DNA from: an uncultured cyanobacterium
GTDB taxonomy: Bacteria > Cyanobacteriota > Cyanobacteriia > Cyanobacteriales > Nostocaceae
Assembly (NCBI GenBank): GCA_963706595.1
Contig: OY970166.1
Coordinates: 5,056,001 to 5,120,000 of the forward strand
DNA length: 64,000 nucleotides
Direction of reading: 5' to 3'
Position numbers and translations under genes: made by a program. Positions 1 to 64,000 of the stretch are shown in pieces; position 1 is the stretch's first letter, and each line of letters starts with the position of its first letter. The notes under the pieces are model-generated. The model was not told where the DNA came from and searched no databases. It was given only the letters and a program-made list of their open reading frames with translations.

Positions 1-536
1 TTACTTTCAAACCACTGCATGGCTACATCTAGTGCATTAGCAACAACTTTGGCTTCCCCTTCATCCACCTCAGTGCTAAAGATGCACTTCATAATTATTT
101 GCAGCGTCAACTGCATCATATCTGCATGAATATCATGAGTTTCACCATCGTGCCAAGTTTGCAGCATTCGGTTGGTGTACTCCACCATGACTTCACCATA
201 TTTATTAATCCGTTTTTGGTGAAATACTGGTTGAATCAGGCGACGTTGCCAAAACCAGGATTCTCCTTCTGCGGTTAATAAGCCCTCTCCTAATAAAGTT
301 TTTAAGGCGCGGGAACCTCGACTTTTGATAAAATCTTGGCGATTTTTGAGAACTTGTTCTACGTATTCAGGATGAGTCACTAAACAAGTAGGTGTTAACC
401 CAAATTGTAAGGGAATAATATCACCATAGTCACGACAACGGGTCAGAAATCCTAACGGGTCTTGTCCCAGTTCAAGTAAATGTCCAACAATAGAGTTAAC
501 TGGCGGCGCTGGTAACTCGAATACATCGCGAACCAT
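1..536 (-). CDS. Cytochrome P450, N-terminal part (runs off window)
   Basis: Manual translation from ATG at 536: MVRDVFELPAPPVNSIVGHL...LLGEGLLTAEGESWFWQRRLIQPVFH, a typical P450 N-terminus with WxxxR. Confidence 0.85.
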   Translation of the reverse strand, partial: MVRDVFELPAPPVNSIVGHLLELGQDPLGFLTRCRDYGDIIPLQFGLTPTCLVTHPEYVEQVLKNRQDFIKSRGSRALKTLLGEGLLTAEGESWFWQRRLIQPVFHQKRINKYGEVMVEYTNRMLQTWHDGETHDIHADMMQLTLQIIMKCIFSTEVDEGEAKVVANALDVAMQWFES

Positions 537-631
537 ACCAAAAATCCTCTAGGTTTGTATGTATTCGAGAAGATTAACTCACAGTTAATTTGAAATTCTT
601 CATCAAATAGAGAGATTTCTCAAGGCAAAGA

Positions 632-1501
632 TTAATTATTTTCAGAAATCATTTGAGGCGTTTCCTGGTTCAATGTGGGATAAGAAAGACCATGTTTAGC
701 AAACGCTTGTTTAGCTCGCCGCATTAAATCAGTTTGATAAATAAACTCATCCCTAGCATCCATTGGATAAGACTTGAGTTTGAAATGACTACACCAAGGT
801 AATTCTGCCATCACGACAACAACGGGTAATTTTAACTGGGTATATCGACTACTGTAAGCAGCTTGGTATAAAAGTCGGATTACCTGGTCACAATCAACGT
901 GATGATCTAAATAGAATTCTGTAACTACTTGTGCTTCTAATTGACCACTATTAGCATTAGAAATAGCATCTGTCCAAGTTTTATTGTGGGGAATGGTGAC
1001 AGTGTTATCATCAGGGGTTTGCAGTCTGAGTCCACGTAAACCGTAACCGATCACCTCGCCGTAATGTTCGCCAATGCGAATGCGATCGCCGACTCGATAG
1101 GGTGCTTCAAATAAAGTCACAACCCCAGCAATAATTGAACTTACATAGTCTTTAAATGCAAATCCTAATGCTACAGCAATGGTGCCAGTGAAAGCTAAAA
1201 GATTTCTTTGAGACAGATTTAGAAATAGATTGAGGAGGTAAACTATGGTGACGATCAAAATCAGTCCTTTCCAAAAAGGTACTGACTGTTTAATTGTGAG
1301 TCGGAACAGACGCGGTACTCGCTCAGATAACCAATTCACGAAAGATTGAATTGAGACAGAAATTCCGTAGGCGATGAAAATGCTAATTAGAGCTTTGAGA
1401 ATCTTGTTGAGCGTAATCTCAGTTAGGAGTCTGTCGGCTATTCCATTATCATCTAACAATTGAGCAAACAAGGTAGTAGAAATAGAAATAGACATAGACA
1501 T
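632..1501 (-). CDS. MscS-family mechanosensitive channel
   Basis: TM helices followed by ALGFAFKD...PYRVGDRIRIG...GEV MscS signature. Confidence 0.9.
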   Translation of the reverse strand: MSMSISISTTLFAQLLDDNGIADRLLTEITLNKILKALISIFIAYGISVSIQSFVNWLSERVPRLFRLTIKQSVPFWKGLILIVTIVYLLNLFLNLSQRNLLAFTGTIAVALGFAFKDYVSSIIAGVVTLFEAPYRVGDRIRIGEHYGEVIGYGLRGLRLQTPDDNTVTIPHNKTWTDAISNANSGQLEAQVVTEFYLDHHVDCDQVIRLLYQAAYSSRYTQLKLPVVVVMAELPWCSHFKLKSYPMDARDEFIYQTDLMRRAKQAFAKHGLSYPTLNQETPQMISENN

Positions 1502-1503
1502 AA

Positions 1504-2688
1504 TTAGTCATCTCCAAGCAAAAAGTTGTTGTTAATTAACTCTGTTTTGAGTGAAGGATAGTAAGCAGGATAAATATTTAATTGATCACGTTGTTGGACG
1601 ATTACACCCGCACGCTGAAGCATTTGTACACGCGATCGCACAATTTGTTCACTTTCGCCTAAACTCAGAGCCAAATGAGTCCGAGTCATCTCACCATGCA
1701 GTAATAGAGAATGCAGCAGGTAGCGATCGGTCGCAGTTAAATCCGGTAAACTCGGCAAAATCGGCTTCGTTTGTTGGAGGTTAACAGGAATTTCTAAAGT
1801 TAAACCTTGAGGCGTAAGTGCAGGCTTGGACTCAGAAACAGCATCAGGGATGTCCGCCGCCCGAATCCGTAAGGCTTGCAGCCATAATTGAGCAGCCACG
1901 CTACTCACCCCAGAAGCCAGACTAGCAAGAGATTTCCAGTAAGTTTTACCCATATCCGCGTCGTCGTCTTCAGCAACTAATTCTTGGGTGACAGGTACTA
2001 ACCATTTTTGCAGTGCTTCCCCTTTTAATTTAGGTAGGGGGTGAACTTGTTCTAAGTAAGCACTCACCTGACAAACCTGATCGAGAAATGTCCAAGCCGA
2101 ATAATTGCAACCAATCAGCCAAAACCGAGATTTATCCTTGACAACGGCATTTTGCAGAAACTCGATACCTTCCCACCCCTGAATACATCGCAGAAAGCAC
2201 TGCGCCAAACAGGGAATCACGACTAAAGTCTGCCGTTCCGTCAGTTCTGGATTAGCATCACCGCGTTCATCTGTTGACTGAGACTCTGTTTCAAAACATA
2301 AAGCCTCACTAATTGCTTTTTCCAGAGATGAACAATTAGATGAACGTTGACACTGTGCTAGAGGATGGATAATTTCCAAACCTTTAGAGAACTCATCTGT
2401 CAAACTCTCCTGCACAATTTCAGCAATGGGTTCCACCGAACAACCTAGAATCACCAGACTATTGGCAGATGTAACATTTTGCTGCCAATCAGCCAAAGCT
2501 GAAGTCAGTGTTTCTTGGATAGAAGTACGATATTCCAGTGGAGAGGATAGTTGACCTAGTTTTTGGGAAAAATCCTGAATAATATCTTCAGGTGGTTTAT
2601 TGAGGAGATTATCGGGATTAGTTGTTTTAGCCTGGGAGAGCCAAGACTGAAACCAATGAATAGAAGATCGGAATTTTGCGCCTATCAT
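1504..2688 (-). CDS. Hypothetical protein with C-terminal winged HTH, coupled to the MscS gene
   Basis: 394-aa ORF 2 bp from the MscS gene; C-terminal LLLHGEMTRTHLALSLG...LQRAGVI is wHTH-like. Confidence 0.6.
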   Translation of the reverse strand: MIGAKFRSSIHWFQSWLSQAKTTNPDNLLNKPPEDIIQDFSQKLGQLSSPLEYRTSIQETLTSALADWQQNVTSANSLVILGCSVEPIAEIVQESLTDEFSKGLEIIHPLAQCQRSSNCSSLEKAISEALCFETESQSTDERGDANPELTERQTLVVIPCLAQCFLRCIQGWEGIEFLQNAVVKDKSRFWLIGCNYSAWTFLDQVCQVSAYLEQVHPLPKLKGEALQKWLVPVTQELVAEDDDADMGKTYWKSLASLASGVSSVAAQLWLQALRIRAADIPDAVSESKPALTPQGLTLEIPVNLQQTKPILPSLPDLTATDRYLLHSLLLHGEMTRTHLALSLGESEQIVRSRVQMLQRAGVIVQQRDQLNIYPAYYPSLKTELINNNFLLGDD

Positions 2689-2783
2689 TATTTAGCTGTG
2701 AAAGATACATACAGCACTTTGCAAGTAGATGAAGTAAACATTTTAATATGATAAATCTTGTGGGGGAGGGCAAAGATGCCCGC

Positions 2784-2894
2784 CTAGTACCGCAAGGCGG
2801 AAGTCAAAAGTCAAAAGTCAAAAATCAAAAAGCTTATAAAATGGGCTTTTCATGGATTTTGAATGGTCTGTTTATTTACGCCGACTTGTACTAG
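2784..2894. mobile_element. Short MITE-like dispersed repeat with AAGTCAA 7-mer run
   Basis: CTAG at both ends, imperfect terminal IR (TACCGCAAGGCGG / CCGACTTGTA); degenerate relatives near 27510-27570 and 57730-57795. Confidence 0.55.
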
Positions 2895-2897
2895 TAC

Positions 2898-3119
2898 CTA
2901 CTCATCCGTCAAAGTTTCAATTAACAGACTCACCTGTTGCTGTCGCTGCTGCAAAAAACTTTCACACTGACGCAAAGACTCAACAGCAGTAGAAAACTGC
3001 TCAAATACTGCTTCCAAATCCAACTCACCAGCCTCAATGCGAGCAATAATTTGTTCTATCTCCAGCACCTTCCCCTCATAACTCCAATCCGCCCTCGAAT
3101 CATCCTTACGCTTAACCAT
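2898..3119 (-). CDS. xseB: Exodeoxyribonuclease VII small subunit
   Basis: SYE...[16 protein letters not shown]...CESFL pattern; overlaps the xseA stop. Confidence 0.93.
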
Positions 3120-4368
3120 TCAACTCTCTGTGTCCTCTGCGCCTCTGTGGTTCGTTTTCCATCACCTTAACTGTAACCTCCCCCTGCCCCAACTGAATCA
3201 ACAAATCTTCCCCCACAGCCAACTCAGCAGCCGAACGAGCTATTTCGCCATTTTCCCGCCGCACCACAGCATAACCACGCTGTAACACCGCCTTGGGGTC
3301 AAGACTAGCCAACTTTTCCCGTAACAATTCTAAACGCTGCTGGGCTTGATGCGATCGCCCCAAAGTCACCTGTATCAATTGTTGTCTTTTCCAACTTAGC
3401 TGCTGCATCTCCTGCTGCACCTGTTTGTCTAATCCTAAACGCCGTAAGCGATCGCGTAAACCTTGCAACTTATCCTCAGCGATTTCCTGAAATTCCCCTA
3501 CCGCCTCACGTAGCGCCAGTATCCTTTGCCGATGCTGAAAATACAACTCTGCCAGAGATGGAACCACAGTTTCCGCCGCCGCCGTCGGTGTATGTACACA
3601 AGCATCAGCCACTAAATCTACCAAAGACTCATCGCGTTGATGACCAATACCAGTAATTACCGGGATAGAACAAGTAGCAACAGCCCTCACTACCCGTTCA
3701 TCATTAAAGCAAGCCAATTCCTCAACCGCACCACCACCCCGTGATAAAATCAGCACCTGCGCGCGACCATCACGATTGACGCGATTAATCGCCTTAACTA
3801 TAGAATCTGCTGCTTGCTCACCCTGCACCGTAGCGGGAGAAAATAACACCTGTAATCCTGGATATCTTTGCTTGAGCGTTTTTTGAATATCGCCCCAAGC
3901 CGCCGCAGTGGGTGATGTCACCACAGCAATAATTTGAGGATGCAGAGGAAGAGGACGTTTGCGTTCCGTATCAAATAAACCCTCAGCCAGCAATCGGTTT
4001 TTTAATTGTTGATAGCGTAGCGCCTGTAAACCAGCACCCGCAGGTATAGCTTGCCAAACAGATAATTGATACTCTCCCCGTTGCGGGTAAACTCTGATAC
4101 TACCCAGGATAATTAACTGCTCACCAGCAATTGGCATTTGAGCCAGTTTAGGGATTTGGCTTTTCCAAACCACACACTTAATACCGGCTGTCCCCTCTGG
4201 GTCTTGCAGGGTAAAAAATAAGCCACTGCGATGGTTGTTAGCACTGGAAACTTCCCCAGTTACCCAAACTTGACGTAATTGATCATCTTGCTCTAACAGC
4301 AAGCGGATATAGTCAGTTAATCCAGCTACTGAAAGCGCTGTATCGGGAATCAGAGAGTTAAAAGTCAT
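3112..4368 (-). CDS. xseA: Exodeoxyribonuclease VII large subunit
   Basis: [37 protein letters not shown] motifs; start taken at MTFNS. Confidence 0.96.
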
Positions 4369-4605
4369 CTGGGTGTGAGAGCATTGGTGCTGAAGCGATT
4401 CTAGCATTCTTCATGAATACCAAAATTTATCCCAGCGCTTTAATCTTTTTTAGACATCATCATCTAATAGCAATGAGAAACATAGGTGACGCTGCAAATG
4501 TTGGGGTTGAAAAACTGGTATCTAGTATTGTTACTGTTTCTATTGTCTTTTTTGTTAAGTCATAATTTACAGTAGTGGATTAAAAATAGCGCGGAGCAAA
4601 AAACG

Positions 4606-6981
4606 ATGGTTTTTGAGGTGCTGAAGCCGAATATGCAAGATTTGCAAGGTCATGTGATCGAATTGTTGCAGGGAATTAGTGCGCTGCTGAACCGTGCTAG
4701 TACAGCACTTAGTTCTGATGCTGCTGGTCAGAAATATGCAGTATTTGAGCAGCAAGTTAACGAGGAAATAGAGAAAGTCAAAAATCTTGAGTTAAGAATG
4801 GCAATTGTTGCACCGATGAAAGCAGGTAAGTCAACTATCACGAACGCCATCATCGGACAAGATATTTTACCCAGTCGTAACGCGGCGATGACGACGCTTC
4901 CCACTGAGATTATTTTTGATGCTGGATTGCAAGAACCAGTTTTAACTCTCAGTCCCGAAATAGTCACAGTTTTTCAAGAGACTTTATTGGCTCTACGAAA
5001 GCAAATTAATCAAATGGGGATTAAACAAGCACAAGCACAACTTGCTCAGTTTCCTCATTTGCAAAATATGCCAAAACTGATTCAACAAGCACTTGTAGAG
5101 TCAGTTCCTCATCAACCAAAAGGACGCAAAGATATTATTCTCACCTTAACTAGTTTGAATGATATTGTGCGCCTGTGCAGTATTCTTTATCCCAGTATAG
5201 ATCCTCTACAATCTCTGACAGAAGTCCCGCGCATTCGTACTCCTTTCTGGCTTTCCCAAGAAAATCAGCAATCAGAAACTTTAGGTAAATTAGTTATTGT
5301 CGATACACCCGGACCAAATGAAGCTGGGGAAAATTTACGACTTCAGACTGTAGTTGCTGAACAGCTTCGGAAAAGTTCAATGGTGTTGATAGTTTTGGAT
5401 TTCACCCAATTGAAAAATGAAGCCGCAGAGAAAGTTAAACAAGATGTTCAGAGGGTGATAGAACTTCGAGGTAAAGAAAGTTTGTATGTCTTAATTAATA
5501 AAGTAGATCAGCGTCGAGATGGTGACATGACACCAGAACAAGTGCGGAAATTTGTTGCTGCTGAATTTGGCATAGGTGAAGTTGGTGAGATAAATCGAGT
5601 ATTTGAAATATCAGCTAGGCGAGCTTTTACCTCTGCTAACTTTTTAATGGAATTACAGCAGCATCCAGGTGTTAAAGTTACTGAGCTGAAAACAGTGCGA
5701 GCGCTTGCTCAAGAAGTATTCGGTATTGACTGGGAAGAAGAATTAGAAGAAGCAACTTTAGAAGAGTTAAAAAAGAAAGCTGAGAGACTGTGGAAAAAAT
5801 CAGGTTTTGACCCATTTTTAAACGGTGCAATTACAGCACTTATGGCAGAAGCAGCACCACGTTGTATAGTGTCTGCACTCAAAATTTCCCTGGCTCGACT
5901 TGCGGAACTACAGGATGATGTGCAACTTCGCAAAAGTGCTATGGCACAAGATCAAGAAAAAGTTACTTTTGAAGTTGTTGCGTTAGAAACAGATTTGCAA
6001 TCTCTTGAGGATTGTCGTCAACGGTTGCAGGAGGTAGATAGGATTAAAAATAGTCTCTATCAACAGTTGAACAAAATCCTTGAAACTTTAAAGCAAGATG
6101 CTAAAGTCAGCCTTGAAACTTCTTTTACTGACAAAGAGTATCAACGTGCAGACAACATCAAAAAAGGAGGTATGGCTTTGACAAGTTTTTTTAATCGGAT
6201 TTCTAAAAAAATTAATTATCAAATAAAGCCTACAGGTACTGGTGTAATTGAATTTAACAGTTTGATAGAAGCGGAAGATTTTGCTAAACAAGCTATAGCT
6301 TATCCCAAGCAGAAAATTGACCTACTACTAGAGAATGTGCGGGAGCAAGTGCGAAAAATAATTGAAAAATCACGACTGGAACTAACTAATTTTTTGATTG
6401 AAGAAACCCAGCCTATTATTGACAGAGCGCGTCAACGATTAAATGAAGCTTTTAATATAAAGTTATCATTGCCAACACTAACCCTTGATTCTGAGGATAT
6501 TGATTTTGGTAAAGTTCGTGTTAAGAGTAATACTAGATTAGTAGATCAGGGATATGAAACTAAAGTAGTTTACAAAAGAAAATTTACGCATTGGTTTTTT
6601 TTAGTCCCCAAACAAGAAACTATTACAGTCAAGTGTCCTGATAAAAAAGAAAATTACTATACTGTCTCTATCCAAGAAATAATTGTTCAAGCTAATGAAT
6701 CGATTGAGCAAAGTGTCGAAAATATAAAACAGGGAATTAACCAATATTTAGATGAAGACTTCAAACAGCGAGTTAATATCTTTTTTAATGACCTTGATAT
6801 TTACTTGAGTAACTACCGTGAAAGTTTGATTCAATCACAACAAGACCAAAAATTGCAAGTGGAAGAAAAAGAAAAATTAGTCACTGAACTTAATTATCTA
6901 TTCTCAGAAACAAAAGAAAAAACTAAAAAAGCTGATGCTAGTTTGCAGCACGCAGGTGATTTAATCAGGAAAAAGCAATGA
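4606..6981 (+). CDS. Bacterial dynamin-like GTPase
   Basis: G1 APMKAGKST, G2 LPSRNAAMT, G3 DTPG, G4 NKVD, long helical C-terminus. Confidence 0.85.
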   Translation: MVFEVLKPNMQDLQGHVIELLQGISALLNRASTALSSDAAGQKYAVFEQQVNEEIEKVKNLELRMAIVAPMKAGKSTITNAIIGQDILPSRNAAMTTLPTEIIFDAGLQEPVLTLSPEIVTVFQETLLALRKQINQMGIKQAQAQLAQFPHLQNMPKLIQQALVESVPHQPKGRKDIILTLTSLNDIVRLCSILYPSIDPLQSLTEVPRIRTPFWLSQENQQSETLGKLVIVDTPGPNEAGENLRLQTVVAEQLRKSSMVLIVLDFTQLKNEAAEKVKQDVQRVIELRGKESLYVLINKVDQRRDGDMTPEQVRKFVAAEFGIGEVGEINRVFEISARRAFTSANFLMELQQHPGVKVTELKTVRALAQEVFGIDWEEELEEATLEELKKKAERLWKKSGFDPFLNGAITALMAEAAPRCIVSALKISLARLAELQDDVQLRKSAMAQDQEKVTFEVVALETDLQSLEDCRQRLQEVDRIKNSLYQQLNKILETLKQDAKVSLETSFTDKEYQRADNIKKGGMALTSFFNRISKKINYQIKPTGTGVIEFNSLIEAEDFAKQAIAYPKQKIDLLLENVREQVRKIIEKSRLELTNFLIEETQPIIDRARQRLNEAFNIKLSLPTLTLDSEDIDFGKVRVKSNTRLVDQGYETKVVYKRKFTHWFFLVPKQETITVKCPDKKENYYTVSIQEIIVQANESIEQSVENIKQGINQYLDEDFKQRVNIFFNDLDIYLSNYRESLIQSQQDQKLQVEEKEKLVTELNYLFSETKEKTKKADASLQHAGDLIRKKQ

Positions 6982-7577
6982 GTAATCTTTTCTATACTCC
7001 TGACAGCACCTTAATCAATTTTGGAAAGAACTAGCCGAAACTGAGATTTTACGCCCCAACACAGGTGTGATTAGCCACATACTCACATCTTTTATCCTGC
7101 GCCCATTGAACAGTTATTACAGGAGTCAATCCAACTGAATTGCGGCGCGGGATTGAGTTATGGGTGACAATTCCAGGTTTGGGCTACATCTGGCTAATTG
7201 ATTTTGTCCTCGCCCGAACCGGGACAGATCCTGACTGATTTTGGATACAAAACTTTACAATATTTCAACTCGCCATAACTTACTGCTAGGGAGTGACGCG
7301 CTTCGCTGTAAACTGGAGTAAGTTGCAGATAAATAGCCAAGAAATCATGGTGCTGTGGTCTAAACTAGAGAATCTACCCTTTTTGGGAGGTAGTCAAATT
7401 TAAGCGATCGCCTAAACCTTGCAACATATAACAAAGCGGTATTAGTATCAAGCCTCGCCATGATTGTAGCAGATTCTTCTCTCTTGTCTGTGTTGCGATC
7501 GCACCATTTCGGTAAACCCTCTCCAGCCAGGAGTATCAGCCGATTTTAGCTGATATCCCAGATGGATAGACTACTGC

Positions 7578-8555
7578 CTAAACTTGATGAGAAGACAGAA
7601 AAACATCAATTTCAGCCGCAGTCGGTTGAGAAGCGATCGCACCTGCTTTAATAGTAGTCAGCGCCCCAACTGCATTAGCATAAGCAACAATGCCTTTAGC
7701 AGTTTCGGCATCCTGCAAACCTTGAATACCATGTATACCTAGCTGGTGGATAAATCCAGCCAAAAAACTATCCCCAGCCCCAGTTGTATCCACAACCTCA
7801 ATCGGATAAGAAGGTAAATGACCTTCGTTTTCACCCAAGCAATAGGTGCAACCATGTTCCCCATCTGTCACCAGCACCCCATCAATAGAGTCCATTCGGT
7901 AAGTAATAGCACCTGGGTCTGTAGTATCAAATAACCATTCAGCCTCTTCTTTAGAGAGTTTGAGAAAATCAACTCGTTTCCATATCTCTTGGATTTTTTG
8001 GCGAGCAATATTTGCATCTTGCCAAAATACCGGTCGCCAGTTGATATCCAGAATAATCTTCAGGTCGTATTGTTCTGCTAATTCTAAAGCGCGGTGAACT
8101 GCCTGCTCACTTTCAGGATAGGCTAATTCCAGAGTACCCAATACCAAAAAGTCAGCCTCTTGAAACAGCGACTCTGGCAATTTTTTAGCTTTTAAGCGGG
8201 TATCAGCAAATTCAGAAGTGTCAAACTCACCAAATCCGGCAAAATTGCGATCGCCTGCCAGATCGCGCACCACATAAACTTGCCTCGTTGGTGCTGTAGA
8301 ATGGCGTTGCACCCCTGTTGTATCTACACCAACTTCTTCTAAAAGCTTAACTAGTTTATTCCCTGGCTCATCTTCACCAACCGCCCCAATAAAACCTGCG
8401 GGAGTTCCTAGTTTTACCAAAGCACAGGCCACATTAGCTGGCGCACCCCCTGGGTAAGGAGTCCAAGACTTCACCTCTTCTAGCTGTAGTCCCAATTGGT
8501 CAGCTAAACAATCAAACAAAATTTCACCAAGGCACAAAACACGGGGATTGCTCAT
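7578..8555 (-). CDS. PfkB-family carbohydrate kinase (fructokinase-like)
   Basis: GGAPANVA and DTTGAGDSF signatures. Confidence 0.93.
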   Translation of the reverse strand: MSNPRVLCLGEILFDCLADQLGLQLEEVKSWTPYPGGAPANVACALVKLGTPAGFIGAVGEDEPGNKLVKLLEEVGVDTTGVQRHSTAPTRQVYVVRDLAGDRNFAGFGEFDTSEFADTRLKAKKLPESLFQEADFLVLGTLELAYPESEQAVHRALELAEQYDLKIILDINWRPVFWQDANIARQKIQEIWKRVDFLKLSKEEAEWLFDTTDPGAITYRMDSIDGVLVTDGEHGCTYCLGENEGHLPSYPIEVVDTTGAGDSFLAGFIHQLGIHGIQGLQDAETAKGIVAYANAVGALTTIKAGAIASQPTAAEIDVFLSSHQV

Positions 8556-8911
8556 TTCATGAATCCAGAATCTGGGATTTTCGATTTTGAGTTACTAATT
8601 CCAGTATAAAATCTACAACACTCTTAACTCATCTGTCGCCAGTCCTCAACTCAACAAAATAGAACTTTTTGCTACGATCATCCCCACTATATCCTCCTTT
8701 ATCTCAGGTTTTATGTATGTAATTTTACGTTTATATTTTCAAACATTGTGTTAGAAATTACTAACCTTAAACACATCTGACTATCACCAGAAAATCTAAA
8801 AAAAATCTAGTCAATTCCATACTGCCATAACTTAAAACCCCTTCCAACAAAAGAATCTTCTAGAATTAAAAGAGGATTAAGTACATATACCAAGGGAGGA
8901 TAGAAAAAGTT

Positions 8912-9175
8912 ATGGCTGGTGGCGAGTCTCAGACCCCTGTTAGTCTGTCAGACAGAGAATTGCAAATCATCGACTTAGTGGCCGCTGGCTTAACTAACCA
9001 AGATATTGCAGTCAAACTGGAGATTAGCAAACGCACAGTTGATAATCATATCAGCAACATTCTCACCAAAACCCAAACCGACAACCGAGTGGCTCTCGTC
9101 CGTTGGGCTTTGCTGTGGGGTAAAATCTGCTTAGATGAGGTTAATTGCTGTCTTTTACCCCTCAAGAACGATTAG
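8912..9175 (+). CDS. pedR: Small LuxR-type HTH regulator, PedR-like
   Basis: LSDRELQII...GLTNQDIA...ISKRTVDNHISNI plus C-terminal cysteines (KICLDEVNCC). Confidence 0.8.
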   Translation: MAGGESQTPVSLSDRELQIIDLVAAGLTNQDIAVKLEISKRTVDNHISNILTKTQTDNRVALVRWALLWGKICLDEVNCCLLPLKND

Positions 9176-9361
9176 ACAATTTGTTGGTGTGTACTAATTG
9201 TTCTTCATCTCATGCCTTTGTTTTTTTAGTGAATCTCTAGCGTAAATTCTGCTCGGCATCGAAATCAAGCCATCATCAACAAAAATTAGTCACGATTTCC
9301 TGCCTCAAGCGTTACATTTATTAAATCTATTTGCTCCATCAGCGAGGAGAGCAGTGTTTAT

Positions 9362-10015
9362 ATGAATACTTCCGCTTCTGTTCCAGGTGGTTCGTCTACC
9401 TTTGATTTTTTTAGTTTTGATTTTACCGCACCGCAACCAACACAAGATGCCGATTTACTCAGACAGCTATCATTCATCCCAGGACTGAAAGAAATGATGC
9501 TGCTGCGGCAAGTTCACGCCCTAGAACACGCTACTGTTTGGGTTCTGAGTGAAGCCAACAGTGCCTATGCACCCAAAAGCAAACCCACAAAAGTACAAGT
9601 AGATAACGAACTATTAGGCGGCTTATCCACAGAACAAGGATTTTACCTTTACGGTGAAGTGAATATTAGTGATTTGCGGCGGGCGGTAACATTAGGCTTA
9701 AATCGTCTCATCAATGGTGAATGGGATTTGGCTGTGCATCCTCGCTGTGGTACAAATGCATCAGTAGCCATGCTGTTAACAGCCGGGCTAGCTGTCAGTG
9801 TCAACCTCTTACTACCATTCCGACCAATTGAGCAATTAATTGGCTTAGGAATAGCCGCCACCACAGCCGCAGAACTCGCACCTGATTTAGGTTCCATAGC
9901 CCAGCGCTACCTGACCACAGCCATTCCCTTTAACTTGACAATTGACAATATTACTCTGACTCGTGACCTTTGGGGACGACAGGGACATTTCGTAAAGGTC
10001 AGCTGGCAAGAATGA
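9362..10015 (+). CDS. Conserved membrane-associated protein (DUF6391-like)
   Basis: RQVHALEHAT and LAVHPRCGTN motifs, two hydrophobic segments. Confidence 0.7.
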   Translation: MNTSASVPGGSSTFDFFSFDFTAPQPTQDADLLRQLSFIPGLKEMMLLRQVHALEHATVWVLSEANSAYAPKSKPTKVQVDNELLGGLSTEQGFYLYGEVNISDLRRAVTLGLNRLINGEWDLAVHPRCGTNASVAMLLTAGLAVSVNLLLPFRPIEQLIGLGIAATTAAELAPDLGSIAQRYLTTAIPFNLTIDNITLTRDLWGRQGHFVKVSWQE

Positions 10016-10149
10016 GGCAGGGGGAAGAGGCAGGGGAGCAGGGTGCAGGGTGCAGGGGGGAGGGGGGATAAAGAACAAATACATTGATTTATGGTTGCCG
10101 ATTTTGGCGATTTTTCTCATTCCAGCACCGCTATTACCAAAATATTTTC

Positions 10150-11142
10150 ATGAGAAAGCTTTACTTCTTAGTTCCAGGTACTCATGGCAAATTTGCCTGT
10201 GGTGGACTTTGGGCAGAATTAAAAACAGTTAAACTAGCGCAGCAAATCTGTAGTGCTGATGTCGTCACTTATCGCCAAAGAGAAACAGACCAACTGTTTA
10301 TTGATGATGTGCTGACCGAAAAAAATTTAAATGAAGCAATATTTGTGATTAGCTGGGGATTTGATGTAGCTAAACTAGCTGCCAAGCTCAAGCAATATAA
10401 TGTTGTTTACCATGCCCATAGTGCAGGTTACAAATTTCACCTCCCTGCGAGTATTCCCATTATCACCGTTAGCCGCAACACAATGGGATATTGGGGGCAG
10501 AAATCTCCTAATTCTCTGATTTATTATTTGCCCAATCAAATTAGTCACGAATTTGACAATTTACATCTTCAGCGAGATATTGATATTTTAGTTCAAGCCC
10601 GAAAATCTTCTGAGTATTTAATGCAAGAATTGATTCCGGCTTTGCGGCAACAGTGTCAAGTAAAATTAGTCGATTCTTATGTAGAAGATTTACCAGGGCT
10701 ATTTAATCAAGCCAAGATTTACCTGTATGACTCTGCTGAATATTGGGCGCAACAGCTTGTGAGTGAAGGCTTTGGACTACAACCAATGGAAGCCTTGGCT
10801 TGTGGCTGTCAGGTTTTTTCCAGTGTCAACGGTGGACTTTCAGATTATTTAGATCCGGGATTTAATTGCTATAAAATTGCCGGATACTCAAAAGAGTATG
10901 ATATTCAACGCATTATCAAGGTGCTGAAATCCTCACAAACTATCGACTTACCAGAAGAGTTTTTTGCCGAGTATCGAACGGAAAATATTATCCAACGACT
11001 CCAAGTAATTTTGGCGGAATTAAACGAATTTTTTGATCACAAAATTCATTTTTTCGGCAATATTCAGAATTTGTCGCCAACTCGTGTGGCAAAACTACGC
11101 ATTCAGAGCATATATAAAAAAGTCAGGCAAAGGCTTTTTTAG
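10150..11142 (+). CDS. Glycosyltransferase (GT4-like)
   Basis: EGFGLQPMEALACG signature; start taken at MRKLYF. Confidence 0.85.
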   Translation: MRKLYFLVPGTHGKFACGGLWAELKTVKLAQQICSADVVTYRQRETDQLFIDDVLTEKNLNEAIFVISWGFDVAKLAAKLKQYNVVYHAHSAGYKFHLPASIPIITVSRNTMGYWGQKSPNSLIYYLPNQISHEFDNLHLQRDIDILVQARKSSEYLMQELIPALRQQCQVKLVDSYVEDLPGLFNQAKIYLYDSAEYWAQQLVSEGFGLQPMEALACGCQVFSSVNGGLSDYLDPGFNCYKIAGYSKEYDIQRIIKVLKSSQTIDLPEEFFAEYRTENIIQRLQVILAELNEFFDHKIHFFGNIQNLSPTRVAKLRIQSIYKKVRQRLF

Positions 11143-11568
11143 GAAATCTTGCCCTGAATATAATTAATCTCTGTATGATTTTACTACAAACTGGATTAGA
11201 TGTAAAATGTATAGTACAACGCAATTATCAATAAAACCTATCCTAGCTGACGCAAATTGCCATCATCAGTTTTATTTATGATTAAAAAGCAAATAAAAAG
11301 ATTTTTTTAATGTTCAAGTATTCTGGTATACATTTAGCATAAATAAAACTATTCAAAATCATCAGTTTGTCTCAAGTTTCATCTGAATTAGCGTCTGAAT
11401 TATCACTTTATATAAGTTATATTTAATTCTCCCCAGCAACTGGCTGTTACGAAAACTGTAACAGCCCAAAACATCGGTTGTTCTAAATGCAATAGTAAAC
11501 AAACGAAATATAATTTAGCGTCCATTTTATATAGACAGCTAAAAACGTTGGGCAAACGAGGTACCAGA

Positions 11569-12897
11569 ATGAATCGGCAGAAACTAAGTGGTGTGGAAAA
11601 AAAATTCCTACAAAGACGTTATGGTGTGAGTCTGGGAAGACGTTACGTTTTAGCAGCAGCTAGTGTGGTTCTGTTCGGTGTATTAGGCTGTTCCCAGGTT
11701 AGTGGTAATACAAATCCCCTGTCACAATCTGATTTACTTCATGCAGAGACTCGATTGCCAAAAAAAACTTTAATTTCTGATGCCAAACTGGTGGATGCTA
11801 ATAATAAATTTGGCTTCAAACTGTTTTCCGAAGTTTTGAAAAATAACAGTAGTGAAGAGAACATTTTTGTTTCTCCTTCAAGTGTCGCGATCGCGCTGGC
11901 TATGGCATATAATGGAGCCAGTGGTTCTACTCAACAAGCAATGGCTAAAACCCTAGAATTACAGGGGATGAGTCTACCAGAAATTAACTCTGCTTACGCC
12001 ACATTAAAAGAGTTATTAGAAAATCCTGACCCGCAAGTGCAACTGACTATTGCTAACTCCCTATGGGCAAATAAAGCAGCTACTTTGCAGCCTAATTTTC
12101 TCAAAAGCACTCAGGATTTCTACAAAGCCAAGGTTACGAATTTAGACTTTAAAGATGCCGACTCTGCCAATACTATCAATCAGTGGGTGCAAGATAGTAC
12201 GCGGGGGAAAATTAACAAAATAGTTGACCAAATTGAACCTGATCAGGTATTGTTTTTGATTAACGCCATATATTTTAAAGGGCAATGGAGTAATCAGTTT
12301 GATAAATCACAAACTGCTGAACATCCTTTTAAATCAACATCTGGAAAACAGAAGCAACACCCGATGATGTCGCAAACTGGCGAATATAGATACTATGAAA
12401 ACGACCAGTTTCAGGCGGTGAGTTTACCTTATGGCGAAGATGGCAAAGTCAGCTTTTATATCTTCTTGCCGAAAGAGGAATCTAACCTCCAAACCTTTTA
12501 TCAAAACTTGAATTTTGAGAACTGGGAAAAATGGATGTCTCAGTTGCGAAATCAGGATGGATTTATTCGCTTACCCCGCTTTAAAACAGATTATGATGTC
12601 ACACTCAATGATGCACTGAAGGCTTTAGGTATGGCAGAAGCTTTTAGCAATCAAGCCAATTTTTCCGGTATGGGTGAAAATCTAAAAATTAGTGAAGTTA
12701 AACATAAAACATTTGTTGAGGTAAACGAAGAAGGTACAGAAGCCGCCGCCGCCACATCAGTAGGAATGGTACCAACATCTTTTAGAGAAAAACTAGAACC
12801 TTTCCGCATGATTGTTGATCGTCCCTTTTTCTCTGCAATTCGAGATAATCAAACAGGCAGTATTTTATTTATGGGTTCCATTACAGACCCCCAGTAG
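11569..12897 (+). CDS. Serpin, probable lipoprotein
   Basis: NIFVSPSS, NAIYFKGQW, EEGTEAAAAT hinge, DRPF; lipobox-like VLGC. Confidence 0.93.
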   Translation: MNRQKLSGVEKKFLQRRYGVSLGRRYVLAAASVVLFGVLGCSQVSGNTNPLSQSDLLHAETRLPKKTLISDAKLVDANNKFGFKLFSEVLKNNSSEENIFVSPSSVAIALAMAYNGASGSTQQAMAKTLELQGMSLPEINSAYATLKELLENPDPQVQLTIANSLWANKAATLQPNFLKSTQDFYKAKVTNLDFKDADSANTINQWVQDSTRGKINKIVDQIEPDQVLFLINAIYFKGQWSNQFDKSQTAEHPFKSTSGKQKQHPMMSQTGEYRYYENDQFQAVSLPYGEDGKVSFYIFLPKEESNLQTFYQNLNFENWEKWMSQLRNQDGFIRLPRFKTDYDVTLNDALKALGMAEAFSNQANFSGMGENLKISEVKHKTFVEVNEEGTEAAAATSVGMVPTSFREKLEPFRMIVDRPFFSAIRDNQTGSILFMGSITDPQ

Positions 12898-13005
12898 GAA
12901 AGTGCTGATATGAGGAACGAACCGCAAAGGACGCAAAGTACACAAAGAAAGAAATTCAGCGCAGCTTTACACAGCATTGGTATGAGTGCTGAGTAAGTTT
13001 CTTTC

Positions 13006-13040
13006 CCCCACTCCCTACTCCCTACTCCCCACTCCCCACT
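13006..13040. repeat. Heptamer short tandem repeat (CCCCACT/CCCTACT)
   Basis: Five 7-mers between convergent genes; same family at 51705-51748. Confidence 0.85.
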
Positions 13041-14199
13041 AAGGTAATCCCGGTTCCGAAACACCCAGAGAATTGTGAGGTTCAGATGTTGGTGATTTTT
13101 CTGTAACAACGGGTGCTGGTTTCTCTTCCGCTTCATTATTCAGCCCTTGAGGACGCAAGGCTGTTAAAGCCGTCTTAATAATTACAGCAGTGGGTACTGC
13201 CACAATTACCCCTAAAAGTCCACCAACTCTTGCCCCGGTCAGCACTGAAATTAGTATCCAAACTGGGTTTAAACCAGTAAAGCTACCTAAAATTCGGGGT
13301 GCAATTAAGTTTTCTAAAATTTGCTGCACGATTACAGCTGCGATTAAAACTTTAACTCCCATTGAGAAATCTTGCAGCGCGACTAGGGAGGTAGTCAGGG
13401 CTATACCTACCGAACCGCCAAAGGGAACCAGCGCCATGATGCCAATAGTTAAGCCAAATAACAACCCAAATGGCACTTTCAGCCATAAAAAGGTCGGAAT
13501 TAGGGCTGATGCCATACAGGTAGATAAAATTAGTTGGGTGATGAAAAAGTTTTGGAAACTCAGGCGGACTGTTTTAGAGAACGGGGCGCGAAATTTGGTA
13601 GGTAGCCATTCTACTAAACTCTGCCAGAGTTCACCGCCATGCTGCAAAAGGTAGAAAGTCAAAACCATTGTCAGGAGGAAATCTAGCAGGCTGGTGAATG
13701 TCACCACTGCTAAATTTAACACTTGTCCGGCGATCGCTTGCAATTGACTCTTGACGCGATCGTTAATTTGGACTACAAGAGCATCAAGGTTAATTGGTAA
13801 ATTCAGGGTTTCTGCTTTCTCATTTAACATCATTAACTGAGAACGGCCAGAGTCGATTAACTCTGGTAATCGCGCCACCAATTGCTGGGCTTGGGTGAGG
13901 GCGAGGGGAAACAGGGTGACACCCAGCGCTAACAGCACCGATAAGGCGATCAAAAACACTAAAATGGCAACTTGTTCTCGCCTAGCACCTTGACGCTCCA
14001 TCCAGCTTACCGGATAGTTGAGTAGAAATGCTAGAACTGAAGCTCCCACTAAAATAGCTATTAAGGAGTGGAAATAATGGAAAATAGCCGAAATCGCCCA
14101 ACCATTGAGAACTAAAATGGGGGCGCATAACGCGATCGCCCCAATGCGCGCTATGGGTGTAAATGTCTGCCACCAGTTGAGTAGCTTGCGTGTCTGCAT
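13039..14199 (-). CDS. AI-2E family transporter
   Basis: Multi-TM; QQILENLIAPRILG...LNPVWI...GGLLGVIVAVP. Confidence 0.9.
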   Translation of the reverse strand: MQTRKLLNWWQTFTPIARIGAIALCAPILVLNGWAISAIFHYFHSLIAILVGASVLAFLLNYPVSWMERQGARREQVAILVFLIALSVLLALGVTLFPLALTQAQQLVARLPELIDSGRSQLMMLNEKAETLNLPINLDALVVQINDRVKSQLQAIAGQVLNLAVVTFTSLLDFLLTMVLTFYLLQHGGELWQSLVEWLPTKFRAPFSKTVRLSFQNFFITQLILSTCMASALIPTFLWLKVPFGLLFGLTIGIMALVPFGGSVGIALTTSLVALQDFSMGVKVLIAAVIVQQILENLIAPRILGSFTGLNPVWILISVLTGARVGGLLGVIVAVPTAVIIKTALTALRPQGLNNEAEEKPAPVVTEKSPTSEPHNSLGVSEPGLP

Positions 14200-14307
14200 C
14201 TTTAGCCGATTGCGGGATAGAACAAAATCAAATCTGTATCCATAGCTTATTATCTCTAACTACGTCATTAAAATTCATCTGTCTAGCTTAGGATTGGACT
14301 CAGACCA

Positions 14308-14700
14308 ATGGAAAACCTTGAACCAATTGAAAATTCCCAGTACACTCAAAACACAGCTACTTCCAAGAGACAGTTGCTTTTGTATCTAATTCCAGTCATT
14401 GGCTTTTTTCCATCCTTGTGGACTCTCTATCGCCACAGGGGAAGTCGGGAACAACTGGTTGTGAGTCGCCTGTCTATTACTTTGGCATTTACTTGGCTAT
14501 TGGGGTATTTTTTATTAGCAACTGGAACCGCGACTTCAGAATTTTTCACATTACGGATGTTAATCCTCAATAGTTTTCTGACATCTGGTTACTTTTTAGT
14601 CAGTGTTTGGCTAATTATTCGAGTCATTCAGGGGAAATCTCACCGTTTATCAGGGTTAAGTAGCTTTGCCGAACGAGTGTTGGGGAAGTATTTGTCTTAA
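14308..14700 (+). CDS. Small membrane protein
   Basis: 130 aa with three hydrophobic segments. Confidence 0.7.
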   Translation: MENLEPIENSQYTQNTATSKRQLLLYLIPVIGFFPSLWTLYRHRGSREQLVVSRLSITLAFTWLLGYFLLATGTATSEFFTLRMLILNSFLTSGYFLVSVWLIIRVIQGKSHRLSGLSSFAERVLGKYLS

Positions 14701-14976
14701 TTTTGGCAAATTATTCCATTTGTTTAATCGTATTTTTACTGATTTTTTACCCAAATGCCACCTGATCTTCTATGAGGTCTAGTCAAAGTAACATATTGTT
14801 GTCATACTTCAATAAATTGTCTCCGGATTGGCCACCAACCAAGAGAAATCCTGGTATAAGTATTTTGGTTAACAAAACAGAAACAAGTCAGTAATGTTAA
14901 TTAAACGTTCATTTATGTAAGTTAGTTTGGTTGCTTAATAATTAGTCAGAAAATTTACCGAGTTTGATCAGTAAGT

Positions 14977-16401
14977 GTGAGGAAGTCTGTGACCAGTCAA
15001 AGAACTTCGGCGAAAGAAAAGCAGTTAGCGAAAGCCCTCAAATCGAAAAAGAAACATTCCCTCAACTCTAAGTCTGGACGTTGGCTGTGGTTCTGGCTGG
15101 GTATGAGTGGGATTGCAATGGTGTCAGCAACAGCAGGGGCGCTGTTAGCGGTTTCTTTGACCGATACCCCATTGCAGCAAGCACAGTTAAGTCCCCAGGA
15201 GGAGGCGGTTTTTGATGGCGATCGCATCTCTGGTAGTGGATTACGGTTCTCAGAATTAACTCGCCCCGTTAATCTCTTAGTAATGGGGATGAGCGTACTT
15301 CCATCTGACATTAATAATCCTCCTCTGGAATTGCAAAATCTGGGCTATGAACCCCAGGTAAATTCTTTTGATGGGCTGGCTGATGTGATGATCTTAATCA
15401 AATTCGATCCAGCCACAAAAAAAATAGCCATGCTGTCAATTCCCCGAGATACTCGGACAGAAGTTATTGGGTATGGAGTGAAAAAACTTAATGCTGCTAA
15501 TGTCGATGGGGGGCCAGCCTTAGCTGCCAAAAGTGTAAGTAATCTCCTGGGTGATGTCGCCATTGATCGCTATATCCGCATTAATGTTCTGGGTGTTGGC
15601 AAACTAATTGATGCTTTGGGTGGGGTGACAGTACACGTTCCCAAGGATTTAAAATACCAAGATGACTCCCAACGCCTATATATCAATTTAAAAGCAGGTA
15701 AACAGCATCTCAACGGCGATCAGGCTTTGCAACTATTACGCTTTCGCCATGACGAACTCGGAGACATTGGTCGGGTTCAACGTCAACAAATGCTGATGCG
15801 AGCCTTGATGGATCAGACTCTTAACCCGGCAACAGTCACCCAAGTGCCTAAAGTTCTCAACGTAGTTAAAGACAATATTGATACTAACTTAACAATTGAA
15901 GAATTATTAGCTCTAGCAGGTTTTGGCGTGCGAACGAACCGTGCCAATATGCAGATGTTCATGTTACCAGGTCGTTTTAGCCAACAGAATGAGTATATTG
16001 CCAGCTATTGGCTACCAGATAAAACTGGTATTTCTCGCATGATGTCTCAACACTTTGGTCTGGAATTAACTCGTGAACTCAGACAGGTGAATTTACGCTC
16101 GATGCGAGTCTACATTCAAGATAGTACAGGAAGCGATCGCTCTGAACTCATGCCTTTAATTAGAACTTTAGAAGAATTCGGATATCGCAAAATCCAGGTG
16201 TATCAACCTTGGAATGAACCTCTACAAGTATCTAATATCATCGCCCAGCAAGGAGACAGTGAGAGTGCAGAGTTAATTCGCAGCGCTTTGGGATTTGGGG
16301 AAGTGCGAGTGGAAAGCACTGGTATTATTGATTCTGATGTTACTATCCAACTTGGTCAGGATTGGTTACAACAAAAACGTCTCTTTGAAGCGACTTATTA
16401 A
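14977..16401 (+). CDS. LCP (LytR-CpsA-Psr) family protein
   Basis: N-terminal TM, SIPRDT, LRFRHDELGDIGRVQRQQ, LytR_C-like tail. Confidence 0.93.
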   Translation: MRKSVTSQRTSAKEKQLAKALKSKKKHSLNSKSGRWLWFWLGMSGIAMVSATAGALLAVSLTDTPLQQAQLSPQEEAVFDGDRISGSGLRFSELTRPVNLLVMGMSVLPSDINNPPLELQNLGYEPQVNSFDGLADVMILIKFDPATKKIAMLSIPRDTRTEVIGYGVKKLNAANVDGGPALAAKSVSNLLGDVAIDRYIRINVLGVGKLIDALGGVTVHVPKDLKYQDDSQRLYINLKAGKQHLNGDQALQLLRFRHDELGDIGRVQRQQMLMRALMDQTLNPATVTQVPKVLNVVKDNIDTNLTIEELLALAGFGVRTNRANMQMFMLPGRFSQQNEYIASYWLPDKTGISRMMSQHFGLELTRELRQVNLRSMRVYIQDSTGSDRSELMPLIRTLEEFGYRKIQVYQPWNEPLQVSNIIAQQGDSESAELIRSALGFGEVRVESTGIIDSDVTIQLGQDWLQQKRLFEATY

Positions 16402-16436
16402 TAGGTATCCCTTCTGTGAGAAATTTTCTAGAAATC

Positions 16437-16464
16437 AAAAGTGCTGAGTTCTCAGCACTTTTTT
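16437..16464. terminator. Intrinsic terminator, probably bidirectional
   Basis: AAAAGTGCTGAG-TT-CTCAGCACTTTTTT hairpin after the LCP stop. Confidence 0.75.
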
Positions 16465-16531
16465 GTTAAAGGTTTACTTTAACCGGAAATTTTTATAAAA
16501 TGATTTTATCACCAGATTCGCAGAATTATAG

Positions 16532-18262
16532 ATGGATTGGATTACACTACTGCGATCGCTACAGTCTGATTTTATTAAAAGATTAACATCCGGTTTTTTA
16601 CTTCATTGTGAAATAGAAGGTCAATATAGTGAATTAACTGTTATTTCTGGAGACAGGTTAAAGGCATTACGAGAATTTTGCTGGCTGATGGCGGAAAAAT
16701 ACAAACGCACTTCGCCAGTACGTGACGTTTTTATTAACAACCTGAAAGGTAAACTGGGTGAAGAAGTTGTCAAAGAACGTTTAGCTGATTTGATCACAGA
16801 AGTTGATTATGAAACCAAATTCGGCGGCGATGGCAATATTGATTTTACCTTGAATTCTGACTCCAAAATTGGTGTTGAAGTTAAATCCCGTCATGGCAGT
16901 ATAGATAAAGTCAGATGGTCAGTTAGTTCTCAAGAAGTTGCCAAAAATGCAGTTGTAGTTTGCATTTTAATTCAAGAAGAAGTCAACGAAGCCCAACCTG
17001 AATATCACCTGTTTTTAGCTGGCTTTTTGCCCACGCAAATGATTAAGTTAAGAACTGGTAAAATCTCCTTCGGCATCAATCAATTATTATATGGAGGTGG
17101 TTTATGGTGCTATCTAGAACAGTTACAAACTTCTAATAATCATCAAGATTTTTCCTCTAATTCATCTCCAACTTATCAGGTAAATCCTGAGTTTTCACGC
17201 TCTGCTGAACAAGCAACGGGGAACCTAACCCCCCAACCCCCTTCCCTACAAGGGCAGGGGGAGAATTTAAAGCCTCTCTCATTACAAGGTCAGGGGGAGA
17301 ATTCAAAGCCTCTCTCCTTGCAGGAAAGAGGTTTGGAGAGAGGTTTTACAGATGACGTGAAAAGCCAGCAAGATTTAAATATATTTAATATCAAACTGGG
17401 TGATGAATGTTTTGCGAAAGGTGAATATGAGGCGGCAATTAATTACTATAACCAAGCCTTACAACTAAAAGATGATGCTGATATTTATTACAAATTAGGT
17501 TTAAGTTCCTATCAACTAGGAGATTATGAAGCAGCAATTATAAGTTTTTCCCAAACAATTCAGTTAAACTTTAATGATGGCAAAGCATATAATAAAAGAG
17601 GTTTAGCTCGTTATCAACTAGGAAATTATCAAGAAGCAATAGAAGATTATACCCAAGCAATTAGAATTAATCCTCATGTTGCCGTTGCGTATAAAAATCG
17701 GGCTGAAGCTCGTTCTCACATCGGAGATAATCAGGGAGCAATAGAAGATTACACTCAGGCAATCAAAATTAATCCTCATTATGCCGATGCTTACAAAAAC
17801 CAGGGAATTGCCCGTTATTTTATAGAATATCATCAGGGATTTTCTCAGGCAATTAAAGTTAATCCCCAGGATGCCGTTGCTTACAAAAATCGTGCTGATG
17901 CTCGTGCTGATTTAGAAGATTATCAAGGTGCAATTGCCGATTATACTCAAGCTATAAAGATTAAATCCAATTATGTAGATGCTTATTATAACCGTGGTAA
18001 TTCTCATTACGATTTAGGCGATTACGAGGGAGCAATTGAAGATTACACCCAAACTATTAAGATTAATGCTAATTATGCTAATGCCTATTATAACCGTGGT
18101 AATGTTTACTCCGAGCTAGGAGATAAACAGCTAGCAATTGCGGATTTTCGCAAAGCAGCAGATATTTATCGTCGAGAAGGTAAACTAGAAGCCCTTAAAG
18201 ATGCTCGCGAAAGAGTTTCTGATTTAGAAATCGGCGAATCATTAGACATTTTAAATTTCTAA
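16532..18262 (+). CDS. TPR protein with N-terminal PD-(D/E)xK-like domain
   Basis: About 8 TPRs (AIEDYTQAIKINP...AY.NRG); N-terminal GKLGEE...DGNIDF...VEVKS. Confidence 0.8.
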   Translation: MDWITLLRSLQSDFIKRLTSGFLLHCEIEGQYSELTVISGDRLKALREFCWLMAEKYKRTSPVRDVFINNLKGKLGEEVVKERLADLITEVDYETKFGGDGNIDFTLNSDSKIGVEVKSRHGSIDKVRWSVSSQEVAKNAVVVCILIQEEVNEAQPEYHLFLAGFLPTQMIKLRTGKISFGINQLLYGGGLWCYLEQLQTSNNHQDFSSNSSPTYQVNPEFSRSAEQATGNLTPQPPSLQGQGENLKPLSLQGQGENSKPLSLQERGLERGFTDDVKSQQDLNIFNIKLGDECFAKGEYEAAINYYNQALQLKDDADIYYKLGLSSYQLGDYEAAIISFSQTIQLNFNDGKAYNKRGLARYQLGNYQEAIEDYTQAIRINPHVAVAYKNRAEARSHIGDNQGAIEDYTQAIKINPHYADAYKNQGIARYFIEYHQGFSQAIKVNPQDAVAYKNRADARADLEDYQGAIADYTQAIKIKSNYVDAYYNRGNSHYDLGDYEGAIEDYTQTIKINANYANAYYNRGNVYSELGDKQLAIADFRKAADIYRREGKLEALKDARERVSDLEIGESLDILNF

Positions 18263-18515
18263 ATTTTTGCGTCCCTTGTAGAGACGCGATTTATCGCGTC
18301 TTCTTACTGAACAGGAATATCACAGCGAAGCTACGGTATACGCACAAGTCAGCAAAGAGACCCCACCCCTAACCCCTCCCCGCAAGCGAGGAGGGGAACT
18401 AGATTTACGCTTAAATTTGGTTTTTAGGACTTTTCACACATCTGCTAAGAAAGAAATGGTATTAGCATTTGCGCTCAAGCGCAACTACAAACTAGGATAA
18501 TTTATTCATGCTGAT

Positions 18516-19961
18516 TTACTGAGCCGCTTTAAAATAACCGTGAAAACTATGAGGAATCACACTAGGTAAACCCAATCGACACACGGGTTCTGCATCTAGG
18601 CGATCGCTCTCAAATACCCAAACTTCGCTACTATGAGAATTACCATCATAAACCACTGTCAAAACCCAACTTTGTTCAGAGTTTTGGACATCTTGCACAG
18701 GTAAAGCTTCGGAAGGATAGCAATTTTCTGGTAAATTAGCTTCAGTGAAAGTTTCAGTCTGATGATCGAACCGTCCAAAGGTATTTAATATTTCTTGACT
18801 AATATCTGTGCCTTCTCGGAATGACGACATATAGGTATAACGGGAAGCTTTCCCTATATTTGGCTTCGGGACATGAGGAAATTCACAACTTCTGTCTGAT
18901 AGTTGCTGAATTGAGGTCACTTTAGCAGTTTGGGGTTGCAGATGAACTCGCGTCAGGGTACTTTTAGCTGGAGTGTGAGTTTTTCCTGTAACTACTTCTC
19001 GCAGATATTGATTTGTCTGGAAATCTTGATAACGGGCGAAATCTACCACCACAGCACCACTAGCATCTACATAACCATTACCAAAATGCCATTGATACCA
19101 AGGTTCAGTTTCTCCACGACTTACCAAAGATAAGGTTTCACGGTCGAATACTAAAATCTGAGTCCCCAGTTCCGGTTTCCACTGAAAAGCATCACAGTAG
19201 GTGCTGATACCTGCTATCACAGGAACGAGATTTAAGCGCAGCGCCGGAATGAAAAATATCAAATATTGTCCTGCTAAAACAAAATCGTGAATTAATGGCA
19301 CACCTTGTAATTTCACTTCAGCTTTTTGAATGATTTTGCCAGTAAAGTCACTTTTATAAACATTTAGCATCGCATTCAGTCCGGGACTGACACCAAAGTT
19401 AAAAATTTCCCCAGTTTGGTAATCCACTTTCGGATGAGCAGAATAGGCTAATCCTTGATTCAAACCATCTAAATCATCCAAACCTCGTGTTTCTAAGGTC
19501 TGGAGGTCAAGAGAATGGGGATTTCCACCTTCCCAAAGTGCCAAAAGCTTGTCAGGTAATGGGAGGACTGAAGTATTAGCAACATTCTTGACTGGTTTGA
19601 GCCACTGATTCCAAACAGGTCCGGGTGCAGTCATGCCATAATTACCGTAAAGCAGTTTACCAGCTGCGGCTTCTTCTTGATAGCCAACAGTCTGCACATA
19701 ACGATAAACTCCTGTAACACCTGCATCGGTAAAATTAACCGCCAAAATTGCGCCATCACCATCAAACCAGTGTCCCACAGGAATACCACCACGTTCTAAC
19801 CGTCCTGGTCCATTGCGGTAGAGTGTACCGCGCAAGCCTTCAGGGACTTTTCCACAGAGAATGGGTAAGGGGGTAAGGGGAAATTCTTTTGCAGGTTGAG
19901 CGATCGCACCTGCCCAGGTTTTATGAGTTAATGATGGAATAGTTGTTGTCATAATTTTCAT
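18516..19961 (-). CDS. Carotenoid cleavage oxygenase family
   Basis: GTLYRNGPG, HWFDGDG, SAHPK, IHDF, EFP, HSFHG iron-ligand motifs. Confidence 0.93.
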   Translation of the reverse strand: MKIMTTTIPSLTHKTWAGAIAQPAKEFPLTPLPILCGKVPEGLRGTLYRNGPGRLERGGIPVGHWFDGDGAILAVNFTDAGVTGVYRYVQTVGYQEEAAAGKLLYGNYGMTAPGPVWNQWLKPVKNVANTSVLPLPDKLLALWEGGNPHSLDLQTLETRGLDDLDGLNQGLAYSAHPKVDYQTGEIFNFGVSPGLNAMLNVYKSDFTGKIIQKAEVKLQGVPLIHDFVLAGQYLIFFIPALRLNLVPVIAGISTYCDAFQWKPELGTQILVFDRETLSLVSRGETEPWYQWHFGNGYVDASGAVVVDFARYQDFQTNQYLREVVTGKTHTPAKSTLTRVHLQPQTAKVTSIQQLSDRSCEFPHVPKPNIGKASRYTYMSSFREGTDISQEILNTFGRFDHQTETFTEANLPENCYPSEALPVQDVQNSEQSWVLTVVYDGNSHSSEVWVFESDRLDAEPVCRLGLPSVIPHSFHGYFKAAQ

Positions 19962-20080
19962 GGAAAAGGAATAATATTAGCAAAACCCTGAATCAATCCC
20001 AAAAAAGTTCCGCAGTTCTGCAACTAACGATATATTTTTAAAATCTAACCCAAACAAAATCACTGTTTTTTGTTGAATCT

Positions 20081-20893
20081 ATGAAATCTTATTTAGCCGC
20101 CGCTATTCAAATGACCAGTGTATCCAATTTACACAAAAACTTAGTCCAGGCAGAAGAACTAATTGACTTGGCTGTGCGTCGAGGTGCTGAATTAGTGGGA
20201 TTACCAGAAAACTTTTCTTATATGGGAGAAGAGAAAGATAAACTCGCACAAGCTGACGAAATTTACCGTGAATCTGCCCAATTTCTCAAAAAAATGGCGC
20301 AGCGCTACCAAGTGACAATTTTGGGCGGTAGCTTTCCAGTTCCTGTAGAAAATACAGGCAAAGTTTATAACACTACAATCCTGATTGACCCCAGTGGCGA
20401 AGAACTCTCCCGTTATTATAAAGTACACTTATTTGATGTTAACGTCCCCGACGGCAACACTTATCGAGAATCTAGCACTGTTGTAGCTGGTAAGGAACTT
20501 CCCGTAGTTTATTTTTCAGAACAACTGGGTAATATTGGACTTTCTGTTTGTTACGATGTCCGTTTTCCGGAATTGTACCGACATTTGTCAGATAAAGGCG
20601 CAGATGTGATGTTTGTGCCGGCGGCTTTTACAGCTTTCACGGGTAAAGACCACTGGCAAGTATTATTACAAGCCAGAGCTATTGAAAATACTGCCTACGT
20701 AATTGCACCTGCTCAAGTTGGCAATAATTACGACCGTCGCCACACCCACGGACACGCGATGATTATCGACCCTTGGGGTGTAATTTTAGCTGATGCTGGT
20801 GAAAAACCGGGAATTGCGATCGCCGAAATTAAACCCTCTCGTTTGGAACAGGTTCGCCGTCAAATGCCGTCCCTAGAACATCGGGTATTCTAA
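20081..20893 (+). CDS. Carbon-nitrogen hydrolase (Nit1-like)
   Basis: LPE, KVHLFD, CYDVRFPE triad; ARAIEN. Confidence 0.93.
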   Translation: MKSYLAAAIQMTSVSNLHKNLVQAEELIDLAVRRGAELVGLPENFSYMGEEKDKLAQADEIYRESAQFLKKMAQRYQVTILGGSFPVPVENTGKVYNTTILIDPSGEELSRYYKVHLFDVNVPDGNTYRESSTVVAGKELPVVYFSEQLGNIGLSVCYDVRFPELYRHLSDKGADVMFVPAAFTAFTGKDHWQVLLQARAIENTAYVIAPAQVGNNYDRRHTHGHAMIIDPWGVILADAGEKPGIAIAEIKPSRLEQVRRQMPSLEHRVF

Positions 20894-20903
20894 ATATTGA
20901 ACG

Positions 20904-20991
20904 GAGACGCGATGAATCAAGACGCGATGAATCGTGGAGACGCGATAAATCAAGACGCGATGAATCAAGACGCGATGAATCGCGTCTCTAC
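20904..20991. repeat. Tandem-amplified small dispersed repeat (GACGCGATGAATC units)
   Basis: Five units ending in CGCGTCTCTACA; single palindromic copies at ~18278-18301 and ~58958-58983. Confidence 0.85.
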
Positions 20992-21005
20992 AAGAGTGAA
21001 GATTT

Positions 21006-22223
21006 ATGCTACCAAAAACTATCCAACTGCTAATCAGTCTTAGTCTCATGGGGCTTGTTTCTTGTAACGGTACACCAACCGAATCAATCGACAGCCAAAC
21101 CACATCACCAGTAAATGCTACATCGGTGAGTTCCGAAACTCCAGCCTGTAAATTTGTGGAAAACGGCGTTGGTTCCCCAGGAAAGGTGAAAGTACGAGCT
21201 GAGGAAGTAGTCACGGGTTTAGAGGTTCCTTGGGGAATTGCTTTTTTACCCAATAACAAAATGCTGGTGACGGAAAGACCAGGACGGGTAAGATTAGTGG
21301 ATAATGGAGAATTAAGGCGATCGCCTGTCGCTAATCTCAATATTACCGCTTCCGGTGAGGGTGGATTGCTGGGAATTGCCGCACACCCAGATTTTGCCAC
21401 TAACAGATTTTTCTACGTATACTACACCACCGATAAAAATGGTTCCCCAGTCAACCGAGTTGAACGTTGGCAATTATCCTCAAATGGACTAAGTGCATCA
21501 TCAGACCGAATTATTATTGATGATATCCCAGCAGCTCTATATCATAATGGCGGGCGTTTGCGCTTCGGACCAGATGGAATGCTGTATATTGGCACTGGTG
21601 ATGCTAGAGAACCGCAAAGTTCCCAAAATGTTGATAGTTTAGCCGGTAAAATTCTGCGCTTAACTCCAGACGGACAAGTTCCCGCAGATAATCCATTTCC
21701 AAATAATCCCGTTTTTATTACCGGTATTCGTAACACCCAAGGTTTTGACTGGTATAATCCATCAACGCTGTTTGTCACAGACCACGGACCGAGTGGAGAA
21801 TTAGGCAGAACTGGAGAAGATAAACTGTCTGTACTCCAAGCTGGTGAAAATATGGGCTGGCCTTCCGTAGAAAACTGTGAAGCTGAACCCGAATTTGTGC
21901 GTCCCTCACTGGTTTGGCGTGAACCAGCACCTCCAGGCGGAGCAGCAATTTATACTGGAGATTCTATTCCAGAGTGGAAAGGTAATTTAATTATTGGTAC
22001 TCTGCGTTCCCGACATCTGCATAGAGTTGTATTCAACTCAGACAACCCCAGTCAAGTGCAAACCCATGAAGTATACTTTCAGGGAAATTCCCCAAATGGT
22101 TTTGGGCGAATTAGGGATGTAATCATGGGTACAGATGGTGAGTTATACATCACTACCAGTAATTGTGATGGACGCGGAAACTGTCCCCAAGGTCAAGATA
22201 AAATTATCCGCATCACTCAATGA
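21006..22223 (+). CDS. PQQ-dependent sugar dehydrogenase, lipoprotein
   Basis: GLEVPWGIAFLP, GEGGLLG, HNGGRLRFGPDG, GIRNTQG; lipobox LVSC. Confidence 0.9.
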   Translation: MLPKTIQLLISLSLMGLVSCNGTPTESIDSQTTSPVNATSVSSETPACKFVENGVGSPGKVKVRAEEVVTGLEVPWGIAFLPNNKMLVTERPGRVRLVDNGELRRSPVANLNITASGEGGLLGIAAHPDFATNRFFYVYYTTDKNGSPVNRVERWQLSSNGLSASSDRIIIDDIPAALYHNGGRLRFGPDGMLYIGTGDAREPQSSQNVDSLAGKILRLTPDGQVPADNPFPNNPVFITGIRNTQGFDWYNPSTLFVTDHGPSGELGRTGEDKLSVLQAGENMGWPSVENCEAEPEFVRPSLVWREPAPPGGAAIYTGDSIPEWKGNLIIGTLRSRHLHRVVFNSDNPSQVQTHEVYFQGNSPNGFGRIRDVIMGTDGELYITTSNCDGRGNCPQGQDKIIRITQ

Positions 22224-22678
22224 CAAATGCTGAGTTATCCCAAAATTAACAGTAACTCTCCTAATATTGGCTCTTAGGATTAATACCAGAACTAACCCTT
22301 GTAGAGACTTTCAATGGAATGTCTCTACATTCTTTACCGGAAATGTATATTATAGAATTTACGCACTTTACAAATTAATCCGGGTATAATTTCAATAAAA
22401 TACGTCGTTTCAGACTTTTATCCGCGATTATTTTGATTATAAATAGACCAGCATTGTAGGGGTTTAGCATTGCTAAACCCCTACGAAAGATATGGTTTTT
22501 GACAACACATATTTAATGTTAATTGTCAATGCGTAACTTCTATACAGCAAGTTCCAATTATATAAGGTACTCTTAGCCCCCTCCTCGCTTGCGGGGAGGG
22601 GGTTGGGGGTGGGGTTCTTGTACTTCATAACACCGGGAAGTGCTATATTGGTTAAAAATCATTAATCAAGTTGAAATT

Positions 22679-22933
22679 TTAGGTCTTTTGATTTTGTGAC
22701 TTAAATCTACCAGCAATAAAATCTCGTTCATGTAGGTGTTTAGTTTTGCGTGTAGTGACTCGCTTTCGCCACATTTTAAAACTAGATTCTTTCATTTCTC
22801 GCCGCATCAGGTTAATTACCTCTTTTTCTGATAAGCCAAATTGAATCTCAATGGCCTCAAAAGGTGTTCTATCTTCCCAGGCCATTTCGATGATGCGATC
22901 TATGGTTGCAGAATCTAGTTCGGGTAACTTCAT
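22679..22933 (-). CDS. TIGR03643/DUF2805-like protein
   Basis: IDRIIEMAWEDRTPFEAI...SFKMWRKRV. Confidence 0.85.
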   Translation of the reverse strand: MKLPELDSATIDRIIEMAWEDRTPFEAIEIQFGLSEKEVINLMRREMKESSFKMWRKRVTTRKTKHLHERDFIAGRFKSQNQKT

Positions 22934-22995
22934 ATTTTTACAGATCCAGTAAAGTATATTTTACCAGATTTTGGTCTGCAAATAGACTGTATCGG

Positions 22996-23505
22996 TCAAA
23001 GCACCTGTTTTAAAAAGGATACTAAATCGTGAGGTTCTAAGGATTTGAGAGAGTTAAATACTTCTGTTGCAGGTTGAGAAAGGCTATAGTCATGGGGAAT
23101 ATCAATGATTGTAGTTCCCAATCTTTCGGCTAATAGAGACCAAAAAGCCACTTTCGCTTCAGGTTTCATTGCGCCATACTCACCTGTGGGAATTATGGTT
23201 CCGCCTTGTGCCAGTTCTACTGCGGCTTTGGTAGGATGTGGATCAAGCATAATTTCATCTTGATCATTTTTTGTAGCTGGTAGCAAGTCACGCAAAGCAA
23301 AAAGTTGTTCTTCTGGGGAAACTTGTTGAATTTGTGCTACTAACTCTGCTGCTTTTTGTGTTGGTAAGGCATCTATCATATTAGCAGGAAGTTGATTAGC
23401 AATTTGGGTATAAAGTCGCCCCATTACTGCTAGTTTATCGTCTATATCCAACTGTTTAAATTTGGATGCGCTTTGCTGAACAGGGTTAATATTGGTAGAT
23501 GTCAT
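22996..23505 (-). CDS. Helical carotenoid protein (OCP N-terminal domain only)
   Basis: FKQLDIDDKLA...EEQLFALRDL...EYGAM...KVAFWSLLAE...IPHDYSLS. Confidence 0.85.
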   Translation of the reverse strand: MTSTNINPVQQSASKFKQLDIDDKLAVMGRLYTQIANQLPANMIDALPTQKAAELVAQIQQVSPEEQLFALRDLLPATKNDQDEIMLDPHPTKAAVELAQGGTIIPTGEYGAMKPEAKVAFWSLLAERLGTTIIDIPHDYSLSQPATEVFNSLKSLEPHDLVSFLKQVL

Positions 23506-23844
23506 AAAAGCCTCCAGTTTGATGATATTTTTTAGCTAAAAATCTTTGGAAGTAGATTTTTAGCCTTTTTTAAGGTTAGAAATTTTGGTTCTATTTCAGG
23601 CACTATAGAAAGATAGAGAATTATTGCAAAGTTTAATATTTTGAAGCCATCCACGGGATGGATGAAATACCAGTATTTTAGGTTTGGTAGATTGATTTTT
23701 TGGGCGGGTATTTGGGTGATGGGGAAGAGAATCGAACCACAGAGGCGCAGAGGACGCTGAGGAAGAGGTAAGAGGGTGTACAGGCTAAATTTTGCCATCT
23801 GCCGTTAGAATAGGTTACAGGTGTAAAATTTATCTATATTTCTA

Positions 23845-25428
23845 GTGATGTTTAGTATTGACTCTGTGGTTAATGTACTTAAGGGTTTGGCTAAACCTGC
23901 GACTGCTTTGGTTATCAATCAAGCTCAACGTAATGAATCTGTAGTCAAGGTTTTAAAGGAGTTCAAGCTTGACCCGACGCAACCACCGAAGGATGTTGAT
24001 GGTGTGTATGTCTACTCTTTAATTGAGTATGGGGTGGGTAAAGATGAAGCAATTCTGAAAATTTTTAGGGAAAAAGAGATTAAAAATGCCTTTTGGAGTG
24101 CTTATACTGCTAATAATCCGTTGGGTTTCTGCAAGCACGTAGAATATTTTCTTGAGTGGAATGTGTTGGGGGATGAAATCCGAGAATTAAAAATTGATAT
24201 TCGCTCGGAGTTAGAGGAGTTTGGGGAAAGTTTTATTCAGGTTGCTAAAAGAAGTACATCGAAAGAGTTTGAGCCTTTCCCTGAATGGAATATGGATGAG
24301 TATCCAGGGGAATTTAAATCGTTAATTAAAGAGAAAATTCGGGCTTTTTGCGGTCGCAAGTTTGTGTTTGATCAGTTTAAGCAATTCCGCGAAAAAAATC
24401 GGCATGGTTATTTTACCATTGTGGGTGATGCGGGGATGGGGAAAAGTGCCATTGCGGCTAAATATGTCTGGGATCATAAATCACCTTGCTATTTTAATGT
24501 TCTCTCCGATGGTCGTAATCGACCGGAGTTATTTCTGGAAAGTATTCGTAAGCAATTAATTAAGCGTTATCAGTTGCAGAATGCTGATAAGTTTAATTTA
24601 GCGGAATTGCTAGAAAGCGTGAGCAAAAAGATTCCAGATGGTGAACGTTTGGTAATTGTAGTTGATGCTCTCGATGAAGTACAGCAAGAATCGGGAGGTA
24701 ATCTTTTAGATTTACCAAATGTACTACCAAAAGGCGTTTATTTTTTGTTAACGAGACGACCTTATATTAGAGAGACAAAGCGCTTGTCTGTTTCTCCAGA
24801 TGTGCCAGTTGAGGAGCTAGATTTAAGGATGAGTCAGTATCAAGCTTTGAGTCGTGATGATATCAAAGAGTATATTAGCTTATGTTTGAAGCATGATCCA
24901 GAGTATAAGGTTGCACTGAGACAATGGATTGAAACACGCAATATTTTGGAAAATGATTTTGTTGAGCAGGTGGCAAACAAAAGTGATAATAATTTTATGT
25001 ATCTGCGTTATGTTTTGCCGGAAATTGCTCGCGGTTTATATAATGACTTGAGTTTGAAAGAATTACCTGATGGTCTGAAAGATTATTATCAAGTTCATTG
25101 GGTGCGGATGGGGATGGATGAAAAACCCCAGGAAGTAAAGGTATTTATTTTGTTTATTTTGGTGGAGATTGGTACACCGATACCTTGTGAAATGATTGCT
25201 GAGATTGCTAACCATGATGAATGCGAAGTGCAAAATGTTTTAGATGACTGGGTTGAGTATTTGAAAAAGCCAAGTGTAGATGATGAAATCTGCTATGGCA
25301 TTTATCATGCCAGTTTCTTGGACTTTTTGCAGGGGAGAAAAGAACTGAAATCGAATAGAAAGCTATTACAAGATGTGAATCAACGCATTGTTGAATACTG
25401 GGAACGGGAGATGGGTGAAGATGAATAA
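23845..25428 (+). CDS. STAND/NACHT-like ATPase with N-terminal helical domain, no sensor repeats
   Basis: FCGR, Walker A GDAGMGKS, Walker B IVVDALDE, LLTRR, NFMYL, LPDGL..YY, YHASFLDFL. Confidence 0.85.
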   Translation: MMFSIDSVVNVLKGLAKPATALVINQAQRNESVVKVLKEFKLDPTQPPKDVDGVYVYSLIEYGVGKDEAILKIFREKEIKNAFWSAYTANNPLGFCKHVEYFLEWNVLGDEIRELKIDIRSELEEFGESFIQVAKRSTSKEFEPFPEWNMDEYPGEFKSLIKEKIRAFCGRKFVFDQFKQFREKNRHGYFTIVGDAGMGKSAIAAKYVWDHKSPCYFNVLSDGRNRPELFLESIRKQLIKRYQLQNADKFNLAELLESVSKKIPDGERLVIVVDALDEVQQESGGNLLDLPNVLPKGVYFLLTRRPYIRETKRLSVSPDVPVEELDLRMSQYQALSRDDIKEYISLCLKHDPEYKVALRQWIETRNILENDFVEQVANKSDNNFMYLRYVLPEIARGLYNDLSLKELPDGLKDYYQVHWVRMGMDEKPQEVKVFILFILVEIGTPIPCEMIAEIANHDECEVQNVLDDWVEYLKKPSVDDEICYGIYHASFLDFLQGRKELKSNRKLLQDVNQRIVEYWEREMGEDE

Positions 25429-27517
25429 GATTGCTAAAAAAACCAGAGCAACAACATCCTACTCCCAAAAAGCTCGACTGGGCAGGTATCCTTATAATCT
25501 CATAGAGTCGGGAAACTTAGCAAAGTATTATCAACTGCTGACTAATTTTAACTTTATCCAAGACAAAATTAATTATCCTGACTTTGGGATACAGGCATTA
25601 ATTGAAGATTATGATTTGATTGATAAATTGGCAGAGTCAGAACATCCAGAATATAACTCGGAAAAAGTCAAAACCCTGAAGTTAATTCAAGGAACCTTGC
25701 GACTATCAGCCCATATTGTAGCAGTGGATAAAACACAGTTAGTTAGTCAGTTGCATGGACGGTTATTAGATAAGAAAATACCGGAAATTAAAGCCCTATT
25801 AACACAAGCCCAGCAGCAAACCACTACACCTTGGTTGTGTCCCCTAAATGTTAGTTTAACCCCAGCCGGGGGTAACTTACTCCGCACCCTCTCTGGTCAT
25901 AGTGACACGGTAAATGCAGTAGCTGTCACCCCGGATGGTCAACAGGTGATTTCCGCTTCCTATGACCAGACGCTGAAGGTGTGGAATCTCCAGACGGGAA
26001 CGGAAATATTCACCCTCTCTGGTCATAGTGACACGGTATACGCAGTAGCTGTCACCCCGGATGGTCAACAGGTGATTTCCGCTTCCTCAGACAAGACGCT
26101 GAAGGTGTGGAATCTCCAGACGGGAACGGAAATATTCACCCTCTCTGGTCATAGTGACACGGTAAATGCAGTAGCTGTCACCCCGGATGGTCAACAGGTG
26201 ATTTCCGCTTCCTATGACCAGACGCTGAAGGTGTGGAATCTCCAGACGGGAACGGAAATATTCACCCTCTCTGGTCATAGTGACACGGTATACGCAGTAG
26301 CTGTCACCCCGGATGGTCAACAGGTGATTTCCGCTTCCTCAGACAAGACGCTGAAGGTGTGGAATCTCCAGACGGGAACGGAAATATTCACCCTCTCTGG
26401 TCATCGTGGCTGGGTAAATGCAGTAGCTGTCACCCCGGATGGTCAACAGGTGATTTCCGCTTCCTATGACCAGACGCTGAAGGTGTGGAATCTCCAGACG
26501 GGAACGGAAATATTCACCCTCTCTGGTCATAGTGACACGGTAAATGCAGTAGCTGTCACCCCGGATGGTCAACAGGTGATTTCCGCTTCCTCAGACAAGA
26601 CGCTGAAGGTGTGGAATCTCCAGACGGGAACGGAAATATTCACCCTCTCTGGTCATAGTAACTCGGTAAATGCAGTAGCTGTCACCCCGGATGGTCAACA
26701 GGTGATTTCCGCTTCCTCAGACAAGACGCTGAAGGTGTGGAATCTCCAGACGGGAACGGAAATATTCACCCTCTCTGGTCATAGTGACACGGTAAATGCA
26801 GTAGCTGTCACCCCGGATGGTCAACAGGTGATTTCCGCTTCGGATGACCAGACGCTGAAGGTGTGGAATCTCCAGACGGGAAAGGAAATATTCACCCTCT
26901 CTGGTCATCGTGGCTGGGTAAATGCAGTAGCTGTCACCCCGGATGGTCAACAGGTGATTTCTGCTTCCCATGACAAGACGCTGAAGGTGTGGAATTTCCA
27001 GACGGGAAAGGAAATATTCACCCTCTCTGGTCATAGTAACTCGGTAAATGCAGTAGCTGTCACCCCGGATGGTCAACAGGTGATTTCTGCTTCCCATGAC
27101 AAGACGCTGAAGGTGTGGAATTTCCAGACGGGAAAGGAAATATTCACCCTCTCTGGTCATAGTGACTGGGTATACGCAGTAGCTGTCACCCCGGATGGTC
27201 AACGGGTGATTTCTGCTTCCTATGACCAGACGCTGAAGGTGTGGAATCTCCAGACGGGAAAGGAAATATTCACCCTCTCTGGTCATCGTGGCTGGGTAAA
27301 AGCAGTAGCTGTCACCCCGGATGGTCAACAGGTGATTTCTGCTTCCCATGACCAGACGCTGAAGGTGTGGAATCTCCAGACGGGGGAGATGATTACTACT
27401 TTTACTGGAGAATCTCGCATGTACTCCTGTGCCGTTGCACCAGACGGCGTGACAATTGTAGCGGGGGATAGTTCAGGTATGGTGCATTTTTTAAGGTTAC
27501 AGGGTGGTACAGGGTGA
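25421..27517 (+). CDS. WD40 protein with APAF-1-like helical N-terminus and 12 near-identical repeats
   Basis: LLTNFNFIQDK...LIEDY...LRLSAH...QLHGRL...PWL, then 12 TLSGH...LKVWN units; ATG overlaps the ATPase stop. Confidence 0.92.
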   Translation: MNKIAKKTRATTSYSQKARLGRYPYNLIESGNLAKYYQLLTNFNFIQDKINYPDFGIQALIEDYDLIDKLAESEHPEYNSEKVKTLKLIQGTLRLSAHIVAVDKTQLVSQLHGRLLDKKIPEIKALLTQAQQQTTTPWLCPLNVSLTPAGGNLLRTLSGHSDTVNAVAVTPDGQQVISASYDQTLKVWNLQTGTEIFTLSGHSDTVYAVAVTPDGQQVISASSDKTLKVWNLQTGTEIFTLSGHSDTVNAVAVTPDGQQVISASYDQTLKVWNLQTGTEIFTLSGHSDTVYAVAVTPDGQQVISASSDKTLKVWNLQTGTEIFTLSGHRGWVNAVAVTPDGQQVISASYDQTLKVWNLQTGTEIFTLSGHSDTVNAVAVTPDGQQVISASSDKTLKVWNLQTGTEIFTLSGHSNSVNAVAVTPDGQQVISASSDKTLKVWNLQTGTEIFTLSGHSDTVNAVAVTPDGQQVISASDDQTLKVWNLQTGKEIFTLSGHRGWVNAVAVTPDGQQVISASHDKTLKVWNFQTGKEIFTLSGHSNSVNAVAVTPDGQQVISASHDKTLKVWNFQTGKEIFTLSGHSDWVYAVAVTPDGQRVISASYDQTLKVWNLQTGKEIFTLSGHRGWVKAVAVTPDGQQVISASHDQTLKVWNLQTGEMITTFTGESRMYSCAVAPDGVTIVAGDSSGMVHFLRLQGGTG
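25886..27397 (+). repeat. 12 x 126-bp intragenic tandem repeat
   Basis: ACCCTCTCTGGTCAT recurs at 25886, 26012 ... 27272 with an exact 126-bp period. Confidence 0.97.
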
Positions 27518-27587
27518 AGTCAAAAGTCAAAAAGTCTATAAAATCAACTTTTTATTGATTTTAAATGGTTGTGTTATCTCTAAAATT

Positions 27588-28883
27588 ATGAACTCACCAG
27601 CGAAACCACCTACTTCTAATCATCCCAGAGGAAAGCCAAAAGAGTTTGAGCAAATCATTCACGAAAAAAGCCACAATTTTGTCGGTCGTGATTTTGTGTT
27701 TACGGCTATTGATGAATTTATTCACCGTTACAACCGGGGTTATTTCACCATTATTGGCGCACCGGGTAGCGGTAAAAGTGCCATCCTCGCTAAGTATGCA
27801 CTAGATCATCCTCACGTTGTCTATTACAATGCTGAAGTTGAGGGGAAAAATTCTGTTGATGAATTTCTCAGGGTTGTTTGTCAGCAATTAAGCCACTGGT
27901 TGGATAATTTAAGAACCCCACCCCAGCCCTCCCCGCAAGCGAGGAGGGAGCAAGAAAATGAGTTTTTGAGCTTGTCTGGTGTTCTCCAGGAAATTAGTGA
28001 TCAGTTGGACGCTAATCAAAAACTGATTATTGCTATTGATGGGTTGAATTGTGTTGACCGTAATAGTCAACCCCCTGGGACAAATCTGTTTTATCTCCCC
28101 CGCTATCTCCCGGATGGGGTCTATTTTCTGCTGTCTCGTCGTCCTTTTTTACGGGAAAGGTCGGGTTTATTAATTGAAGCGCCTTCACAATGTCTGGATT
28201 TGGCAGATTATCCAGAGGAGAATGGGCGGGATGTTCAAGCTTATATTCAAGGGAACCTAACCCCCCTAACCCCCCTTCCCTACGAGGGAAGGGGGGGACA
28301 AGATGATGTGTATGATCCGTGTGGTGTCTTTCCTGACGAGGGAAGGGGGGGACAAGATGATGAGTATGATCCGCGTCGTGTCTTTCCTGACGAGGGAATG
28401 GGGAGACAAGAAAATTACTCCCCTCTCCTTGCAGGGGAGGGGTCAAATCTGAAATCTTGGCTGAGTAATCACCATATCACTGAGGGGGAATTTTGCGATC
28501 GCCTCACCATTTCCAGCGAAAATAATTTTATGTATCTAACTCAAATTATCGGTGCAATGACTGATAATCTTTACTCAGAACCCTTTGAATACAATCAACT
28601 CCCCCCAGCTTTAGCAGCATATTATCAGCAACATTTACGAAATATGCTCCCACCTGCACAACAGCAGGAATTAAGCCACGCCATTCTGAATATATTAGCC
28701 ACACAACAGCAACCAATATCCGCAGAGGCGATCGCTGATATCCTCGATATCGATGAATTTGCAGTTGAGGAAATACTAGAAAATTGGCTGGAGTTCTTAC
28801 AACGGCGAAAAACCGGAGATGAATACCAATACCAACTTTACCATTCCAGCTTTCGTGACTGGATTATTCAAATATGGAGCTAA
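27588..28883 (+). CDS. Second STAND-like ATPase, no N-terminal domain, degenerate Walker B
   Basis: FVGR, GAPGSGKS, IAIDGLNC (vs IVVDALDE), NFMYL, YHSSFRDW; collinear with 23845-25428; start taken at MNSPAK. Confidence 0.8.
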   Translation: MNSPAKPPTSNHPRGKPKEFEQIIHEKSHNFVGRDFVFTAIDEFIHRYNRGYFTIIGAPGSGKSAILAKYALDHPHVVYYNAEVEGKNSVDEFLRVVCQQLSHWLDNLRTPPQPSPQARREQENEFLSLSGVLQEISDQLDANQKLIIAIDGLNCVDRNSQPPGTNLFYLPRYLPDGVYFLLSRRPFLRERSGLLIEAPSQCLDLADYPEENGRDVQAYIQGNLTPLTPLPYEGRGGQDDVYDPCGVFPDEGRGGQDDEYDPRRVFPDEGMGRQENYSPLLAGEGSNLKSWLSNHHITEGEFCDRLTISSENNFMYLTQIIGAMTDNLYSEPFEYNQLPPALAAYYQQHLRNMLPPAQQQELSHAILNILATQQQPISAEAIADILDIDEFAVEEILENWLEFLQRRKTGDEYQYQLYHSSFRDWIIQIWS

Positions 28884-28947
28884 GCGGATTCGAACCGCTG
28901 ACCTTCTCAATGCCATTGAGACGCGCTACCAACTGTGCTATAGCCCC
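28875..28947 (-). tRNA. tRNA-Ala(GGC)
   Basis: Reverse complement GGGGCTATAGCACAGTTGGTAGCGCGTCTCAATGGCATTGAGAAGGTCAGCGGTTCGAATCCGCTTAGCTCCA: cloverleaf, G3:U70, anticodon GGC. Confidence 0.97.
28904..28947. repeat. Left att core (44-bp direct repeat)
   Basis: TTCTCAATGCCATTGAGACGCGCTACCAACTGTGCTATAGCCCC, identical to 49171-49214. Confidence 0.97.
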
Positions 28948-29460
28948 ATGTGATGCCCTATAAAGCTCTCTCTATATAGCTTTCAGACTAATAGAGGACT
29001 TTCTCTAAAGTTATCCTGTAATTGATTATATGGCAGTTTATGTCAATTTGAAACAAGACTATTGTTAAGTTATGTAAAGAATGTTATTACTCATGGTTTT
29101 ATTTATAGCCTTATTCTATTGGGGTAAACTTGACATCCTAAAATCTCAAGCTTAAGATTGATGCAGGTTATAGTCCATCAAGTCAAGTTGAAAACGAAAG
29201 GTTAGTAAACTCTGGCTTACCCTACACCTGTGATGAAAACAAGTTTAGTAATCACAAGTGAATTGAATACCCAACCTACCTGGAGAGAAGTATACAGGTC
29301 AACTCTCCTATGGCTTTGTGCTGACTTTTGGGTGTTTTAGGGACTTATAATTTTCTTAATTATATTCAAATAAATCTTCTCACAATTGGTTAAGTGTATT
29401 TACTGATTGCATGGGGGTATCTGCCTGCTAGAGTTGCAAATAAACCAGGGTTAAAAACTT

Positions 29461-29793
29461 ATGCAAGTAGAAAAATCATATCCTCCTGTATGCAACGACT
29501 ATAAAGATATTGATCTTGAGGTAAAAACAGAATCAGCGACTTCAACTATCCAGTGTGCTTGGCTTCGTATTTATGGTGAAGAGTATGGTGAATACTACTA
29601 CTCCTGTGATGCCCATGCTGTAATTTACTACAGTGAGATAAATCGTATAAGACTTAATAATAAAGAAGTTAGCCCTGAAAATTATACAAGTTTTATTGAT
29701 GAAGACAAAGTAGCTTGGAAAATAATTACCCGTCAGGAATATAATAATATTCCATATCCACCTGGTTTGCAGTTTGCTTTAAAAAAACAATAA
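29461..29793 (+). CDS. Hypothetical protein (moron position)
   Basis: 110-aa ATG ORF convergent with the terminase; no recognised motif. Confidence 0.6.
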   Translation: MQVEKSYPPVCNDYKDIDLEVKTESATSTIQCAWLRIYGEEYGEYYYSCDAHAVIYYSEINRIRLNNKEVSPENYTSFIDEDKVAWKIITRQEYNNIPYPPGLQFALKKQ

Positions 29794-29889
29794 TACTTAT
29801 ACCAATTTAATGTGAAGTTGCATATAACTTAGAGGCTGAAACCCTTGTTAATTAAACAATCTTTATATGCAGCTTCATGAAAAATTACT

Positions 29890-31542
29890 CTAACCAGCCC
29901 TCAGATTTAATAACTCATTTACCACCTGCTCTTCAAACAGGTCATCACCATACAGACTAGTATTCCTCCTTCTCTTCCAAGCATAAGCAGCTAGAGCTAG
30001 TGCCATCACGCAGTCAGTAGCCAACCCTTTATCATCCAGTTTATAGAACCTCAGCTCAGTCTTAAGCTGTTTCAATCTATCCTGCTCATCATAAGGAATT
30101 ACCAGCTTTGCTTTCTCAACCACACCAGCAAGATTACTCAGCATTAAAGTTTTGTGATTGTGCTTTTGATTCTTACCTGGTTTCTTTGTGCTGTTGATAG
30201 GGATACATAACTCAGCATCAGCAGCAGGTAGCTCCTTCTCTATTGACTCCTTCAGGTACTGTCCTGAGAGCGCTGTGGCATCATAATATAAGTCACCAGG
30301 GAATTGGGCTAACCTACGTTTAATCCTTTCTATGACTCCATTCTGGTCAAACAGAGGTGTCTTGCTAATTCTTTCAAAAGCAACAATACGCAGCTCTCTG
30401 TCAATATACTGTAGTGTGATCAAAACTGTGCTGTCACCATTAGTAGAACCTGCCACATCCACACCTGTAAAGAACTGTGATGTTGGTCCACCTTTAGGCA
30501 GGTATGGATATTCCAAACTAGCACCATGCTCAGGCAAGCAGTGACCTGTAACTGGATCATCTTCTGGAAAGAAGCAAGTATGCCTTTCACCATTCTCAAC
30601 AGCTTTGTCTAAATAATTACCAGCAAAGAAAGTAGAACCATAGTTAGCAAACTTGCCATAGACTTCTTCTCTGACTTGAGCTTGAGTCATGTTAACCATG
30701 TTAGCTCTAATGGTTTCTTCAGGGTTACATGGGTTATCAAACTGACTAAACTCAGCAATAACTACTGAGGTATCTTTTTTCAGCCTGCGTTCTTTAAACT
30801 CTGCCCACATCTTTCTGAAGTAAATAGCCCCGCAACCAGCACTATCACCTTCCCCTTGTGGAGTTGATATAAAATACTTACGTCCACTAACTTCAGTACC
30901 TCTGACATTAAGTATCTTCATTCTTAAATGTTCCAAAGCATACTCACTGGCAGCCTCATCTAAGGTGCTTATATCCAAATAGAAACCCAGAATAAATCTA
31001 CCTCTTTGAACAGTAGCTTGAAACCAAATAATACTGTTAAAGCAAGTTTCTATAAAAGGTTGCTGTCCATCAGAGATATGCTTAATGAACCCTATGCTAG
31101 TCAGGAAGGGGCTATCATTAACTAGGTTGAGTATTTCATCCTTCACTAACTTTGCTTGCTTTAGAGAAGGCGCACAGTTAATTGACTGAAACCTTTTAGT
31201 GTGATCACCATAGAAAGGAGAGCTAGTAGGTCTTTTCCTATAGAATAAAAACCATAAGTGCATGAGTGCAGTAACAAAAGTTTTACCACTTCTACTGCCT
31301 GCTTTTAGCACTCCTTCTTGTGCATTCACAGCTTGCTTAAGCCATTGTCTCTGCTTAGGATGACCTTTTACTATTGCACCTGTTTCAGGATGTACACGTT
31401 CAATTTCACTGAGGTAATGGTTAACCTTTTCACCTAGAAAATACTTTACAAATAAGTTGGGATCATTAGCACCAGCAATATACTGATATCTTAATGTATC
31501 TGATTTAAGAATACCTTCTAAATCACTTGGTATAGTTAACAT
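29890..31542 (-). CDS. terL: Terminase large subunit
   Basis: HPKQ adenine motif, Walker A AGSRSGKT, Walker B TLDEAA, ISTPQG, FDNP, nuclease GVDVAG...DST and DCVMALALA. Confidence 0.92.
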   Translation of the reverse strand: MLTIPSDLEGILKSDTLRYQYIAGANDPNLFVKYFLGEKVNHYLSEIERVHPETGAIVKGHPKQRQWLKQAVNAQEGVLKAGSRSGKTFVTALMHLWFLFYRKRPTSSPFYGDHTKRFQSINCAPSLKQAKLVKDEILNLVNDSPFLTSIGFIKHISDGQQPFIETCFNSIIWFQATVQRGRFILGFYLDISTLDEAASEYALEHLRMKILNVRGTEVSGRKYFISTPQGEGDSAGCGAIYFRKMWAEFKERRLKKDTSVVIAEFSQFDNPCNPEETIRANMVNMTQAQVREEVYGKFANYGSTFFAGNYLDKAVENGERHTCFFPEDDPVTGHCLPEHGASLEYPYLPKGGPTSQFFTGVDVAGSTNGDSTVLITLQYIDRELRIVAFERISKTPLFDQNGVIERIKRRLAQFPGDLYYDATALSGQYLKESIEKELPAADAELCIPINSTKKPGKNQKHNHKTLMLSNLAGVVEKAKLVIPYDEQDRLKQLKTELRFYKLDDKGLATDCVMALALAAYAWKRRRNTSLYGDDLFEEQVVNELLNLRAG

Positions 31543-32279
31543 TAGTCATCATTCTCCAACTCATATTCAATTTCTACATCTGCTGATTTAAGAGCAAGTA
31601 AGTCATCAACTCTAGCTTCAGGGTTAGCACTTAAGTATCCTTTCACTAAGTCCTGTATAAGTTCTTTGGGGTCTACACTTAGCTGAGTATAAAGGGCTTG
31701 AAGGGTAACTTCATTTTCATTCTTATCTCTCAAATCTTTTTTAGTTTTCAAGGTAGCATTGATTTGAGCTTGATGAATCTGAATAACTTTAGATAAATCA
31801 GTGATAGCTTTACTAAGACCATTGATATTATTAGTAATTACCTCTACTTCTCTAGCAGAAGAATCAGTTGCAGAAGTAGATAATTGTACTGCTGCTTCAT
31901 ACCTATCCATTAATTCTGTTTGATGATCAATGAGGCGACTTAGCATAGCATCAGATAACATAATGCTATTGTCTAGTAAAGTTTCTTTAGAGTAATCTGT
32001 AGCTAATAATTCTTTTCTTTCTTTAGCAGATAGTGATTTAATTGCTTTCATATCATTTTGTTTAACTAGTTTAGAGTGTAGACCATGAGTGATTCTAGCC
32101 TTAGCTGCTTTACCCCCATGAGATGCACAACATTGGTAACCAATCATTACTTTATTTTTACATTGGGTGCCATCTCTTTTAATAACAGGACACCTTTGAG
32201 GTTCAGGTCTTCTACCTGACTTATACCTATGTTTGTAAACTGCACTGTCTACATAGCTAGGTTTATTTTCTTGAGACAT
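31542..32279 (-). CDS. Probable terminase small subunit (HGGxSTG-like Zn motif)
   Basis: CPVIKRDGTQCKN...CCASHGG...THGLHSK; stop overlaps the terL start. Confidence 0.7.
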   Translation of the reverse strand: MSQENKPSYVDSAVYKHRYKSGRRPEPQRCPVIKRDGTQCKNKVMIGYQCCASHGGKAAKARITHGLHSKLVKQNDMKAIKSLSAKERKELLATDYSKETLLDNSIMLSDAMLSRLIDHQTELMDRYEAAVQLSTSATDSSAREVEVITNNINGLSKAITDLSKVIQIHQAQINATLKTKKDLRDKNENEVTLQALYTQLSVDPKELIQDLVKGYLSANPEARVDDLLALKSADVEIEYELENDD

Positions 32280-32360
32280 TTATATAGATATATTTTATAA
32301 AAGTACCAGCAGACATAATCTACTGATACTTTATTTTAGCTGATATTAAGTGTGTAATAA

Positions 32361-32741
32361 TTATTTAGAAACTAGAGTTTTAATAATTTTCACATCAGTT
32401 TCAATTTCAGATAACTTATTAATGATTTCAGCTTTATTACTTCTAGATTCAAAATCTATTTGAGTAAGAAGTTTAGTAGTATCTTTAGTAGTTTCAGAAA
32501 AGGTTTTAACTGCCTCAGTCTGAGAAACTAAATAATGTTTAACAGATGACCATACTTCAACATTGATAAATTTAAAAAAGTATCTTGAACAGAAAGCAGT
32601 AACTCCACCAACTGTAACTAAGGTAAGTAGTATTGCTAAAGGAGCGCTAGTAATTGTGTCCTTAGTAGTAAAGTAAGCATCTCTCTGAATGTCAACAGGA
32701 ACTGATACCTGTGCTTGTTGTTTATTAAAATTATTATCCAT
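32361..32741 (-). CDS. Single-TM coiled-coil protein, possible holin
   Basis: One TM segment; located between fibre and terminase. Confidence 0.4.
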   Translation of the reverse strand: MDNNFNKQQAQVSVPVDIQRDAYFTTKDTITSAPLAILLTLVTVGGVTAFCSRYFFKFINVEVWSSVKHYLVSQTEAVKTFSETTKDTTKLLTQIDFESRSNKAEIINKLSEIETDVKIIKTLVSK

Positions 32742-32755
32742 CTTTAAACCTATTA

Positions 32756-34309
32756 TTAAGGTGCAATCTCCATAAGTGTTACAGAAGAATATCCTTGGTT
32801 ATAAGAATTAACTAATTTGTTTATCCAAATATTTGTAATACTAGAAGCACCAAGAAAAATACCATATTCAACAAATGAAGTAGTACCAGGACTATCTAAA
32901 ATATCATAAGTAATACTATTTGAGGCAATAGTAGCATCAATAGGAGTGAATCTAGTTGTTTGTAAAGTGCTACTAGTTGGGCTCATTCTTCTTAATTCCA
33001 CAATTATAACTGTACCACTTTGAACACTAAGCCCACCTAAGGAAAGTCTTATTAATATTTTGCTATTAACATTAGAAGGTTGGATAATTGTTTGTGGAAA
33101 ACCTAAGTACCCAGGGGTAGTTCCAGCTTGAGCTTGAATTTCATTACCACTACCTACTGTTACTACTTGTAATACCTTACCTCCACCACCACCTCCACTA
33201 GCAGCCGCTTGAGGTTCCCACCTGCTATTAGCAGAACTGTAAACTAATACTTGACCATCAGTAGGAGCAGCAGTATGTACATTGACTCCTCTAAGTTTGT
33301 CTGCATTCCATTGTGCAGTACCATTACCAACTTGAGCAGCAGTAACAGAGTGAGGGTTATTAGTTGCAGTTACGTGACCAGTAACAGTTGTATTTGAAGA
33401 TGCACTAGTCAATCTACCATCAGCACTAACAGTTATGTTAGCAGCGTTATAAGCTCCAGCAGTGACTCCTGAATTTCCTATTGAGGGATTAGGATATGTG
33501 CCAGTTAATGAACCTCCTGCTGATCCTGTAGGGTTTCTAGAATCAGTTAATCTAGAGTCTGAAGTATTAACTTTACCAGCTAAGAAAGTGTCTAGTTGTA
33601 GAGTGGTATAAATTTCAGAAACATCAGCTTTATCATTTAGCAAAGCATCTGTTTCTGTTTTCAAATAGTAATCAGTTAAATCAACAGAACCGCCAGCCCC
33701 AGTCTCATCAACTGCATATTCTAAAGATTGACTAGTGGAGTTATATTTTAAAACTTTACCATCCCCTATAGCAGAGTCATCTACAGCTACACCTTTAATG
33801 CGATCGCTATTCCATTGTGCAGTATCTTTACCTACCTGTGTAGCTGTTACTGAGTGAGGATTAGAAGTGCTAGCAATGTGAGCAGAAGTAGTAGACTCAT
33901 TTGCTTTACCAGTTAATAAGTTATCTACCTCAGTTTTAAGATAGTAAACAGTTAAGTCTGGACTATCAGGAATTAAGTTATCTACTTCAGTTTTAGTGTA
34001 GTAACTGGTTAAATTAGAAATATCAACTTTATCAGTTAATAAAGCATCAACTTCAGTTTGTGAATAATAAGGAATCTCTTCTGAACCTGAACCAACACTT
34101 CCTTGAGCAAGTAAGTCCCAATCTAAAGCAGTCAAGCTGGGTTCTTCACTTGTAGTCTTGTTAGCTCTATAAGATGAGCCATCATAGAAGACTCCTTGGT
34201 TGCGTCTGTATATCCTGCTAGTGACCCAATCTCCTACCCATACTACAGAAATACCATTGACAGTAGGGATAGGGCTAGAAGAAGTAGCTGGGTTAATTTC
34301 TATTGCCAT
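32756..34309 (-). CDS. Tail fibre / receptor-binding protein
   Basis: YY.KTEVD.LL repeats, duplicated [32 protein letters not shown]...WEP, poly-Gly hinge, GKVLQVV C-terminal domain. Confidence 0.8.
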
Positions 34310-34310
34310 A

Positions 34311-35693
34311 TTAATATCCTTTTAAAGTTCCTCTAATAAACAATTGAGTGTTAGCTTCAGTGCCAGTAATCTCAACTTTAATTACATTTGTATTAACTAA
34401 TGAATAGCTCTTAACAATAGCGTTATCAGTAGCTATCTCTCCTACTGGTTCCCAAGTAGTACCTGCTAATTCTTTTAGAACAAAGCTGACATTAGCACTA
34501 GCAACAAGTTCAATATCTAATCTCTTGTAATTCTTAGTATCAATGAACCCACCAATATAAGTCTGTACTTCAACTACAGTAGGTATACCAAAATAATCAT
34601 TATCTAAATCTAATTGGAATACAGGCACAGTGTCTTCTAATTCTGTTTGGTGATCAACTAGGTAGGATATAGTAAACTGTCCTGCTGAAGTCCATGCACC
34701 ATTAGTAGCAGTTTTCTCTATGAGTGCAGCTTTATCTTCTAATACATAAGCCCTATCAACTTGTCTTAATTCAATAGAAGATAGTTTTCTTTGATTAACA
34801 ACAGATAAGTCTCTATCTTCTTGTCTAGCAATTTCTGCTAAACTTTTATTTTTCTCAGCTTCAATTAAAACTAATCTTTCTGCTAAAGTTAATTGACCTG
34901 AGACATTACCTCCTTCAGTTTGACTAGCAGTAATAGTTAGTCTTTCCTTCCAGAACTCTTCAGCAGTAATCTCATTTAAGATTCTAATTCTCAGATAAGC
35001 AAGAATTAAAGTTTCATAATTAGTTTTACAGAGAGTAGTTAGGGTTCTATCCTTTGTGATATCTAAACCAGCAGCAGTTTGTAATTTAGTAACGGGATCA
35101 GATACTAGGAAGAATTTAACACCAGCAGCTATAGTGTTGAAAGCATCAGCATGATTAGCTGTAATAAGAGTAAGGTCATCAACATAGGATTCAGCACCCT
35201 TAGCTTGAGTATTATTAATTAACTCTAGTACAGGATTGCCTGTGCCAACGTTTCTCTCAGCTACAGTGAACATTTCTATTCTCTGCCCTGGAGTATTACC
35301 AACTAACCTTATCCTGGTAGAGTCATCAAAAGCAGTAACATCTGTATTAAAGGTAGCGTTAGCATTTATTAAAGTAGTGAGGTTTGAAGTTACATTAGCA
35401 ATGGTGGCATCAGTAGCATCAAAGGAAACACTAACGTTTTTATAAGTGAGAGAAAATCTATTACCTGTAGTTACTTGGCTAGGGTTTAAATAGATTATTT
35501 GAGAAGTAGCAGGGACAGTAGTTGTACTAGGTATAGGTCCAATATCAACTAAACCTTTAGAAACTAAATCTGTGATAGCAGCAAATGTAGTTTTCTTAAG
35601 AGTATCATCATCATACTGTACCCCATAGATATCTGCTATCTGAGGTTTCAAGTAAGCACTTTCAAATAAATCCCAATTAATTGATGTAGGCAT
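34311..35693 (-). CDS. Putative virion structural protein
   Basis: 460 aa in the tightly packed late operon; central coiled coil. Confidence 0.55.
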
Positions 35694-35696
35694 AAA

Positions 35697-36584
35697 TTAT
35701 GTTTTTAAAATACTATTTATAGAAAGAATTGGTTTGTAACCAACGTTAGTAAAATCAAGAGCTAAAATGGCTTGTATTGTATTGTTTAAGAAATCAGGCT
35801 TTGCTAATATTTTAAGCTGACTTGATAGTATAAAACTGTTCAACTCATTAAAAGCAGCTATTTGTTTTGATTTTATTTTTTGTAAGACAATCTTCTTTTC
35901 TAAAAAAACTTCATTATCTTTACCTTGTATTGCACGTTCACTTTGTTCTTCAATAGTAAAGAAGTTTGTAGGTATCTTTCTTTGCACATAAACTTCTTTG
36001 TAGAAGCCATCAGTAAATATCTCTGGGGCTAAAAGTCCTGCTGTATAAGCATATTCAAATTGCTTAGTTTGGGAACTAGAAAAGTCACTAATCTTTTTAG
36101 TTTTAGTAGGTTTCTGAAATGTTAATTCTATATTGCCTACAAAGAACCTTCTATTTTGTATGATTTCTGTATCCCCTATTCTATAAGGGTTGAACCTTTG
36201 TTCTAGTAACCAGTCTCTATTATAAATAAATCTTAACTCTTCCCTTTCTTCTGAAGTAGGTGAATAGTCTATACCTTTAATATTATTAGGTAGAGGTACA
36301 AAAGGTTGATTTCTTAAATAGGTAGCTAATGAATCCCAAAAGGAAGGATCTTCAGTTAACTTAGTTAATAGATTGCTAATATAATTAACAACTAAAGCCT
36401 GTCTATAATTGTACCCTGCTATACCCAAGTAAGCTAAATTATTTCTAAATAATAAGAAGGCAGCTTCTCTTCTTTGAAAGATAGGAGATAGTTCATCTAC
36501 CTCCCCAAACATTATATTAAATAGCTCATCAGATACTTCTTCATCTAAAATGATATTTAAAAAGCCATCATTTAAAGTAGTCAT
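35697..36584 (-). CDS. Putative virion protein
   Basis: 295 aa, 3-bp spacing within the late operon. Confidence 0.5.
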   Translation of the reverse strand: MTTLNDGFLNIILDEEVSDELFNIMFGEVDELSPIFQRREAAFLLFRNNLAYLGIAGYNYRQALVVNYISNLLTKLTEDPSFWDSLATYLRNQPFVPLPNNIKGIDYSPTSEEREELRFIYNRDWLLEQRFNPYRIGDTEIIQNRRFFVGNIELTFQKPTKTKKISDFSSSQTKQFEYAYTAGLLAPEIFTDGFYKEVYVQRKIPTNFFTIEEQSERAIQGKDNEVFLEKKIVLQKIKSKQIAAFNELNSFILSSQLKILAKPDFLNNTIQAILALDFTNVGYKPILSINSILKT

Positions 36585-36587
36585 ATT

Positions 36588-37157
36588 TCAAATAAAGTTA
36601 AAATCAAAAGTCCCACCCACAGAAGAAATATTTATATCTGTAGCTTGTACACTGGATAATTGAATTACTAATACTCCTTCTTCTAAAATACTATTCTGTG
36701 CTACTTTAAATAACTGCCTATTGTTTTTCAAATCAAGGAAGGGTATATCAAATCTTAATTCATAAGAGTTAAGCTGGTTACCATCAGGCACTTGAGGATA
36801 CCAATAGTAAGGTATAGGGGTAATGAGTAGAACGTCAGCAGGGTTAGTATTTAATACTCCAGTAGGAAGAGTAGGTAATTCTATTCCTGGACTAATCTGA
36901 GGTCTTTTAATACTCTCTAGTAAGTATCCAGGTAAAGCCCAAGCCCTTTGAGTTTTCTCAACAATAAAAGGTCCTGAGTCTCCATTTTGTACTTCTCTAA
37001 ATCTAACTGCATAATCATCAATAAAATAATTAACTGATGATTTTATATTGCCTGAATAGTCAACTGCTAATATTCCACTAAACTGAGAGACTAAATGAGA
37101 TAATGAATTTCTTCTAGCCATTAACTCATAATGCTCAATTCCTGTAATAAGACTCAT
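36588..37157 (-). CDS. Putative virion protein
   Basis: 189 aa, ATGA overlap with the upstream gene. Confidence 0.5.
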   Translation of the reverse strand: MSLITGIEHYELMARRNSLSHLVSQFSGILAVDYSGNIKSSVNYFIDDYAVRFREVQNGDSGPFIVEKTQRAWALPGYLLESIKRPQISPGIELPTLPTGVLNTNPADVLLITPIPYYWYPQVPDGNQLNSYELRFDIPFLDLKNNRQLFKVAQNSILEEGVLVIQLSSVQATDINISSVGGTFDFNFI

Positions 37158-39418
37158 AATGTTATACCTGATATGTCTACAAGTTGTTGAAGTACAGCTA
37201 TATCTACATCTACTCTGCTAGCTCCACCTCCTGATAAGAACCACAGTTGTCCAGCACCAGTATTAGTTTCTATACTAAAGGCACCAGATGAGTTTATTCC
37301 ATAAGTACCAATACCAGCAGATACAGGTCTACCCCTACTATCTAGAGGAACAAAAGTAGTTAAGCTATCTACATTTAAAATAGAGTTTGTATAGTTTTGA
37401 TAATTTCTAACATTGAGGTTTCTTCCTTCCCACTTCCAAAACTTTAGACAAGTGCTTTTACAGTAATCTATTAACTCTACTAAAAAGTTACTAATAGCTA
37501 ATTCATAATAATGCTGTATAGGACTTATACCTCTAATAGCCGCAGCTTGTTCAATTGAAGGCAAGTCACTAATAGCAGGCAAAGAAATAAGTTTGTTAGT
37601 TAAATAATCTTCTGTGTAATTAAAATCTAAAGGAACATCTCTTACAGTTGAACTGCTAAGTTTTATTTTACTTTCTAATAAAATAGAACTGAAAGGTAAT
37701 GTATAAGGCATCAGCTTCCACTTGTCAACATTAGTATAAGTATTAGGGATTGACTGATATACATCTTTAGCTATTTCATCTGAGAAGCTTACCCCACCAA
37801 TTAGAAAGTCTTCTGGTGAATTATTTGTCCAGTAGCTATCAGAGAAGTTTGGAACATAAGGACCAGTTGTATTACTAGATAAATTAGTAATTGTTTTTCT
37901 GGTGGTTCCGTTTACTACCACATAGCTTACTAAATAAGTAGTTGGGTTATTTGCCTGATTAAAGTTAGAACGTATTTCTAAATTAGTAATTTGATTAAAG
38001 CTTAACTTTTCACAAAATAAGCTACCACCTAAATTAACAGGACTGGCAGGATTAGTTATATCAAGTAGCTCTCCAATTAATTTACCTGGAAATGGATTAC
38101 CAGTAACTTTAAATAAAGCATTGTTATTATATGCAGGAGGAACAAAATGTCTTCCACCAGCATTAGGAGTAATAACATTACCTGTAGGATTAAAAGCAGT
38201 AAAGTTATAAATAGGTCTAGAATTTGATGCACTTACTCCCCCATGAGTAACACGAATCCTGGCAGGAAAAGGTACACCATTTCTAGTTAAAGTTAATAAT
38301 AATTCTCCATTAGGTATTTGTAATCCTTTTGTAATAGGAGAAAAATCTACTTGATAGGCAGCATTACCTGGGGTGTTACTATTGCTTGAAGGGATAAATG
38401 AGTCAACTATACAATCTTGAGTAAAATAAGAACCAGCACTTTGAATATTATCAACATTAGCAATACTATTAGTAGGTATGATTCCTCTAAATAAAGTACC
38501 TCTGTTTAGTGCGTTTATAGAAGTTGAAAAAAGTTGATAGTAAACATTAGGGTTGTCAAATTGTGCTTGAGTGGGTGTGCCACTAAAATATTTTCTAAAG
38601 TAGCTAATAGTTACTGGATCACCAAAGAACTGTGGTTGATCATATCTATGAGTAGAAGTAAAGTTTGTACCATCATAACTAGCTCTTAAGGTAAAGTTAT
38701 TATAATCAAACCAGTTAGCAACAAGAGGTGTAGTAGGTACTGGAATCTTTACATTAGTAATATCTACATTAGTTTTAAAATCTAATTGGCAGGTTATAGG
38801 TCCACCTGACATTCTAGCTATTGCTCCATAAGGTGCACTTAAACGGTTTGTAGCTAAATCAATTTCATTTCTTATATCAGGGAAATAATCAAAAACATCT
38901 ACACCTGTTAAATCATTTAAGCCAAATACTATTTCTTCTAACTGTTCACCATTTCTAAAAGAAGGAATGCCTGTAGTAAATGCTCCTGTTAATTCTCTAT
39001 TTGATATACTTGCAGTACCAGAACTGGATGTAAAGGTTACTGAATAATCATCAGGTGTAATACTTTTTATAGAGGTGGTAGTTCCACTAGCAAAGTTAAA
39101 ATAAGGTCTTTTAACCTGCCTAATAAACCCAAAGTAAGTTCTGTATGCAGCAGCCCATAGTCTCATTAAACCAAAAGGATTAATGTTATTCCTAACTAAT
39201 CCACCAGAAACCCACATATCAATTAAGCTATTAAAGTTGCTTGGGTTACCAGCTTGAGAAGATAAGCCTACAGAACATCCTGGTATGAATTGTGTGTTAG
39301 GAGGAGGATCACCAGGTCTACTTGTTAAGGCATTACCTTGAGTTAGTTCAAAGGTGCTGCTATTAGGATATCTCTTAATGAATTGAATAACTTTATTCTT
39401 ATGTAGCGGATTTGCCAT
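37154..39418 (-). CDS. Large N/T/P/S-rich putative virion (tail/spike) protein
   Basis: 754 aa directly after the capsid gene; beta-rich composition. Confidence 0.55.
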   Translation of the reverse strand: MANPLHKNKVIQFIKRYPNSSTFELTQGNALTSRPGDPPPNTQFIPGCSVGLSSQAGNPSNFNSLIDMWVSGGLVRNNINPFGLMRLWAAAYRTYFGFIRQVKRPYFNFASGTTTSIKSITPDDYSVTFTSSSGTASISNRELTGAFTTGIPSFRNGEQLEEIVFGLNDLTGVDVFDYFPDIRNEIDLATNRLSAPYGAIARMSGGPITCQLDFKTNVDITNVKIPVPTTPLVANWFDYNNFTLRASYDGTNFTSTHRYDQPQFFGDPVTISYFRKYFSGTPTQAQFDNPNVYYQLFSTSINALNRGTLFRGIIPTNSIANVDNIQSAGSYFTQDCIVDSFIPSSNSNTPGNAAYQVDFSPITKGLQIPNGELLLTLTRNGVPFPARIRVTHGGVSASNSRPIYNFTAFNPTGNVITPNAGGRHFVPPAYNNNALFKVTGNPFPGKLIGELLDITNPASPVNLGGSLFCEKLSFNQITNLEIRSNFNQANNPTTYLVSYVVVNGTTRKTITNLSSNTTGPYVPNFSDSYWTNNSPEDFLIGGVSFSDEIAKDVYQSIPNTYTNVDKWKLMPYTLPFSSILLESKIKLSSSTVRDVPLDFNYTEDYLTNKLISLPAISDLPSIEQAAAIRGISPIQHYYELAISNFLVELIDYCKSTCLKFWKWEGRNLNVRNYQNYTNSILNVDSLTTFVPLDSRGRPVSAGIGTYGINSSGAFSIETNTGAGQLWFLSGGGASRVDVDIAVLQQLVDISGITL

Positions 39419-39428
39419 AATACTTTAA

Positions 39429-39446
39429 AGGGGGATTATACCCCCT
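39429..39446 (-). terminator. Hairpin after the capsid gene (attenuator/terminator)
   Basis: AGGGGG-TATAAT-CCCCCT then TT on the minus strand, 6 bp after the stop. Confidence 0.6.
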
Positions 39447-39452
39447 CACTAA

Positions 39453-40526
39453 TTAAAGGTTACTAGGTGCTGTGTAGGAAGTTGCTGTTAGTTGAAGGAC
39501 TGCACAAGCTCCACGGTGGTTAGGTGCATATCCCCAACCGTCTGTCATGATTGTGTTTTCTAAAGCAAAGTTAGACTTAACATCAACTTGTAAACCAGCC
39601 AAGCTAGAAATAGCAGGTATGCGGCTTAAGAAAGGAGTTCTGTTAGCTCCACCATCTACACCTACAGCAACTGCATAATTCAAAGGTACTACAGGTGTTT
39701 TGATAATAGGAACGTTAGAAATGAAACCTACCAAGCCTTCCCAAGGACTTAGTTGACGCATTCTTTCATTACTAGCACCACCACTTTGAATATCAAGTGA
39801 GCGTCCAATTTGATTTTCTGCTGGTACAAACTCAGGTAAAGCTTCTAAGCGGTACTCATAATCACTAACCCAGATTTCAATTTGTTTGAAACCATGATGT
39901 CTGATTTTGTCAATCAATTTGCTGCGTACATCAACAGCAGTAGGATTACCTGCACTAGCAACACCAGTGTAATGTTGTAGGTCACCTGCTACAAAGGTAT
40001 AACCATTTACACTAGGAGCAGCAACAGAGTCTGCATCATTGTAAAAAGGAATACTAGTAGTCTGGTACTTCTGAATACTGTCAATTACTACACGGTTGGT
40101 ATTAGTAAAGATAGCTTGACGTAACGCACTAAACCTAGCTTTTTGGAAAGAAGTAAGTTTGGCTTGTACATAAGAAGCTAGCTCTTCAGAGGTCATTAAC
40201 CTAACAGCTCTACTGCTCAAAGTAAGTGCAGTCATAAACTCTTCATAAGGAATTTCTTGCATGTAATCCCATACAGAAGTCCGTGAGGTAGGTCTAGCTG
40301 ATTCAGTTAGATTTTCTAAATCCTCTCCTTCATAACTTTTGATCAACTTTTGAGGAGTAGCAATTGTTTCTGTCAGAGGAGCAAAGAAACGTGCATTCAT
40401 GTCAGTGTAGTGCATGAAGTCAGAATCTAAGTCTCTGATGATACTAACAACAGACTGATTATCAATAGTGACTAGCTCAGTATCATTAGTAGAAAGTTCA
40501 CCAAAGAAAGTAGTATTGTATGCCAT
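39453..40526 (-). CDS. Probable major capsid protein (HK97-like)
   Basis: 357 aa after portal/scaffold/cement; ISNVPIIKTPVVP..YAV and GWGYAP..RGACAVLQL C-terminal pattern; followed by a hairpin. Confidence 0.7.
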   Translation of the reverse strand: MAYNTTFFGELSTNDTELVTIDNQSVVSIIRDLDSDFMHYTDMNARFFAPLTETIATPQKLIKSYEGEDLENLTESARPTSRTSVWDYMQEIPYEEFMTALTLSSRAVRLMTSEELASYVQAKLTSFQKARFSALRQAIFTNTNRVVIDSIQKYQTTSIPFYNDADSVAAPSVNGYTFVAGDLQHYTGVASAGNPTAVDVRSKLIDKIRHHGFKQIEIWVSDYEYRLEALPEFVPAENQIGRSLDIQSGGASNERMRQLSPWEGLVGFISNVPIIKTPVVPLNYAVAVGVDGGANRTPFLSRIPAISSLAGLQVDVKSNFALENTIMTDGWGYAPNHRGACAVLQLTATSYTAPSNL

Positions 40527-40551
40527 ATATTTTTATTTATGTATTTATTAA

Positions 40552-40917
40552 TTAAATAGAGATTTTAATTTTGTTAGCAGTCAGAGCAACACCAACTTTA
40601 TTGGTTCCTGTACCTGCAACAATACCAGCAGCACCAGCAAAGACAGCAGTGCCAGGTGTGAGAGCTAAGGAAGTACCTTTGTTTTCAACAATGCAATCTT
40701 GCTCTACAGCTAACATAGTGCCTGCTTTACGGGCATAACGTGCTACCCCAACAGGGATAGTAGAGGCAGTTGCTAAGATAGCTAAACCAGCAGAGTTAAT
40801 GGAAACTACTGAACCTTCAGGAATGTCTACTGCTGTAACTAAATTAACAATAGAACCCTCTAAATGAGAAGAGGCAATGAATCTGTATTTGACAACGTTG
40901 TAAGCTACATTTAACAT
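40552..40917 (-). CDS. Capsid cement/decoration protein
   Basis: Small Ala/Gly-rich: IPEGSVV...PVGVA...ALTPGTAVF...VGVAL. Confidence 0.65.
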   Translation of the reverse strand: MLNVAYNVVKYRFIASSHLEGSIVNLVTAVDIPEGSVVSINSAGLAILATASTIPVGVARYARKAGTMLAVEQDCIVENKGTSLALTPGTAVFAGAAGIVAGTGTNKVGVALTANKIKISI

Positions 40918-40943
40918 ATTTTTAAATTATAAGTAATTGATAT

Positions 40944-41336
40944 TTAATACCCACGCCAAGCTTTAACTTTGCGTTCTTCTTTAGTAGAAGTTTGTTGTAG
41001 TGGTACTCCAGGTTTGGTAACCACATCTTTAGTACCTGATGCTTTAGCTAATGCACCTTGTAAAGCAGCTTGAATCTTAGGTACTAAGTTTTCTTTTAAG
41101 TCTGTTTCTAGTGATAACTGTTTAGCTAAATAGTCTGCTTCTACTTCTTCTTGAGAAGAACCAGATGCTTTAATACCTAGCAGTTTAGCCATCCTTTGAA
41201 AGTCAGGTTTAGTTTTAGCTAATGCAGCTTCATAATCAATCTCAGGTGCATCAGGTGTAATAGCTTCTAAACCTAAATCTAGTTCACTTGTTTCTTCAAT
41301 GGGAGTTTGTTGTACTTCACTCATCTTCAGTTTCAA
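40944..41336 (-). CDS. Putative scaffolding protein
   Basis: Acidic helical protein with basic C-terminus between portal and capsid genes. Confidence 0.5.
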   Translation of the reverse strand: MKLKMSEVQQTPIEETSELDLGLEAITPDAPEIDYEAALAKTKPDFQRMAKLLGIKASGSSQEEVEADYLAKQLSLETDLKENLVPKIQAALQGALAKASGTKDVVTKPGVPLQQTSTKEERKVKAWRGY

Positions 41337-42745
41337 TATTATTTTCTATAGGGTCAATACTATCTTCTACAGGTTGAATAACTTTAGTGCCAGGGTTATT
41401 AATTGCCTTATCTGTAAAGATATTACCATCATCAGCATTAGCAGCATCCTTACTATCAACTAGGGCAGCACTGTATTGAATGTTAAGTCCTTTTTCTGCA
41501 TCTAGCTGTTCAAGTTCTTTGTCAGCTTCTGCTTCAGTTAGACCTTCAACTTGAATCAAGTATCTCTTTCTAGAAATAAGTTTATTCTTGACAGCTTCTA
41601 TTTGTAAACGCTTATCTTCTAAGTTTTCAGGCATCATGTCAGGCAGATCTACTCTAAAAGCTATGTCAATACCTAACTCTGAGAAAATAGTCTTAAGGGC
41701 TGAAAGAAGATAACTAGCTCTACTTAATGTAGCACGTTGTAGTGGCTCATACAACACACTAAGAGAAGATGAACTACTGGCTGATCTAGCATTCTGTAGT
41801 TCTAAGACCATGACTCCACAAAGACTATAAATATCTTGCAGAATGATTAGTCTCTGTCTTTCTAGATAAGGTGAATCTTGAGGTTGTAAATAACCAATGC
41901 GAGGAGTGATACCAAGTTCAGCCGCAGCATTACTAATAGGCAGGTGTAGAATACTAGCACCATCAGAAGTAAATGCTGTTTGAAAAGCTGATGAACCTGT
42001 AGCAGACTCTATACTCTCAAGAGGAGATGAATTAGAATCTACCAATAAATGTAGGTGCAGAAGTTCCAATTGTATAAACCTGTGGCTTGTGATGCTGTCC
42101 ATTTGTGTGGATGCGTGACCGGACTGCACAATACTCCAACTGTAAATGAATTAACCTTTCAATTGGAGATTGTGACTCTCTTCCAATGAGAGAATTTACA
42201 ACTCTTACAATAGGTATATGATCACCTAATTCTACTGGTTCAGCATTGCCTACTTTTTGAAAGTATCTGTATGCAGGTAAGTCAAATACATTTAACTCTG
42301 GGGATTCATTGGTGAGAGTTAAGTAATGCTCTACTCTTACATCAGTGTATGCATTTCTAACAGGGTCATAGACTTCTCTTTTCTCCCGCAGGTACACTAC
42401 TTGCATTGGGTTATTAGGGTCAACCTTAATTTCCTCAATGTCAAGCGTATGAATATGACGCAGCTTACCTTGAGAAACCTCAATGAAAGATTCACCAAAT
42501 ACAGGTACTTCCAAATAGACATCACTCAGGATTCTATAAAGATTAATCTCATTTAGTTTGTCATCTAATTGTTCTTGTTGCTCAGAATTGATAGCTAAGA
42601 ATTTAAGTTTTTTTTGATAGCCATCTCCCAATAAAAATCCTTTGATTTGCTCTACAACTAACTGAATTAGCTTGACTGGTAACTCTTGATTAGTAGCAGG
42701 GTTGATACCTTTGTAAGCATCAAACAATTCTTGTTTAGAACTCAT
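41317..42745 (-). CDS. Portal protein (SPP1-like), one extra base near 42048
   Basis: VEQIKGFLLG, IPIVRVVN..GRESQSPIE.LI.LQ, SSSSLSVLYEPL, ISRKRYL...AEADKELEQL; two ORFs join if one T of ACA-TTT-A is removed (~475 aa). Confidence 0.75.
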
Positions 42746-43280
42746 GTATATAAAGTTTCACTTATGTTTATTATATATCTTAATTATACAAGTAGAAAGT
42801 AGGATAAATAGGTTTTTGTATAGGGATACGTGTATGGTTTAAGGTATAGTGGCTACAGAGGGCTGGGTGAGGGGCATTCTACCCCCAGGGGGAGGTTTTA
42901 ATAAAGGTTACTCACCTCATACAACATACCCCTATTAGTCTACTTATTAAATAGGTATCAGTGTTCCTTTAAAGAAGTGCTACATTACTTTTATAATAAG
43001 TATAATGACTACTGGCTTAACAGATAGTAGTGAGTAAGTCTTACTATGTAGTGGTGTACTCCCTAAGTCTACTCAGTACAGTAGTATATGTATAGTATCA
43101 TATATACTTAGTTGTCTATTAGTTAAGCTTGACACTTCAGTAAGGATGAGTAGTATTCACTATATATAATATGTAATAGTTATCTTACAATCATCCATTA
43201 GAGTAATAGTTAGTAACTGTTCTTATATGCTTAAGTAAGTATATAGTATAGTTGTACTAACTGTATAGAGTACATACATA

Positions 43281-43426
43281 GTGTGTGTATATGTCTACTA
43301 CTATTGCTATGTGCATAGTGTGTACTGTTACTGTAGGTACTACTGTTGGTGTGTGTATATGTCTACTACTATTGCTATGTGCATAGTGTGTACTGTTACT
43401 GTAGGTACTACTGTTGGTGTGTGTAT
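43281..43426. repeat. Perfect 68-bp tandem duplication plus 10 bp
   Basis: Units start at 43281, 43349 and 43417 (GTGTGTGTATATGTCTACTACT...). Confidence 0.92.
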
Positions 43427-43534
43427 GTGTATACTGTGTGTGTGTACCAGTGGTAGTAGCTGACTGTAGTAGCTGTGTGTGATGTTACTTACATAAGATT
43501 GTTTATTATTATTTATTATTATTTATTATTTGTT

Positions 43535-43834
43535 ATGGATTTAGATGTAGAGTTCCGCAATGGATGGCGACTACACAGTGCAGTGGTGGCTAGGTGGTTG
43601 GGTGTACCCCATACCCAGGTGAGGGCTACCATAGCTAACCACTACAAGGCTATAGATACAGTAGGCTATGGTCTATGGGAGTCAGGGTCAGACTACTGGT
43701 TAGAGCAATGTCATATAGACCTACTCATCTGCTACCTATTCAAAGGGGATATGCTCACCAGTCTTATGGCTACTGTCTCAGCAGAGTTTACTAACTTTAA
43801 GAAGCAGCATCTTAAATCAGGTGGCTTAGTATAA
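43535..43834 (+). CDS. Rha-like phage regulatory protein
   Basis: LHSAVVARWLGVPHTQVRATI...YWLEQCHIDLL parallels the Rha domain of 44561-45331. Confidence 0.6.
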   Translation: MDLDVEFRNGWRLHSAVVARWLGVPHTQVRATIANHYKAIDTVGYGLWESGSDYWLEQCHIDLLICYLFKGDMLTSLMATVSAEFTNFKKQHLKSGGLV

Positions 43835-43884
43835 GTGTACTATGCGTGATAGCTTTGCTTTGATATATGAGTAATGCTACAAAG

Positions 43885-44065
43885 TTTGCTGACTATTTAT
43901 AAGCTGTCTGACTATTACCTAAGCAATTAGCTGACTATTCATAAGCTGTCTGACTATTAGTTTGCTCTATGGTTTGCTGACAATTAGCTGGCTTTAGTAA
44001 GCTGCCTTGAGTAAACTGTCTAACCATTAGCTGCTGTCCAATAAACTGCCTCAAGTAAATTGTCA
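43885..44065. repeat. Degenerate ~14-bp periodic repeat array
   Basis: TAA(G/A)CTG / TTAGCTG cores at 43900, 43927, 43942, 43984, 43998, 44012, 44027, 44042, 44056; 30-bp near-perfect pair at 43888 and 43930. Confidence 0.75.
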
Positions 44066-44256
44066 GATAAAAGTTTAGTAATTACAGTTTGCTTTGATTC
44101 TCCTTTTAGAGATTATCTATATCTATCTATTACTTGTTCTATCTCTATTAGTAAAGTATATGGTTTTGTAAGTGGTGGCGTTTTTAAAATGTATTGTAAA
44201 AGAATGCTGATAAAAGTCCTCTTATTTTTACTGCCCAATTAATACAGGTATTTATA

Positions 44257-44285
44257 TTGACTAGACTCTTAAAGAATGTTATTAT
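44257..44285 (+). promoter_or_regulatory. Sigma70-type promoter of the early operon
   Basis: TTGACT-N17-TATTAT with extended TG, 35 bp before the RHH ATG. Confidence 0.7.
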
Positions 44286-44319
44286 TAGTAGTATAAAGAA
44301 ATTCAATAAATACACAAAT

Positions 44320-44478
44320 ATGAAACTAGATAAACTTACTTCAATCAGACTTTTTAAAGGTGACAATGACCAGCTTCAAAAGATAGCTGATGCCAAAGGT
44401 TTAGACAGAGCTGACATTATCAGAGAAGCAGTTAAGCTCTATCTGCAAGGTGAAAGAGATCAGACTTTTAGCTTTTAG
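44320..44478 (+). CDS. Ribbon-helix-helix (CopG-like) regulator
   Basis: TSIRL...DQLQKIADAKGLDRADIIREAVKLYL. Confidence 0.85.
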   Translation: MKLDKLTSIRLFKGDNDQLQKIADAKGLDRADIIREAVKLYLQGERDQTFSF

Positions 44479-44560
44479 TAAATCCCTTAGTGTAGAGGAC
44501 TAACCTTTACACTCCATTCATTAAAATTATACAAATCATATATATTAAACTCACAAAACT

Positions 44561-45331
44561 ATGTCTAACTTACAAATTACAGTACAAAACATTAACTCAG
44601 AATTGGTTGTTGACTCTAGATTGATTGCTTCTGAGTTAGGGGTTCTACATAAAAATCTTAAAGAGCTAATTAAAACTTATTACGCTGACTTTTATCAACT
44701 TGGTCAGGTCGCGTTTGAAACGCAGGCTGGAGATATTAGATATGCTGAAACTTTTTATTACTTAAATGAAGACCAGTGTTATTTACTACTGACTTACTGT
44801 AAAAATACTCCTCAAGCTAGACAAGCTAAACTTAATTTAGTTAAAGCTTACAAAGCAGCTAGAAATACTGTTGATTTACCTAATAATTTAATTGATGCAG
44901 TTGAGGCTTATCTTATTGCTTTAAAAGAGAAGCAGGCTTTAGCATTGGTGGCTGCTGAGGCTCAAGAGAAGGTAAATGAGTTAACTCCTAAAGCTCAAGA
45001 TTGGGATGCTCTCTGTGACCGTGAAGGGCTGATGAATGTAGAAACTGTAGCTAAAGTTCTTTGTGTAAAAGGGTTAGGTAGAAATAATTTATTTAGATTT
45101 TTACGTGATAAGAGTATTCTAAATTTAAGCAATAACCCTTATCAAAACTTTGTAGATACAGGTTACTTTGTAATCAGAATTAAGTACAACCAATACACAC
45201 TGAAAGATGATTCTGTTACCTTAGTTACACCAAAAGGTTTTAGTTTCATTAAGCGTACACTTGAGAAAGCAGGTTATAGTATTCCTACTAATCCTACTCC
45301 TCCAGGTGCAGCAGCTCTTAAGGCAGCATAG
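44561..45331 (+). CDS. Rha-domain / KilA-C (ANT) antirepressor
   Basis: VDSRLIASELGVLHKN...LNEDQ...KLNLVKAY; PKAQDWD...VAKVL...GRNNLFRFLRD...PYQ...TLVTPKG. Confidence 0.88.
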   Translation: MSNLQITVQNINSELVVDSRLIASELGVLHKNLKELIKTYYADFYQLGQVAFETQAGDIRYAETFYYLNEDQCYLLLTYCKNTPQARQAKLNLVKAYKAARNTVDLPNNLIDAVEAYLIALKEKQALALVAAEAQEKVNELTPKAQDWDALCDREGLMNVETVAKVLCVKGLGRNNLFRFLRDKSILNLSNNPYQNFVDTGYFVIRIKYNQYTLKDDSVTLVTPKGFSFIKRTLEKAGYSIPTNPTPPGAAALKAA

Positions 45332-45463
45332 TTAAAACAAAGAGAGGGGTAACCACTCCCCTCTCACACACAAAACATATTCTAAATTCTTACAAATAAC
45401 TATATTCTTAATTACATTATACTACATACACTACATATTATTACAGAATTATTAAAACTAAAT

Positions 45464-47018
45464 ATGAATAACGCTTATATTATTAAAACCCTTAGAAGTC
45501 CTGAATCAGTTAAGACCTACTTAGATACCTTGCTAAAAGACTTTACTAAATCTGATTATCAATTCTTTGTTCATGTTTACAGTAGCACTCTAGTATCTTT
45601 TATACAGAGAGAATCTGGTTGGGTTCCTATTAGTGCAGAATTAATTAGAAAGCAGTGGGGTAAAACAAAAATTCAGCTTGAAAAGATGAAAGAAGCTGGT
45701 CTACTAGAAATTAAGGTACTGGATCAACTTGAGCTTGCTGATGGGTTATTCCTAGAGCAAACCTATTCTAGGAAAGATGGTCTATGTCGGTGTTATAGAA
45801 CTCCTCTAGAAATAATGGAACAAATAGAGTACCATTCTCCTGATTCTTCTGAGGAATATACCACCTGCCAATATTACAATTTAATGACTGGTAAAAAAAT
45901 GAATGAGCAGGTGAGATACCTTAAAAAAGACCACAATAATAATTATCATTCTGATTTGCTTTTGGGAGCTATGGATACAATCAAAAAATGTATAGTTAAT
46001 TTAAGTGCTTTGGAGGCACATGTAGAAGCTCTAAAAGATGCGTTGAATCTTTGGTACTGAAAAAGACTTAAGGGCTTTTATTGTGGATAATTCTTGCCTT
46101 AAACGGATTAGAGAAAATCACACCCCATTAGAAAATGGTTTGGCTGAGTATCAGGTAATCTTTGGTGACCCTCAAATGTCTGGTAGATTAACTGAGCTAG
46201 GTAGTTGTATGCAGGGCTGCTCTAGAGAGATGAAAAAGCAGGGGTTCAGTGATATCCCTGGTATTAAAAACTATGATCTAAAGTCTAGTCAAGTATACGG
46301 TTTAATTCAATGGTTTGAAAAAGCTAAGATTGATACTTCTTGGTTGCATGAATACTTAGCTCAAGATAAGCAGGTATATGCTGATGCAGTAGGTATCAGT
46401 AAAGACAGATGGAAGCAGTGCTTTATGGCACTAATTATGGGAGGTTACTTACAAGAAAATGTAAAAGCTAAGAACTTTGAAGTGGTTAAGGTTGTTAAAA
46501 AGATAAGAGGACAATTGATAGAGCAGGAAGACTACCCTAATGTAGCTCTCATCAGGGCTTTATGTCAGGAAGCTAAAGGGAATCCAGATTTAGCTCTGAC
46601 ATATTACACTAGGTTTGCTCAAGTGGTAGCTCCCTTGAAGGCTTGTATTGATGCTTGGCAAGAATGGATGCTAACAAAGTATATCCCAGATGAATCTTTT
46701 TACGCTCATAGCCAGCAGTTACTTGTAAATAAGACAGGTAAAACTTTTAACTTAACAGAGTATCAGACTAAGGGGGAGTGGGATAAAAAGAAAGTTAACA
46801 AAATGAAAAGAAGGCTCTCAGCTTTCCTTCTGCAAGGCACAGAGGCAGCTTATATACATCACCTAACTGTAATCAGTAAGGACTTTGGGTACAGAGTCCT
46901 AAGTAATCAGCATGATGGTTTGGTAACAATTGGAGAGATACCTAGAGAAGCAATGGATATAGCTAAACGCAACTCAGGTCTAAAGTATGCTTACCTAGAG
47001 GAGAAGGCTTTTGTTTAA
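45464..47018 (+). CDS. Divergent Pol A / T7-RNAP-fold polymerase (TV-Pol-like), one extra base near 46050
   Basis: SGRL, motif A NYDLKSSQ, motif B KQCFMALIMG, LQGTEA, motif C QHDG; two ORFs join by removing one base (NL-GTEKDLRAFIVDNS), ~517 aa. Confidence 0.65.
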
Positions 47019-47393
47019 CCCATAGAGGTTGATACACCAGTAGACTGAATCAAAGGGGAGGGGTCATGAAGACTGCTCTCTTTTTGACTTGGGGGGCTGG
47101 AATCCTGATTTTGCAAAATTTTAGATATAAACAGGGGGGGTCAGGAAAGAGAGGGAACCAGGAGAACAGGAGACAGGAAGGGGGTATCAGGCAGGGAAGC
47201 AGAGTGAAGAAGACTCATATAAGGTATGTATGGCATAGTCTGTACTACACTATAGCTATAACCCTTACCCAGTAAAGATTACAGGCTATAAACTCCATGA
47301 GTTACGTAGAAGTAAACCCATAATAATAGTATTAAAAAGTACCTAATTTAATATAAGTAGGTACTCTATAATATACCCAAGTATATCTAAGCG

Positions 47394-47591
47394 TTAAATG
47401 TTGCTTTGTGTAGGGGAATAATTTGGTTTACTATAATACACTTTCTCTAAAGCTGAAGGAGAATGGTATCTGGGAGGGTTATGTTTATAGTTTCCTCTTA
47501 AACAAGATTTTACGTTTCCTATTAACAAAAAACAAAGAAGAGTAAGGATAGCATTAACTATTGGTCCCCCTTCATCACTGTTATTTGACAT
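47394..47591 (-). CDS. Small TM hypothetical protein
   Basis: 65 aa, ATG start, one hydrophobic stretch. Confidence 0.4.
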   Translation of the reverse strand: MSNNSDEGGPIVNAILTLLCFLLIGNVKSCLRGNYKHNPPRYHSPSALEKVYYSKPNYSPTQSNI

Positions 47592-47740
47592 ACATTTATT
47601 GTTTTGAGTTGAAATTTAAGCACCTAAACCTTAATGTAAGATATTCCCTAAACGCTAGATAGAGAAAAATTACTGAAATGTATCTTCATCTAAGCTTCAT
47701 GAGCCAACTACAAGATTAGCTGACTCATTAAGTTAATTTT

Positions 47741-47962
47741 TTAATCCATTCCAATTAGATAAAGTCTTATGTAAAGTTCATTTAACCTTGCATAAATCTT
47801 AGAGAAATCAGCGTTTAGGACTTTCCTGCTCAGTTCTTCTAGATAGGGTTGATTATACTCAAAACCCTTATCACATTCCTTTAAAACATGAATAGTATAA
47901 TTCAACTCTTCAACAGAAATCTCTAATGCTTCAACTATTTCTTTTACTTTTTGGTTGTGCAT
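47741..47962 (-). CDS. Small hypothetical protein downstream of the integrase
   Basis: 73-aa helical ORF co-oriented with int. Confidence 0.55.
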   Translation of the reverse strand: MHNQKVKEIVEALEISVEELNYTIHVLKECDKGFEYNQPYLEELSRKVLNADFSKIYARLNELYIRLYLIGMD

Positions 47963-48015
47963 GATAGATAAATATCCTAAACTAAATGGGTTTTCTGGAA
48001 TGATTATTTGATTGC

Positions 48016-49092
48016 TTACAATTCAGGTAACTTAGGTTTTTTAATACTGCCTAGATAATGTCTAAAGATTATCTCAGGGCTGTTACCAACCAAGTCTGCC
48101 ACCTCATGAGGAGGAATACCACTGCTAATACAATGGCTAATAAAGGTTGACCTACAAACATAGAGTGGACGGTGAGGAATACCTAAGTTTTCCAAAGTTA
48201 TCTTCCAACACCGTTGACCTATATTGTGATCATCAAGTGGTAGACCTTTAGGTGAAGTAAAAATCAACTCTTGTTTATTCTTTGCCTCAGACCTAACCTT
48301 TAGTATTTGGTACACCTTGCTATTCATAGGTACAATCCTATAAACATTTGTTTTGGTGGTCTTCCTGACTCTTTTAGAGCTTCTACCTTTAACTTTATTC
48401 AGAGTTTCATAGACATGAATTTCCCTTTTCTGTAGGTCAATATCCTGCCACCTCAAACCAATTGCTTCACTAAGGCGTAACCCAGTGTTAAGTAACAGTA
48501 GTATAAAATCATGATAGTGATTGTAAAAAGGATCTCTTTGTAGAGAACTCAGAATCATATCCACTTCATTAGTGGTCAGTGGTTTAGCTCTAGGTTTATC
48601 TGGAACCTTGACCTGAAAGCTACCAAACAAATCTTTCCTAAGCACCTGCAAAATAGCTAGGTATCTTTTCTTACTATTCTTTTTAATACCCCTACCATCA
48701 AGCCAGTCTAGAAACTCCTTAGCATCCACACTGGTTTTGATTTGCTTCTTATATCCTTGCAGGAGTTTGAGTAGGGATTGGTCAGCAGAATTGTAGTTAT
48801 CAGCAATCCGTAGCTGAAGCATTTCAATTAGTGGAGGAAACCTTGATTCAGGAGGCTTGCTACCACCATTGCCACCATAAGTAATGCCCTGTAACCAGAG
48901 CTTATACTTGTTGAGTGTAGGATCAAATTGACCTATCAAACAATCCTGGTATATTAACTTACCACAGTAATCTAGCCTAGCTCTCTCTGAGGTATCTTCC
49001 CACGCACCCCAAGTTAGACTGTACCTTTCATCCTGATAAGTCCATCTGAGAATGCAAGAATTACCATTCTTCTGAACCTTTATTTGCCGCAC
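48016..49092 (-). CDS. int: Tyrosine integrase with N-terminal arm-binding domain
   Basis: TGLRLSEAIGLRWQDID, KTTKT, YVCRSTF, VGNS...HY; 78 bp from the right att. Confidence 0.95.
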   Translation of the reverse strand: MRQIKVQKNGNSCILRWTYQDERYSLTWGAWEDTSERARLDYCGKLIYQDCLIGQFDPTLNKYKLWLQGITYGGNGGSKPPESRFPPLIEMLQLRIADNYNSADQSLLKLLQGYKKQIKTSVDAKEFLDWLDGRGIKKNSKKRYLAILQVLRKDLFGSFQVKVPDKPRAKPLTTNEVDMILSSLQRDPFYNHYHDFILLLLNTGLRLSEAIGLRWQDIDLQKREIHVYETLNKVKGRSSKRVRKTTKTNVYRIVPMNSKVYQILKVRSEAKNKQELIFTSPKGLPLDDHNIGQRCWKITLENLGIPHRPLYVCRSTFISHCISSGIPPHEVADLVGNSPEIIFRHYLGSIKKPKLPEL

Positions 49093-49170
49093 TATCTTAT
49101 GTCACCTTATGGCAGAACATAGGATAGCCTTAGAAATTAGTGTGCTTATATAGCTGTTTCTGGGGGTTAG

Positions 49171-49214
49171 TTCTCAATGCCATTGAGACGCGCTACCAAC
49201 TGTGCTATAGCCCC
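49171..49214. repeat. Right att core: displaced 5' half of tRNA-Ala
   Basis: Identical to 28904-28947; lacks the T arm and 3' acceptor strand. Confidence 0.97.
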
Positions 49215-49228
49215 TCGGATTCTTATCT

Positions 49229-49257
49229 ATAATCTCTTAATATTTGAGCTTTGTCAA
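49229..49257 (-). promoter_or_regulatory. Original host tRNA-Ala promoter
   Basis: TTGACA-N17-GATTAT on the minus strand, 14 bp upstream of the tRNA 5' end. Confidence 0.6.
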
Positions 49258-49304
49258 GCCGGATTTATTAAATGTAAAGTTTATCTTCTGTGACAGGGGA
49301 TTTT

Positions 49305-49496
49305 TTAGGACACTTGTAACAAATAGGTCATACAGTGTCCCATGAGGAAATAAACTACCAACATAGCAGCAGCTGCCAGCGCCACTAATGTCCCAGCCAG
49401 CATGAGAGAGAACTCTTTATACTGTACGGCTTTTTCCATTAGGTGCAGCGACCATGCCACCAGCGCTACGTCAAATAGTAAAATAACAATCAACAT
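49305..49496 (-). CDS. Small two-TM protein
   Basis: 63-aa hydrophobic ORF downstream of hisF. Confidence 0.65.
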   Translation of the reverse strand: MLIVILLFDVALVAWSLHLMEKAVQYKEFSLMLAGTLVALAAAAMLVVYFLMGHCMTYLLQVS

Positions 49497-49604
49497 AATA
49501 TTTCTTAATATTTATTCATACTTGTAAACCAATGTTAACACTATTTCAGAGAACTGTATCTAACTTATGATGGATGTGGTTAAGTTTTGATGATGTTTTG
49601 GACA

Positions 49605-50378
49605 TCAAGGACACAACCGTACTGGTACTGAATGATCGTGCAAATAGTTCTTTATTTCTGCAACGCTTAATTGTCCGTAATGCAGTAATGATGCTAGTAA
49701 TGCAGCTTCGGCTTTACCCTCTGTTAATGCCGTATAAATATGTTCACAGTTACCTGCGCCACCAGAAGCAACGACGGGAACTTGTACGGATTCAGCGATC
49801 GCTCTTGTCAGCCCTAAGTCGTAGCCAGCTTGAGTTCCATCAGCATCCATACTTGTCACCAGTAATTCCCCTGCACCTCGTCTTTCCACTTCTTGCGCCC
49901 AACGTAAGGCATCTAAGCCCGTATTTTCTCTACCACCTCGCACGTACACATCCCAGCCTGGATTGTTAGGATCAATCCTGCGTCTGGCATCAATTGCAAC
50001 CACTATGCACTGATTACCAAAGCGATCGCTTGCCCGATTGATTAAGTCAGGATCACGTACAGCCGCTGAATTAATACTAACCTTGTCTGCGCCGGCTCGT
50101 AACAAAGCTTTAACATTTTCTAAGGTTTGAATTCCACCACCAACAGTCAAGGGAATGAAAACCTGTTCAGCAGTGCGATACACCACATCAATAATTGTAT
50201 CCCGGTCTTCATGAGTCGCCGTAATATCCAGAAACACTAACTCATCAGCACCGGCTTCGTTGTAAACCTTGGCTAGTTCTACCGGATCACCTGCATCCTT
50301 AAGGTCTACAAAGTTAACTCCTTTTACAACCCGTCCCGCCTTCACATCTAAGCACGGTAAGATTCTTTTAGATAACAT
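49605..50378 (-). CDS. hisF: Imidazole glycerol phosphate synthase cyclase subunit
   Basis: [32 protein letters not shown]. Confidence 0.98.
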
Positions 50379-50539
50379 AATAACTTTTTCACTCCTGGGT
50401 AATCGACTGGAATTTAAATTCTAATTGGACACGTGTAGTTCTCGCCGAAAATTTTTGCCCCTGATCTCGTATTTACTCGCAGCCATTGCGGCGTAGATAG
50501 CCCTCAAACAGTCCTCAAGTCAAAGTTGATAGCTGAATT

Positions 50540-51643
50540 ATGGCGATAATCTCCTCGAAAAAACAGCCTCAAGAACCCAACGGACAACCAAAGAAGCCCC
50601 GTCGGGAGTCCACCCCCGCACCTGCAAACGAGAACATTTTGCAACCTGAAGCTGCTACTGACGAACAAGGGAAGCAAGAAGAGAGTATCAGACCTCAGCA
50701 ATTTGCTGATTACATTGGACAAAAAGACTTAAAGGATGTGCTAGATATTGCCATCAAAGCAGCTAAGTCAAGGGGTGAGGTGCTGGATCACTTGCTGCTA
50801 TATGGACCTCCGGGATTAGGTAAAACAACAATGGCAATGATTTTAGCATCAGAGATGGGAGTTGACTACAAAATTACCAGTGCGCCAGCGCTAGAACGTC
50901 CCAGAGATATTGTAGGGCTATTAGTGAACCTTAAACCCGGAGATGTCCTATTTGTTGACGAAATTCATCGTCTTTCGCGGATGACAGAGGAAATTCTCTA
51001 TCCAGCGATGGAAGATTATCGTTTAGATATTACCGTGGGTAAGGGGGCTGGCGCTCGTATTAGAAGTATACCACTGAACAAATTTACGCTGGTGGGGGCG
51101 ACAACCCGTGTGGGGGCGCTGAGTTCACCTTTGCGCGATCGCTTTGGCTTAGTTCAGAAGTTGCGCTTTTACGAAGTTGACGAACTCACCAAAATTGTGT
51201 TAAGAAGTGCCGACTTCCTCAAAACTCCTATTGCTGAAGATGGGGCGACAGAAATTGCTCGTCGTGCCAGAGGTACGCCCAGAATAGCAAATAGATTACT
51301 TAAGCGTGTGCGTGATTACGCGGAAGTGAAATTATCGGGTGAGATTACAGAAGTCGTTGCATCAGAAGCATTGCAACTATTTCAAGTCGATCCCTGTGGT
51401 TTAGATTGGACAGACCGCCGAATGCTGAGTGTAATTATTGAACAATTTAATGGTGGTCCCGTGGGCATAGAAACAGTTGCTGCGGCTACAGGTGAAGATA
51501 CCCAAACCATTGAAGAAGTTTATGAACCTTACCTGATGCAAATTGGCTATTTAAGCCGGACTCCTCGCGGTCGAATCGCCACCACTTCAGCCTACAAACA
51601 TTTGGGTTTTAAGCCGCCTAATGAACAGTTATCGCTATTGTAG
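50540..51643 (+). CDS. ruvB: Holliday junction branch migration helicase RuvB
   Basis: [36 protein letters not shown]. Confidence 0.98.
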
Positions 51644-51766
51644 TTAAGGGAATGGCGATGGGGATATGAGGGAGAAAGATTGTGGTACTAGCCCAAGGTA
51701 TTTCCCCCTACTCCCTACTCCCCACTCCCCACTCCCCACTCCCCACTCTTAAAGGTAAATATATCG

Positions 51767-52576
51767 ATGATGATCAAGTTAATTGGGATTGTTTTGAGTT
51801 TGTTGTTGGTGTTGGGCTGGAGTACACCAGTTTTGGCAGTATCGGAAGTGCCTAGTATTACTCCAGAACAGTTAAAACAAGGAGATGAATGGGCTAATAA
51901 GGCTTTAAAAGCGACTAATAAGGGTGATTTTGCCACGGCGGAAACTTACTGGACACAGATTATTGAGCAGTTTCCCACTAATGCAGGTGCATGGAGTAAC
52001 CGGGGAAATTCGCGGGTGAGTCAGAATAAGTTGCAAGCAGCATTGACAGATTATAACCAAGCGATAGAATTAGCCCCCAATGCCACTGATCCTTATTTAA
52101 ATCGGGGTACAGCTTTGGAAGGATTGGGAAAATGGCAAGAGGCGATCGCAGACTATAATCATGTTTTAGAACTTGATCCTAATGATCCGATGGCGTATAA
52201 CAATCGGGGTAATGCCAAATCAGGTTTAGGACAATGGCAAGATGCGATCGCAGACTATCAAAAATCAATGGAAATCGCCCCAAATTTTGCCTTTGCGCGA
52301 GCTAACTACGCCCTCGCCCTTTATGAAACTGGTCAAATCGACGAAGCCATCCGTGAGATGAAGAACATCGTCCGCAAATATCCCCAATTTGCCGATATGC
52401 GTGCCGCCCTCACAGCAGCTTACTGGGTAAATGGCAACCAAGGCGAAGCCGAAAGCAACTGGGTAGCAGCTTATGGGCTGGATAACCGCTACAAAGATAT
52501 GAACTGGGTAACAAATATCCGCCGTTGGCCTCCCAGTATGGTAGTAGCTTTAGATAAATTTTTGAAACTTCAGTAA
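51767..52576 (+). CDS. Exported TPR protein
   Basis: Signal peptide plus TPRs (AWSNRGN, PYLNRG, AYNNRGN). Confidence 0.88.
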   Translation: MMIKLIGIVLSLLLVLGWSTPVLAVSEVPSITPEQLKQGDEWANKALKATNKGDFATAETYWTQIIEQFPTNAGAWSNRGNSRVSQNKLQAALTDYNQAIELAPNATDPYLNRGTALEGLGKWQEAIADYNHVLELDPNDPMAYNNRGNAKSGLGQWQDAIADYQKSMEIAPNFAFARANYALALYETGQIDEAIREMKNIVRKYPQFADMRAALTAAYWVNGNQGEAESNWVAAYGLDNRYKDMNWVTNIRRWPPSMVVALDKFLKLQ

Positions 52577-52660
52577 GTATCCTTAAAGGCTTTTAAGCAG
52601 GTGTCAAAGATACGGTAGTATCTGGATAATTTGAAATTGTTGTGAAGAAAAGTCAAATTT

Positions 52661-54217
52661 ATGTTTCAAGAGATTGCTGCTCAGATAGCTTTTCCTTCCT
52701 TATTTCCATATTCAGTCACATTCTTAGGCTTTACAAGCGTAGTGGGAATACTGGGCTGGCGCTGGTGGAAACAAAAAAATATTTACAAATCCTTAGCATC
52801 CATCCCCTCACCGCCCCGACACTGGCTGTTAGGAAATGCTCCACAAGTATTAGCAGCAGTAAAACAGAAAAAATTTTTCCAATTATTGTTTAATTGGAGC
52901 CAGCAGCTAGGCCCGATGTATGTTTTCTGGATTGGCTATCCAACTCTGGTTTTGAGTAAGCCAAAAGTTATTGAAGATACCATTATCAATGGGATGAGAG
53001 ACGGTAGCCTCATCAGGTCTCAGCGAGCGAGCAAAGCTTGGAACGATATCGGTGGTCCTATTCTTTTCGGTCAAAACGGGACTGAGTGGCAGTGGCGACG
53101 CAAGGCTTGGAACCCTGAGTTCAGTTCTACTGGTATGTCCAGATATGTGGAAATTATTAGCCAAGCCTGCGAACAGGTAATTGAGAAACTGAAAGAAACT
53201 CCGCCACCAAAAGAAGTTCAGGTAGATCCTCTATTTGTAGAACTAACAATGAGAGTGATTTCTTCTCTAGTGCTGGGCATTCCTGTGGATAGGAAAACTG
53301 CTAGTCCTGAAGGGCCACCTCTTGATGTTCTCAAGGTGTACGAAGCAATGTCTACTTTGGGCTATCGGTTCTTACGGGTAGCTACTGGGGGCGAAAAATT
53401 TTGGATGAAATATCTGCCAACTAAGAATTCACGAGATTATTGGACAGCCAGACGATATTTAGAAGACTTCCTTTCTCCCCATGTTGAATTAGCTTTACAG
53501 ATGAGGGAACAAAACAAAACCGATTTAAAACAGGTAAGTTCTTTGTTCCAAGAATCAATGCTAGTAAAAATAGCTGCCAAAGAACCAAAATACAATCGTG
53601 AAACACTAATAGCAGAAGCTATTGAACTTTTAATAGCAGGTACTGACACAACAGCCCATACTTTATCTTTTGCAGTTGCGGAGTTGGCTTTAAACCAGAA
53701 AGTTTTTCAGCAGGCTCAGGTGATTGTTGATCAAGTTTGGCAAAATCGAGGTGGTATTAATACAGAAAACCTCAAAGAGTTGGCTTACATTCAGGCTATT
53801 CTTAAAGAGACTTTGCGCCTTTATTCAGTCGCATCAGGCTCGACTTCATTGGAAGCCCAACGTGAGATCATGATAGAGGATAAGGTAATTCCTCGTGGTA
53901 CAAAAATCTTCTGGTCAATGCTTGGGGCTGGAAGAGATCCAGAAATATATTCAGATCCGGAAGAATTCTTACCAGAGCGTTGGTTAAACAAGAATACTGA
54001 AAGTAGTCCACTGCCAATGATTCACTTTGGCTCAGGTTCTCACCGTTGCCTGGGAGAACATTTATCAATGCTCGAAGGAACGCTAATGCTATCACTACTG
54101 CTGCGCTACTTCGATTGGGAATTAGTCAATGGTCGTTCATCCCTGGAAAATTTACAGCAGAACCTTTTAATTTATCCAAGTGATAGAATGCCAGTGCGTT
54201 TTCAATTAAGAAATTAG
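52661..54217 (+). CDS. Cytochrome P450 with N-terminal membrane anchor
   Basis: AGTDTT, ETLR, PERW, FGSGSHRCLG. Confidence 0.95.
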   Translation: MFQEIAAQIAFPSLFPYSVTFLGFTSVVGILGWRWWKQKNIYKSLASIPSPPRHWLLGNAPQVLAAVKQKKFFQLLFNWSQQLGPMYVFWIGYPTLVLSKPKVIEDTIINGMRDGSLIRSQRASKAWNDIGGPILFGQNGTEWQWRRKAWNPEFSSTGMSRYVEIISQACEQVIEKLKETPPPKEVQVDPLFVELTMRVISSLVLGIPVDRKTASPEGPPLDVLKVYEAMSTLGYRFLRVATGGEKFWMKYLPTKNSRDYWTARRYLEDFLSPHVELALQMREQNKTDLKQVSSLFQESMLVKIAAKEPKYNRETLIAEAIELLIAGTDTTAHTLSFAVAELALNQKVFQQAQVIVDQVWQNRGGINTENLKELAYIQAILKETLRLYSVASGSTSLEAQREIMIEDKVIPRGTKIFWSMLGAGRDPEIYSDPEEFLPERWLNKNTESSPLPMIHFGSGSHRCLGEHLSMLEGTLMLSLLLRYFDWELVNGRSSLENLQQNLLIYPSDRMPVRFQLRN

Positions 54218-54355
54218 GGCTATTAACTGCTAAAGCTTTCAGGCTTTTGTGATACATTTGCCAATATCGAACAACAGAAATTTTTAGCAAGATTTGCTTA
54301 ATGGGTGTGGTGCGACTCAGCGCGACTTAGGCGATCGCACCACACCCCCATCGTT

Positions 54356-55763
54356 TTATACTGAAGTAGTCTCAGGGACTAACCGATTTTGCTCACGCCT
54401 CCCCTTCACAACCATCTGCACACCGCCTTTCGGACCGAACAGTAAGCCCTTACGTACTGGTAGCACTGGTTGACTATCCGCTAATTCCATTTGCCAATTA
54501 GACAGCACTGTGGCTAACACCAGTTTCATCTCAAATAAAGCAAACGCCATACCAATACAGCGACGATTACCACCACCAAAAGGTATAAATTCTGAATTGG
54601 AAAACTGCCTTTCTAAAAAACGCTCTGGTTTAAATGTCTTGGAATCAGGATATAAATCTTCCCGATGATGAGTTAAATAAACACAGGGAATTAATAACGT
54701 CCCAGGCTCAAACTGATATTCTCCAATTTGTAACGGTGATTTGACTAATCTAGTCAAAGTCAGCATTGCAACTGGGTAAAGACGCAATGTTTCCGAACAA
54801 ACTGCATTCAAATAAGGCAATCGAAAAATAGCATTGGGGTCGGGTTTTTCGCCCAAAGTGCTTAACTCTTGCAATAATTTCTCACGCACCTGTGGCTGAT
54901 GGTGAATCCAGTATAAAGCCCAAGTCAGTGATGTAGCTGTAGTTTCGTGACCTGCGACTAATAAAGTCATCAACTCATCACGTAACTCCACATCCGTCAT
55001 CGGTTCACCCGCTTCATCACGAGTTGCCATCATCAAAGATAAAATATCAGTCCGGGATGAATCAGGCTGTGCTTTGCGTTCTTGAATCTCAGCATAAACG
55101 AGTTCGTCAATTTGTCGCCGTAAACGCAAATACTCTCCCCAAGGACTCCAAGCGACCTAAATCCCGACGCAGTGATGGGAACATCAGCAGCATTGACCGT
55201 AAAATAGGTGTTTTGGGATTGAGAATGGCAATTAAAAGTTCTTTGAGTTTTTCGTAACGTGGTCCCTCAGCTAGACCAAATACAGCCTTTAAAATTACCT
55301 GAAAAGAAATGGCTTGCATCGATGACAGGACGGAAATAGTTTCACCAACCTGCCATTGATTAGTTACTCTTTGACTAATATCACCAATTAGCTCACCATA
55401 AGCCAACATCCTTTCACCATGAAAGGGAGGTGTTAATAGCTTACGTTGTCGCTGGTGAGGCTTTCCATCTAGGGCTAGTAGTGATTGCTTTCCTAACAAA
55501 GGCGATTGTACCCCGGCGGCTCCACCAGAGTCTAAATGTTTGGGGTCGGTGCTAAAAATCTGCTGAATAGCTTGAGGGTTGCTGACGAATACTTGAGGCT
55601 TAGAAACTGGGCCGAAGCGGAGGGTGAAAATATCACCATAGCTTTTAGCACAGTCTTCCATATATTCCAAAGGGCTAGTCAGCCATTTGTATGTCTGTAG
55701 CCAAGGATGATTTTTGGGACCATCAGGTAGTTGAAGTTCAGGCATTTTGATTATTTTCCCCAT
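54356..55763 (-). CDS. Cytochrome P450 (CYP110-like), one extra base near 55154
   Basis: AGHETT, ETLR, PERF, FGGGNRRCIG; removing one base restores DLGAWSPWG. Confidence 0.88.
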
Positions 55764-55824
55764 GATTTGGAGCCAGAATTTGATCAGCGAGTTATTTATG
55801 CACCCAATTGCTGGATTAATCTTA

Positions 55825-56032
55825 GAGGGTGTTTGAAAAGTCTTATTATTGGTAGCAAAACGTTCTAGATCCCCCTAAGTCCACGCCAGTTGCTCATGGC
55901 GGAAACCCCCAAGACCGCACTGGCTCCCCTTAAGAAGGGGGACTTTGATCGCTGTTCCCCCCTTTTTAAGGGGAGGCTCAAGGGGATCTGCGAGTGCCTA
56001 AAATCACAGCCAACCACTTTTCAAACACGCTC
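55825..56032. mobile_element. 208-bp MITE
   Basis: 17-bp TIR GAG(G/C)GTGTTTGAAAAGT with one mismatch; TTA on both sides; internal hairpins. Confidence 0.8.
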
Positions 56033-56076
56033 TTAAAGCCAAAATTTTGTTCACAATTTCTATTAATATTACATTT

Positions 56077-56892
56077 TTAATTTTTAATTTTCCCTACTTT
56101 TTGGAATAATTCAGCTATTTTGAATGGATTTAATTGTTCAACGTTACTTAAAACTATGGTTGCACCTGCGGCTAAGAGTGTTTCACCATAAGCATCACTA
56201 TGGGCGGCTGTTTCCTGGACGTGAGGCGGTAAAATACCCACACCAATCCAATTCCGGTGAGGATGCATCTCTCGCGCCTTCCTGACGGTATACATATCAG
56301 CTACGGTGTCTCCTACATAGATGATTGCTGACAGATGATTTAGTTCATTCTCTAATAAGCTAATTGTGGCAAAAAGTCCGGTGGGGTCTGGTTTCCCCGG
56401 TGCATCTTCCATTGCAACTAATACTGGCGACTGTAAACCCAGACGTTTGTGTAAAACATAAGTAGCAGAAGCACGGGTAGCACCACTGAAAAATCCCCAG
56501 TCAATTCCTGCTTCTGTGAGTTGTTCTAAATAGCTTGGTTGTAATAATAACGGTTCATCACAGATATACCCATTCCAATTTTCTGGGTCTGTGCCTCGAT
56601 AACGAGATTGAAAAAAGGCGACAATAGTTTTGTAATCCAGTTGCAATTGCTGGCGAGTTTGTCCCAGAGATTCAAAGTAGCGATAAATAAATTCTTGGGA
56701 AGCTTCCCAATCATTATTCCAGAGTCCTTCGGATTTTAGCTGGTCAATATCTCCTGGGGTGGGACGATAGGCTGTGTTGGTAAAATGCTCTACAGTGTCC
56801 GCCAGCGCTCGGCGGTAGGAATTGCCGACATCGCGCACAACACCGTCAATATCGAAAATTACAATTGGGTTTAGGGAAGATTTTTCAGTCAT
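56077..56892 (-). CDS. HAD hydrolase (TIGR01548-like)
   Basis: FDIDGV, KPDP, VGDTVADM. Confidence 0.9.
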   Translation of the reverse strand: MTEKSSLNPIVIFDIDGVVRDVGNSYRRALADTVEHFTNTAYRPTPGDIDQLKSEGLWNNDWEASQEFIYRYFESLGQTRQQLQLDYKTIVAFFQSRYRGTDPENWNGYICDEPLLLQPSYLEQLTEAGIDWGFFSGATRASATYVLHKRLGLQSPVLVAMEDAPGKPDPTGLFATISLLENELNHLSAIIYVGDTVADMYTVRKAREMHPHRNWIGVGILPPHVQETAAHSDAYGETLLAAGATIVLSNVEQLNPFKIAELFQKVGKIKN

Positions 56893-57081
56893 GGAATTGG
56901 TGGATGAAAGCAGCTATTAGATTTTAATCGGTGATGGTTAAACAATTTGCAACCACTATTTGGTCATCAGGTGAAGTATTGAGTTAAAATAAGCGATCGC
57001 ACAGCATATACAGTGGGCATCATTTCCACCCGTGCGATCGGCAACATAGTATTAATCCCCAGATATCCCTCGGAGGTATGA

Positions 57082-57381
57082 TTGACCCAATTTATTCTTA
57101 AAATCCTTTGGTTAGACGAAAACGTTGCCCTAGCAGTCGATCAAGTCGTAGGCAAAGGCACAAGTCCTTTAACTAAGTATTTTTTCTGGCCTCGCAATGA
57201 TGCTTGGGAAGAGTTAAAAAAGGAATTAGAGTCCAAACACTGGATTACTGATGTAGATCGAGTCGAATTGCTGAATAAAGCCACAGAAGTAATTAACTAC
57301 TGGCAAGAAGAAGGCAGAAGACGACCGATGGCAGAAGCTCAATTGAAGTTCCCTGAAGTTGCCTTCACAGGTAGCGCTTGA
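57082..57381 (+). CDS. ycf65: 30S ribosomal protein PSRP-3 / Ycf65
   Basis: FILKILWL...ALAVDQ...[16 protein letters not shown]. Confidence 0.92.
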
Positions 57382-57428
57382 GGAGTGCAACATTCTGAGT
57401 GCTTAGTAGCATAATTGGTTGAAATTAG

Positions 57429-57450
57429 CAGCGCCCCAGGCGCTGTTTTT
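57429..57450 (+). terminator. Intrinsic terminator
   Basis: CAGCGCC-CCA-GGCGCTG-TTTTT. Confidence 0.7.
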
Positions 57451-57906
57451 ACTCAGCGTTCACCGACTTTGGCATAAATAAAATACACCAATCTCACCCC
57501 AAATTCGATCAGTTATTGAGCATTTAACTTGCACAATTTAGACGGGCAACAAGAGGCAGAGGGAAGGCGGCAGGGGAGAAGAGGAAAGGTTGTTACGTAA
57601 GGAAGTTGAAAGTAATTTCTAACTCCCCCTTGCTCCCTGCGCCCTGCTCCCCTGCTTCTTTTTAAAGATGCCCATCCCACAATAGTTATATTAAAAATGC
57701 TGTGCAGAATCAGGTTTTTTTAGCTTACCTAGCACAGAGGTGAAGTCAAAATTCAAAAACTTTATTCTATAGGTTTTTCATTGATTTTCAATGGTGAACC
57801 AGTGATTATATTATTTAATCAGACTGTAATTGTTTTTTGACATCTCTATTTAGGTAAATAGGGATAAATAAGAAACCACAGATAAATACAGATGAATTTG
57901 TGCTTT

Positions 57907-58902
57907 TTAACTTAATATATCAGCGCGGGGTTTAAAGGTTTCTATTTCTCGCAATTTTTCATAAAGTTCCCGTTCTTCAGATGTGAGATTTTTGGGCGTG
58001 ACAATTTGAATTTCTACTAATTGATCGCCACGTTTGCCGTTTTCACCAGGGTAGCCCTTATTAGCTAAACGCAGTCTTTGTCCAGTCCTCACGCCGGGGG
58101 GGATGGTCATTTTTACTGGACCATCGAGAGTAGGTGCTTCTACTTGTCCTCCTAAAACTGCCTCACAGGGGGTGACGGGAACTTGGCAAAATATATTGAA
58201 ACCATCTAGTTTAAATTGGCGATGAGGTTCAACGGTAATTTTTAAGTAGAGGTCGCCACCATTAATACCTTGATTGCGTAACCGGATAGTTTGACCTGTT
58301 ACCATACCTGGAGGCATAGTTACTTCGAGCGATCGCCCATCTTCAAGGCGAATCCGTTCTTTACCACCTTGATAAGCTTTTTCTAGTGGTAGAGTTAATC
58401 TAGCTTCAATATCTCGGCGGGGTGTGCGCGGTGGGCTTTTGGGAACAGTATACTCAACTCTGCTTTTCGGAGAACGAAAGGGATCGGTTTTGGTACTACT
58501 ACCGCCATTTCTAGTGTCTTTACGACCCCCTACACCCACAACTTGATTAATAAAACTCTCAAAATCATTAAATTGTCCTGGATCGACATCTTCACTGCTA
58601 GTACGACCATTGGCGGAACCAGCCCAGGTTTTAGGTTTGGGTGCTTTGTTACTGACAAAGCCTTTCTGCTTCCAGTAGCGGCTAAACTGGTCGTATTGCG
58701 ATCGCCTAGCCGTATCAGAAAGGACTTCATAAGCCTCACCGATATCTTTAAACTTTTCCTCTGCTGCTTTGTTTCCCGGATTGAGATCAGGGTGATATTG
58801 CCTTGCTAACCGCCGATAAACCTTTTTAATTTCTTCGCCGGAGGCATCTTTAGATACTCCTAAAATTTCGTAGTAATCGCGGAAATTCTGCAAATTTTGC
58901 AT
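57907..58902 (-). CDS. dnaJ: Type II DnaJ (CbpA-like)
   Basis: J domain with HPD, no Zn finger, DnaJ_C domain. Confidence 0.9.
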
Positions 58903-58978
58903 AGTTCAATTATTTAACTTTTAATTTTAGATTTTGGTAATAGAAATTGGGGACAGACAGACGCGATGAATCGCGTCT

Positions 58979-61064
58979 CTACAACCAATCATCATCATCA
59001 TCCCAGTTATCCTGGTAGGTTGGTCGCGTGGGTTTGCGAGAGGAACGGTTATCGTCGTAGGCTGGGGAACGACTATCTCTGCTGTAGTTGCGATCGTAGT
59101 CTTTGTTGTAGTCCCGGCCATAAGCATCGCGGGAATCACGTTCTCGATATGGATCACGGGAAAAATCGCGATCGCGATCGCGTTCCTTGTCGCCTCCTGT
59201 AAAAATGTCCCGAATCGTCCCAAACAAGTCCTCATCTTCATCCTCAGCATAATACTCACGCACTTCTCGGTTCAGTTCATACAAAGCATCTTGTAAATCA
59301 GCATAGGCTTGATCAATTCCCCGATCTTCATTTTCCTGGAGACTTTCCCGCAGTTCTCGGCAAATCCCATCAATTCGCTGACGACGGTTGCGGGCAAACT
59401 GCATCCCAAATTCTAATGCCACTTCTCTGAGTTGGCGTTCTGCTTGTAAAATTAAAGCCTCAGAACGAGTCCGCTTTTCTACTCTTTCCTTGCGTTCTCG
59501 GTCAACATCAGCGTATTTTTGAGCATCCTGAATCATCCGATTTACTTCTGATTCACTCAAAGTAGAAGCGCCTTGAATTGTGATGCTTTGTTCTCTTCCG
59601 GTAGTTCTATCTACAGCCGTTACCTGCAAAATTCCGTTAGCATCAATATCAAAAGATACCTGAACTTGGGGAATACCTCTAGGCGCTGGCGGGATACCAT
59701 AGAGCTTAAAACGTCCCAGAGACTTGTTATTTGCTGCCATTTCCCGTTCACCCTGGACTACGTGAATTTCCACAGTGTTTTGGTTATTTTCTGACGTAGA
59801 AAAAATGTCAGAACGGCGAACTGGGATAGTAGTATTGCGGGGAATCAGTTTCTTCATCACGCCACCAATGGTTTCTAATCCCAAAGATAATGGTGTCACA
59901 TCCAAAAGCAGCACATCTTTGAGTTCCCCCGCCAAAATACCTGCCTGAATGGCAGCGCCGATGGCTACAACTTCATCAGGATTGACATTTTCATTGGGTT
60001 CTATGCCAATTAAATCTCGCACTAACTGCTTGACTATGGGCATCCGTGTCGAACCACCAACTAGCACCACTTCCTCAATATCTACGGGTGAAAGTCCAGA
60101 ATCTTTGAGGGCGCGTTTAACTGGTGTCCGGATACGACTAATCAAGTCAATACATAAACCTTCAAATTGAGAACGAGTCAGGCGAGTTTCGAGATGTTTC
60201 GGTCCATCTGCGGTAGCGGTAATGAAAGGTAAATTAATCTCGGTGACGCTGACCGCCGAAAGTTCAATTTTCGCCTTTTCCGCAGCTTCCATGAGACGTT
60301 GTAGAGATTGTCTCTCCCGTCGTAAGTCTACCCCTTCAGCTTCCAGAAATTGGTCTGCTAACCAATCGACTATTTGTTTATCAAAGTCATTACCACCCAG
60401 TTGAGTATCTCCACTGGTAGCTTTAACTTCAAAAATGCCATCGCCGACTTCCAAAATGGACACGTCAAAAGTACCACCGCCCAAGTCAAAGACCAGGATA
60501 GTTTCCGTCGTACCCCTATCTAAGCCATAAGCCAAAGATGCGGCTGTCGGTTCATTGAGAATCCGCAACACTTCTAAACCGGCAATTCTGCCAGCATCGC
60601 GGGTAGCTTGTCGTTGAGAATCATTAAAATAAGCGGGAACTGTAATTACTGCCCCTGTCACGGGTTCACCCAAATAGCGACTAGCATCTTCTGCCAATTT
60701 TTTCATCACCATTGCCGAAATTTCTTCGGGGGCGAAATCCTTTTTGAGACGGGGACAGGGAATTTTAATATTACCTAATTCGTCTTTGCGGATAGTATAC
60801 GGTACACGCTTAGATTCCTGGCTCAGTTCACCATACTGCCGCCCAATGAAGCGTTTAACTGCAAAAAATGTATTTTGTGGGTTGAGAACAGTTTGCCGTC
60901 TGTGCCATTTGCCCCACCACCCTTTCGCCCTCTTTGCTGAAGCCGACAACAGAGGGGGTTGTTCGCATTCCTTCTGCATTGGCAATCACCACCGGCTTAC
61001 CACCCTCCATTACGGCGACTACTGAGTTGGTTGTACCCAAGTCGATGCCGACTACCTTGCCCAT
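58979..61064 (-). CDS. dnaK: DnaK/Hsp70 with long charged C-tail, one extra base near 60901
   Basis: [36 protein letters not shown]; removing one base restores [13 protein letters not shown]. Confidence 0.95.
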
Positions 61065-61382
61065 GCGTTACTCTTCTCCTAGCGTGTCTTATAATTTTAT
61101 TATGATTATGCGGCACTACCTCTAGCTGTTTGCTATTGGATGAAAACACTTCAATGGTATGATAGTCATCATTAAGGTTAGAAGTAGAGGAGTTTAAGCT
61201 TGAGGAGCTAGTTGCAAGACTAGGATAACATTGAGAACGCTAAGTATGTCCAAGTAGCCTCAAATCTTATCCGGCAAATACTTAGCTCTACCGTTTCTTC
61301 CAGTTGGGAAATCCACTTTGATCAACGTTGCTTTTTTGTTTTTCGTGTCAAAAAAAGTTGATCCTGCAACTATTTTAAAGCT

Positions 61383-62231
61383 TTGATTTTAAAAGAACGA
61401 TTACTAAATCATCTGCGGCAGATAGCGCGAGAACGCGATCCTTACTTAGCCACAGCCGGGCATTTTTTTGTTCAAGAATACATCCGTCAAGAATTTGCCC
61501 AATGGGAAAGTGTGGAAATCCACACCTTTCTAGTACGCAGTAAACGCTGTAATAATCTCATTCTCAATTTACCTTGCCAATCTGGAACGAGAAAAAAAGA
61601 TTTACCACCAATTTTAATTGCGGCTCATTATGATGCTGTACCAGGGACACCAGGCGCGGATGATAATGCTACGGGTGTAGCGGTATTGTTGGAGTTAGCC
61701 CGAAAATTTGCGGCTGAACCCGTTAAATACCCTTTACGGCTGGTGGCGTTTGATATGGAGGAATACGGGTTGCTAGGTAGTGCTGAATATGCAGCTTTGT
61801 TACATGAACAACGGCAACCTCTGCGTTTAATGATATCTCTGGAAATGTTGGGATATCGTGATTTTACTGCTAATTCTCAACGTTATCCATCTCCTTTAGA
61901 ACGGTTTTATCCGAATCAGGGCGATTTTATCGCTTTAATTGGTAATTTACGCACACTTCGGGACTTAATCGGGATGAGTCGCAATATTCGCCAAGTTGGT
62001 ATATCCAGTCAGTGGCTACCTGTGCCGAATCGTGGTTTAATTGTTCCTCAAACTAGACTCAGTGATCATGCGTCTTTTTGGGATTTGGGTTATCCAGCGA
62101 TGATGGTGACAGATACGGCATTTTTAAGGAATCCTCATTATCACAAATCTAGTGATGCGATCGCTACTTTGGATTTAGATTTTCTCACAGATGTTTGTGA
62201 AGGTTTAGAAGTTGCTATTCGGCGGTTATAA
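61383..62231 (+). CDS. M28-family peptidase
   Basis: AHYD, GADDNATG, EE.GLLGS, SDH, YHKSSD. Confidence 0.9.
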   Translation: MILKERLLNHLRQIARERDPYLATAGHFFVQEYIRQEFAQWESVEIHTFLVRSKRCNNLILNLPCQSGTRKKDLPPILIAAHYDAVPGTPGADDNATGVAVLLELARKFAAEPVKYPLRLVAFDMEEYGLLGSAEYAALLHEQRQPLRLMISLEMLGYRDFTANSQRYPSPLERFYPNQGDFIALIGNLRTLRDLIGMSRNIRQVGISSQWLPVPNRGLIVPQTRLSDHASFWDLGYPAMMVTDTAFLRNPHYHKSSDAIATLDLDFLTDVCEGLEVAIRRL

Positions 62232-62458
62232 CCTGATCATAAATAGCAAGTAGAAGCTCCGTATAACGGAAACTTTTCCAATTTTCCAGGGTGAGTTGCT
62301 TCAGCATCACCCACTCCAAAACTCTCAACTTTTAGGAACACAAAAATACCCGACTTATTCAATAAGTCGGGGATCTGAGCCTTGTTTGTATTTGCAGTAG
62401 AGTCTATATAGAGGATTTGTGTGTAGATGCTTAGGGGATGAAATACCCCACAAAACCT

Positions 62459-63430
62459 TTACATCAGCTTCAAATCGGTGTACTCCGCCAAGATATCATC
62501 AGATGTGAGGGTATCGCCTTCAGCTTGGGGAGTCCAAAGCACCTCAATAGCTAAAAGTTGATCACCGGGAATTCCTCCAATTCGCCGCAAGGCTTGACGC
62601 AAATCATCAGCACTGTTGATTTGTGGGATTTCAAACTTGCCTAATGTCGCTGCTAATAAGGTAACAATCAGGTATTCTCCAGGTCCTTCGCTTATTAGTT
62701 GGGTGGGGTTATCAATTTGATCAGCAGCAGGTAAAGCTTCTTTTTTCAAGGCTGCTTTGAGCTGGTTGTTGACATTAGATAGAGTTTCTTCGCTAAACTT
62801 GCTGCGTTCTGCTAGTGACAACCGGTTAAACTGACCTTCTGCCGCATTTAATTTAACCTGCTGCGTACCACCACCTCCATATACCCAGTATTCTGGATGA
62901 CGGAGTAAAGCTAAACTCGCTTCTTGCAAAACTTCTGCTCTTCCTTCTGGGGAATTAGTATCAGCAGATTCGGCAATTTTGTTGAGTTCGGTTTGCAAAC
63001 CACGAGCTTGTGCTAACAAACCAACTTGCAAACGAGTTACAGATACAGAAGGATTGCTGCTGTAGCCTACTTCTTCGCCTTCACCACTGCTAACACGGCG
63101 AAAGGTTTGCATCAGGAAGTTGGCGATCGCAAGGAAGATTAAAATACTGAATATACCGCCAAATCCGCCGCCGATACCCCAAAAGGGAATCAAGAAAGGA
63201 AAGCCGAAGCCACCACCACCAGGATAGTATCCTCCACCACCACCAGGCGCATAGGTGCGAGGTGTATAGGTACGGCTAGAAGGCGCTCTAAATGAACCTC
63301 CGCCGATACGACCACCACTGCGGGCGGCTAATGCTCCATCAGCATGGCTAAGTGCTAAAGTTAACACTAAGCTGAAGACAAAGAAAATTTTGAACAGGGG
63401 TTTGAGGGTTTTTTGTAGTTTGTTACGCAT
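62459..63430 (-). CDS. DUF1517 (FLAP1-like) protein
   Basis: SGGRIGGGSF, LQVGLLA, ERSKFSEETLSN, EVLWTPQ. Confidence 0.88.
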   Translation of the reverse strand: MRNKLQKTLKPLFKIFFVFSLVLTLALSHADGALAARSGGRIGGGSFRAPSSRTYTPRTYAPGGGGGYYPGGGGFGFPFLIPFWGIGGGFGGIFSILIFLAIANFLMQTFRRVSSGEGEEVGYSSNPSVSVTRLQVGLLAQARGLQTELNKIAESADTNSPEGRAEVLQEASLALLRHPEYWVYGGGGTQQVKLNAAEGQFNRLSLAERSKFSEETLSNVNNQLKAALKKEALPAADQIDNPTQLISEGPGEYLIVTLLAATLGKFEIPQINSADDLRQALRRIGGIPGDQLLAIEVLWTPQAEGDTLTSDDILAEYTDLKLM

Positions 63431-63912
63431 AACACAGACGCTTGAAAATGTATAACTTATGATTGCTTTCTGTGGCTGATAAAAATGCTGTGCTGCCTGG
63501 AATCATGCCACATCGGAACTAGGGTTTTGATTGACAGTAGCTGTTTTTAATATTCATTTTTTCTGGCTACATCTCTAATTTACCGCGTCTTATCTTGGTT
63601 AGACAGTAAGCGAAGGGGGGATTTCTGTAGTAGATAACCGTACCTCAACCATACCCACGATTTACCACCAGTCCTGCAATCACGGCTTCTCTCATATATA
63701 TACATAATTTTGGTCATAACTCTGTGATCTGAATTTCGTTGAATAATTTTCTATATCCTTTGTCATAGCAACTTGACGCATATATTTACACAATCACATT
63801 TCATCTATGCAATTTAGTCATCTTCACTAAAGTCAGTAGATTGCTATCATGATGTGTCGGATTGTTAGCAAACTAGCTGATAAGTAGCTCAAACTTAAAA
63901 AACGTAATACTC

Positions 63913-63945
63913 AGATCCCCGACTTCTTAGAGAAGTCGGGGATCT
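63913..63945. repeat. Palindromic small dispersed repeat
   Basis: AGATCCCCGACTTCT-TAG-AGAAGTCGGGGATCT; related copy at ~62349-62376. Confidence 0.75.
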
Positions 63946-64000
63946 ATATCGTCAAGGTTTTATGTTTAATTATGTTGACCTACTTATGAGAGCCAGTTGA

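Follow-up and report, generated by a model that had tools for sequence, protein, structure and literature searches.

What kind of element occupies the 20,311 bp between two 44-bp repeats in a stretch of cyanobacterial DNA of 64,000 nucleotides (the window), and how would its DNA enter a new cell? The repeats are derived from tRNA-Ala(GGC) and correspond to its 5' part. The GC content of the element is 0.355, against about 0.41-0.46 for most flanking windows. The preliminary description saw either a small short-tailed phage or a capsid-forming satellite here, and both options are still live.

Gene content of the element

The att repeats, the integrase and the single ordered late operon of that description are confirmed (44-bp repeats, PF00589, phrog_2, phrog_3990). 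On the minus strand, the operon runs in the order portal, scaffold, cement, capsid, four unknowns, fibre, TM protein, terS and terL. The portal does stand at its start, though split in this copy; in relatives, it is a single ORF of 450-482 aa. The features are collected in Table 1.

Table 1. Features of the element, with positions in the window
Feature	Position	Strand	Evidence
tRNA-Ala(GGC), integration target, intact at element's left end	28874..28948	-	ARAGORN
att core, left copy (44 bp)	28904..28947	.	100% direct repeat
110-aa accessory ORF	29461..29793	+	clusters with ORFs of 4 relatives
Large terminase, terL (550 aa)	29890..31542	-	phrog_2, E 1e-18
Probable small terminase, terS (245 aa)	31542..32279	-	lies ahead of terL; HGGxSTG domain match below cut-off (E 2e-4)
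Single-TM holin-like protein (126 aa), putative function	32361..32741	-	Kyte-Doolittle peak 2.03, residue 33
Fibre (517 aa), mosaic receptor-binding protein	32756..34309	-	PHROG tail-fibre matches
Y, predicted head-tail adaptor (460 residues in domain map)	34311..35693	-	AlphaFold model, pLDDT 78.6
295-aa protein of long neck module	35697..36584	-	family confined to long-type copies
189-aa predicted head-closure (stopper) protein, homologue of X	36588..37157	-	hhalign probability 95% to X
754-aa probable neck appendage, with a variable middle between conserved ends	37154..39418	-	
Major capsid protein (357 aa)	39453..40526	-	phrog_3990, E 2e-21
Cement/decoration protein (121 aa)	40552..40917	-	PF09956, E 5e-4, below cut-off
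Probable scaffold (126 aa)	40944..41324	-	position and conservation
Portal, split by frameshift near 42045	41317..42745	-	phrog_533, E 4e-5
Divergent control region, candidate origin or packaging site	42746..44256	.	68-nt, 19-nt and 14-nt tandem repeats
99-aa ORF inside control region	43535-43834	+	clusters with ORFs of 5 other copies
Ribbon-helix-helix (CopG/Arc-like) regulator	44257..44478	+	PF01402 over cut-off
Rha-KilAC antirepressor	44561..45331	+	PF09669 and PF03374
Replication protein Rep, family A polymerase fold, frameshift near 46050	45464..47018	+	Atlas structure matches
73-aa ORF adjoining integrase	47741..47962	-	clusters with ORFs of 4 other copies
Tyrosine integrase (358 aa)	48016..49092	-	PF00589, E 4e-22
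att core, right copy (44 bp)	49171..49214	.	100% direct repeat

In relatives, terL is 84-93% identical (dN/dS 0.11), the probable terS 72-88% and the cement protein 75-91%. The scaffold and terS assignments are probable ones, made from position and weak matches, and a family search with the scaffold gave no match. The capsid profile matches the PDB capsids 8saj and 8giu. Its clade is isolated: five clusters match over their full length at E<1e-99, and the best full-length match after them is at 1e-23. Among 50,697 phage records, the capsid reaches at most 22-26% identity, to actinophages, and terL, the portal and the 754-aa protein have no match. The element thus has no close described phage or genus, as had been suspected.

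The preliminary description recognised neither a helicase nor a primase. The former point holds: no helicase ORF was recognised in this copy. The latter overlooked Rep itself. In relatives, Rep is a single ORF of 517 aa, and the structure of an intact relative matches DNA_pol_A (PF00476) clusters in the Atlas at a TM of about 0.5. It carries conserved YDLKSSQ and HDG motifs, which we take to be polymerase motifs A and C with the two catalytic aspartates, and its dN/dS is 0.16-0.25. The slot is swappable, being filled across copies by the PolA-fold protein or by one of three other families. No AlpA-type regulator, head protease or HNH nuclease was matched in Pfam or PHROG among the 23 ORFs.

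Eight of the nine att-bounded copies have fibres that are 36-74% identical to one of 780 aa in a tailed Nostoc prophage. In G018 and G170, the protein in the slot of the TM gene is 45-63% identical to the product of a gene that follows the fibres in a tailed Nostoc prophage.

Neck proteins and the search for tail genes

Two neck modules, a long and a short type, occur among the copies, and the present copy is of the long type. Downstream of the capsid gene, short-type copies have only the 219-aa protein X, Y and fibres. The X model is of moderate quality (pLDDT 62, pTM 0.61). It matches T4 gp14 with a Z of 8.6 (rmsd 3.9 Å over 128 residues), which just exceeds the level reached by common arrangements, and the stoppers of lambda (6.9), R4C and Pam3 (6.4) and SPP1 gp16 (5.5); the matches to the N-terminal barrels of the C1 and phi29 tail knobs are weak (5.4 and 4.5-4.6). 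Its named top BFVD matches are neck proteins. Its layout of N-terminal helix, barrel and C-terminal arm is that of T4 gp14, in which the arm is described as disordered until tail binding (PMC12929587). X models as a head stopper of the T4-gp14/SPP1-gp16 type, and the 189-aa protein, as its homologue, is assigned the same role. X is also the most variable core gene, with a mean identity of 61% against 74-88% for six others and a dN/dS of 0.47-0.56 against 0.11-0.25 for most core genes.

Hc1/Hc2 stoppers are described as belonging to siphovirus and myovirus necks, as the docking site of the tail terminator, while podoviruses use Hc3 or a phi29-type collar instead (PMC4362835). The X model matches Hc1/Hc2 stoppers and has no match to the T7/P22 nozzle core, which weakens the reading as a T7-like podovirus. 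The T7-like gene order is not supported as an argument for it, since in proteobacterial cf-PICIs, too, the head and neck genes are reported to be followed by terS-terL (10.1101/2022.09.08.507074).

Y is mapped into a helical bundle (residues ~1-55 and 175-245), a long conserved helix (270-326) and a C-terminal jelly roll (355-460), with an inserted Ig-like domain (58-170) in the long type only. The helix and jelly-roll extension is nearly invariant across copies. The best matches of the bundle are adaptors and rings of short-tailed phages (KHP30, Moo19, B2, GP4, crAss001, DEV, A4), with a Z of 9-10.8 to podovirus adaptors of the Ad3 type; T4 gp13 is absent among the adaptor matches listed. By VIA-align, Y has a Z of 10.8 to the KHP30 and Moo19 tail chains, 12.9 to the A-1(L) sheath domain and 12 to XepA/YomS. 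Such a bundle is described as common to all adaptor types (PMC4362835), and Y models as an adaptor with podovirus-like best matches. The long, low-TM Foldseek matches of whole Y (Cry toxins and FliD among them) were set aside as artefacts of a multidomain model.

The 754-aa protein is missing from short-type copies. Its N-terminal peptide has a weak likeness to the one at the C-terminus of X (17 columns, probability 25%), and PDB and phage-collection sequence searches gave it no match. PDB sequence searches with the portal, Rep, 754-aa and Y profiles returned nothing meaningful. The 295-aa protein has a raised dN/dS (0.44); its Atlas feature match to CRISPR Csx8/Cas8 (score 0.90, low recognition, only four of ten matches in the same family) was rejected. 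The two modules alternate over the capsid tree, which needs four changes; this tree is poorly resolved and silent on which neck is the older.

No nozzle, ejection, tail terminator, tube or tape-measure gene was found in the element family. The terminator, sheath, tube, tape-measure and baseplate genes of a tailed Nostoc prophage had no match in nine att-bounded copies; a control prophage matched in the same comparison, over the part covered. A tape measure and a sheath, which had not been recognised before, are thus still not seen. Pfam and PHROG searches likewise gave no tail terminator, tube, tape measure or baseplate. The smallest late operon, that of G170, has ten ORFs at 98% coding density, none of them spare or unassigned, and so has no space left for ejection proteins, which podoviruses of Gram-negative hosts are described as needing (PMC8954989). 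In long-type copies, the 295- and 754-aa proteins may yet have such a role. No muralytic enzyme was recognised in the element. The missing endolysin is non-diagnostic, since a scan of 20 proteins from a fully tailed Nostoc prophage likewise showed no stand-alone endolysin, but just a peptidase domain within the baseplate hub.

Potential tail donors were also sought. The only terminase gene of G000 is the element's own, and a PF10145 tape-measure search of this genome gave no match. The one tailed-prophage family tested is present in only one of 13 other carriers, and its neck proteins have no similarity to X or Y. Resident contractile injection systems were rejected as donors: sheath genes occur in four of five carriers tested, G050 has none, and the G000 locus looks partial.

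Relatives, decay and the route of DNA delivery

Relatives occur in 13 of 388 genomes of the host family, and named cultured carriers exist. Together with the tRNA sites, they bear out the earlier view of a compact, integrated, virus-like unit of filamentous cyanobacteria, known here from genes alone. The att-bounded copies that carry early as well as packaging genes number seven; they are 19.9-21.7 kb long and lie at tRNA-Ala, -Pro or -Met, so the element is not a deletion remnant of a phage of 40 kb or more. Outside these genomes, IMG/VR scans with MCP, MCP-alignment, terL and Y-alignment queries found no relatives, being exact-pattern scans in which a blank is weak. Exact-pattern scans of JGI metagenomes gave none and then one 1.7-kb fragment. 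A related long-type copy is present, in pieces, in one seawater run (word share 0.15); none of these runs across the whole element, the attP joint was not seen, and among the pieces listed none bridges the portal or Rep frameshift. Contigs with distant capsid genes are 17.9-20.8 kb long, lengths that fit unit-length genomes. The 154 candidate CRISPR spacers of G000, some from non-CRISPR repeats, have no match of more than 20 nt to the elements.

A prophage that has decayed or suffered deletion, or a relic domesticated by the host, in either case making no transferable particle, is very unlikely. It would account for the frameshifted portal and Rep of this copy and for the damaged copies: G363 is without the early module, G332 without a visible terminase, in G018 the neck module is truncated and insertions are present, and some genes of G245 are split. 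Against decay stand the constant size and gene order of the seven att-bounded copies over three tRNA types, and dN/dS values below 0.6 in all 17 comparisons, by which the genes are under purifying selection. Further, G218 has two copies whose 11.3-kb late module is 99.9% identical, with different integrases, sites and Reps, and the tRNA-Ala site is empty in five of ten congeners. Host genes of this assembly are frameshifted too (4/86 against 0/90 reciprocally), and at this background rate two breaks by chance have a P of ~0.09-0.14. Assembly error can thus explain both frameshifts; either the copy is undamaged and both are such errors, or it was inactivated recently.

The element encodes its own head, head-closing ring and attachment fibres but no tail that could be recognised, and it probably borrows the tails of other phages or enters cells by some other route. 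We give about an even chance to the proposal that the family consists of ~20-kb, tRNA-integrated, capsid-forming satellites of heterocyst-forming cyanobacteria, independent of cf-PICIs in origin, which borrow tails and have host-type fibres of their own. Such an element would excise from its tRNA site and initiate replication by itself through the PolA-fold protein, probably a primase-polymerase that works with host enzymes. TerS/TerL would package the DNA into its own small head, to be closed by the adaptor ring (Y) and a stopper ring of the gp14 type (X or the 189-aa protein). Neck-mounted fibres would bind the host surface, and delivery would need the tail of a long-tailed phage, docked on a stopper whose fast evolution would track the tail donors. 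Integration at tRNAs, purifying selection, the complete head and packaging set and the fibres are seen in the sequences, while the adaptor and stopper folds are predicted. The lack of detectable tail genes, the compact late operon of G170, the variability of X, its match to stoppers of long-tailed necks and the gene order shared with proteobacterial cf-PICIs favour this proposal, and the adaptors and connectors of cf-PICIs are also described as varying and setting tail choice (10.1101/2025.02.11.637232). It is opposed by the short-tailed best matches of Y, whose helix and jelly-roll extension would have no role in a simple tail pirate, and by the fact that no helper is evident in G000 or most carriers. 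The fast evolution of X may also reflect host binding, since the 295-aa protein has a raised dN/dS too. A rival reading in which the particle grips a helper virion by its fibres and enters together with it seems very improbable indeed. MiniFlayer (17 kb, with its own capsid and short fibres binding the helper's neck) offers a model, but is described as having no primase or integrase genes (PMC10690885), whereas this family has an integrase and Rep; and fibres that resemble those of a tailed prophage point to host rather than helper binding.

An autonomous minimal temperate phage, stub-tailed or tail-less, is the main rival, a tentative but real possibility. Here, Y would act as adaptor and also supply a tube or collar of 12 helices, X (or the set of 189-, 754- and 295-aa proteins) would form a knob-like tip, and the fibres would adsorb; DNA would pass the envelope by way of the Y/X channel, or else by a channel or pilus of the host. 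The podovirus-type matches of Y, the weak matches of X to tail-knob barrels, the likeness of the fibres to the Nostoc prophage fibre, the replication and holin-like genes and the lack of a helper in most carriers all speak for it, as does a long module that hangs large proteins at the neck, the two modules alternating like host-range modules. PaV-LD, reported as a tail-less phage of a filamentous cyanobacterium though annotated with a tape measure, is a precedent (PMC10343443). The unrecognised nozzle, ejection protein and muralytic enzyme, the short-type copies with so little after the capsid gene, the stopper fold typical of long-tailed necks and the blank IMG/VR scans weigh against it. It is doubtful that an undescribed lineage of ~20-kb HK97-type temperate elements with a hybrid neck (a podovirus-like adaptor with conserved helical and jelly-roll extension, a gp14-type stopper and own fibres) and no tail or ejection proteins infects Gram-negative filamentous cyanobacteria unaided; if it does, it delivers DNA with a minimal architecture that fits none of the four known neck types.

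Either main reading would be new for cyanobacteria, as far as the searches reach. If tails are borrowed, bloom-forming and symbiotic Nostocales join the hosts in which tail piracy occurs, by way of a lineage that keeps its own fibres, unlike the cf-PICI model. It would be a candidate gene-transfer vehicle in these hosts, of a class rejected by satellite finders that exclude tail and holin genes. If the element is autonomous, a tailed-phage relative infects a Gram-negative host with only adaptor, stopper and fibres, and the minimum parts list for DNA delivery becomes testable.

Comparison with known systems

The cf-PICIs (EcCIEDL933, KpCIDSM30104) likewise have an integrase, a replication gene of their own, capsid, portal and a terminal terS-terL pair, an adaptor and connector/stopper (predicted folds in the element), and no tail tube or tape measure. 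They are given as 10-18 kb (10.1101/2025.02.11.637232), against 19.9-21.7 kb here, and are defined by having no tail or holin genes, whereas the element has fibre genes and a holin-like TM gene. Unlike them, it has scaffold and cement genes, RHH and Rha-Ant genes where AlpA, protease or HNH matches are missing, an adaptor of 335-460 aa with extra domains, a Rep of PolA fold or of three other families, and a cyanobacterial host. The comparison covers gene content, gene order and predicted folds.

With the T4-type neck (Virfam type 2; gp13/gp14 with a fibritin collar), the gp14-like model of X is shared, and the T4 adaptor is described as carrying neck fibres (PMC12929587). The element differs in having no gp15, sheath or tube, in its order of stopper then adaptor, in the absence of gp13 from the adaptor matches listed and in a capsid with no T4-like match. 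T7/P22/N4-like podoviruses, cyanopodophage A4 included, are alike in the adaptor bundle, late gene order and fibres; their nozzle, needle and ejection protein were not recognised in the element, which is roughly half the usual podovirus genome size.

The Streptomyces satellites MulchRoom and MiniFlayer (15-17 kb) also have a head and terminase of their own; the former integrates and shows long tails, the latter carries fibres, and both are described as lacking primase homologues and live in different hosts (PMC10690885). Protein searches of the phage collection did not return them. Rep recalls TV-Pol (PMC2579912) and CCPol (PMC7581432), PolA-fold proteins of 400-600 aa in mobile elements, where replication genes are likewise reported to displace each other; Rep, a putative enzyme, has no adjacent D5 or other helicase gene.

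The contractile-tailed prophages G361:C31 and G155:C1 come from the same host family. Their capsid, portal and neck have no match in the element, and their sheath, tube, tape-measure and baseplate genes form a full set. In common with the element family they have the Rep of PolA fold (52-65%), Rha, segments of the fibre and the holin-like gene, and in G155 a related integrase lies next to the same hisF gene.

The element and its family

The element is 20,311 bp long, has a GC content of 0.355 and is bounded by two identical repeats of 44 bp, which correspond to the 5' portion of tRNA-Ala(GGC); at the left end this tRNA is intact. Genes for a tyrosine integrase, a replication protein, a Rha-KilAC protein and an RHH regulator lie in the right arm. 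The left arm consists of a single minus-strand operon of portal, scaffold, cement, capsid, four unknown proteins (754, 189, 295 and 460 aa), fibre, TM protein, terS and terL. The att repeats, integrase and late gene order of the preliminary description are confirmed. The divergent control region contains repeat arrays, and some relatives have other arrays, of 14-30 nt, in this position. Such arrays may be iterons of an origin, exchanged together with the replication protein (Rep).

The capsid gene is present in 9 of 300 Nostocaceae genomes, and a DNA search gave full-strength matches in 13 of 388, counted from the table of matches. It was not detected when other families were sampled, with 373 genomes for the order and 355 for the phylum. 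Named carriers returned include Nostoc, Nodularia, Cuspidothrix, Gloeotrichia and Dolichospermum. Nine copies are bounded by att repeats. Seven of them, with early and packaging genes, measure 19.9-21.7 kb and occupy tRNA-Ala, -Pro or -Met, although insertions disrupt one of them (G018). The remaining two are shorter, at 16.8 and 17.1 kb, and either lack the early module through loss or show no terminase. The copies G028, G140, G188, G245, G356 and G218b, cut by contig ends or with no repeat found, stand outside this size count. With full copies of such size, the element is a member of a family and not a remnant of a phage of 40 kb or more, the latter being an outcome that would have refuted the preliminary description. 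Of 10 congeners, 5 have an unoccupied tRNA-Ala site. Genome G218 harbours two copies whose 11.3-kb late modules are 99.9% identical but whose integrases, sites and Reps differ, which reads as a sign of recent movement. Across 17 pairwise comparisons, dN/dS is 0.11-0.56.

In this copy, the portal and Rep genes are broken by frameshifts. In relatives each of these genes is one uninterrupted ORF, and purifying selection is seen in the two halves of either broken gene. Host genes of the same assembly are also frameshifted (4 of 86 orthologues, compared with 0 of 90 in the reciprocal comparison, over 12 stretches, or 240 kb, of a congener), a scatter in line with the 94% completeness of this single contig. 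As the chance of two breaks in ~5,700 codons is P ~0.09-0.14, assembly error and real decay are not distinguishable here.

Locations of the element and of related or neighbouring features (G, genome, G000 being the element's own assembly; C, contig; L, extracted locus; bare numbers are window positions)
Feature	Location	Observation
Element	28904-49214	integrated, phage-like
Portal frameshift	near 42045	
Rep frameshift	near 46050	
Control-region repeats	43281-43430; 43885-43990	two exact 68-nt repeats; 14-19-nt arrays
Host-side genes	25388-28883	just left of, and outside, element; WD40-repeat gene (126-nt repeats), then ATPase-like gene
Host gene	G000:C1:5110359-5111766	cited with scattered assembly frameshifts
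Two G218 copies	L013-L016, G218:C1 near 1.34 Mb and 3.68 Mb	at different tRNA sites
G363 deletion derivative	L099/L100, G363:C67:8371-25157	tRNA-Val, att-bounded; integrase runs into portal's second half
G332 deletion derivative	L103/L104, G332:C48	tRNA-Ala, att-bounded; no terS or terL seen
Contractile-tailed prophages	L107:1738-20000 and L108:1-18231 (G361:C31); L109:1221-18073 (G155:C1)	
G140 genes after terL	L022:11489-13218	194 and 375 aa
G134 block	L097/L098, G134:C1:3673770-3709897	36 kb between tRNA-Ala(GGC) and hisF, the element's site; genes resembling a contractile injection system, by visual judgement of ORF starts
Sheath gene (PF04984), few neighbours	G000:C1:1219180-1228641	outside window
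Three related integrases	G000:C1 near 4669300, 4295600, 3270200	outside window; small islands at tRNA-Phe, tRNA-Cys, tRNA-Arg/Thr

Neck and replication modules

Two types of neck module alternate in the family. The short type comprises X (213-223 aa), a putative head-closure protein, and Y (335-346 aa), a putative head-tail adaptor, while the long type, that of the element, has the 754-, 189- and 295-aa proteins and a Y of 457-460 aa. X, whose gene varies most among the core genes, has a homologue in the 189-aa protein (hhalign probability 95%). A conserved C-terminal peptide of X weakly matches the N-terminal start of the 754-aa protein, as if the arm of X had been transferred to a large appendage.

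The structural assignments given here are all predicted. For X, the model (pLDDT 62) resembles head-closure proteins: T4 gp14 comes first (Z 8.6, rmsd 3.9 A over 128 residues), followed by those of lambda, R4C, Pam3 and SPP1, while phi29-type knob barrels score 4.5-5.4. In excerpts of the respective sources, gp14/gp16-type stoppers accompany long tails in the Virfam scheme (PMC4362835), and the flexible C-terminus of gp14 locks onto the tail terminator (PMC12929587). In the Y model (pLDDT 79, pTM 0.40), the adaptor bundle best matches adaptors of short-tailed phages (Z up to 10.8). Some Y proteins also have an Ig-like insert, similar to side domains of sheaths and of the T7 nozzle (Z 10-13), and a 57-residue conserved helix and an XepA/YomS-like jelly roll (Z 12) are also predicted. 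No tail gene was found in the family, in which the smallest operon comprises 10 ORFs and is 98% coding. When the tail genes of a contractile-tailed Nostoc prophage were compared with nine copies, only the fibres and holin-like gene matched.

The preliminary description, which recognised no helicase or primase, overlooked the replication gene. Its intact 517-aa counterpart in a relative resembles family A polymerases in predicted structure and retains two acidic motifs. PolA-like proteins of such size in mobile elements have been proposed as primase-polymerases, according to part of one source (PMC2579912), and by analogy this Rep may act likewise. The slot is swappable, being filled in other copies by proteins of 497/500 aa, 475/482 aa or 683/698 aa; those of 683/698 aa match PHROGs for replication-origin binding.

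Tailed prophages and islands in host genomes

Contractile-tailed prophages, whose capsid gene occurs in 19 of 388 family genomes, share the PolA-fold Rep, Rha, fibre segments and the holin-like gene with the small element and are candidate module or tail donors. A scan of 20 proteins from one of them revealed no stand-alone endolysin. The G140 genes after terL are homologous to terminal genes of the G361 tailed prophage and form a further shared module. Around the G000 sheath gene no baseplate or spike genes were seen; this looks like a partial injection-system-like locus. Capsid genes were not seen in the three small integrase islands of that genome.

Satellite or phage

Among 50,697 phage records, the capsid reaches at most 22-26% identity, to actinophages, and terL, portal and the 754-aa protein find no match. 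A wide score gap separates the capsid clade from other proteins. Full-text searches of mostly openly accessible literature returned no description of the family; prophage catalogues in supplements may list copies. The lineage is apparently undescribed, as had been suspected, with a hybrid neck. We regard the element as a new form of capsid-forming satellite or of minimal temperate phage, with excision and particle formation as its predicted activities.

The best-supported reading, to which we give about an even chance, is a capsid-forming satellite. It would package itself into a closed, tail-less head, its own fibres would bind the host, and a borrowed tail would complete infection. The evidence against this is substantial: the modelled adaptor looks podoviral, Y bears a strongly conserved extension, and the family's fibres are 36-74% identical to that of the tailed prophage. 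Furthermore, no helper is evident in G000, which has one terminase and no tape-measure match, and the tested tailed-prophage family occurs in 1 of 13 other carriers. On these grounds an autonomous stub-tailed or tail-less phage stays viable, a tentative but serious possibility. Such a phage would need to cross the Gram-negative envelope although none of its proteins is recognisable as an ejection protein. Ejection proteins are commonly encoded by podoviruses of Gram-negative hosts, cyanobacteria included, as stated in part of one source (PMC8954989). Pure decay fits less well and is improbable; hitch-hiking on a helper virion also fits less well, and is slightly more improbable still.

The mode of action proposed for the satellite would be that of the cf-PICIs, a class of capsid-forming satellites, as outlined in excerpts of three reports (10.1101/2022.09.08.507074, 10.1101/2025.02.11.637232, PMC10085698). 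In the first of these, proteobacterial cf-PICIs also end in terS-terL, so the terminase-last order, once taken to indicate a T7-like podovirus, does not discriminate. Compared with the cf-PICIs as described in these reports, the element has fibres, a holin-like gene and a larger size, and no match to AlpA, protease or HNH; it is, therefore, not a cf-PICI by definition.

Follow-up and report, generated by a model that had tools for sequence, protein, structure and literature searches.

The gene at 45464..47018 of the window, by which we mean the whole stretch of 64,000 nucleotides analysed here, encodes a protein with the predicted fold of a minimal right-hand polymerase of the A-family type that lacks an exonuclease. 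We favour the view, with a probability of roughly 0.55, that this protein is a TV-Pol-type replication initiator of the primase-polymerase kind, specific to the mobile element that carries it, and that its gene is interrupted in the present assembly. The assignment is supported by the structural model and the motif pattern, by homology to a phage protein that is most likely a published TV-Pol, and by the gene content of the surrounding prophage.

The gene and its prophage

The gene is spread over two forward-strand open reading frames, 45464..46060 (198 aa, frame A) and the adjacent 46083..47018 (311 aa, frame B). Frame A is closed by the TGA at 46058-46060. In frame B, a TGA at 46044-46046 is followed by open sequence from 46047 on. 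When position 46046 is skipped, 194 codons of frame A (45464..46045) are joined to 323 codons and the stop of frame B (46047..47018), which gives a protein of 517 aa. The N-terminal part (45464..46045, +) comprises a winged-helix-like head and the first thumb helix, and the C-terminal part (46047..47018, +) the second thumb helix, an arginine beta-hairpin, the palm and the fingers. In the DNA alignment with the closest genomic relative (L001), the frameshift zone (46046..46060, +) reads GTTG[A]ATC where the relative has GTTG-CTC, which amounts to one extra base at 46046/46047. The join of the two frames is genuine and not due to chance, since 54 of 62 homologues are single, unbroken proteins of 432-558 aa. 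The closest of them, from Nodularia sphaerocarpa, is 85% identical, has 517 aa and is continuous across the junction, and homologues read DQLIFGSQKDL without interruption over the break region. A length of about 517 aa after frame repair had been proposed in an earlier note on this DNA, and the intact homologues agree with it. Programmed +1 frameshifting was considered for the break and rejected, since the homologues have no break and nothing resembling a shift-prone signal could be seen in TTG-A-ATC-TTT-GGT.

The gene lies in a temperate prophage of 20.3 kb (about 28948..49171) of a filamentous cyanobacterium, which is integrated at a tRNA-Ala gene between exact direct repeats of 44 bp. The left repeat (28904..28947) is inside tRNA-Ala(GGC) (28874..28948, -), and the right one (49171..49214) adjoins a tyrosine integrase (48016..49092, -; Pfam Phage_integrase, 4.4e-22; PHROG 1, 8.6e-39). 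The structural and packaging operon (29890..42745, -), recognised by PHROG matches, includes the large terminase (29890..31542), a tail fibre (32756..34309), the major head protein (39453..40526) and a portal gene that is split into 41317..42129 and 42032..42745 by a frameshift near 42037, all on the reverse strand. On the forward strand, the polymerase gene is preceded by genes for a ribbon-helix-helix (RHH) protein (44257..44478; Pfam RHH_1, 5.8e-5) and for a Rha/KilAC anti-repressor-like protein (44561..45331; ANT, 3.2e-16; Phage_pRha, 1.4e-11; PHROG 63 Ant, 8.7e-33), and is followed downstream only by a low-complexity ORF of 69 aa (47066..47275). Several large ORFs elsewhere in the prophage are without annotation and could conceal replication functions. 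The order RHH, Rha/KilAC, polymerase, integrase is shared by Nostocales loci. No Pfam or PHROGs family for a helicase, a primase, an SSB or another polymerase was detected in the prophage, so that the description of the polymerase as its only replication-like gene, given in the earlier note, holds for these two collections.

The 1.5-kb intergenic region contains five same-strand copies of (G/T)CTGAC(T/A)ATT at 43888..43985 (+), with a spacing of 19-27 bp. The window as a whole has 15 one-mismatch matches to this sequence, against 4.84 expected, and five of them form the cluster. The repeats may be iterons of a possible origin, or else operators of the RHH repressor encoded next to them. A promoter and terminator scan of 42700-48100 gave no excess of promoters (20 against 20.8 expected).

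Predicted fold and conserved motifs

The AlphaFold model of the intact homologue with 85% identity (P0002) has a pLDDT of 90.7 and a pTM of 0.86, and combines a winged-helix-like head with thumb, palm and fingers. At E <= 1e-3, a Foldseek search of the PDB returned 169 hits. A-family DNA polymerases take all the top places, and those listed have a probability of 1.00. In VIA-align comparisons, Pol theta reached a Z-score of 17.8 (302 aligned residues, rmsd 3.7), followed by Klenow (17.0), the apicoplast polymerase (15.4), T7 DNA polymerase (14.3) and Pol nu (14.2). The fold is also matched by the RNA polymerases of T7 (11.2), mitochondria (11.1) and N4 (9.9). The A-family match covers residues 150-517 approximately, with about 300 residues aligned, and the alignments begin at 148-155. 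Among the structural matches from the ESM Atlas, rows 4-10 carry PF00476 (DNA_pol_A), and the BFVD search gave 118 matches at E <= 1e-3, many of them to PolA, with a Zamilon virophage replication protein at 5.6e-7. In the model, the thumb is made of two antiparallel helices (180-195 and 199-217), which immediately precede the hairpin. An exonuclease domain is present neither in the model nor in the Pfam scan, as the earlier note had maintained. The right-hand fold on which that note had staked its proposal is thus predicted, but the placement midway between Pol A and T7 RNA polymerase has to be revised, as the fold is closer to the DNA polymerases (Z 14-18) than to the RNA polymerases (Z 9-11).

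At the level of sequence, the link to Pol I is not significant, and the superfamily placement therefore rests on the predicted fold together with the motif pattern. A Pfam search with the two halves of the window's gene gave nothing at E <= 1 except a sub-threshold RQC match. PF00476 was not found at E <= 0.01 in 14 long family members, in ORF30 of Microcystis phage Ma-LMM01 or in the Vibrio phage GR7B protein; the host's own PolA matches this model at 1.3e-147. Profile comparison of the family by hhalign gave E 0.08 with the host PolA and E 0.099 with a cyanobacterial PolA profile, built from 21 of 30 fetched PolA loci, and the probability was below 1% in either case. The longer PolA alignment misregistered motif A and was therefore not used to fix the register of the steric gate. 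Sequence searches of the PDB with the C-terminal half, a 45-sequence profile and a 149-sequence profile found no polymerase, the best matches (Sid, iNOS) being at chance level with E >= 0.16.

The head comprises residues 10-145 or so (nucleotides 45491-45898 approximately), and has its homologous counterpart at the N-terminus of every full-length relative. It is modelled well from the window's own 198-aa product (pLDDT 92.9). The strings that the earlier note had taken as signs of a winged helix-turn-helix, PISAELIRKQWG and KMKEAGLLEI, are located at 45626-45661 and 45683-45712. Comparison of folds does return winged-helix domains, with ORC2 first (Z 6.4), then Cdc6 and MotA (5.5 each) and ArsR/MarR proteins (about 5), and in this respect the note was right. 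However, no match reaches Z 8, and the best Foldseek hit of the head has an E-value of 0.16, with none at E <= 1e-3. Since these resemblances are weak, DNA binding by the head is a guess.

The other strings quoted earlier are likewise found in the window, in the order SGRL with the hairpin arginine (46179-46190), NYDLKSSQ with motif A (46269-46292; the aspartate codon of the NYD strand is 46275-46277), the O-helix-like WK...MG segment WKQCFMALIMGG (46410-46445), LQGTEA (46830-46847) and NQHDG with motif C (46905-46919; aspartate codon 46914-46916). A SREMK motif is present at 46221-46235. These motifs are also the most conserved columns of the family, as judged from 191 sequences. Both catalytic aspartates, the conservation of which the earlier note had singled out for checking, are kept almost throughout (D271 in 190/191, D484 in 189/191). 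The same applies to N269 of motif A (189/191), to G240 and R241 of the SGR motif (187/191 each), to K317 of the fingers (189/191), and to Q457, G458 and E460 of LQGxEA (186/191, 186/191 and 190/191). H483 and G485 of motif C occur in 176/191 and 189/191 sequences, and D314 of the fingers in 131/191. The description of motif C as HDG without a second acid is accurate for nearly the whole family, in which glycine replaces the glutamate of HDE in 189/191 sequences.

Details of the nucleotide-selecting positions fared less uniformly. The host's own PolA served as the source of the Pol I motifs for comparison. The steric-gate glutamate is missing as claimed, with no glutamate at 274-280 in any family member (0/191). 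Its replacement by glutamine (Q276; Gln in 179/191, His in 11/191) presupposes an ungapped register, though: in the model, the linker between strand and helix after the motif A aspartate is longer, and SSQ could just as well be the counterpart of YSQ in DYSQIE. The methionine that had been equated with a methionine of T7 RNA polymerase is confined to this clade, in a variable column (Tyr 60, Leu 38, Cys 32, Met 29). Counted from K317 in the O-helix, K+4 is variable and K+8 is Met in 143, Phe in 28 and Tyr in 5 of the 191 sequences. By motif spacing, we take K+8 to be the position of the discriminating tyrosine of T7 RNA polymerase. With Tyr in only 5/191 sequences at this column, the reported lack of that tyrosine is correct.

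Family extent and relation to TV-Pols

The family is large, with 1227 clusters (at 50% identity) at E <= 1e-3 and 533 at E <= 1e-30, and most matches span both head and polymerase. Members occur in Cyanobacteria, Pseudomonadota, Myxococcota, Acidobacteriota, Bacteroidota/Rhodothermota and Deinococcota, and in many phages. A search of family members against NCBIfam and a PADLOC search with three of them (E <= 0.01) returned nothing. A domain scan of 14 long members and two phage relatives identified an HNH_3 tail in P0178 and a weak match to HTH_36 in P0126, but no other fusion and none to a helicase. Models of the family are lacking from Pfam, NCBIfam and PADLOC and among the named PHROGs, and no enzyme of the branch has been assayed, so that the genes are annotated as hypothetical everywhere. 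TV-Pol is not mentioned in the 2023 reclassification of family A polymerases, according to a text search of that paper.

In 5 of 12 related loci that were scanned (64 ORFs), a tyrosine or serine recombinase is found within about 4 kb of the family member. In some loci, such as L008 with its polymerase, HTH_17 and integrase genes, the family member has hardly any other gene beside it than a recombinase. Small ORFs downstream of the polymerase in the distant relatives L005, L007 and L010 have no Pfam match. In the lytic jumbo Vibrio phage GR7B, the family member is placed among replication genes, with a helicase, an RNase H and a ligase nearby. Another relative (L013) adjoins a gene for a UmuD/UmuC-like fusion.

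The relation to the TV-Pols, which the earlier note had brought up, is supported through Ma-LMM01 ORF30 (BAF36121.1). The family profile (A1) matches this protein at 2.6e-11 and 4.3e-11, and the hhalign comparison gives a probability of 99.3% and E 2.8e-20 over columns 7-325, head included. ORF30 contains NYD and NQHDG and has two transposase genes beside it. Iyer et al., who in 2008 predicted TV-Pols to be primase-polymerases, list Ma-LMM01, and describe a subset with an N-terminal domain that adjoins integrases, resolvases, transposases and KilA-C genes (PMC2579912). From the transposase neighbours and the text of that paper, ORF30 is most likely the TV-Pol reported in this phage, and its homology places our protein in the published family, in the subset with the N-terminal domain.

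The characters given for TV-Pols are a thumb of two antiparallel helices, two palm aspartates, and an aspartate and RxxxK in the fingers (PMC2579912). The present protein shares with the subset an A-family-type core with a thumb coiled coil, the arginine hairpin, the two aspartates, the fingers lysine, the lack of a nuclease and the presence of an N-terminal domain. The two thumb helices are antiparallel in the model, and the mobile-element setting is provided by the integrase and the att repeats. There are three differences. The N-terminal domain is predicted to be all-helical in the paper (PMC2579912), whereas it is alpha/beta and winged-helix-like in our model. The arginine of RxxxK, if the lysine of that motif corresponds to K317, is not conserved in this branch, where the position four before K317 is Val in 104, Lys in 36 and Arg in 5 of 191 sequences, and is Val in Ma-LMM01 ORF30 too. 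Finally, the polymerase is here the sole replication gene detected in a complete tailed prophage.

Possible functions and comparison with known systems

As a replication initiator, the intact protein of about 517 aa would combine the head, the two-helix thumb, the hairpin with the invariant arginine, the two-aspartate palm and the fingers with the invariant lysine. After excision of the prophage, the head would recognise DNA specific to the element, the candidate site being the iteron-like cluster at 43888-43985. The polymerase domain would then start or extend a short chain at that DNA, and the host replisome would take over. Judged from its motifs, the family could possibly use NTPs, because it lacks the Pol I steric-gate glutamate and the aromatic O-helix residue that CcPol of SCCmec has kept. 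Priming is made less probable by the need of CcPol for an OB-fold partner, MP, as no such gene is evident downstream. More tentatively, and with odds well short of even, TV-Pols with a winged-helix head may be self-contained, site-specific starters, which recognise iterons and make the first chain de novo, and in which the steric gate has been lost, so that RNA or mixed primers might be made, and the third acid of motif C (HDE changed to HDG) has been relocated to the LQGxEA glutamate on the preceding helix. They would then make up a third structural class of primases, one that needs no OB-fold partner, and would explain how a tailed phage of 20 kb replicates although it brings no helicase, primase or SSB gene.

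A serious competitor, to which we give somewhat less than an even chance, is that the locus is a frameshift pseudogene in a decaying prophage that can no longer be induced, so that nothing functional is made here, whatever the family does elsewhere. The gene has one base more than its relatives, and its close homologues are all unbroken. A one-base split also affects the portal gene of this prophage, and because both genes are frameshifted, this copy may be dead. Neither break is in a long homopolymer, and the lack of an evident slippery signal at the polymerase break also points in this direction. However, two host genes in the window, for a P450 (54359-55763) and a NACHT/WD40 protein (23845-27517), are split as well, and the completeness of the one-contig genome is 94.05%, compared with 100 for the 10 genomes sampled from its family or order. 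Split genes in combination with low completeness are the pattern expected of uncorrected indel errors in long reads. Moreover, the remainder of the polymerase gene has no further stops, and every invariant residue is kept. The frameshift may thus be an assembly error.

Other roles of an active enzyme appear less plausible than initiation. The protein might only be a primer-dependent DNA polymerase, for gap filling, repair, translesion synthesis or strand-displacement replication from a host primer or transcript, and its fold is indeed nearest to repair-type A-family enzymes (Pol theta, Klenow, Pol nu). CcPol without MP only extends primers (PMC7581432), which is relevant as no MP-like gene is seen at our locus, and a repair role is proposed for another diverged PolA with an N-terminal domain of unknown nature (PMC11348598). 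The UmuD/UmuC-like neighbour in L013 would also suit such a role. We nevertheless consider it rather unlikely, since an initiator fits better with the sole replication-type gene detected in a 20-kb phage and with an island (L008) made of little more than recombinase and polymerase, the fixed N-terminal head suggests site-specific recruitment, and the family-wide linkage is to recombinases and not to repair genes. The motif C of T7 RNA polymerase is HDS, and the tyrosine of its O-helix reads the 2'-OH. A mini RNA polymerase that reads the late, structural operon from promoters specific to the phage, as the earlier note had suggested in the alternative, would agree with the HDG motif without a second acid, the missing steric-gate glutamate, the fold common to the T7, mitochondrial and N4 enzymes, and the repeats in the divergent intergenic region between structural operon and polymerase module. 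This is very improbable all the same. The RNA polymerases score 6-7 Z units below the DNA polymerases, and the position of the T7 tyrosine is occupied by Met or Phe. A temperate phage with integrase, RHH protein and anti-repressor has the regulation typical of dependence on the host RNA polymerase, the promoter scan is at chance level, and the tiny islands L007, L008 and L010 have a family member but no operon to transcribe. Defence functions are known for some diverged polymerases of mobile elements, and a gene in the accessory zone near the integrase, proximal to lysogeny functions, could be prophage cargo for defence or counter-defence, for example by making a signalling or decoy nucleic acid. 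We regard this as the most remote of the four alternatives, in view of the empty PADLOC search, the conserved position in the early module of Nostocales prophages and the occurrence among replication genes of lytic jumbo phages such as GR7B.

The family, its head domain, the linkage to recombinases and the hypothesis of priming were already published in 2008. This lowers the value of the present locus, as does the interruption of the gene, possibly by an assembly error. If the family indeed consists of one-piece, site-specific primase-polymerases, it would define the way in which many small temperate phages and integrative islands begin to replicate with host machinery.

The best structural matches of the protein are Pol I (Klenow, KlenTaq), Pol theta and Pol nu (Z 14-18). 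With Pol I it shares the order of motifs, namely an SGR resembling TGRLS, a SREMKxAF resembling IRxAF, the motif A aspartate, the O-helix lysine, an LQGxEA resembling QGxAAD and the HD of motif C. It differs from Pol I in the absence of a PF00476 match and of a significant profile-profile match, in motif C (HDG, not HDE), in the invariant glutamate of LQGxEA where Pol I has alanine, and in the lack of the steric-gate glutamate, of the Arg/Phe/Tyr triad in the O-helix and of exonuclease domains. The single-subunit RNA polymerases of the T7 type have the right-hand fold (Z 9.9-11.2) and a single acid in motif C in common with it, but they are a weaker structural match than the DNA polymerases. 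The protein is about half their size, and has no equivalent of the discriminating tyrosine.

The divPolA2 proteins of barbaviruses and related phages are also diverged phage PolA enzymes, in which the palm looks active, an exonuclease is missing and the N-terminus forms a globular domain of unassigned type, but they accompany a regular PolB in lytic phages of 80-130 kb (PMC11348598). No sequence relationship to divPolA2 was found, with no hit of the A1 profile at E <= 10 in the representative genome MG592441.1 and an hhalign probability of 0.2% for the representative protein AUR84708.

CcPol-MP of SCCmec was placed among the TV-Pols by Iyer et al. (PMC2579912). It is a proven DNA primase based on an A-family enzyme, a truncated polymerase of a mobile element like ours, and the only assayed case of priming by such an enzyme (PMC7581432, PMC10061031). 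CcPol retains E710 and F762 of Pol I, prefers dNTPs, is without the N-terminal domain of many TV-Pols, depends on its OB-fold partner MP and is encoded in an operon that includes a helicase (PMC7581432, PMC10061031). In contrast, the present family has neither this glutamate nor the aromatic residue, its head is fused to the polymerase, and no partner or helicase gene is found nearby. A site-specific primase-polymerase in one piece, if this is what the family represents, would extend CcPol-MP as the sole biochemical precedent.

A polymerase gene split by one base

The polymerase gene of the prophage lies on the plus strand as two open reading frames, 45464..46060 (198 aa) and, in a different frame that is open from 46047, 46083..47018 (311 aa). 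All sequence strings quoted for it in the earlier note were found between 45464 and 47018, in the order given there. When one base is skipped, 45464-46045 and 46047-47015 join to a protein of 194 + 323 = 517 residues. Of the 62 proteins that the C-terminal half matched at E <= 1e-3, 54 are unbroken chains of 432-558 aa, seven are shorter fragments, and one is the window's own 311-aa half. The closest relatives, a 517-aa protein of Nodularia sphaerocarpa (85% identical) and two others (81% and 79%), run uninterrupted through LRDQLIFGSQKDL, where the window reads ...LKDAL / IFGTEKDL.... At the DNA level, GTTGAATC in the window faces GTTG-CTC in the closest genomic relative. Since the relatives are unbroken chains across the break, joining the two halves is justified.

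The break coincides neither with a long homopolymer nor with anything like a programmed shift site. The gene could be a genuine pseudogene, and a second one-base break near 42037, which splits the prophage's portal gene into two overlapping minus-strand frames (42032..42745 and 41317..42129), would suit a decaying prophage; in the Nodularia relative, the portal is a single 455-aa protein. However, two host genes within the same 64 kb are likewise split, namely a cytochrome P450 (54359-55129/55110-55763, minus strand, profile halves 1-205 and 212-457) and a NACHT-type NTPase that is separated from its WD40 part (23845-25428/25388-27517, plus strand, 41-nt overlap in the other frame). Moreover, the closed one-contig 5.57-Mb genome is 94.05% complete, against 100 in the 10 genomes sampled from its family or order. 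Four split genes per 64 kb, together with this completeness, suggest uncorrected indels in the assembly, and a dead polymerase copy is a serious possibility, but not the one that we favour.

Fold and family membership

Pfam has nothing for either polymerase half except a sub-threshold RQC match, and PHROGs gave one weak match only, to the unnamed family phrog_30690 (6.4e-4); NCBIfam yielded no match for family members. The intact 85%-identical homologue was modelled confidently with AlphaFold2 from 45 relatives (pLDDT 90.7, pTM 0.86), and the model has 169 Foldseek matches in the PDB at E <= 1e-3, the top ones exclusively A-family DNA polymerases. A Foldseek-independent aligner, applied to residues ~150-517, ranked Pol theta highest (Z 17.8, 302 residues, rmsd 3.7), followed by Klenow (17.0), apicoplast Pol (15.4), T7 DNA polymerase (14.3) and Pol nu (14.2), so that the earlier note is right about the fold of this minimal polymerase. 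Structural searches of the ESM Atlas and BFVD agree with this fold. Residues 10-145 form a separate head domain, for which the 198-aa product encoded in the window gave a model with a pLDDT of 92.9. Its top matches are winged-helix domains only (ORC2 WHD, Z 6.4; Cdc6 WHD, 5.5; MotA, 5.5; ArsR/MarR, about 5; RepA, 4.5); no structural match reaches Z 8, and Foldseek has none at E <= 1e-3. "Winged-helix-like" is a fair label for this putative DNA-binding domain.

Among 1.84 billion representatives, the family profile found 1227 clusters at E <= 1e-3 and 533 at <= 1e-30, mostly of 450-600 aa and spanning head and polymerase. In species genomes, 17 of 104 pattern matches were confirmed as loci, in Nostocales, other cyanobacteria, Pseudomonadota, Labilithrix, Blastocatellia, Meiothermus, Rhodothermales/Rubrivirga, Sumerlaeia and Bacteroidota. 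The profile also matches ORF30 of Microcystis phage Ma-LMM01 (BAF36121.1, 506 aa) in head and polymerase (2.6e-11 and 4.3e-11). ORF30 contains NYD and NQHDG, adjoins two transposase genes and aligns with the family by hhalign at 99.3% probability (columns 7-325). Ma-LMM01 is among the phages with an integrated element of the TV-Pol (Transposon-Virus polymerase) family, which was named by Iyer, Abhiman and Aravind in 2008 and predicted to combine primase and polymerase activity (PMC2579912); ORF30 is presumably the entry meant. The relationship to TV-Pol suggested in the earlier note is therefore correct, and the window gene adds a new member to a family whose prediction was published in 2008; its activity is likewise a prediction. 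One TV-Pol subset has an extra N-terminal domain and adjoins lambda-type integrases, resolvases, transposases or Bro-N/KilA-C proteins (PMC2579912), a description that fits the window locus point by point, whereas the correspondence of the TV-Pol RxxxK motif (PMC2579912) in the present family is uncertain. Neighbour scans of 12 related loci showed a tyrosine or serine recombinase at a distance of up to about 4 kb in five. The virophage branch of TV-Pol is matched structurally (Zamilon replication protein, 5.6e-7, BFVD). A text search of the 2023 reclassification of family A polymerases found no mention of TV-Pol; the papers found to use "TVpol" compare genomes of virophages and polinton-like viruses. 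The diverged phage PolA divPolA2 (Yutin et al. 2024) has no detectable sequence relationship to the family.

Lytic jumbo phages (Vibrio GR7B/GR11A, Dickeya JA29/JA11, Erwinia Yoloswag; BFVD matches) encode distantly related proteins of 545-618 aa, and in Vibrio phage vB_VcorM_GR7B the gene (L024:5494-7350) stands amid genes for a helicase, RNase HI, DHFR and a ligase. In a Blastocatellia genome (L008:9938-12483), the only genes that come after a 387-aa member are an HTH_17 gene of excisionase type and that of a tyrosine integrase; host TetR/enoyl-CoA hydratase and PfkB genes flank the group, which is possibly a minimal pol-xis-int island or else a remnant. In a Rubricoccaceae genome (L013:7029-13605), a 591-aa member follows a DUF5131 protein and adjoins a fused S24-peptidase/Y-family polymerase (UmuD-UmuC-like) gene.

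The prophage and its intergenic region

The prophage measures 20.3 kb between exact 44-bp direct repeats at 28904-28947, inside tRNA-Ala(GGC) (28874-28948, minus strand), and at 49171-49214, beside the integrase. The 3' end of a tRNA is the common site of integration; here the repeat is the 5' part (about positions 2-45), which is unusual by comparison. The prophage lies upstream of the tRNA, and the intact tRNA copy is therefore cut off from its original promoter region. A minus-strand structural operon (29890-42745; large terminase, tail fibre, major head protein, portal) is followed by a plus-strand module of a 119-aa ORF, an RHH protein, a Rha/KilAC anti-repressor-like protein and the polymerase, and then, on the minus strand, by a 73-aa ORF and the tyrosine integrase. 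An 8-bp G+C-rich hairpin between the anti-repressor-like and polymerase genes (45342-45365) scores as a minus-strand intrinsic terminator, with its T-run on that side. Pfam and PHROGs detect no helicase, primase, SSB, initiator or other polymerase family in the prophage, where several large ORFs are unannotated; at this level of detection, the polymerase is indeed the only replication-like gene.

The 1.5-kb divergent intergenic region contains a TG/TA-rich 68-bp tandem repeat (43281-43435, two perfect copies and part of a third) and five copies of (G/T)CTGAC(T/A)ATT, all on one strand and spaced by 19-27 bp (43888-43985). At the corresponding position, related prophages carry repeat clusters that differ in sequence. 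Element-specific iterons, for which the five-copy cluster is a candidate, would show this pattern, but operators of the RHH protein would look the same.

Active site and likely role

In an alignment of all 191 fetched family proteins, which leaves out the window's own two halves, the near-invariant columns are those of the active site (residue numbers of the intact homologue): G240 and R241 of SGR (187 each), K257 (178), N269 (189), D271 (190), Q276 (179, plus 11 His), K317 (189), N422 (188), Q457 and G458 (186 each), E460 (190), H483 (176), D484 and G485 (189 each) and K514 (189). The two Asp residues, D271 and D484, are thus conserved in homologues, as expected for a polymerase in the earlier note, and intact members should therefore be enzymatically active. 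Compared with Pol I, represented by the host's own PolA, motif C is HDG instead of HDE, and LQGxEA has an invariant Glu in place of Ala. The O-helix keeps its Lys without an Arg at K-4 (V 104, K 36, R 5 of 191), and K+4 and K+8 are variable or Met/Phe instead of Phe and Tyr. None of the 191 sequences has a Glu at positions 274-280, so that the steric-gate Glu of Pol I is absent in any register. The earlier claim that Gln replaces it assumes an ungapped register from the Asp. The modelled strand-to-helix linker after the motif A Asp is longer, and SSQ may instead be the counterpart of YSQ in DYSQIE. E460 (190/191) accompanies the invariant Gly 485 (189/191) that replaces the second acid of motif C, and may be a relocated active-site carboxylate.

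The analysis establishes the fold, the catalytic residues, the membership in the family, the linkage to mobile elements and the lack of other detected replication genes. With a probability of roughly 0.55, we read the protein as an element-specific replication starter: the head would direct the enzyme to DNA of the element, a short chain would be begun or lengthened by the polymerase domain, and the host replisome would complete replication. A polymerase that only extends primers is an unlikely alternative to such a starter. A mini RNA polymerase is very improbable; RNA polymerases (T7, Z 11.2; mitochondrial, 11.1; N4, 9.9) rank below the DNA polymerases. Still less credible is a defence enzyme; PADLOC has no match for family members. 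Of the earlier interpretation, the fold, the TV-Pol relationship and a likely replication role stand, but the RNA-polymerase-like features were overstated.

For a replication starter, the one biochemical precedent is CcPol of the SCCmec primase CcPol-MP, which primes solely with its OB-fold partner MP (PMC7581432). In contrast, no such partner is seen at the window locus, and it is speculation that the fused head substitutes for MP. CcPol retains equivalents of E710 and F762 and prefers dNTPs (PMC7581432), whereas the family described here lacks the steric-gate Glu.
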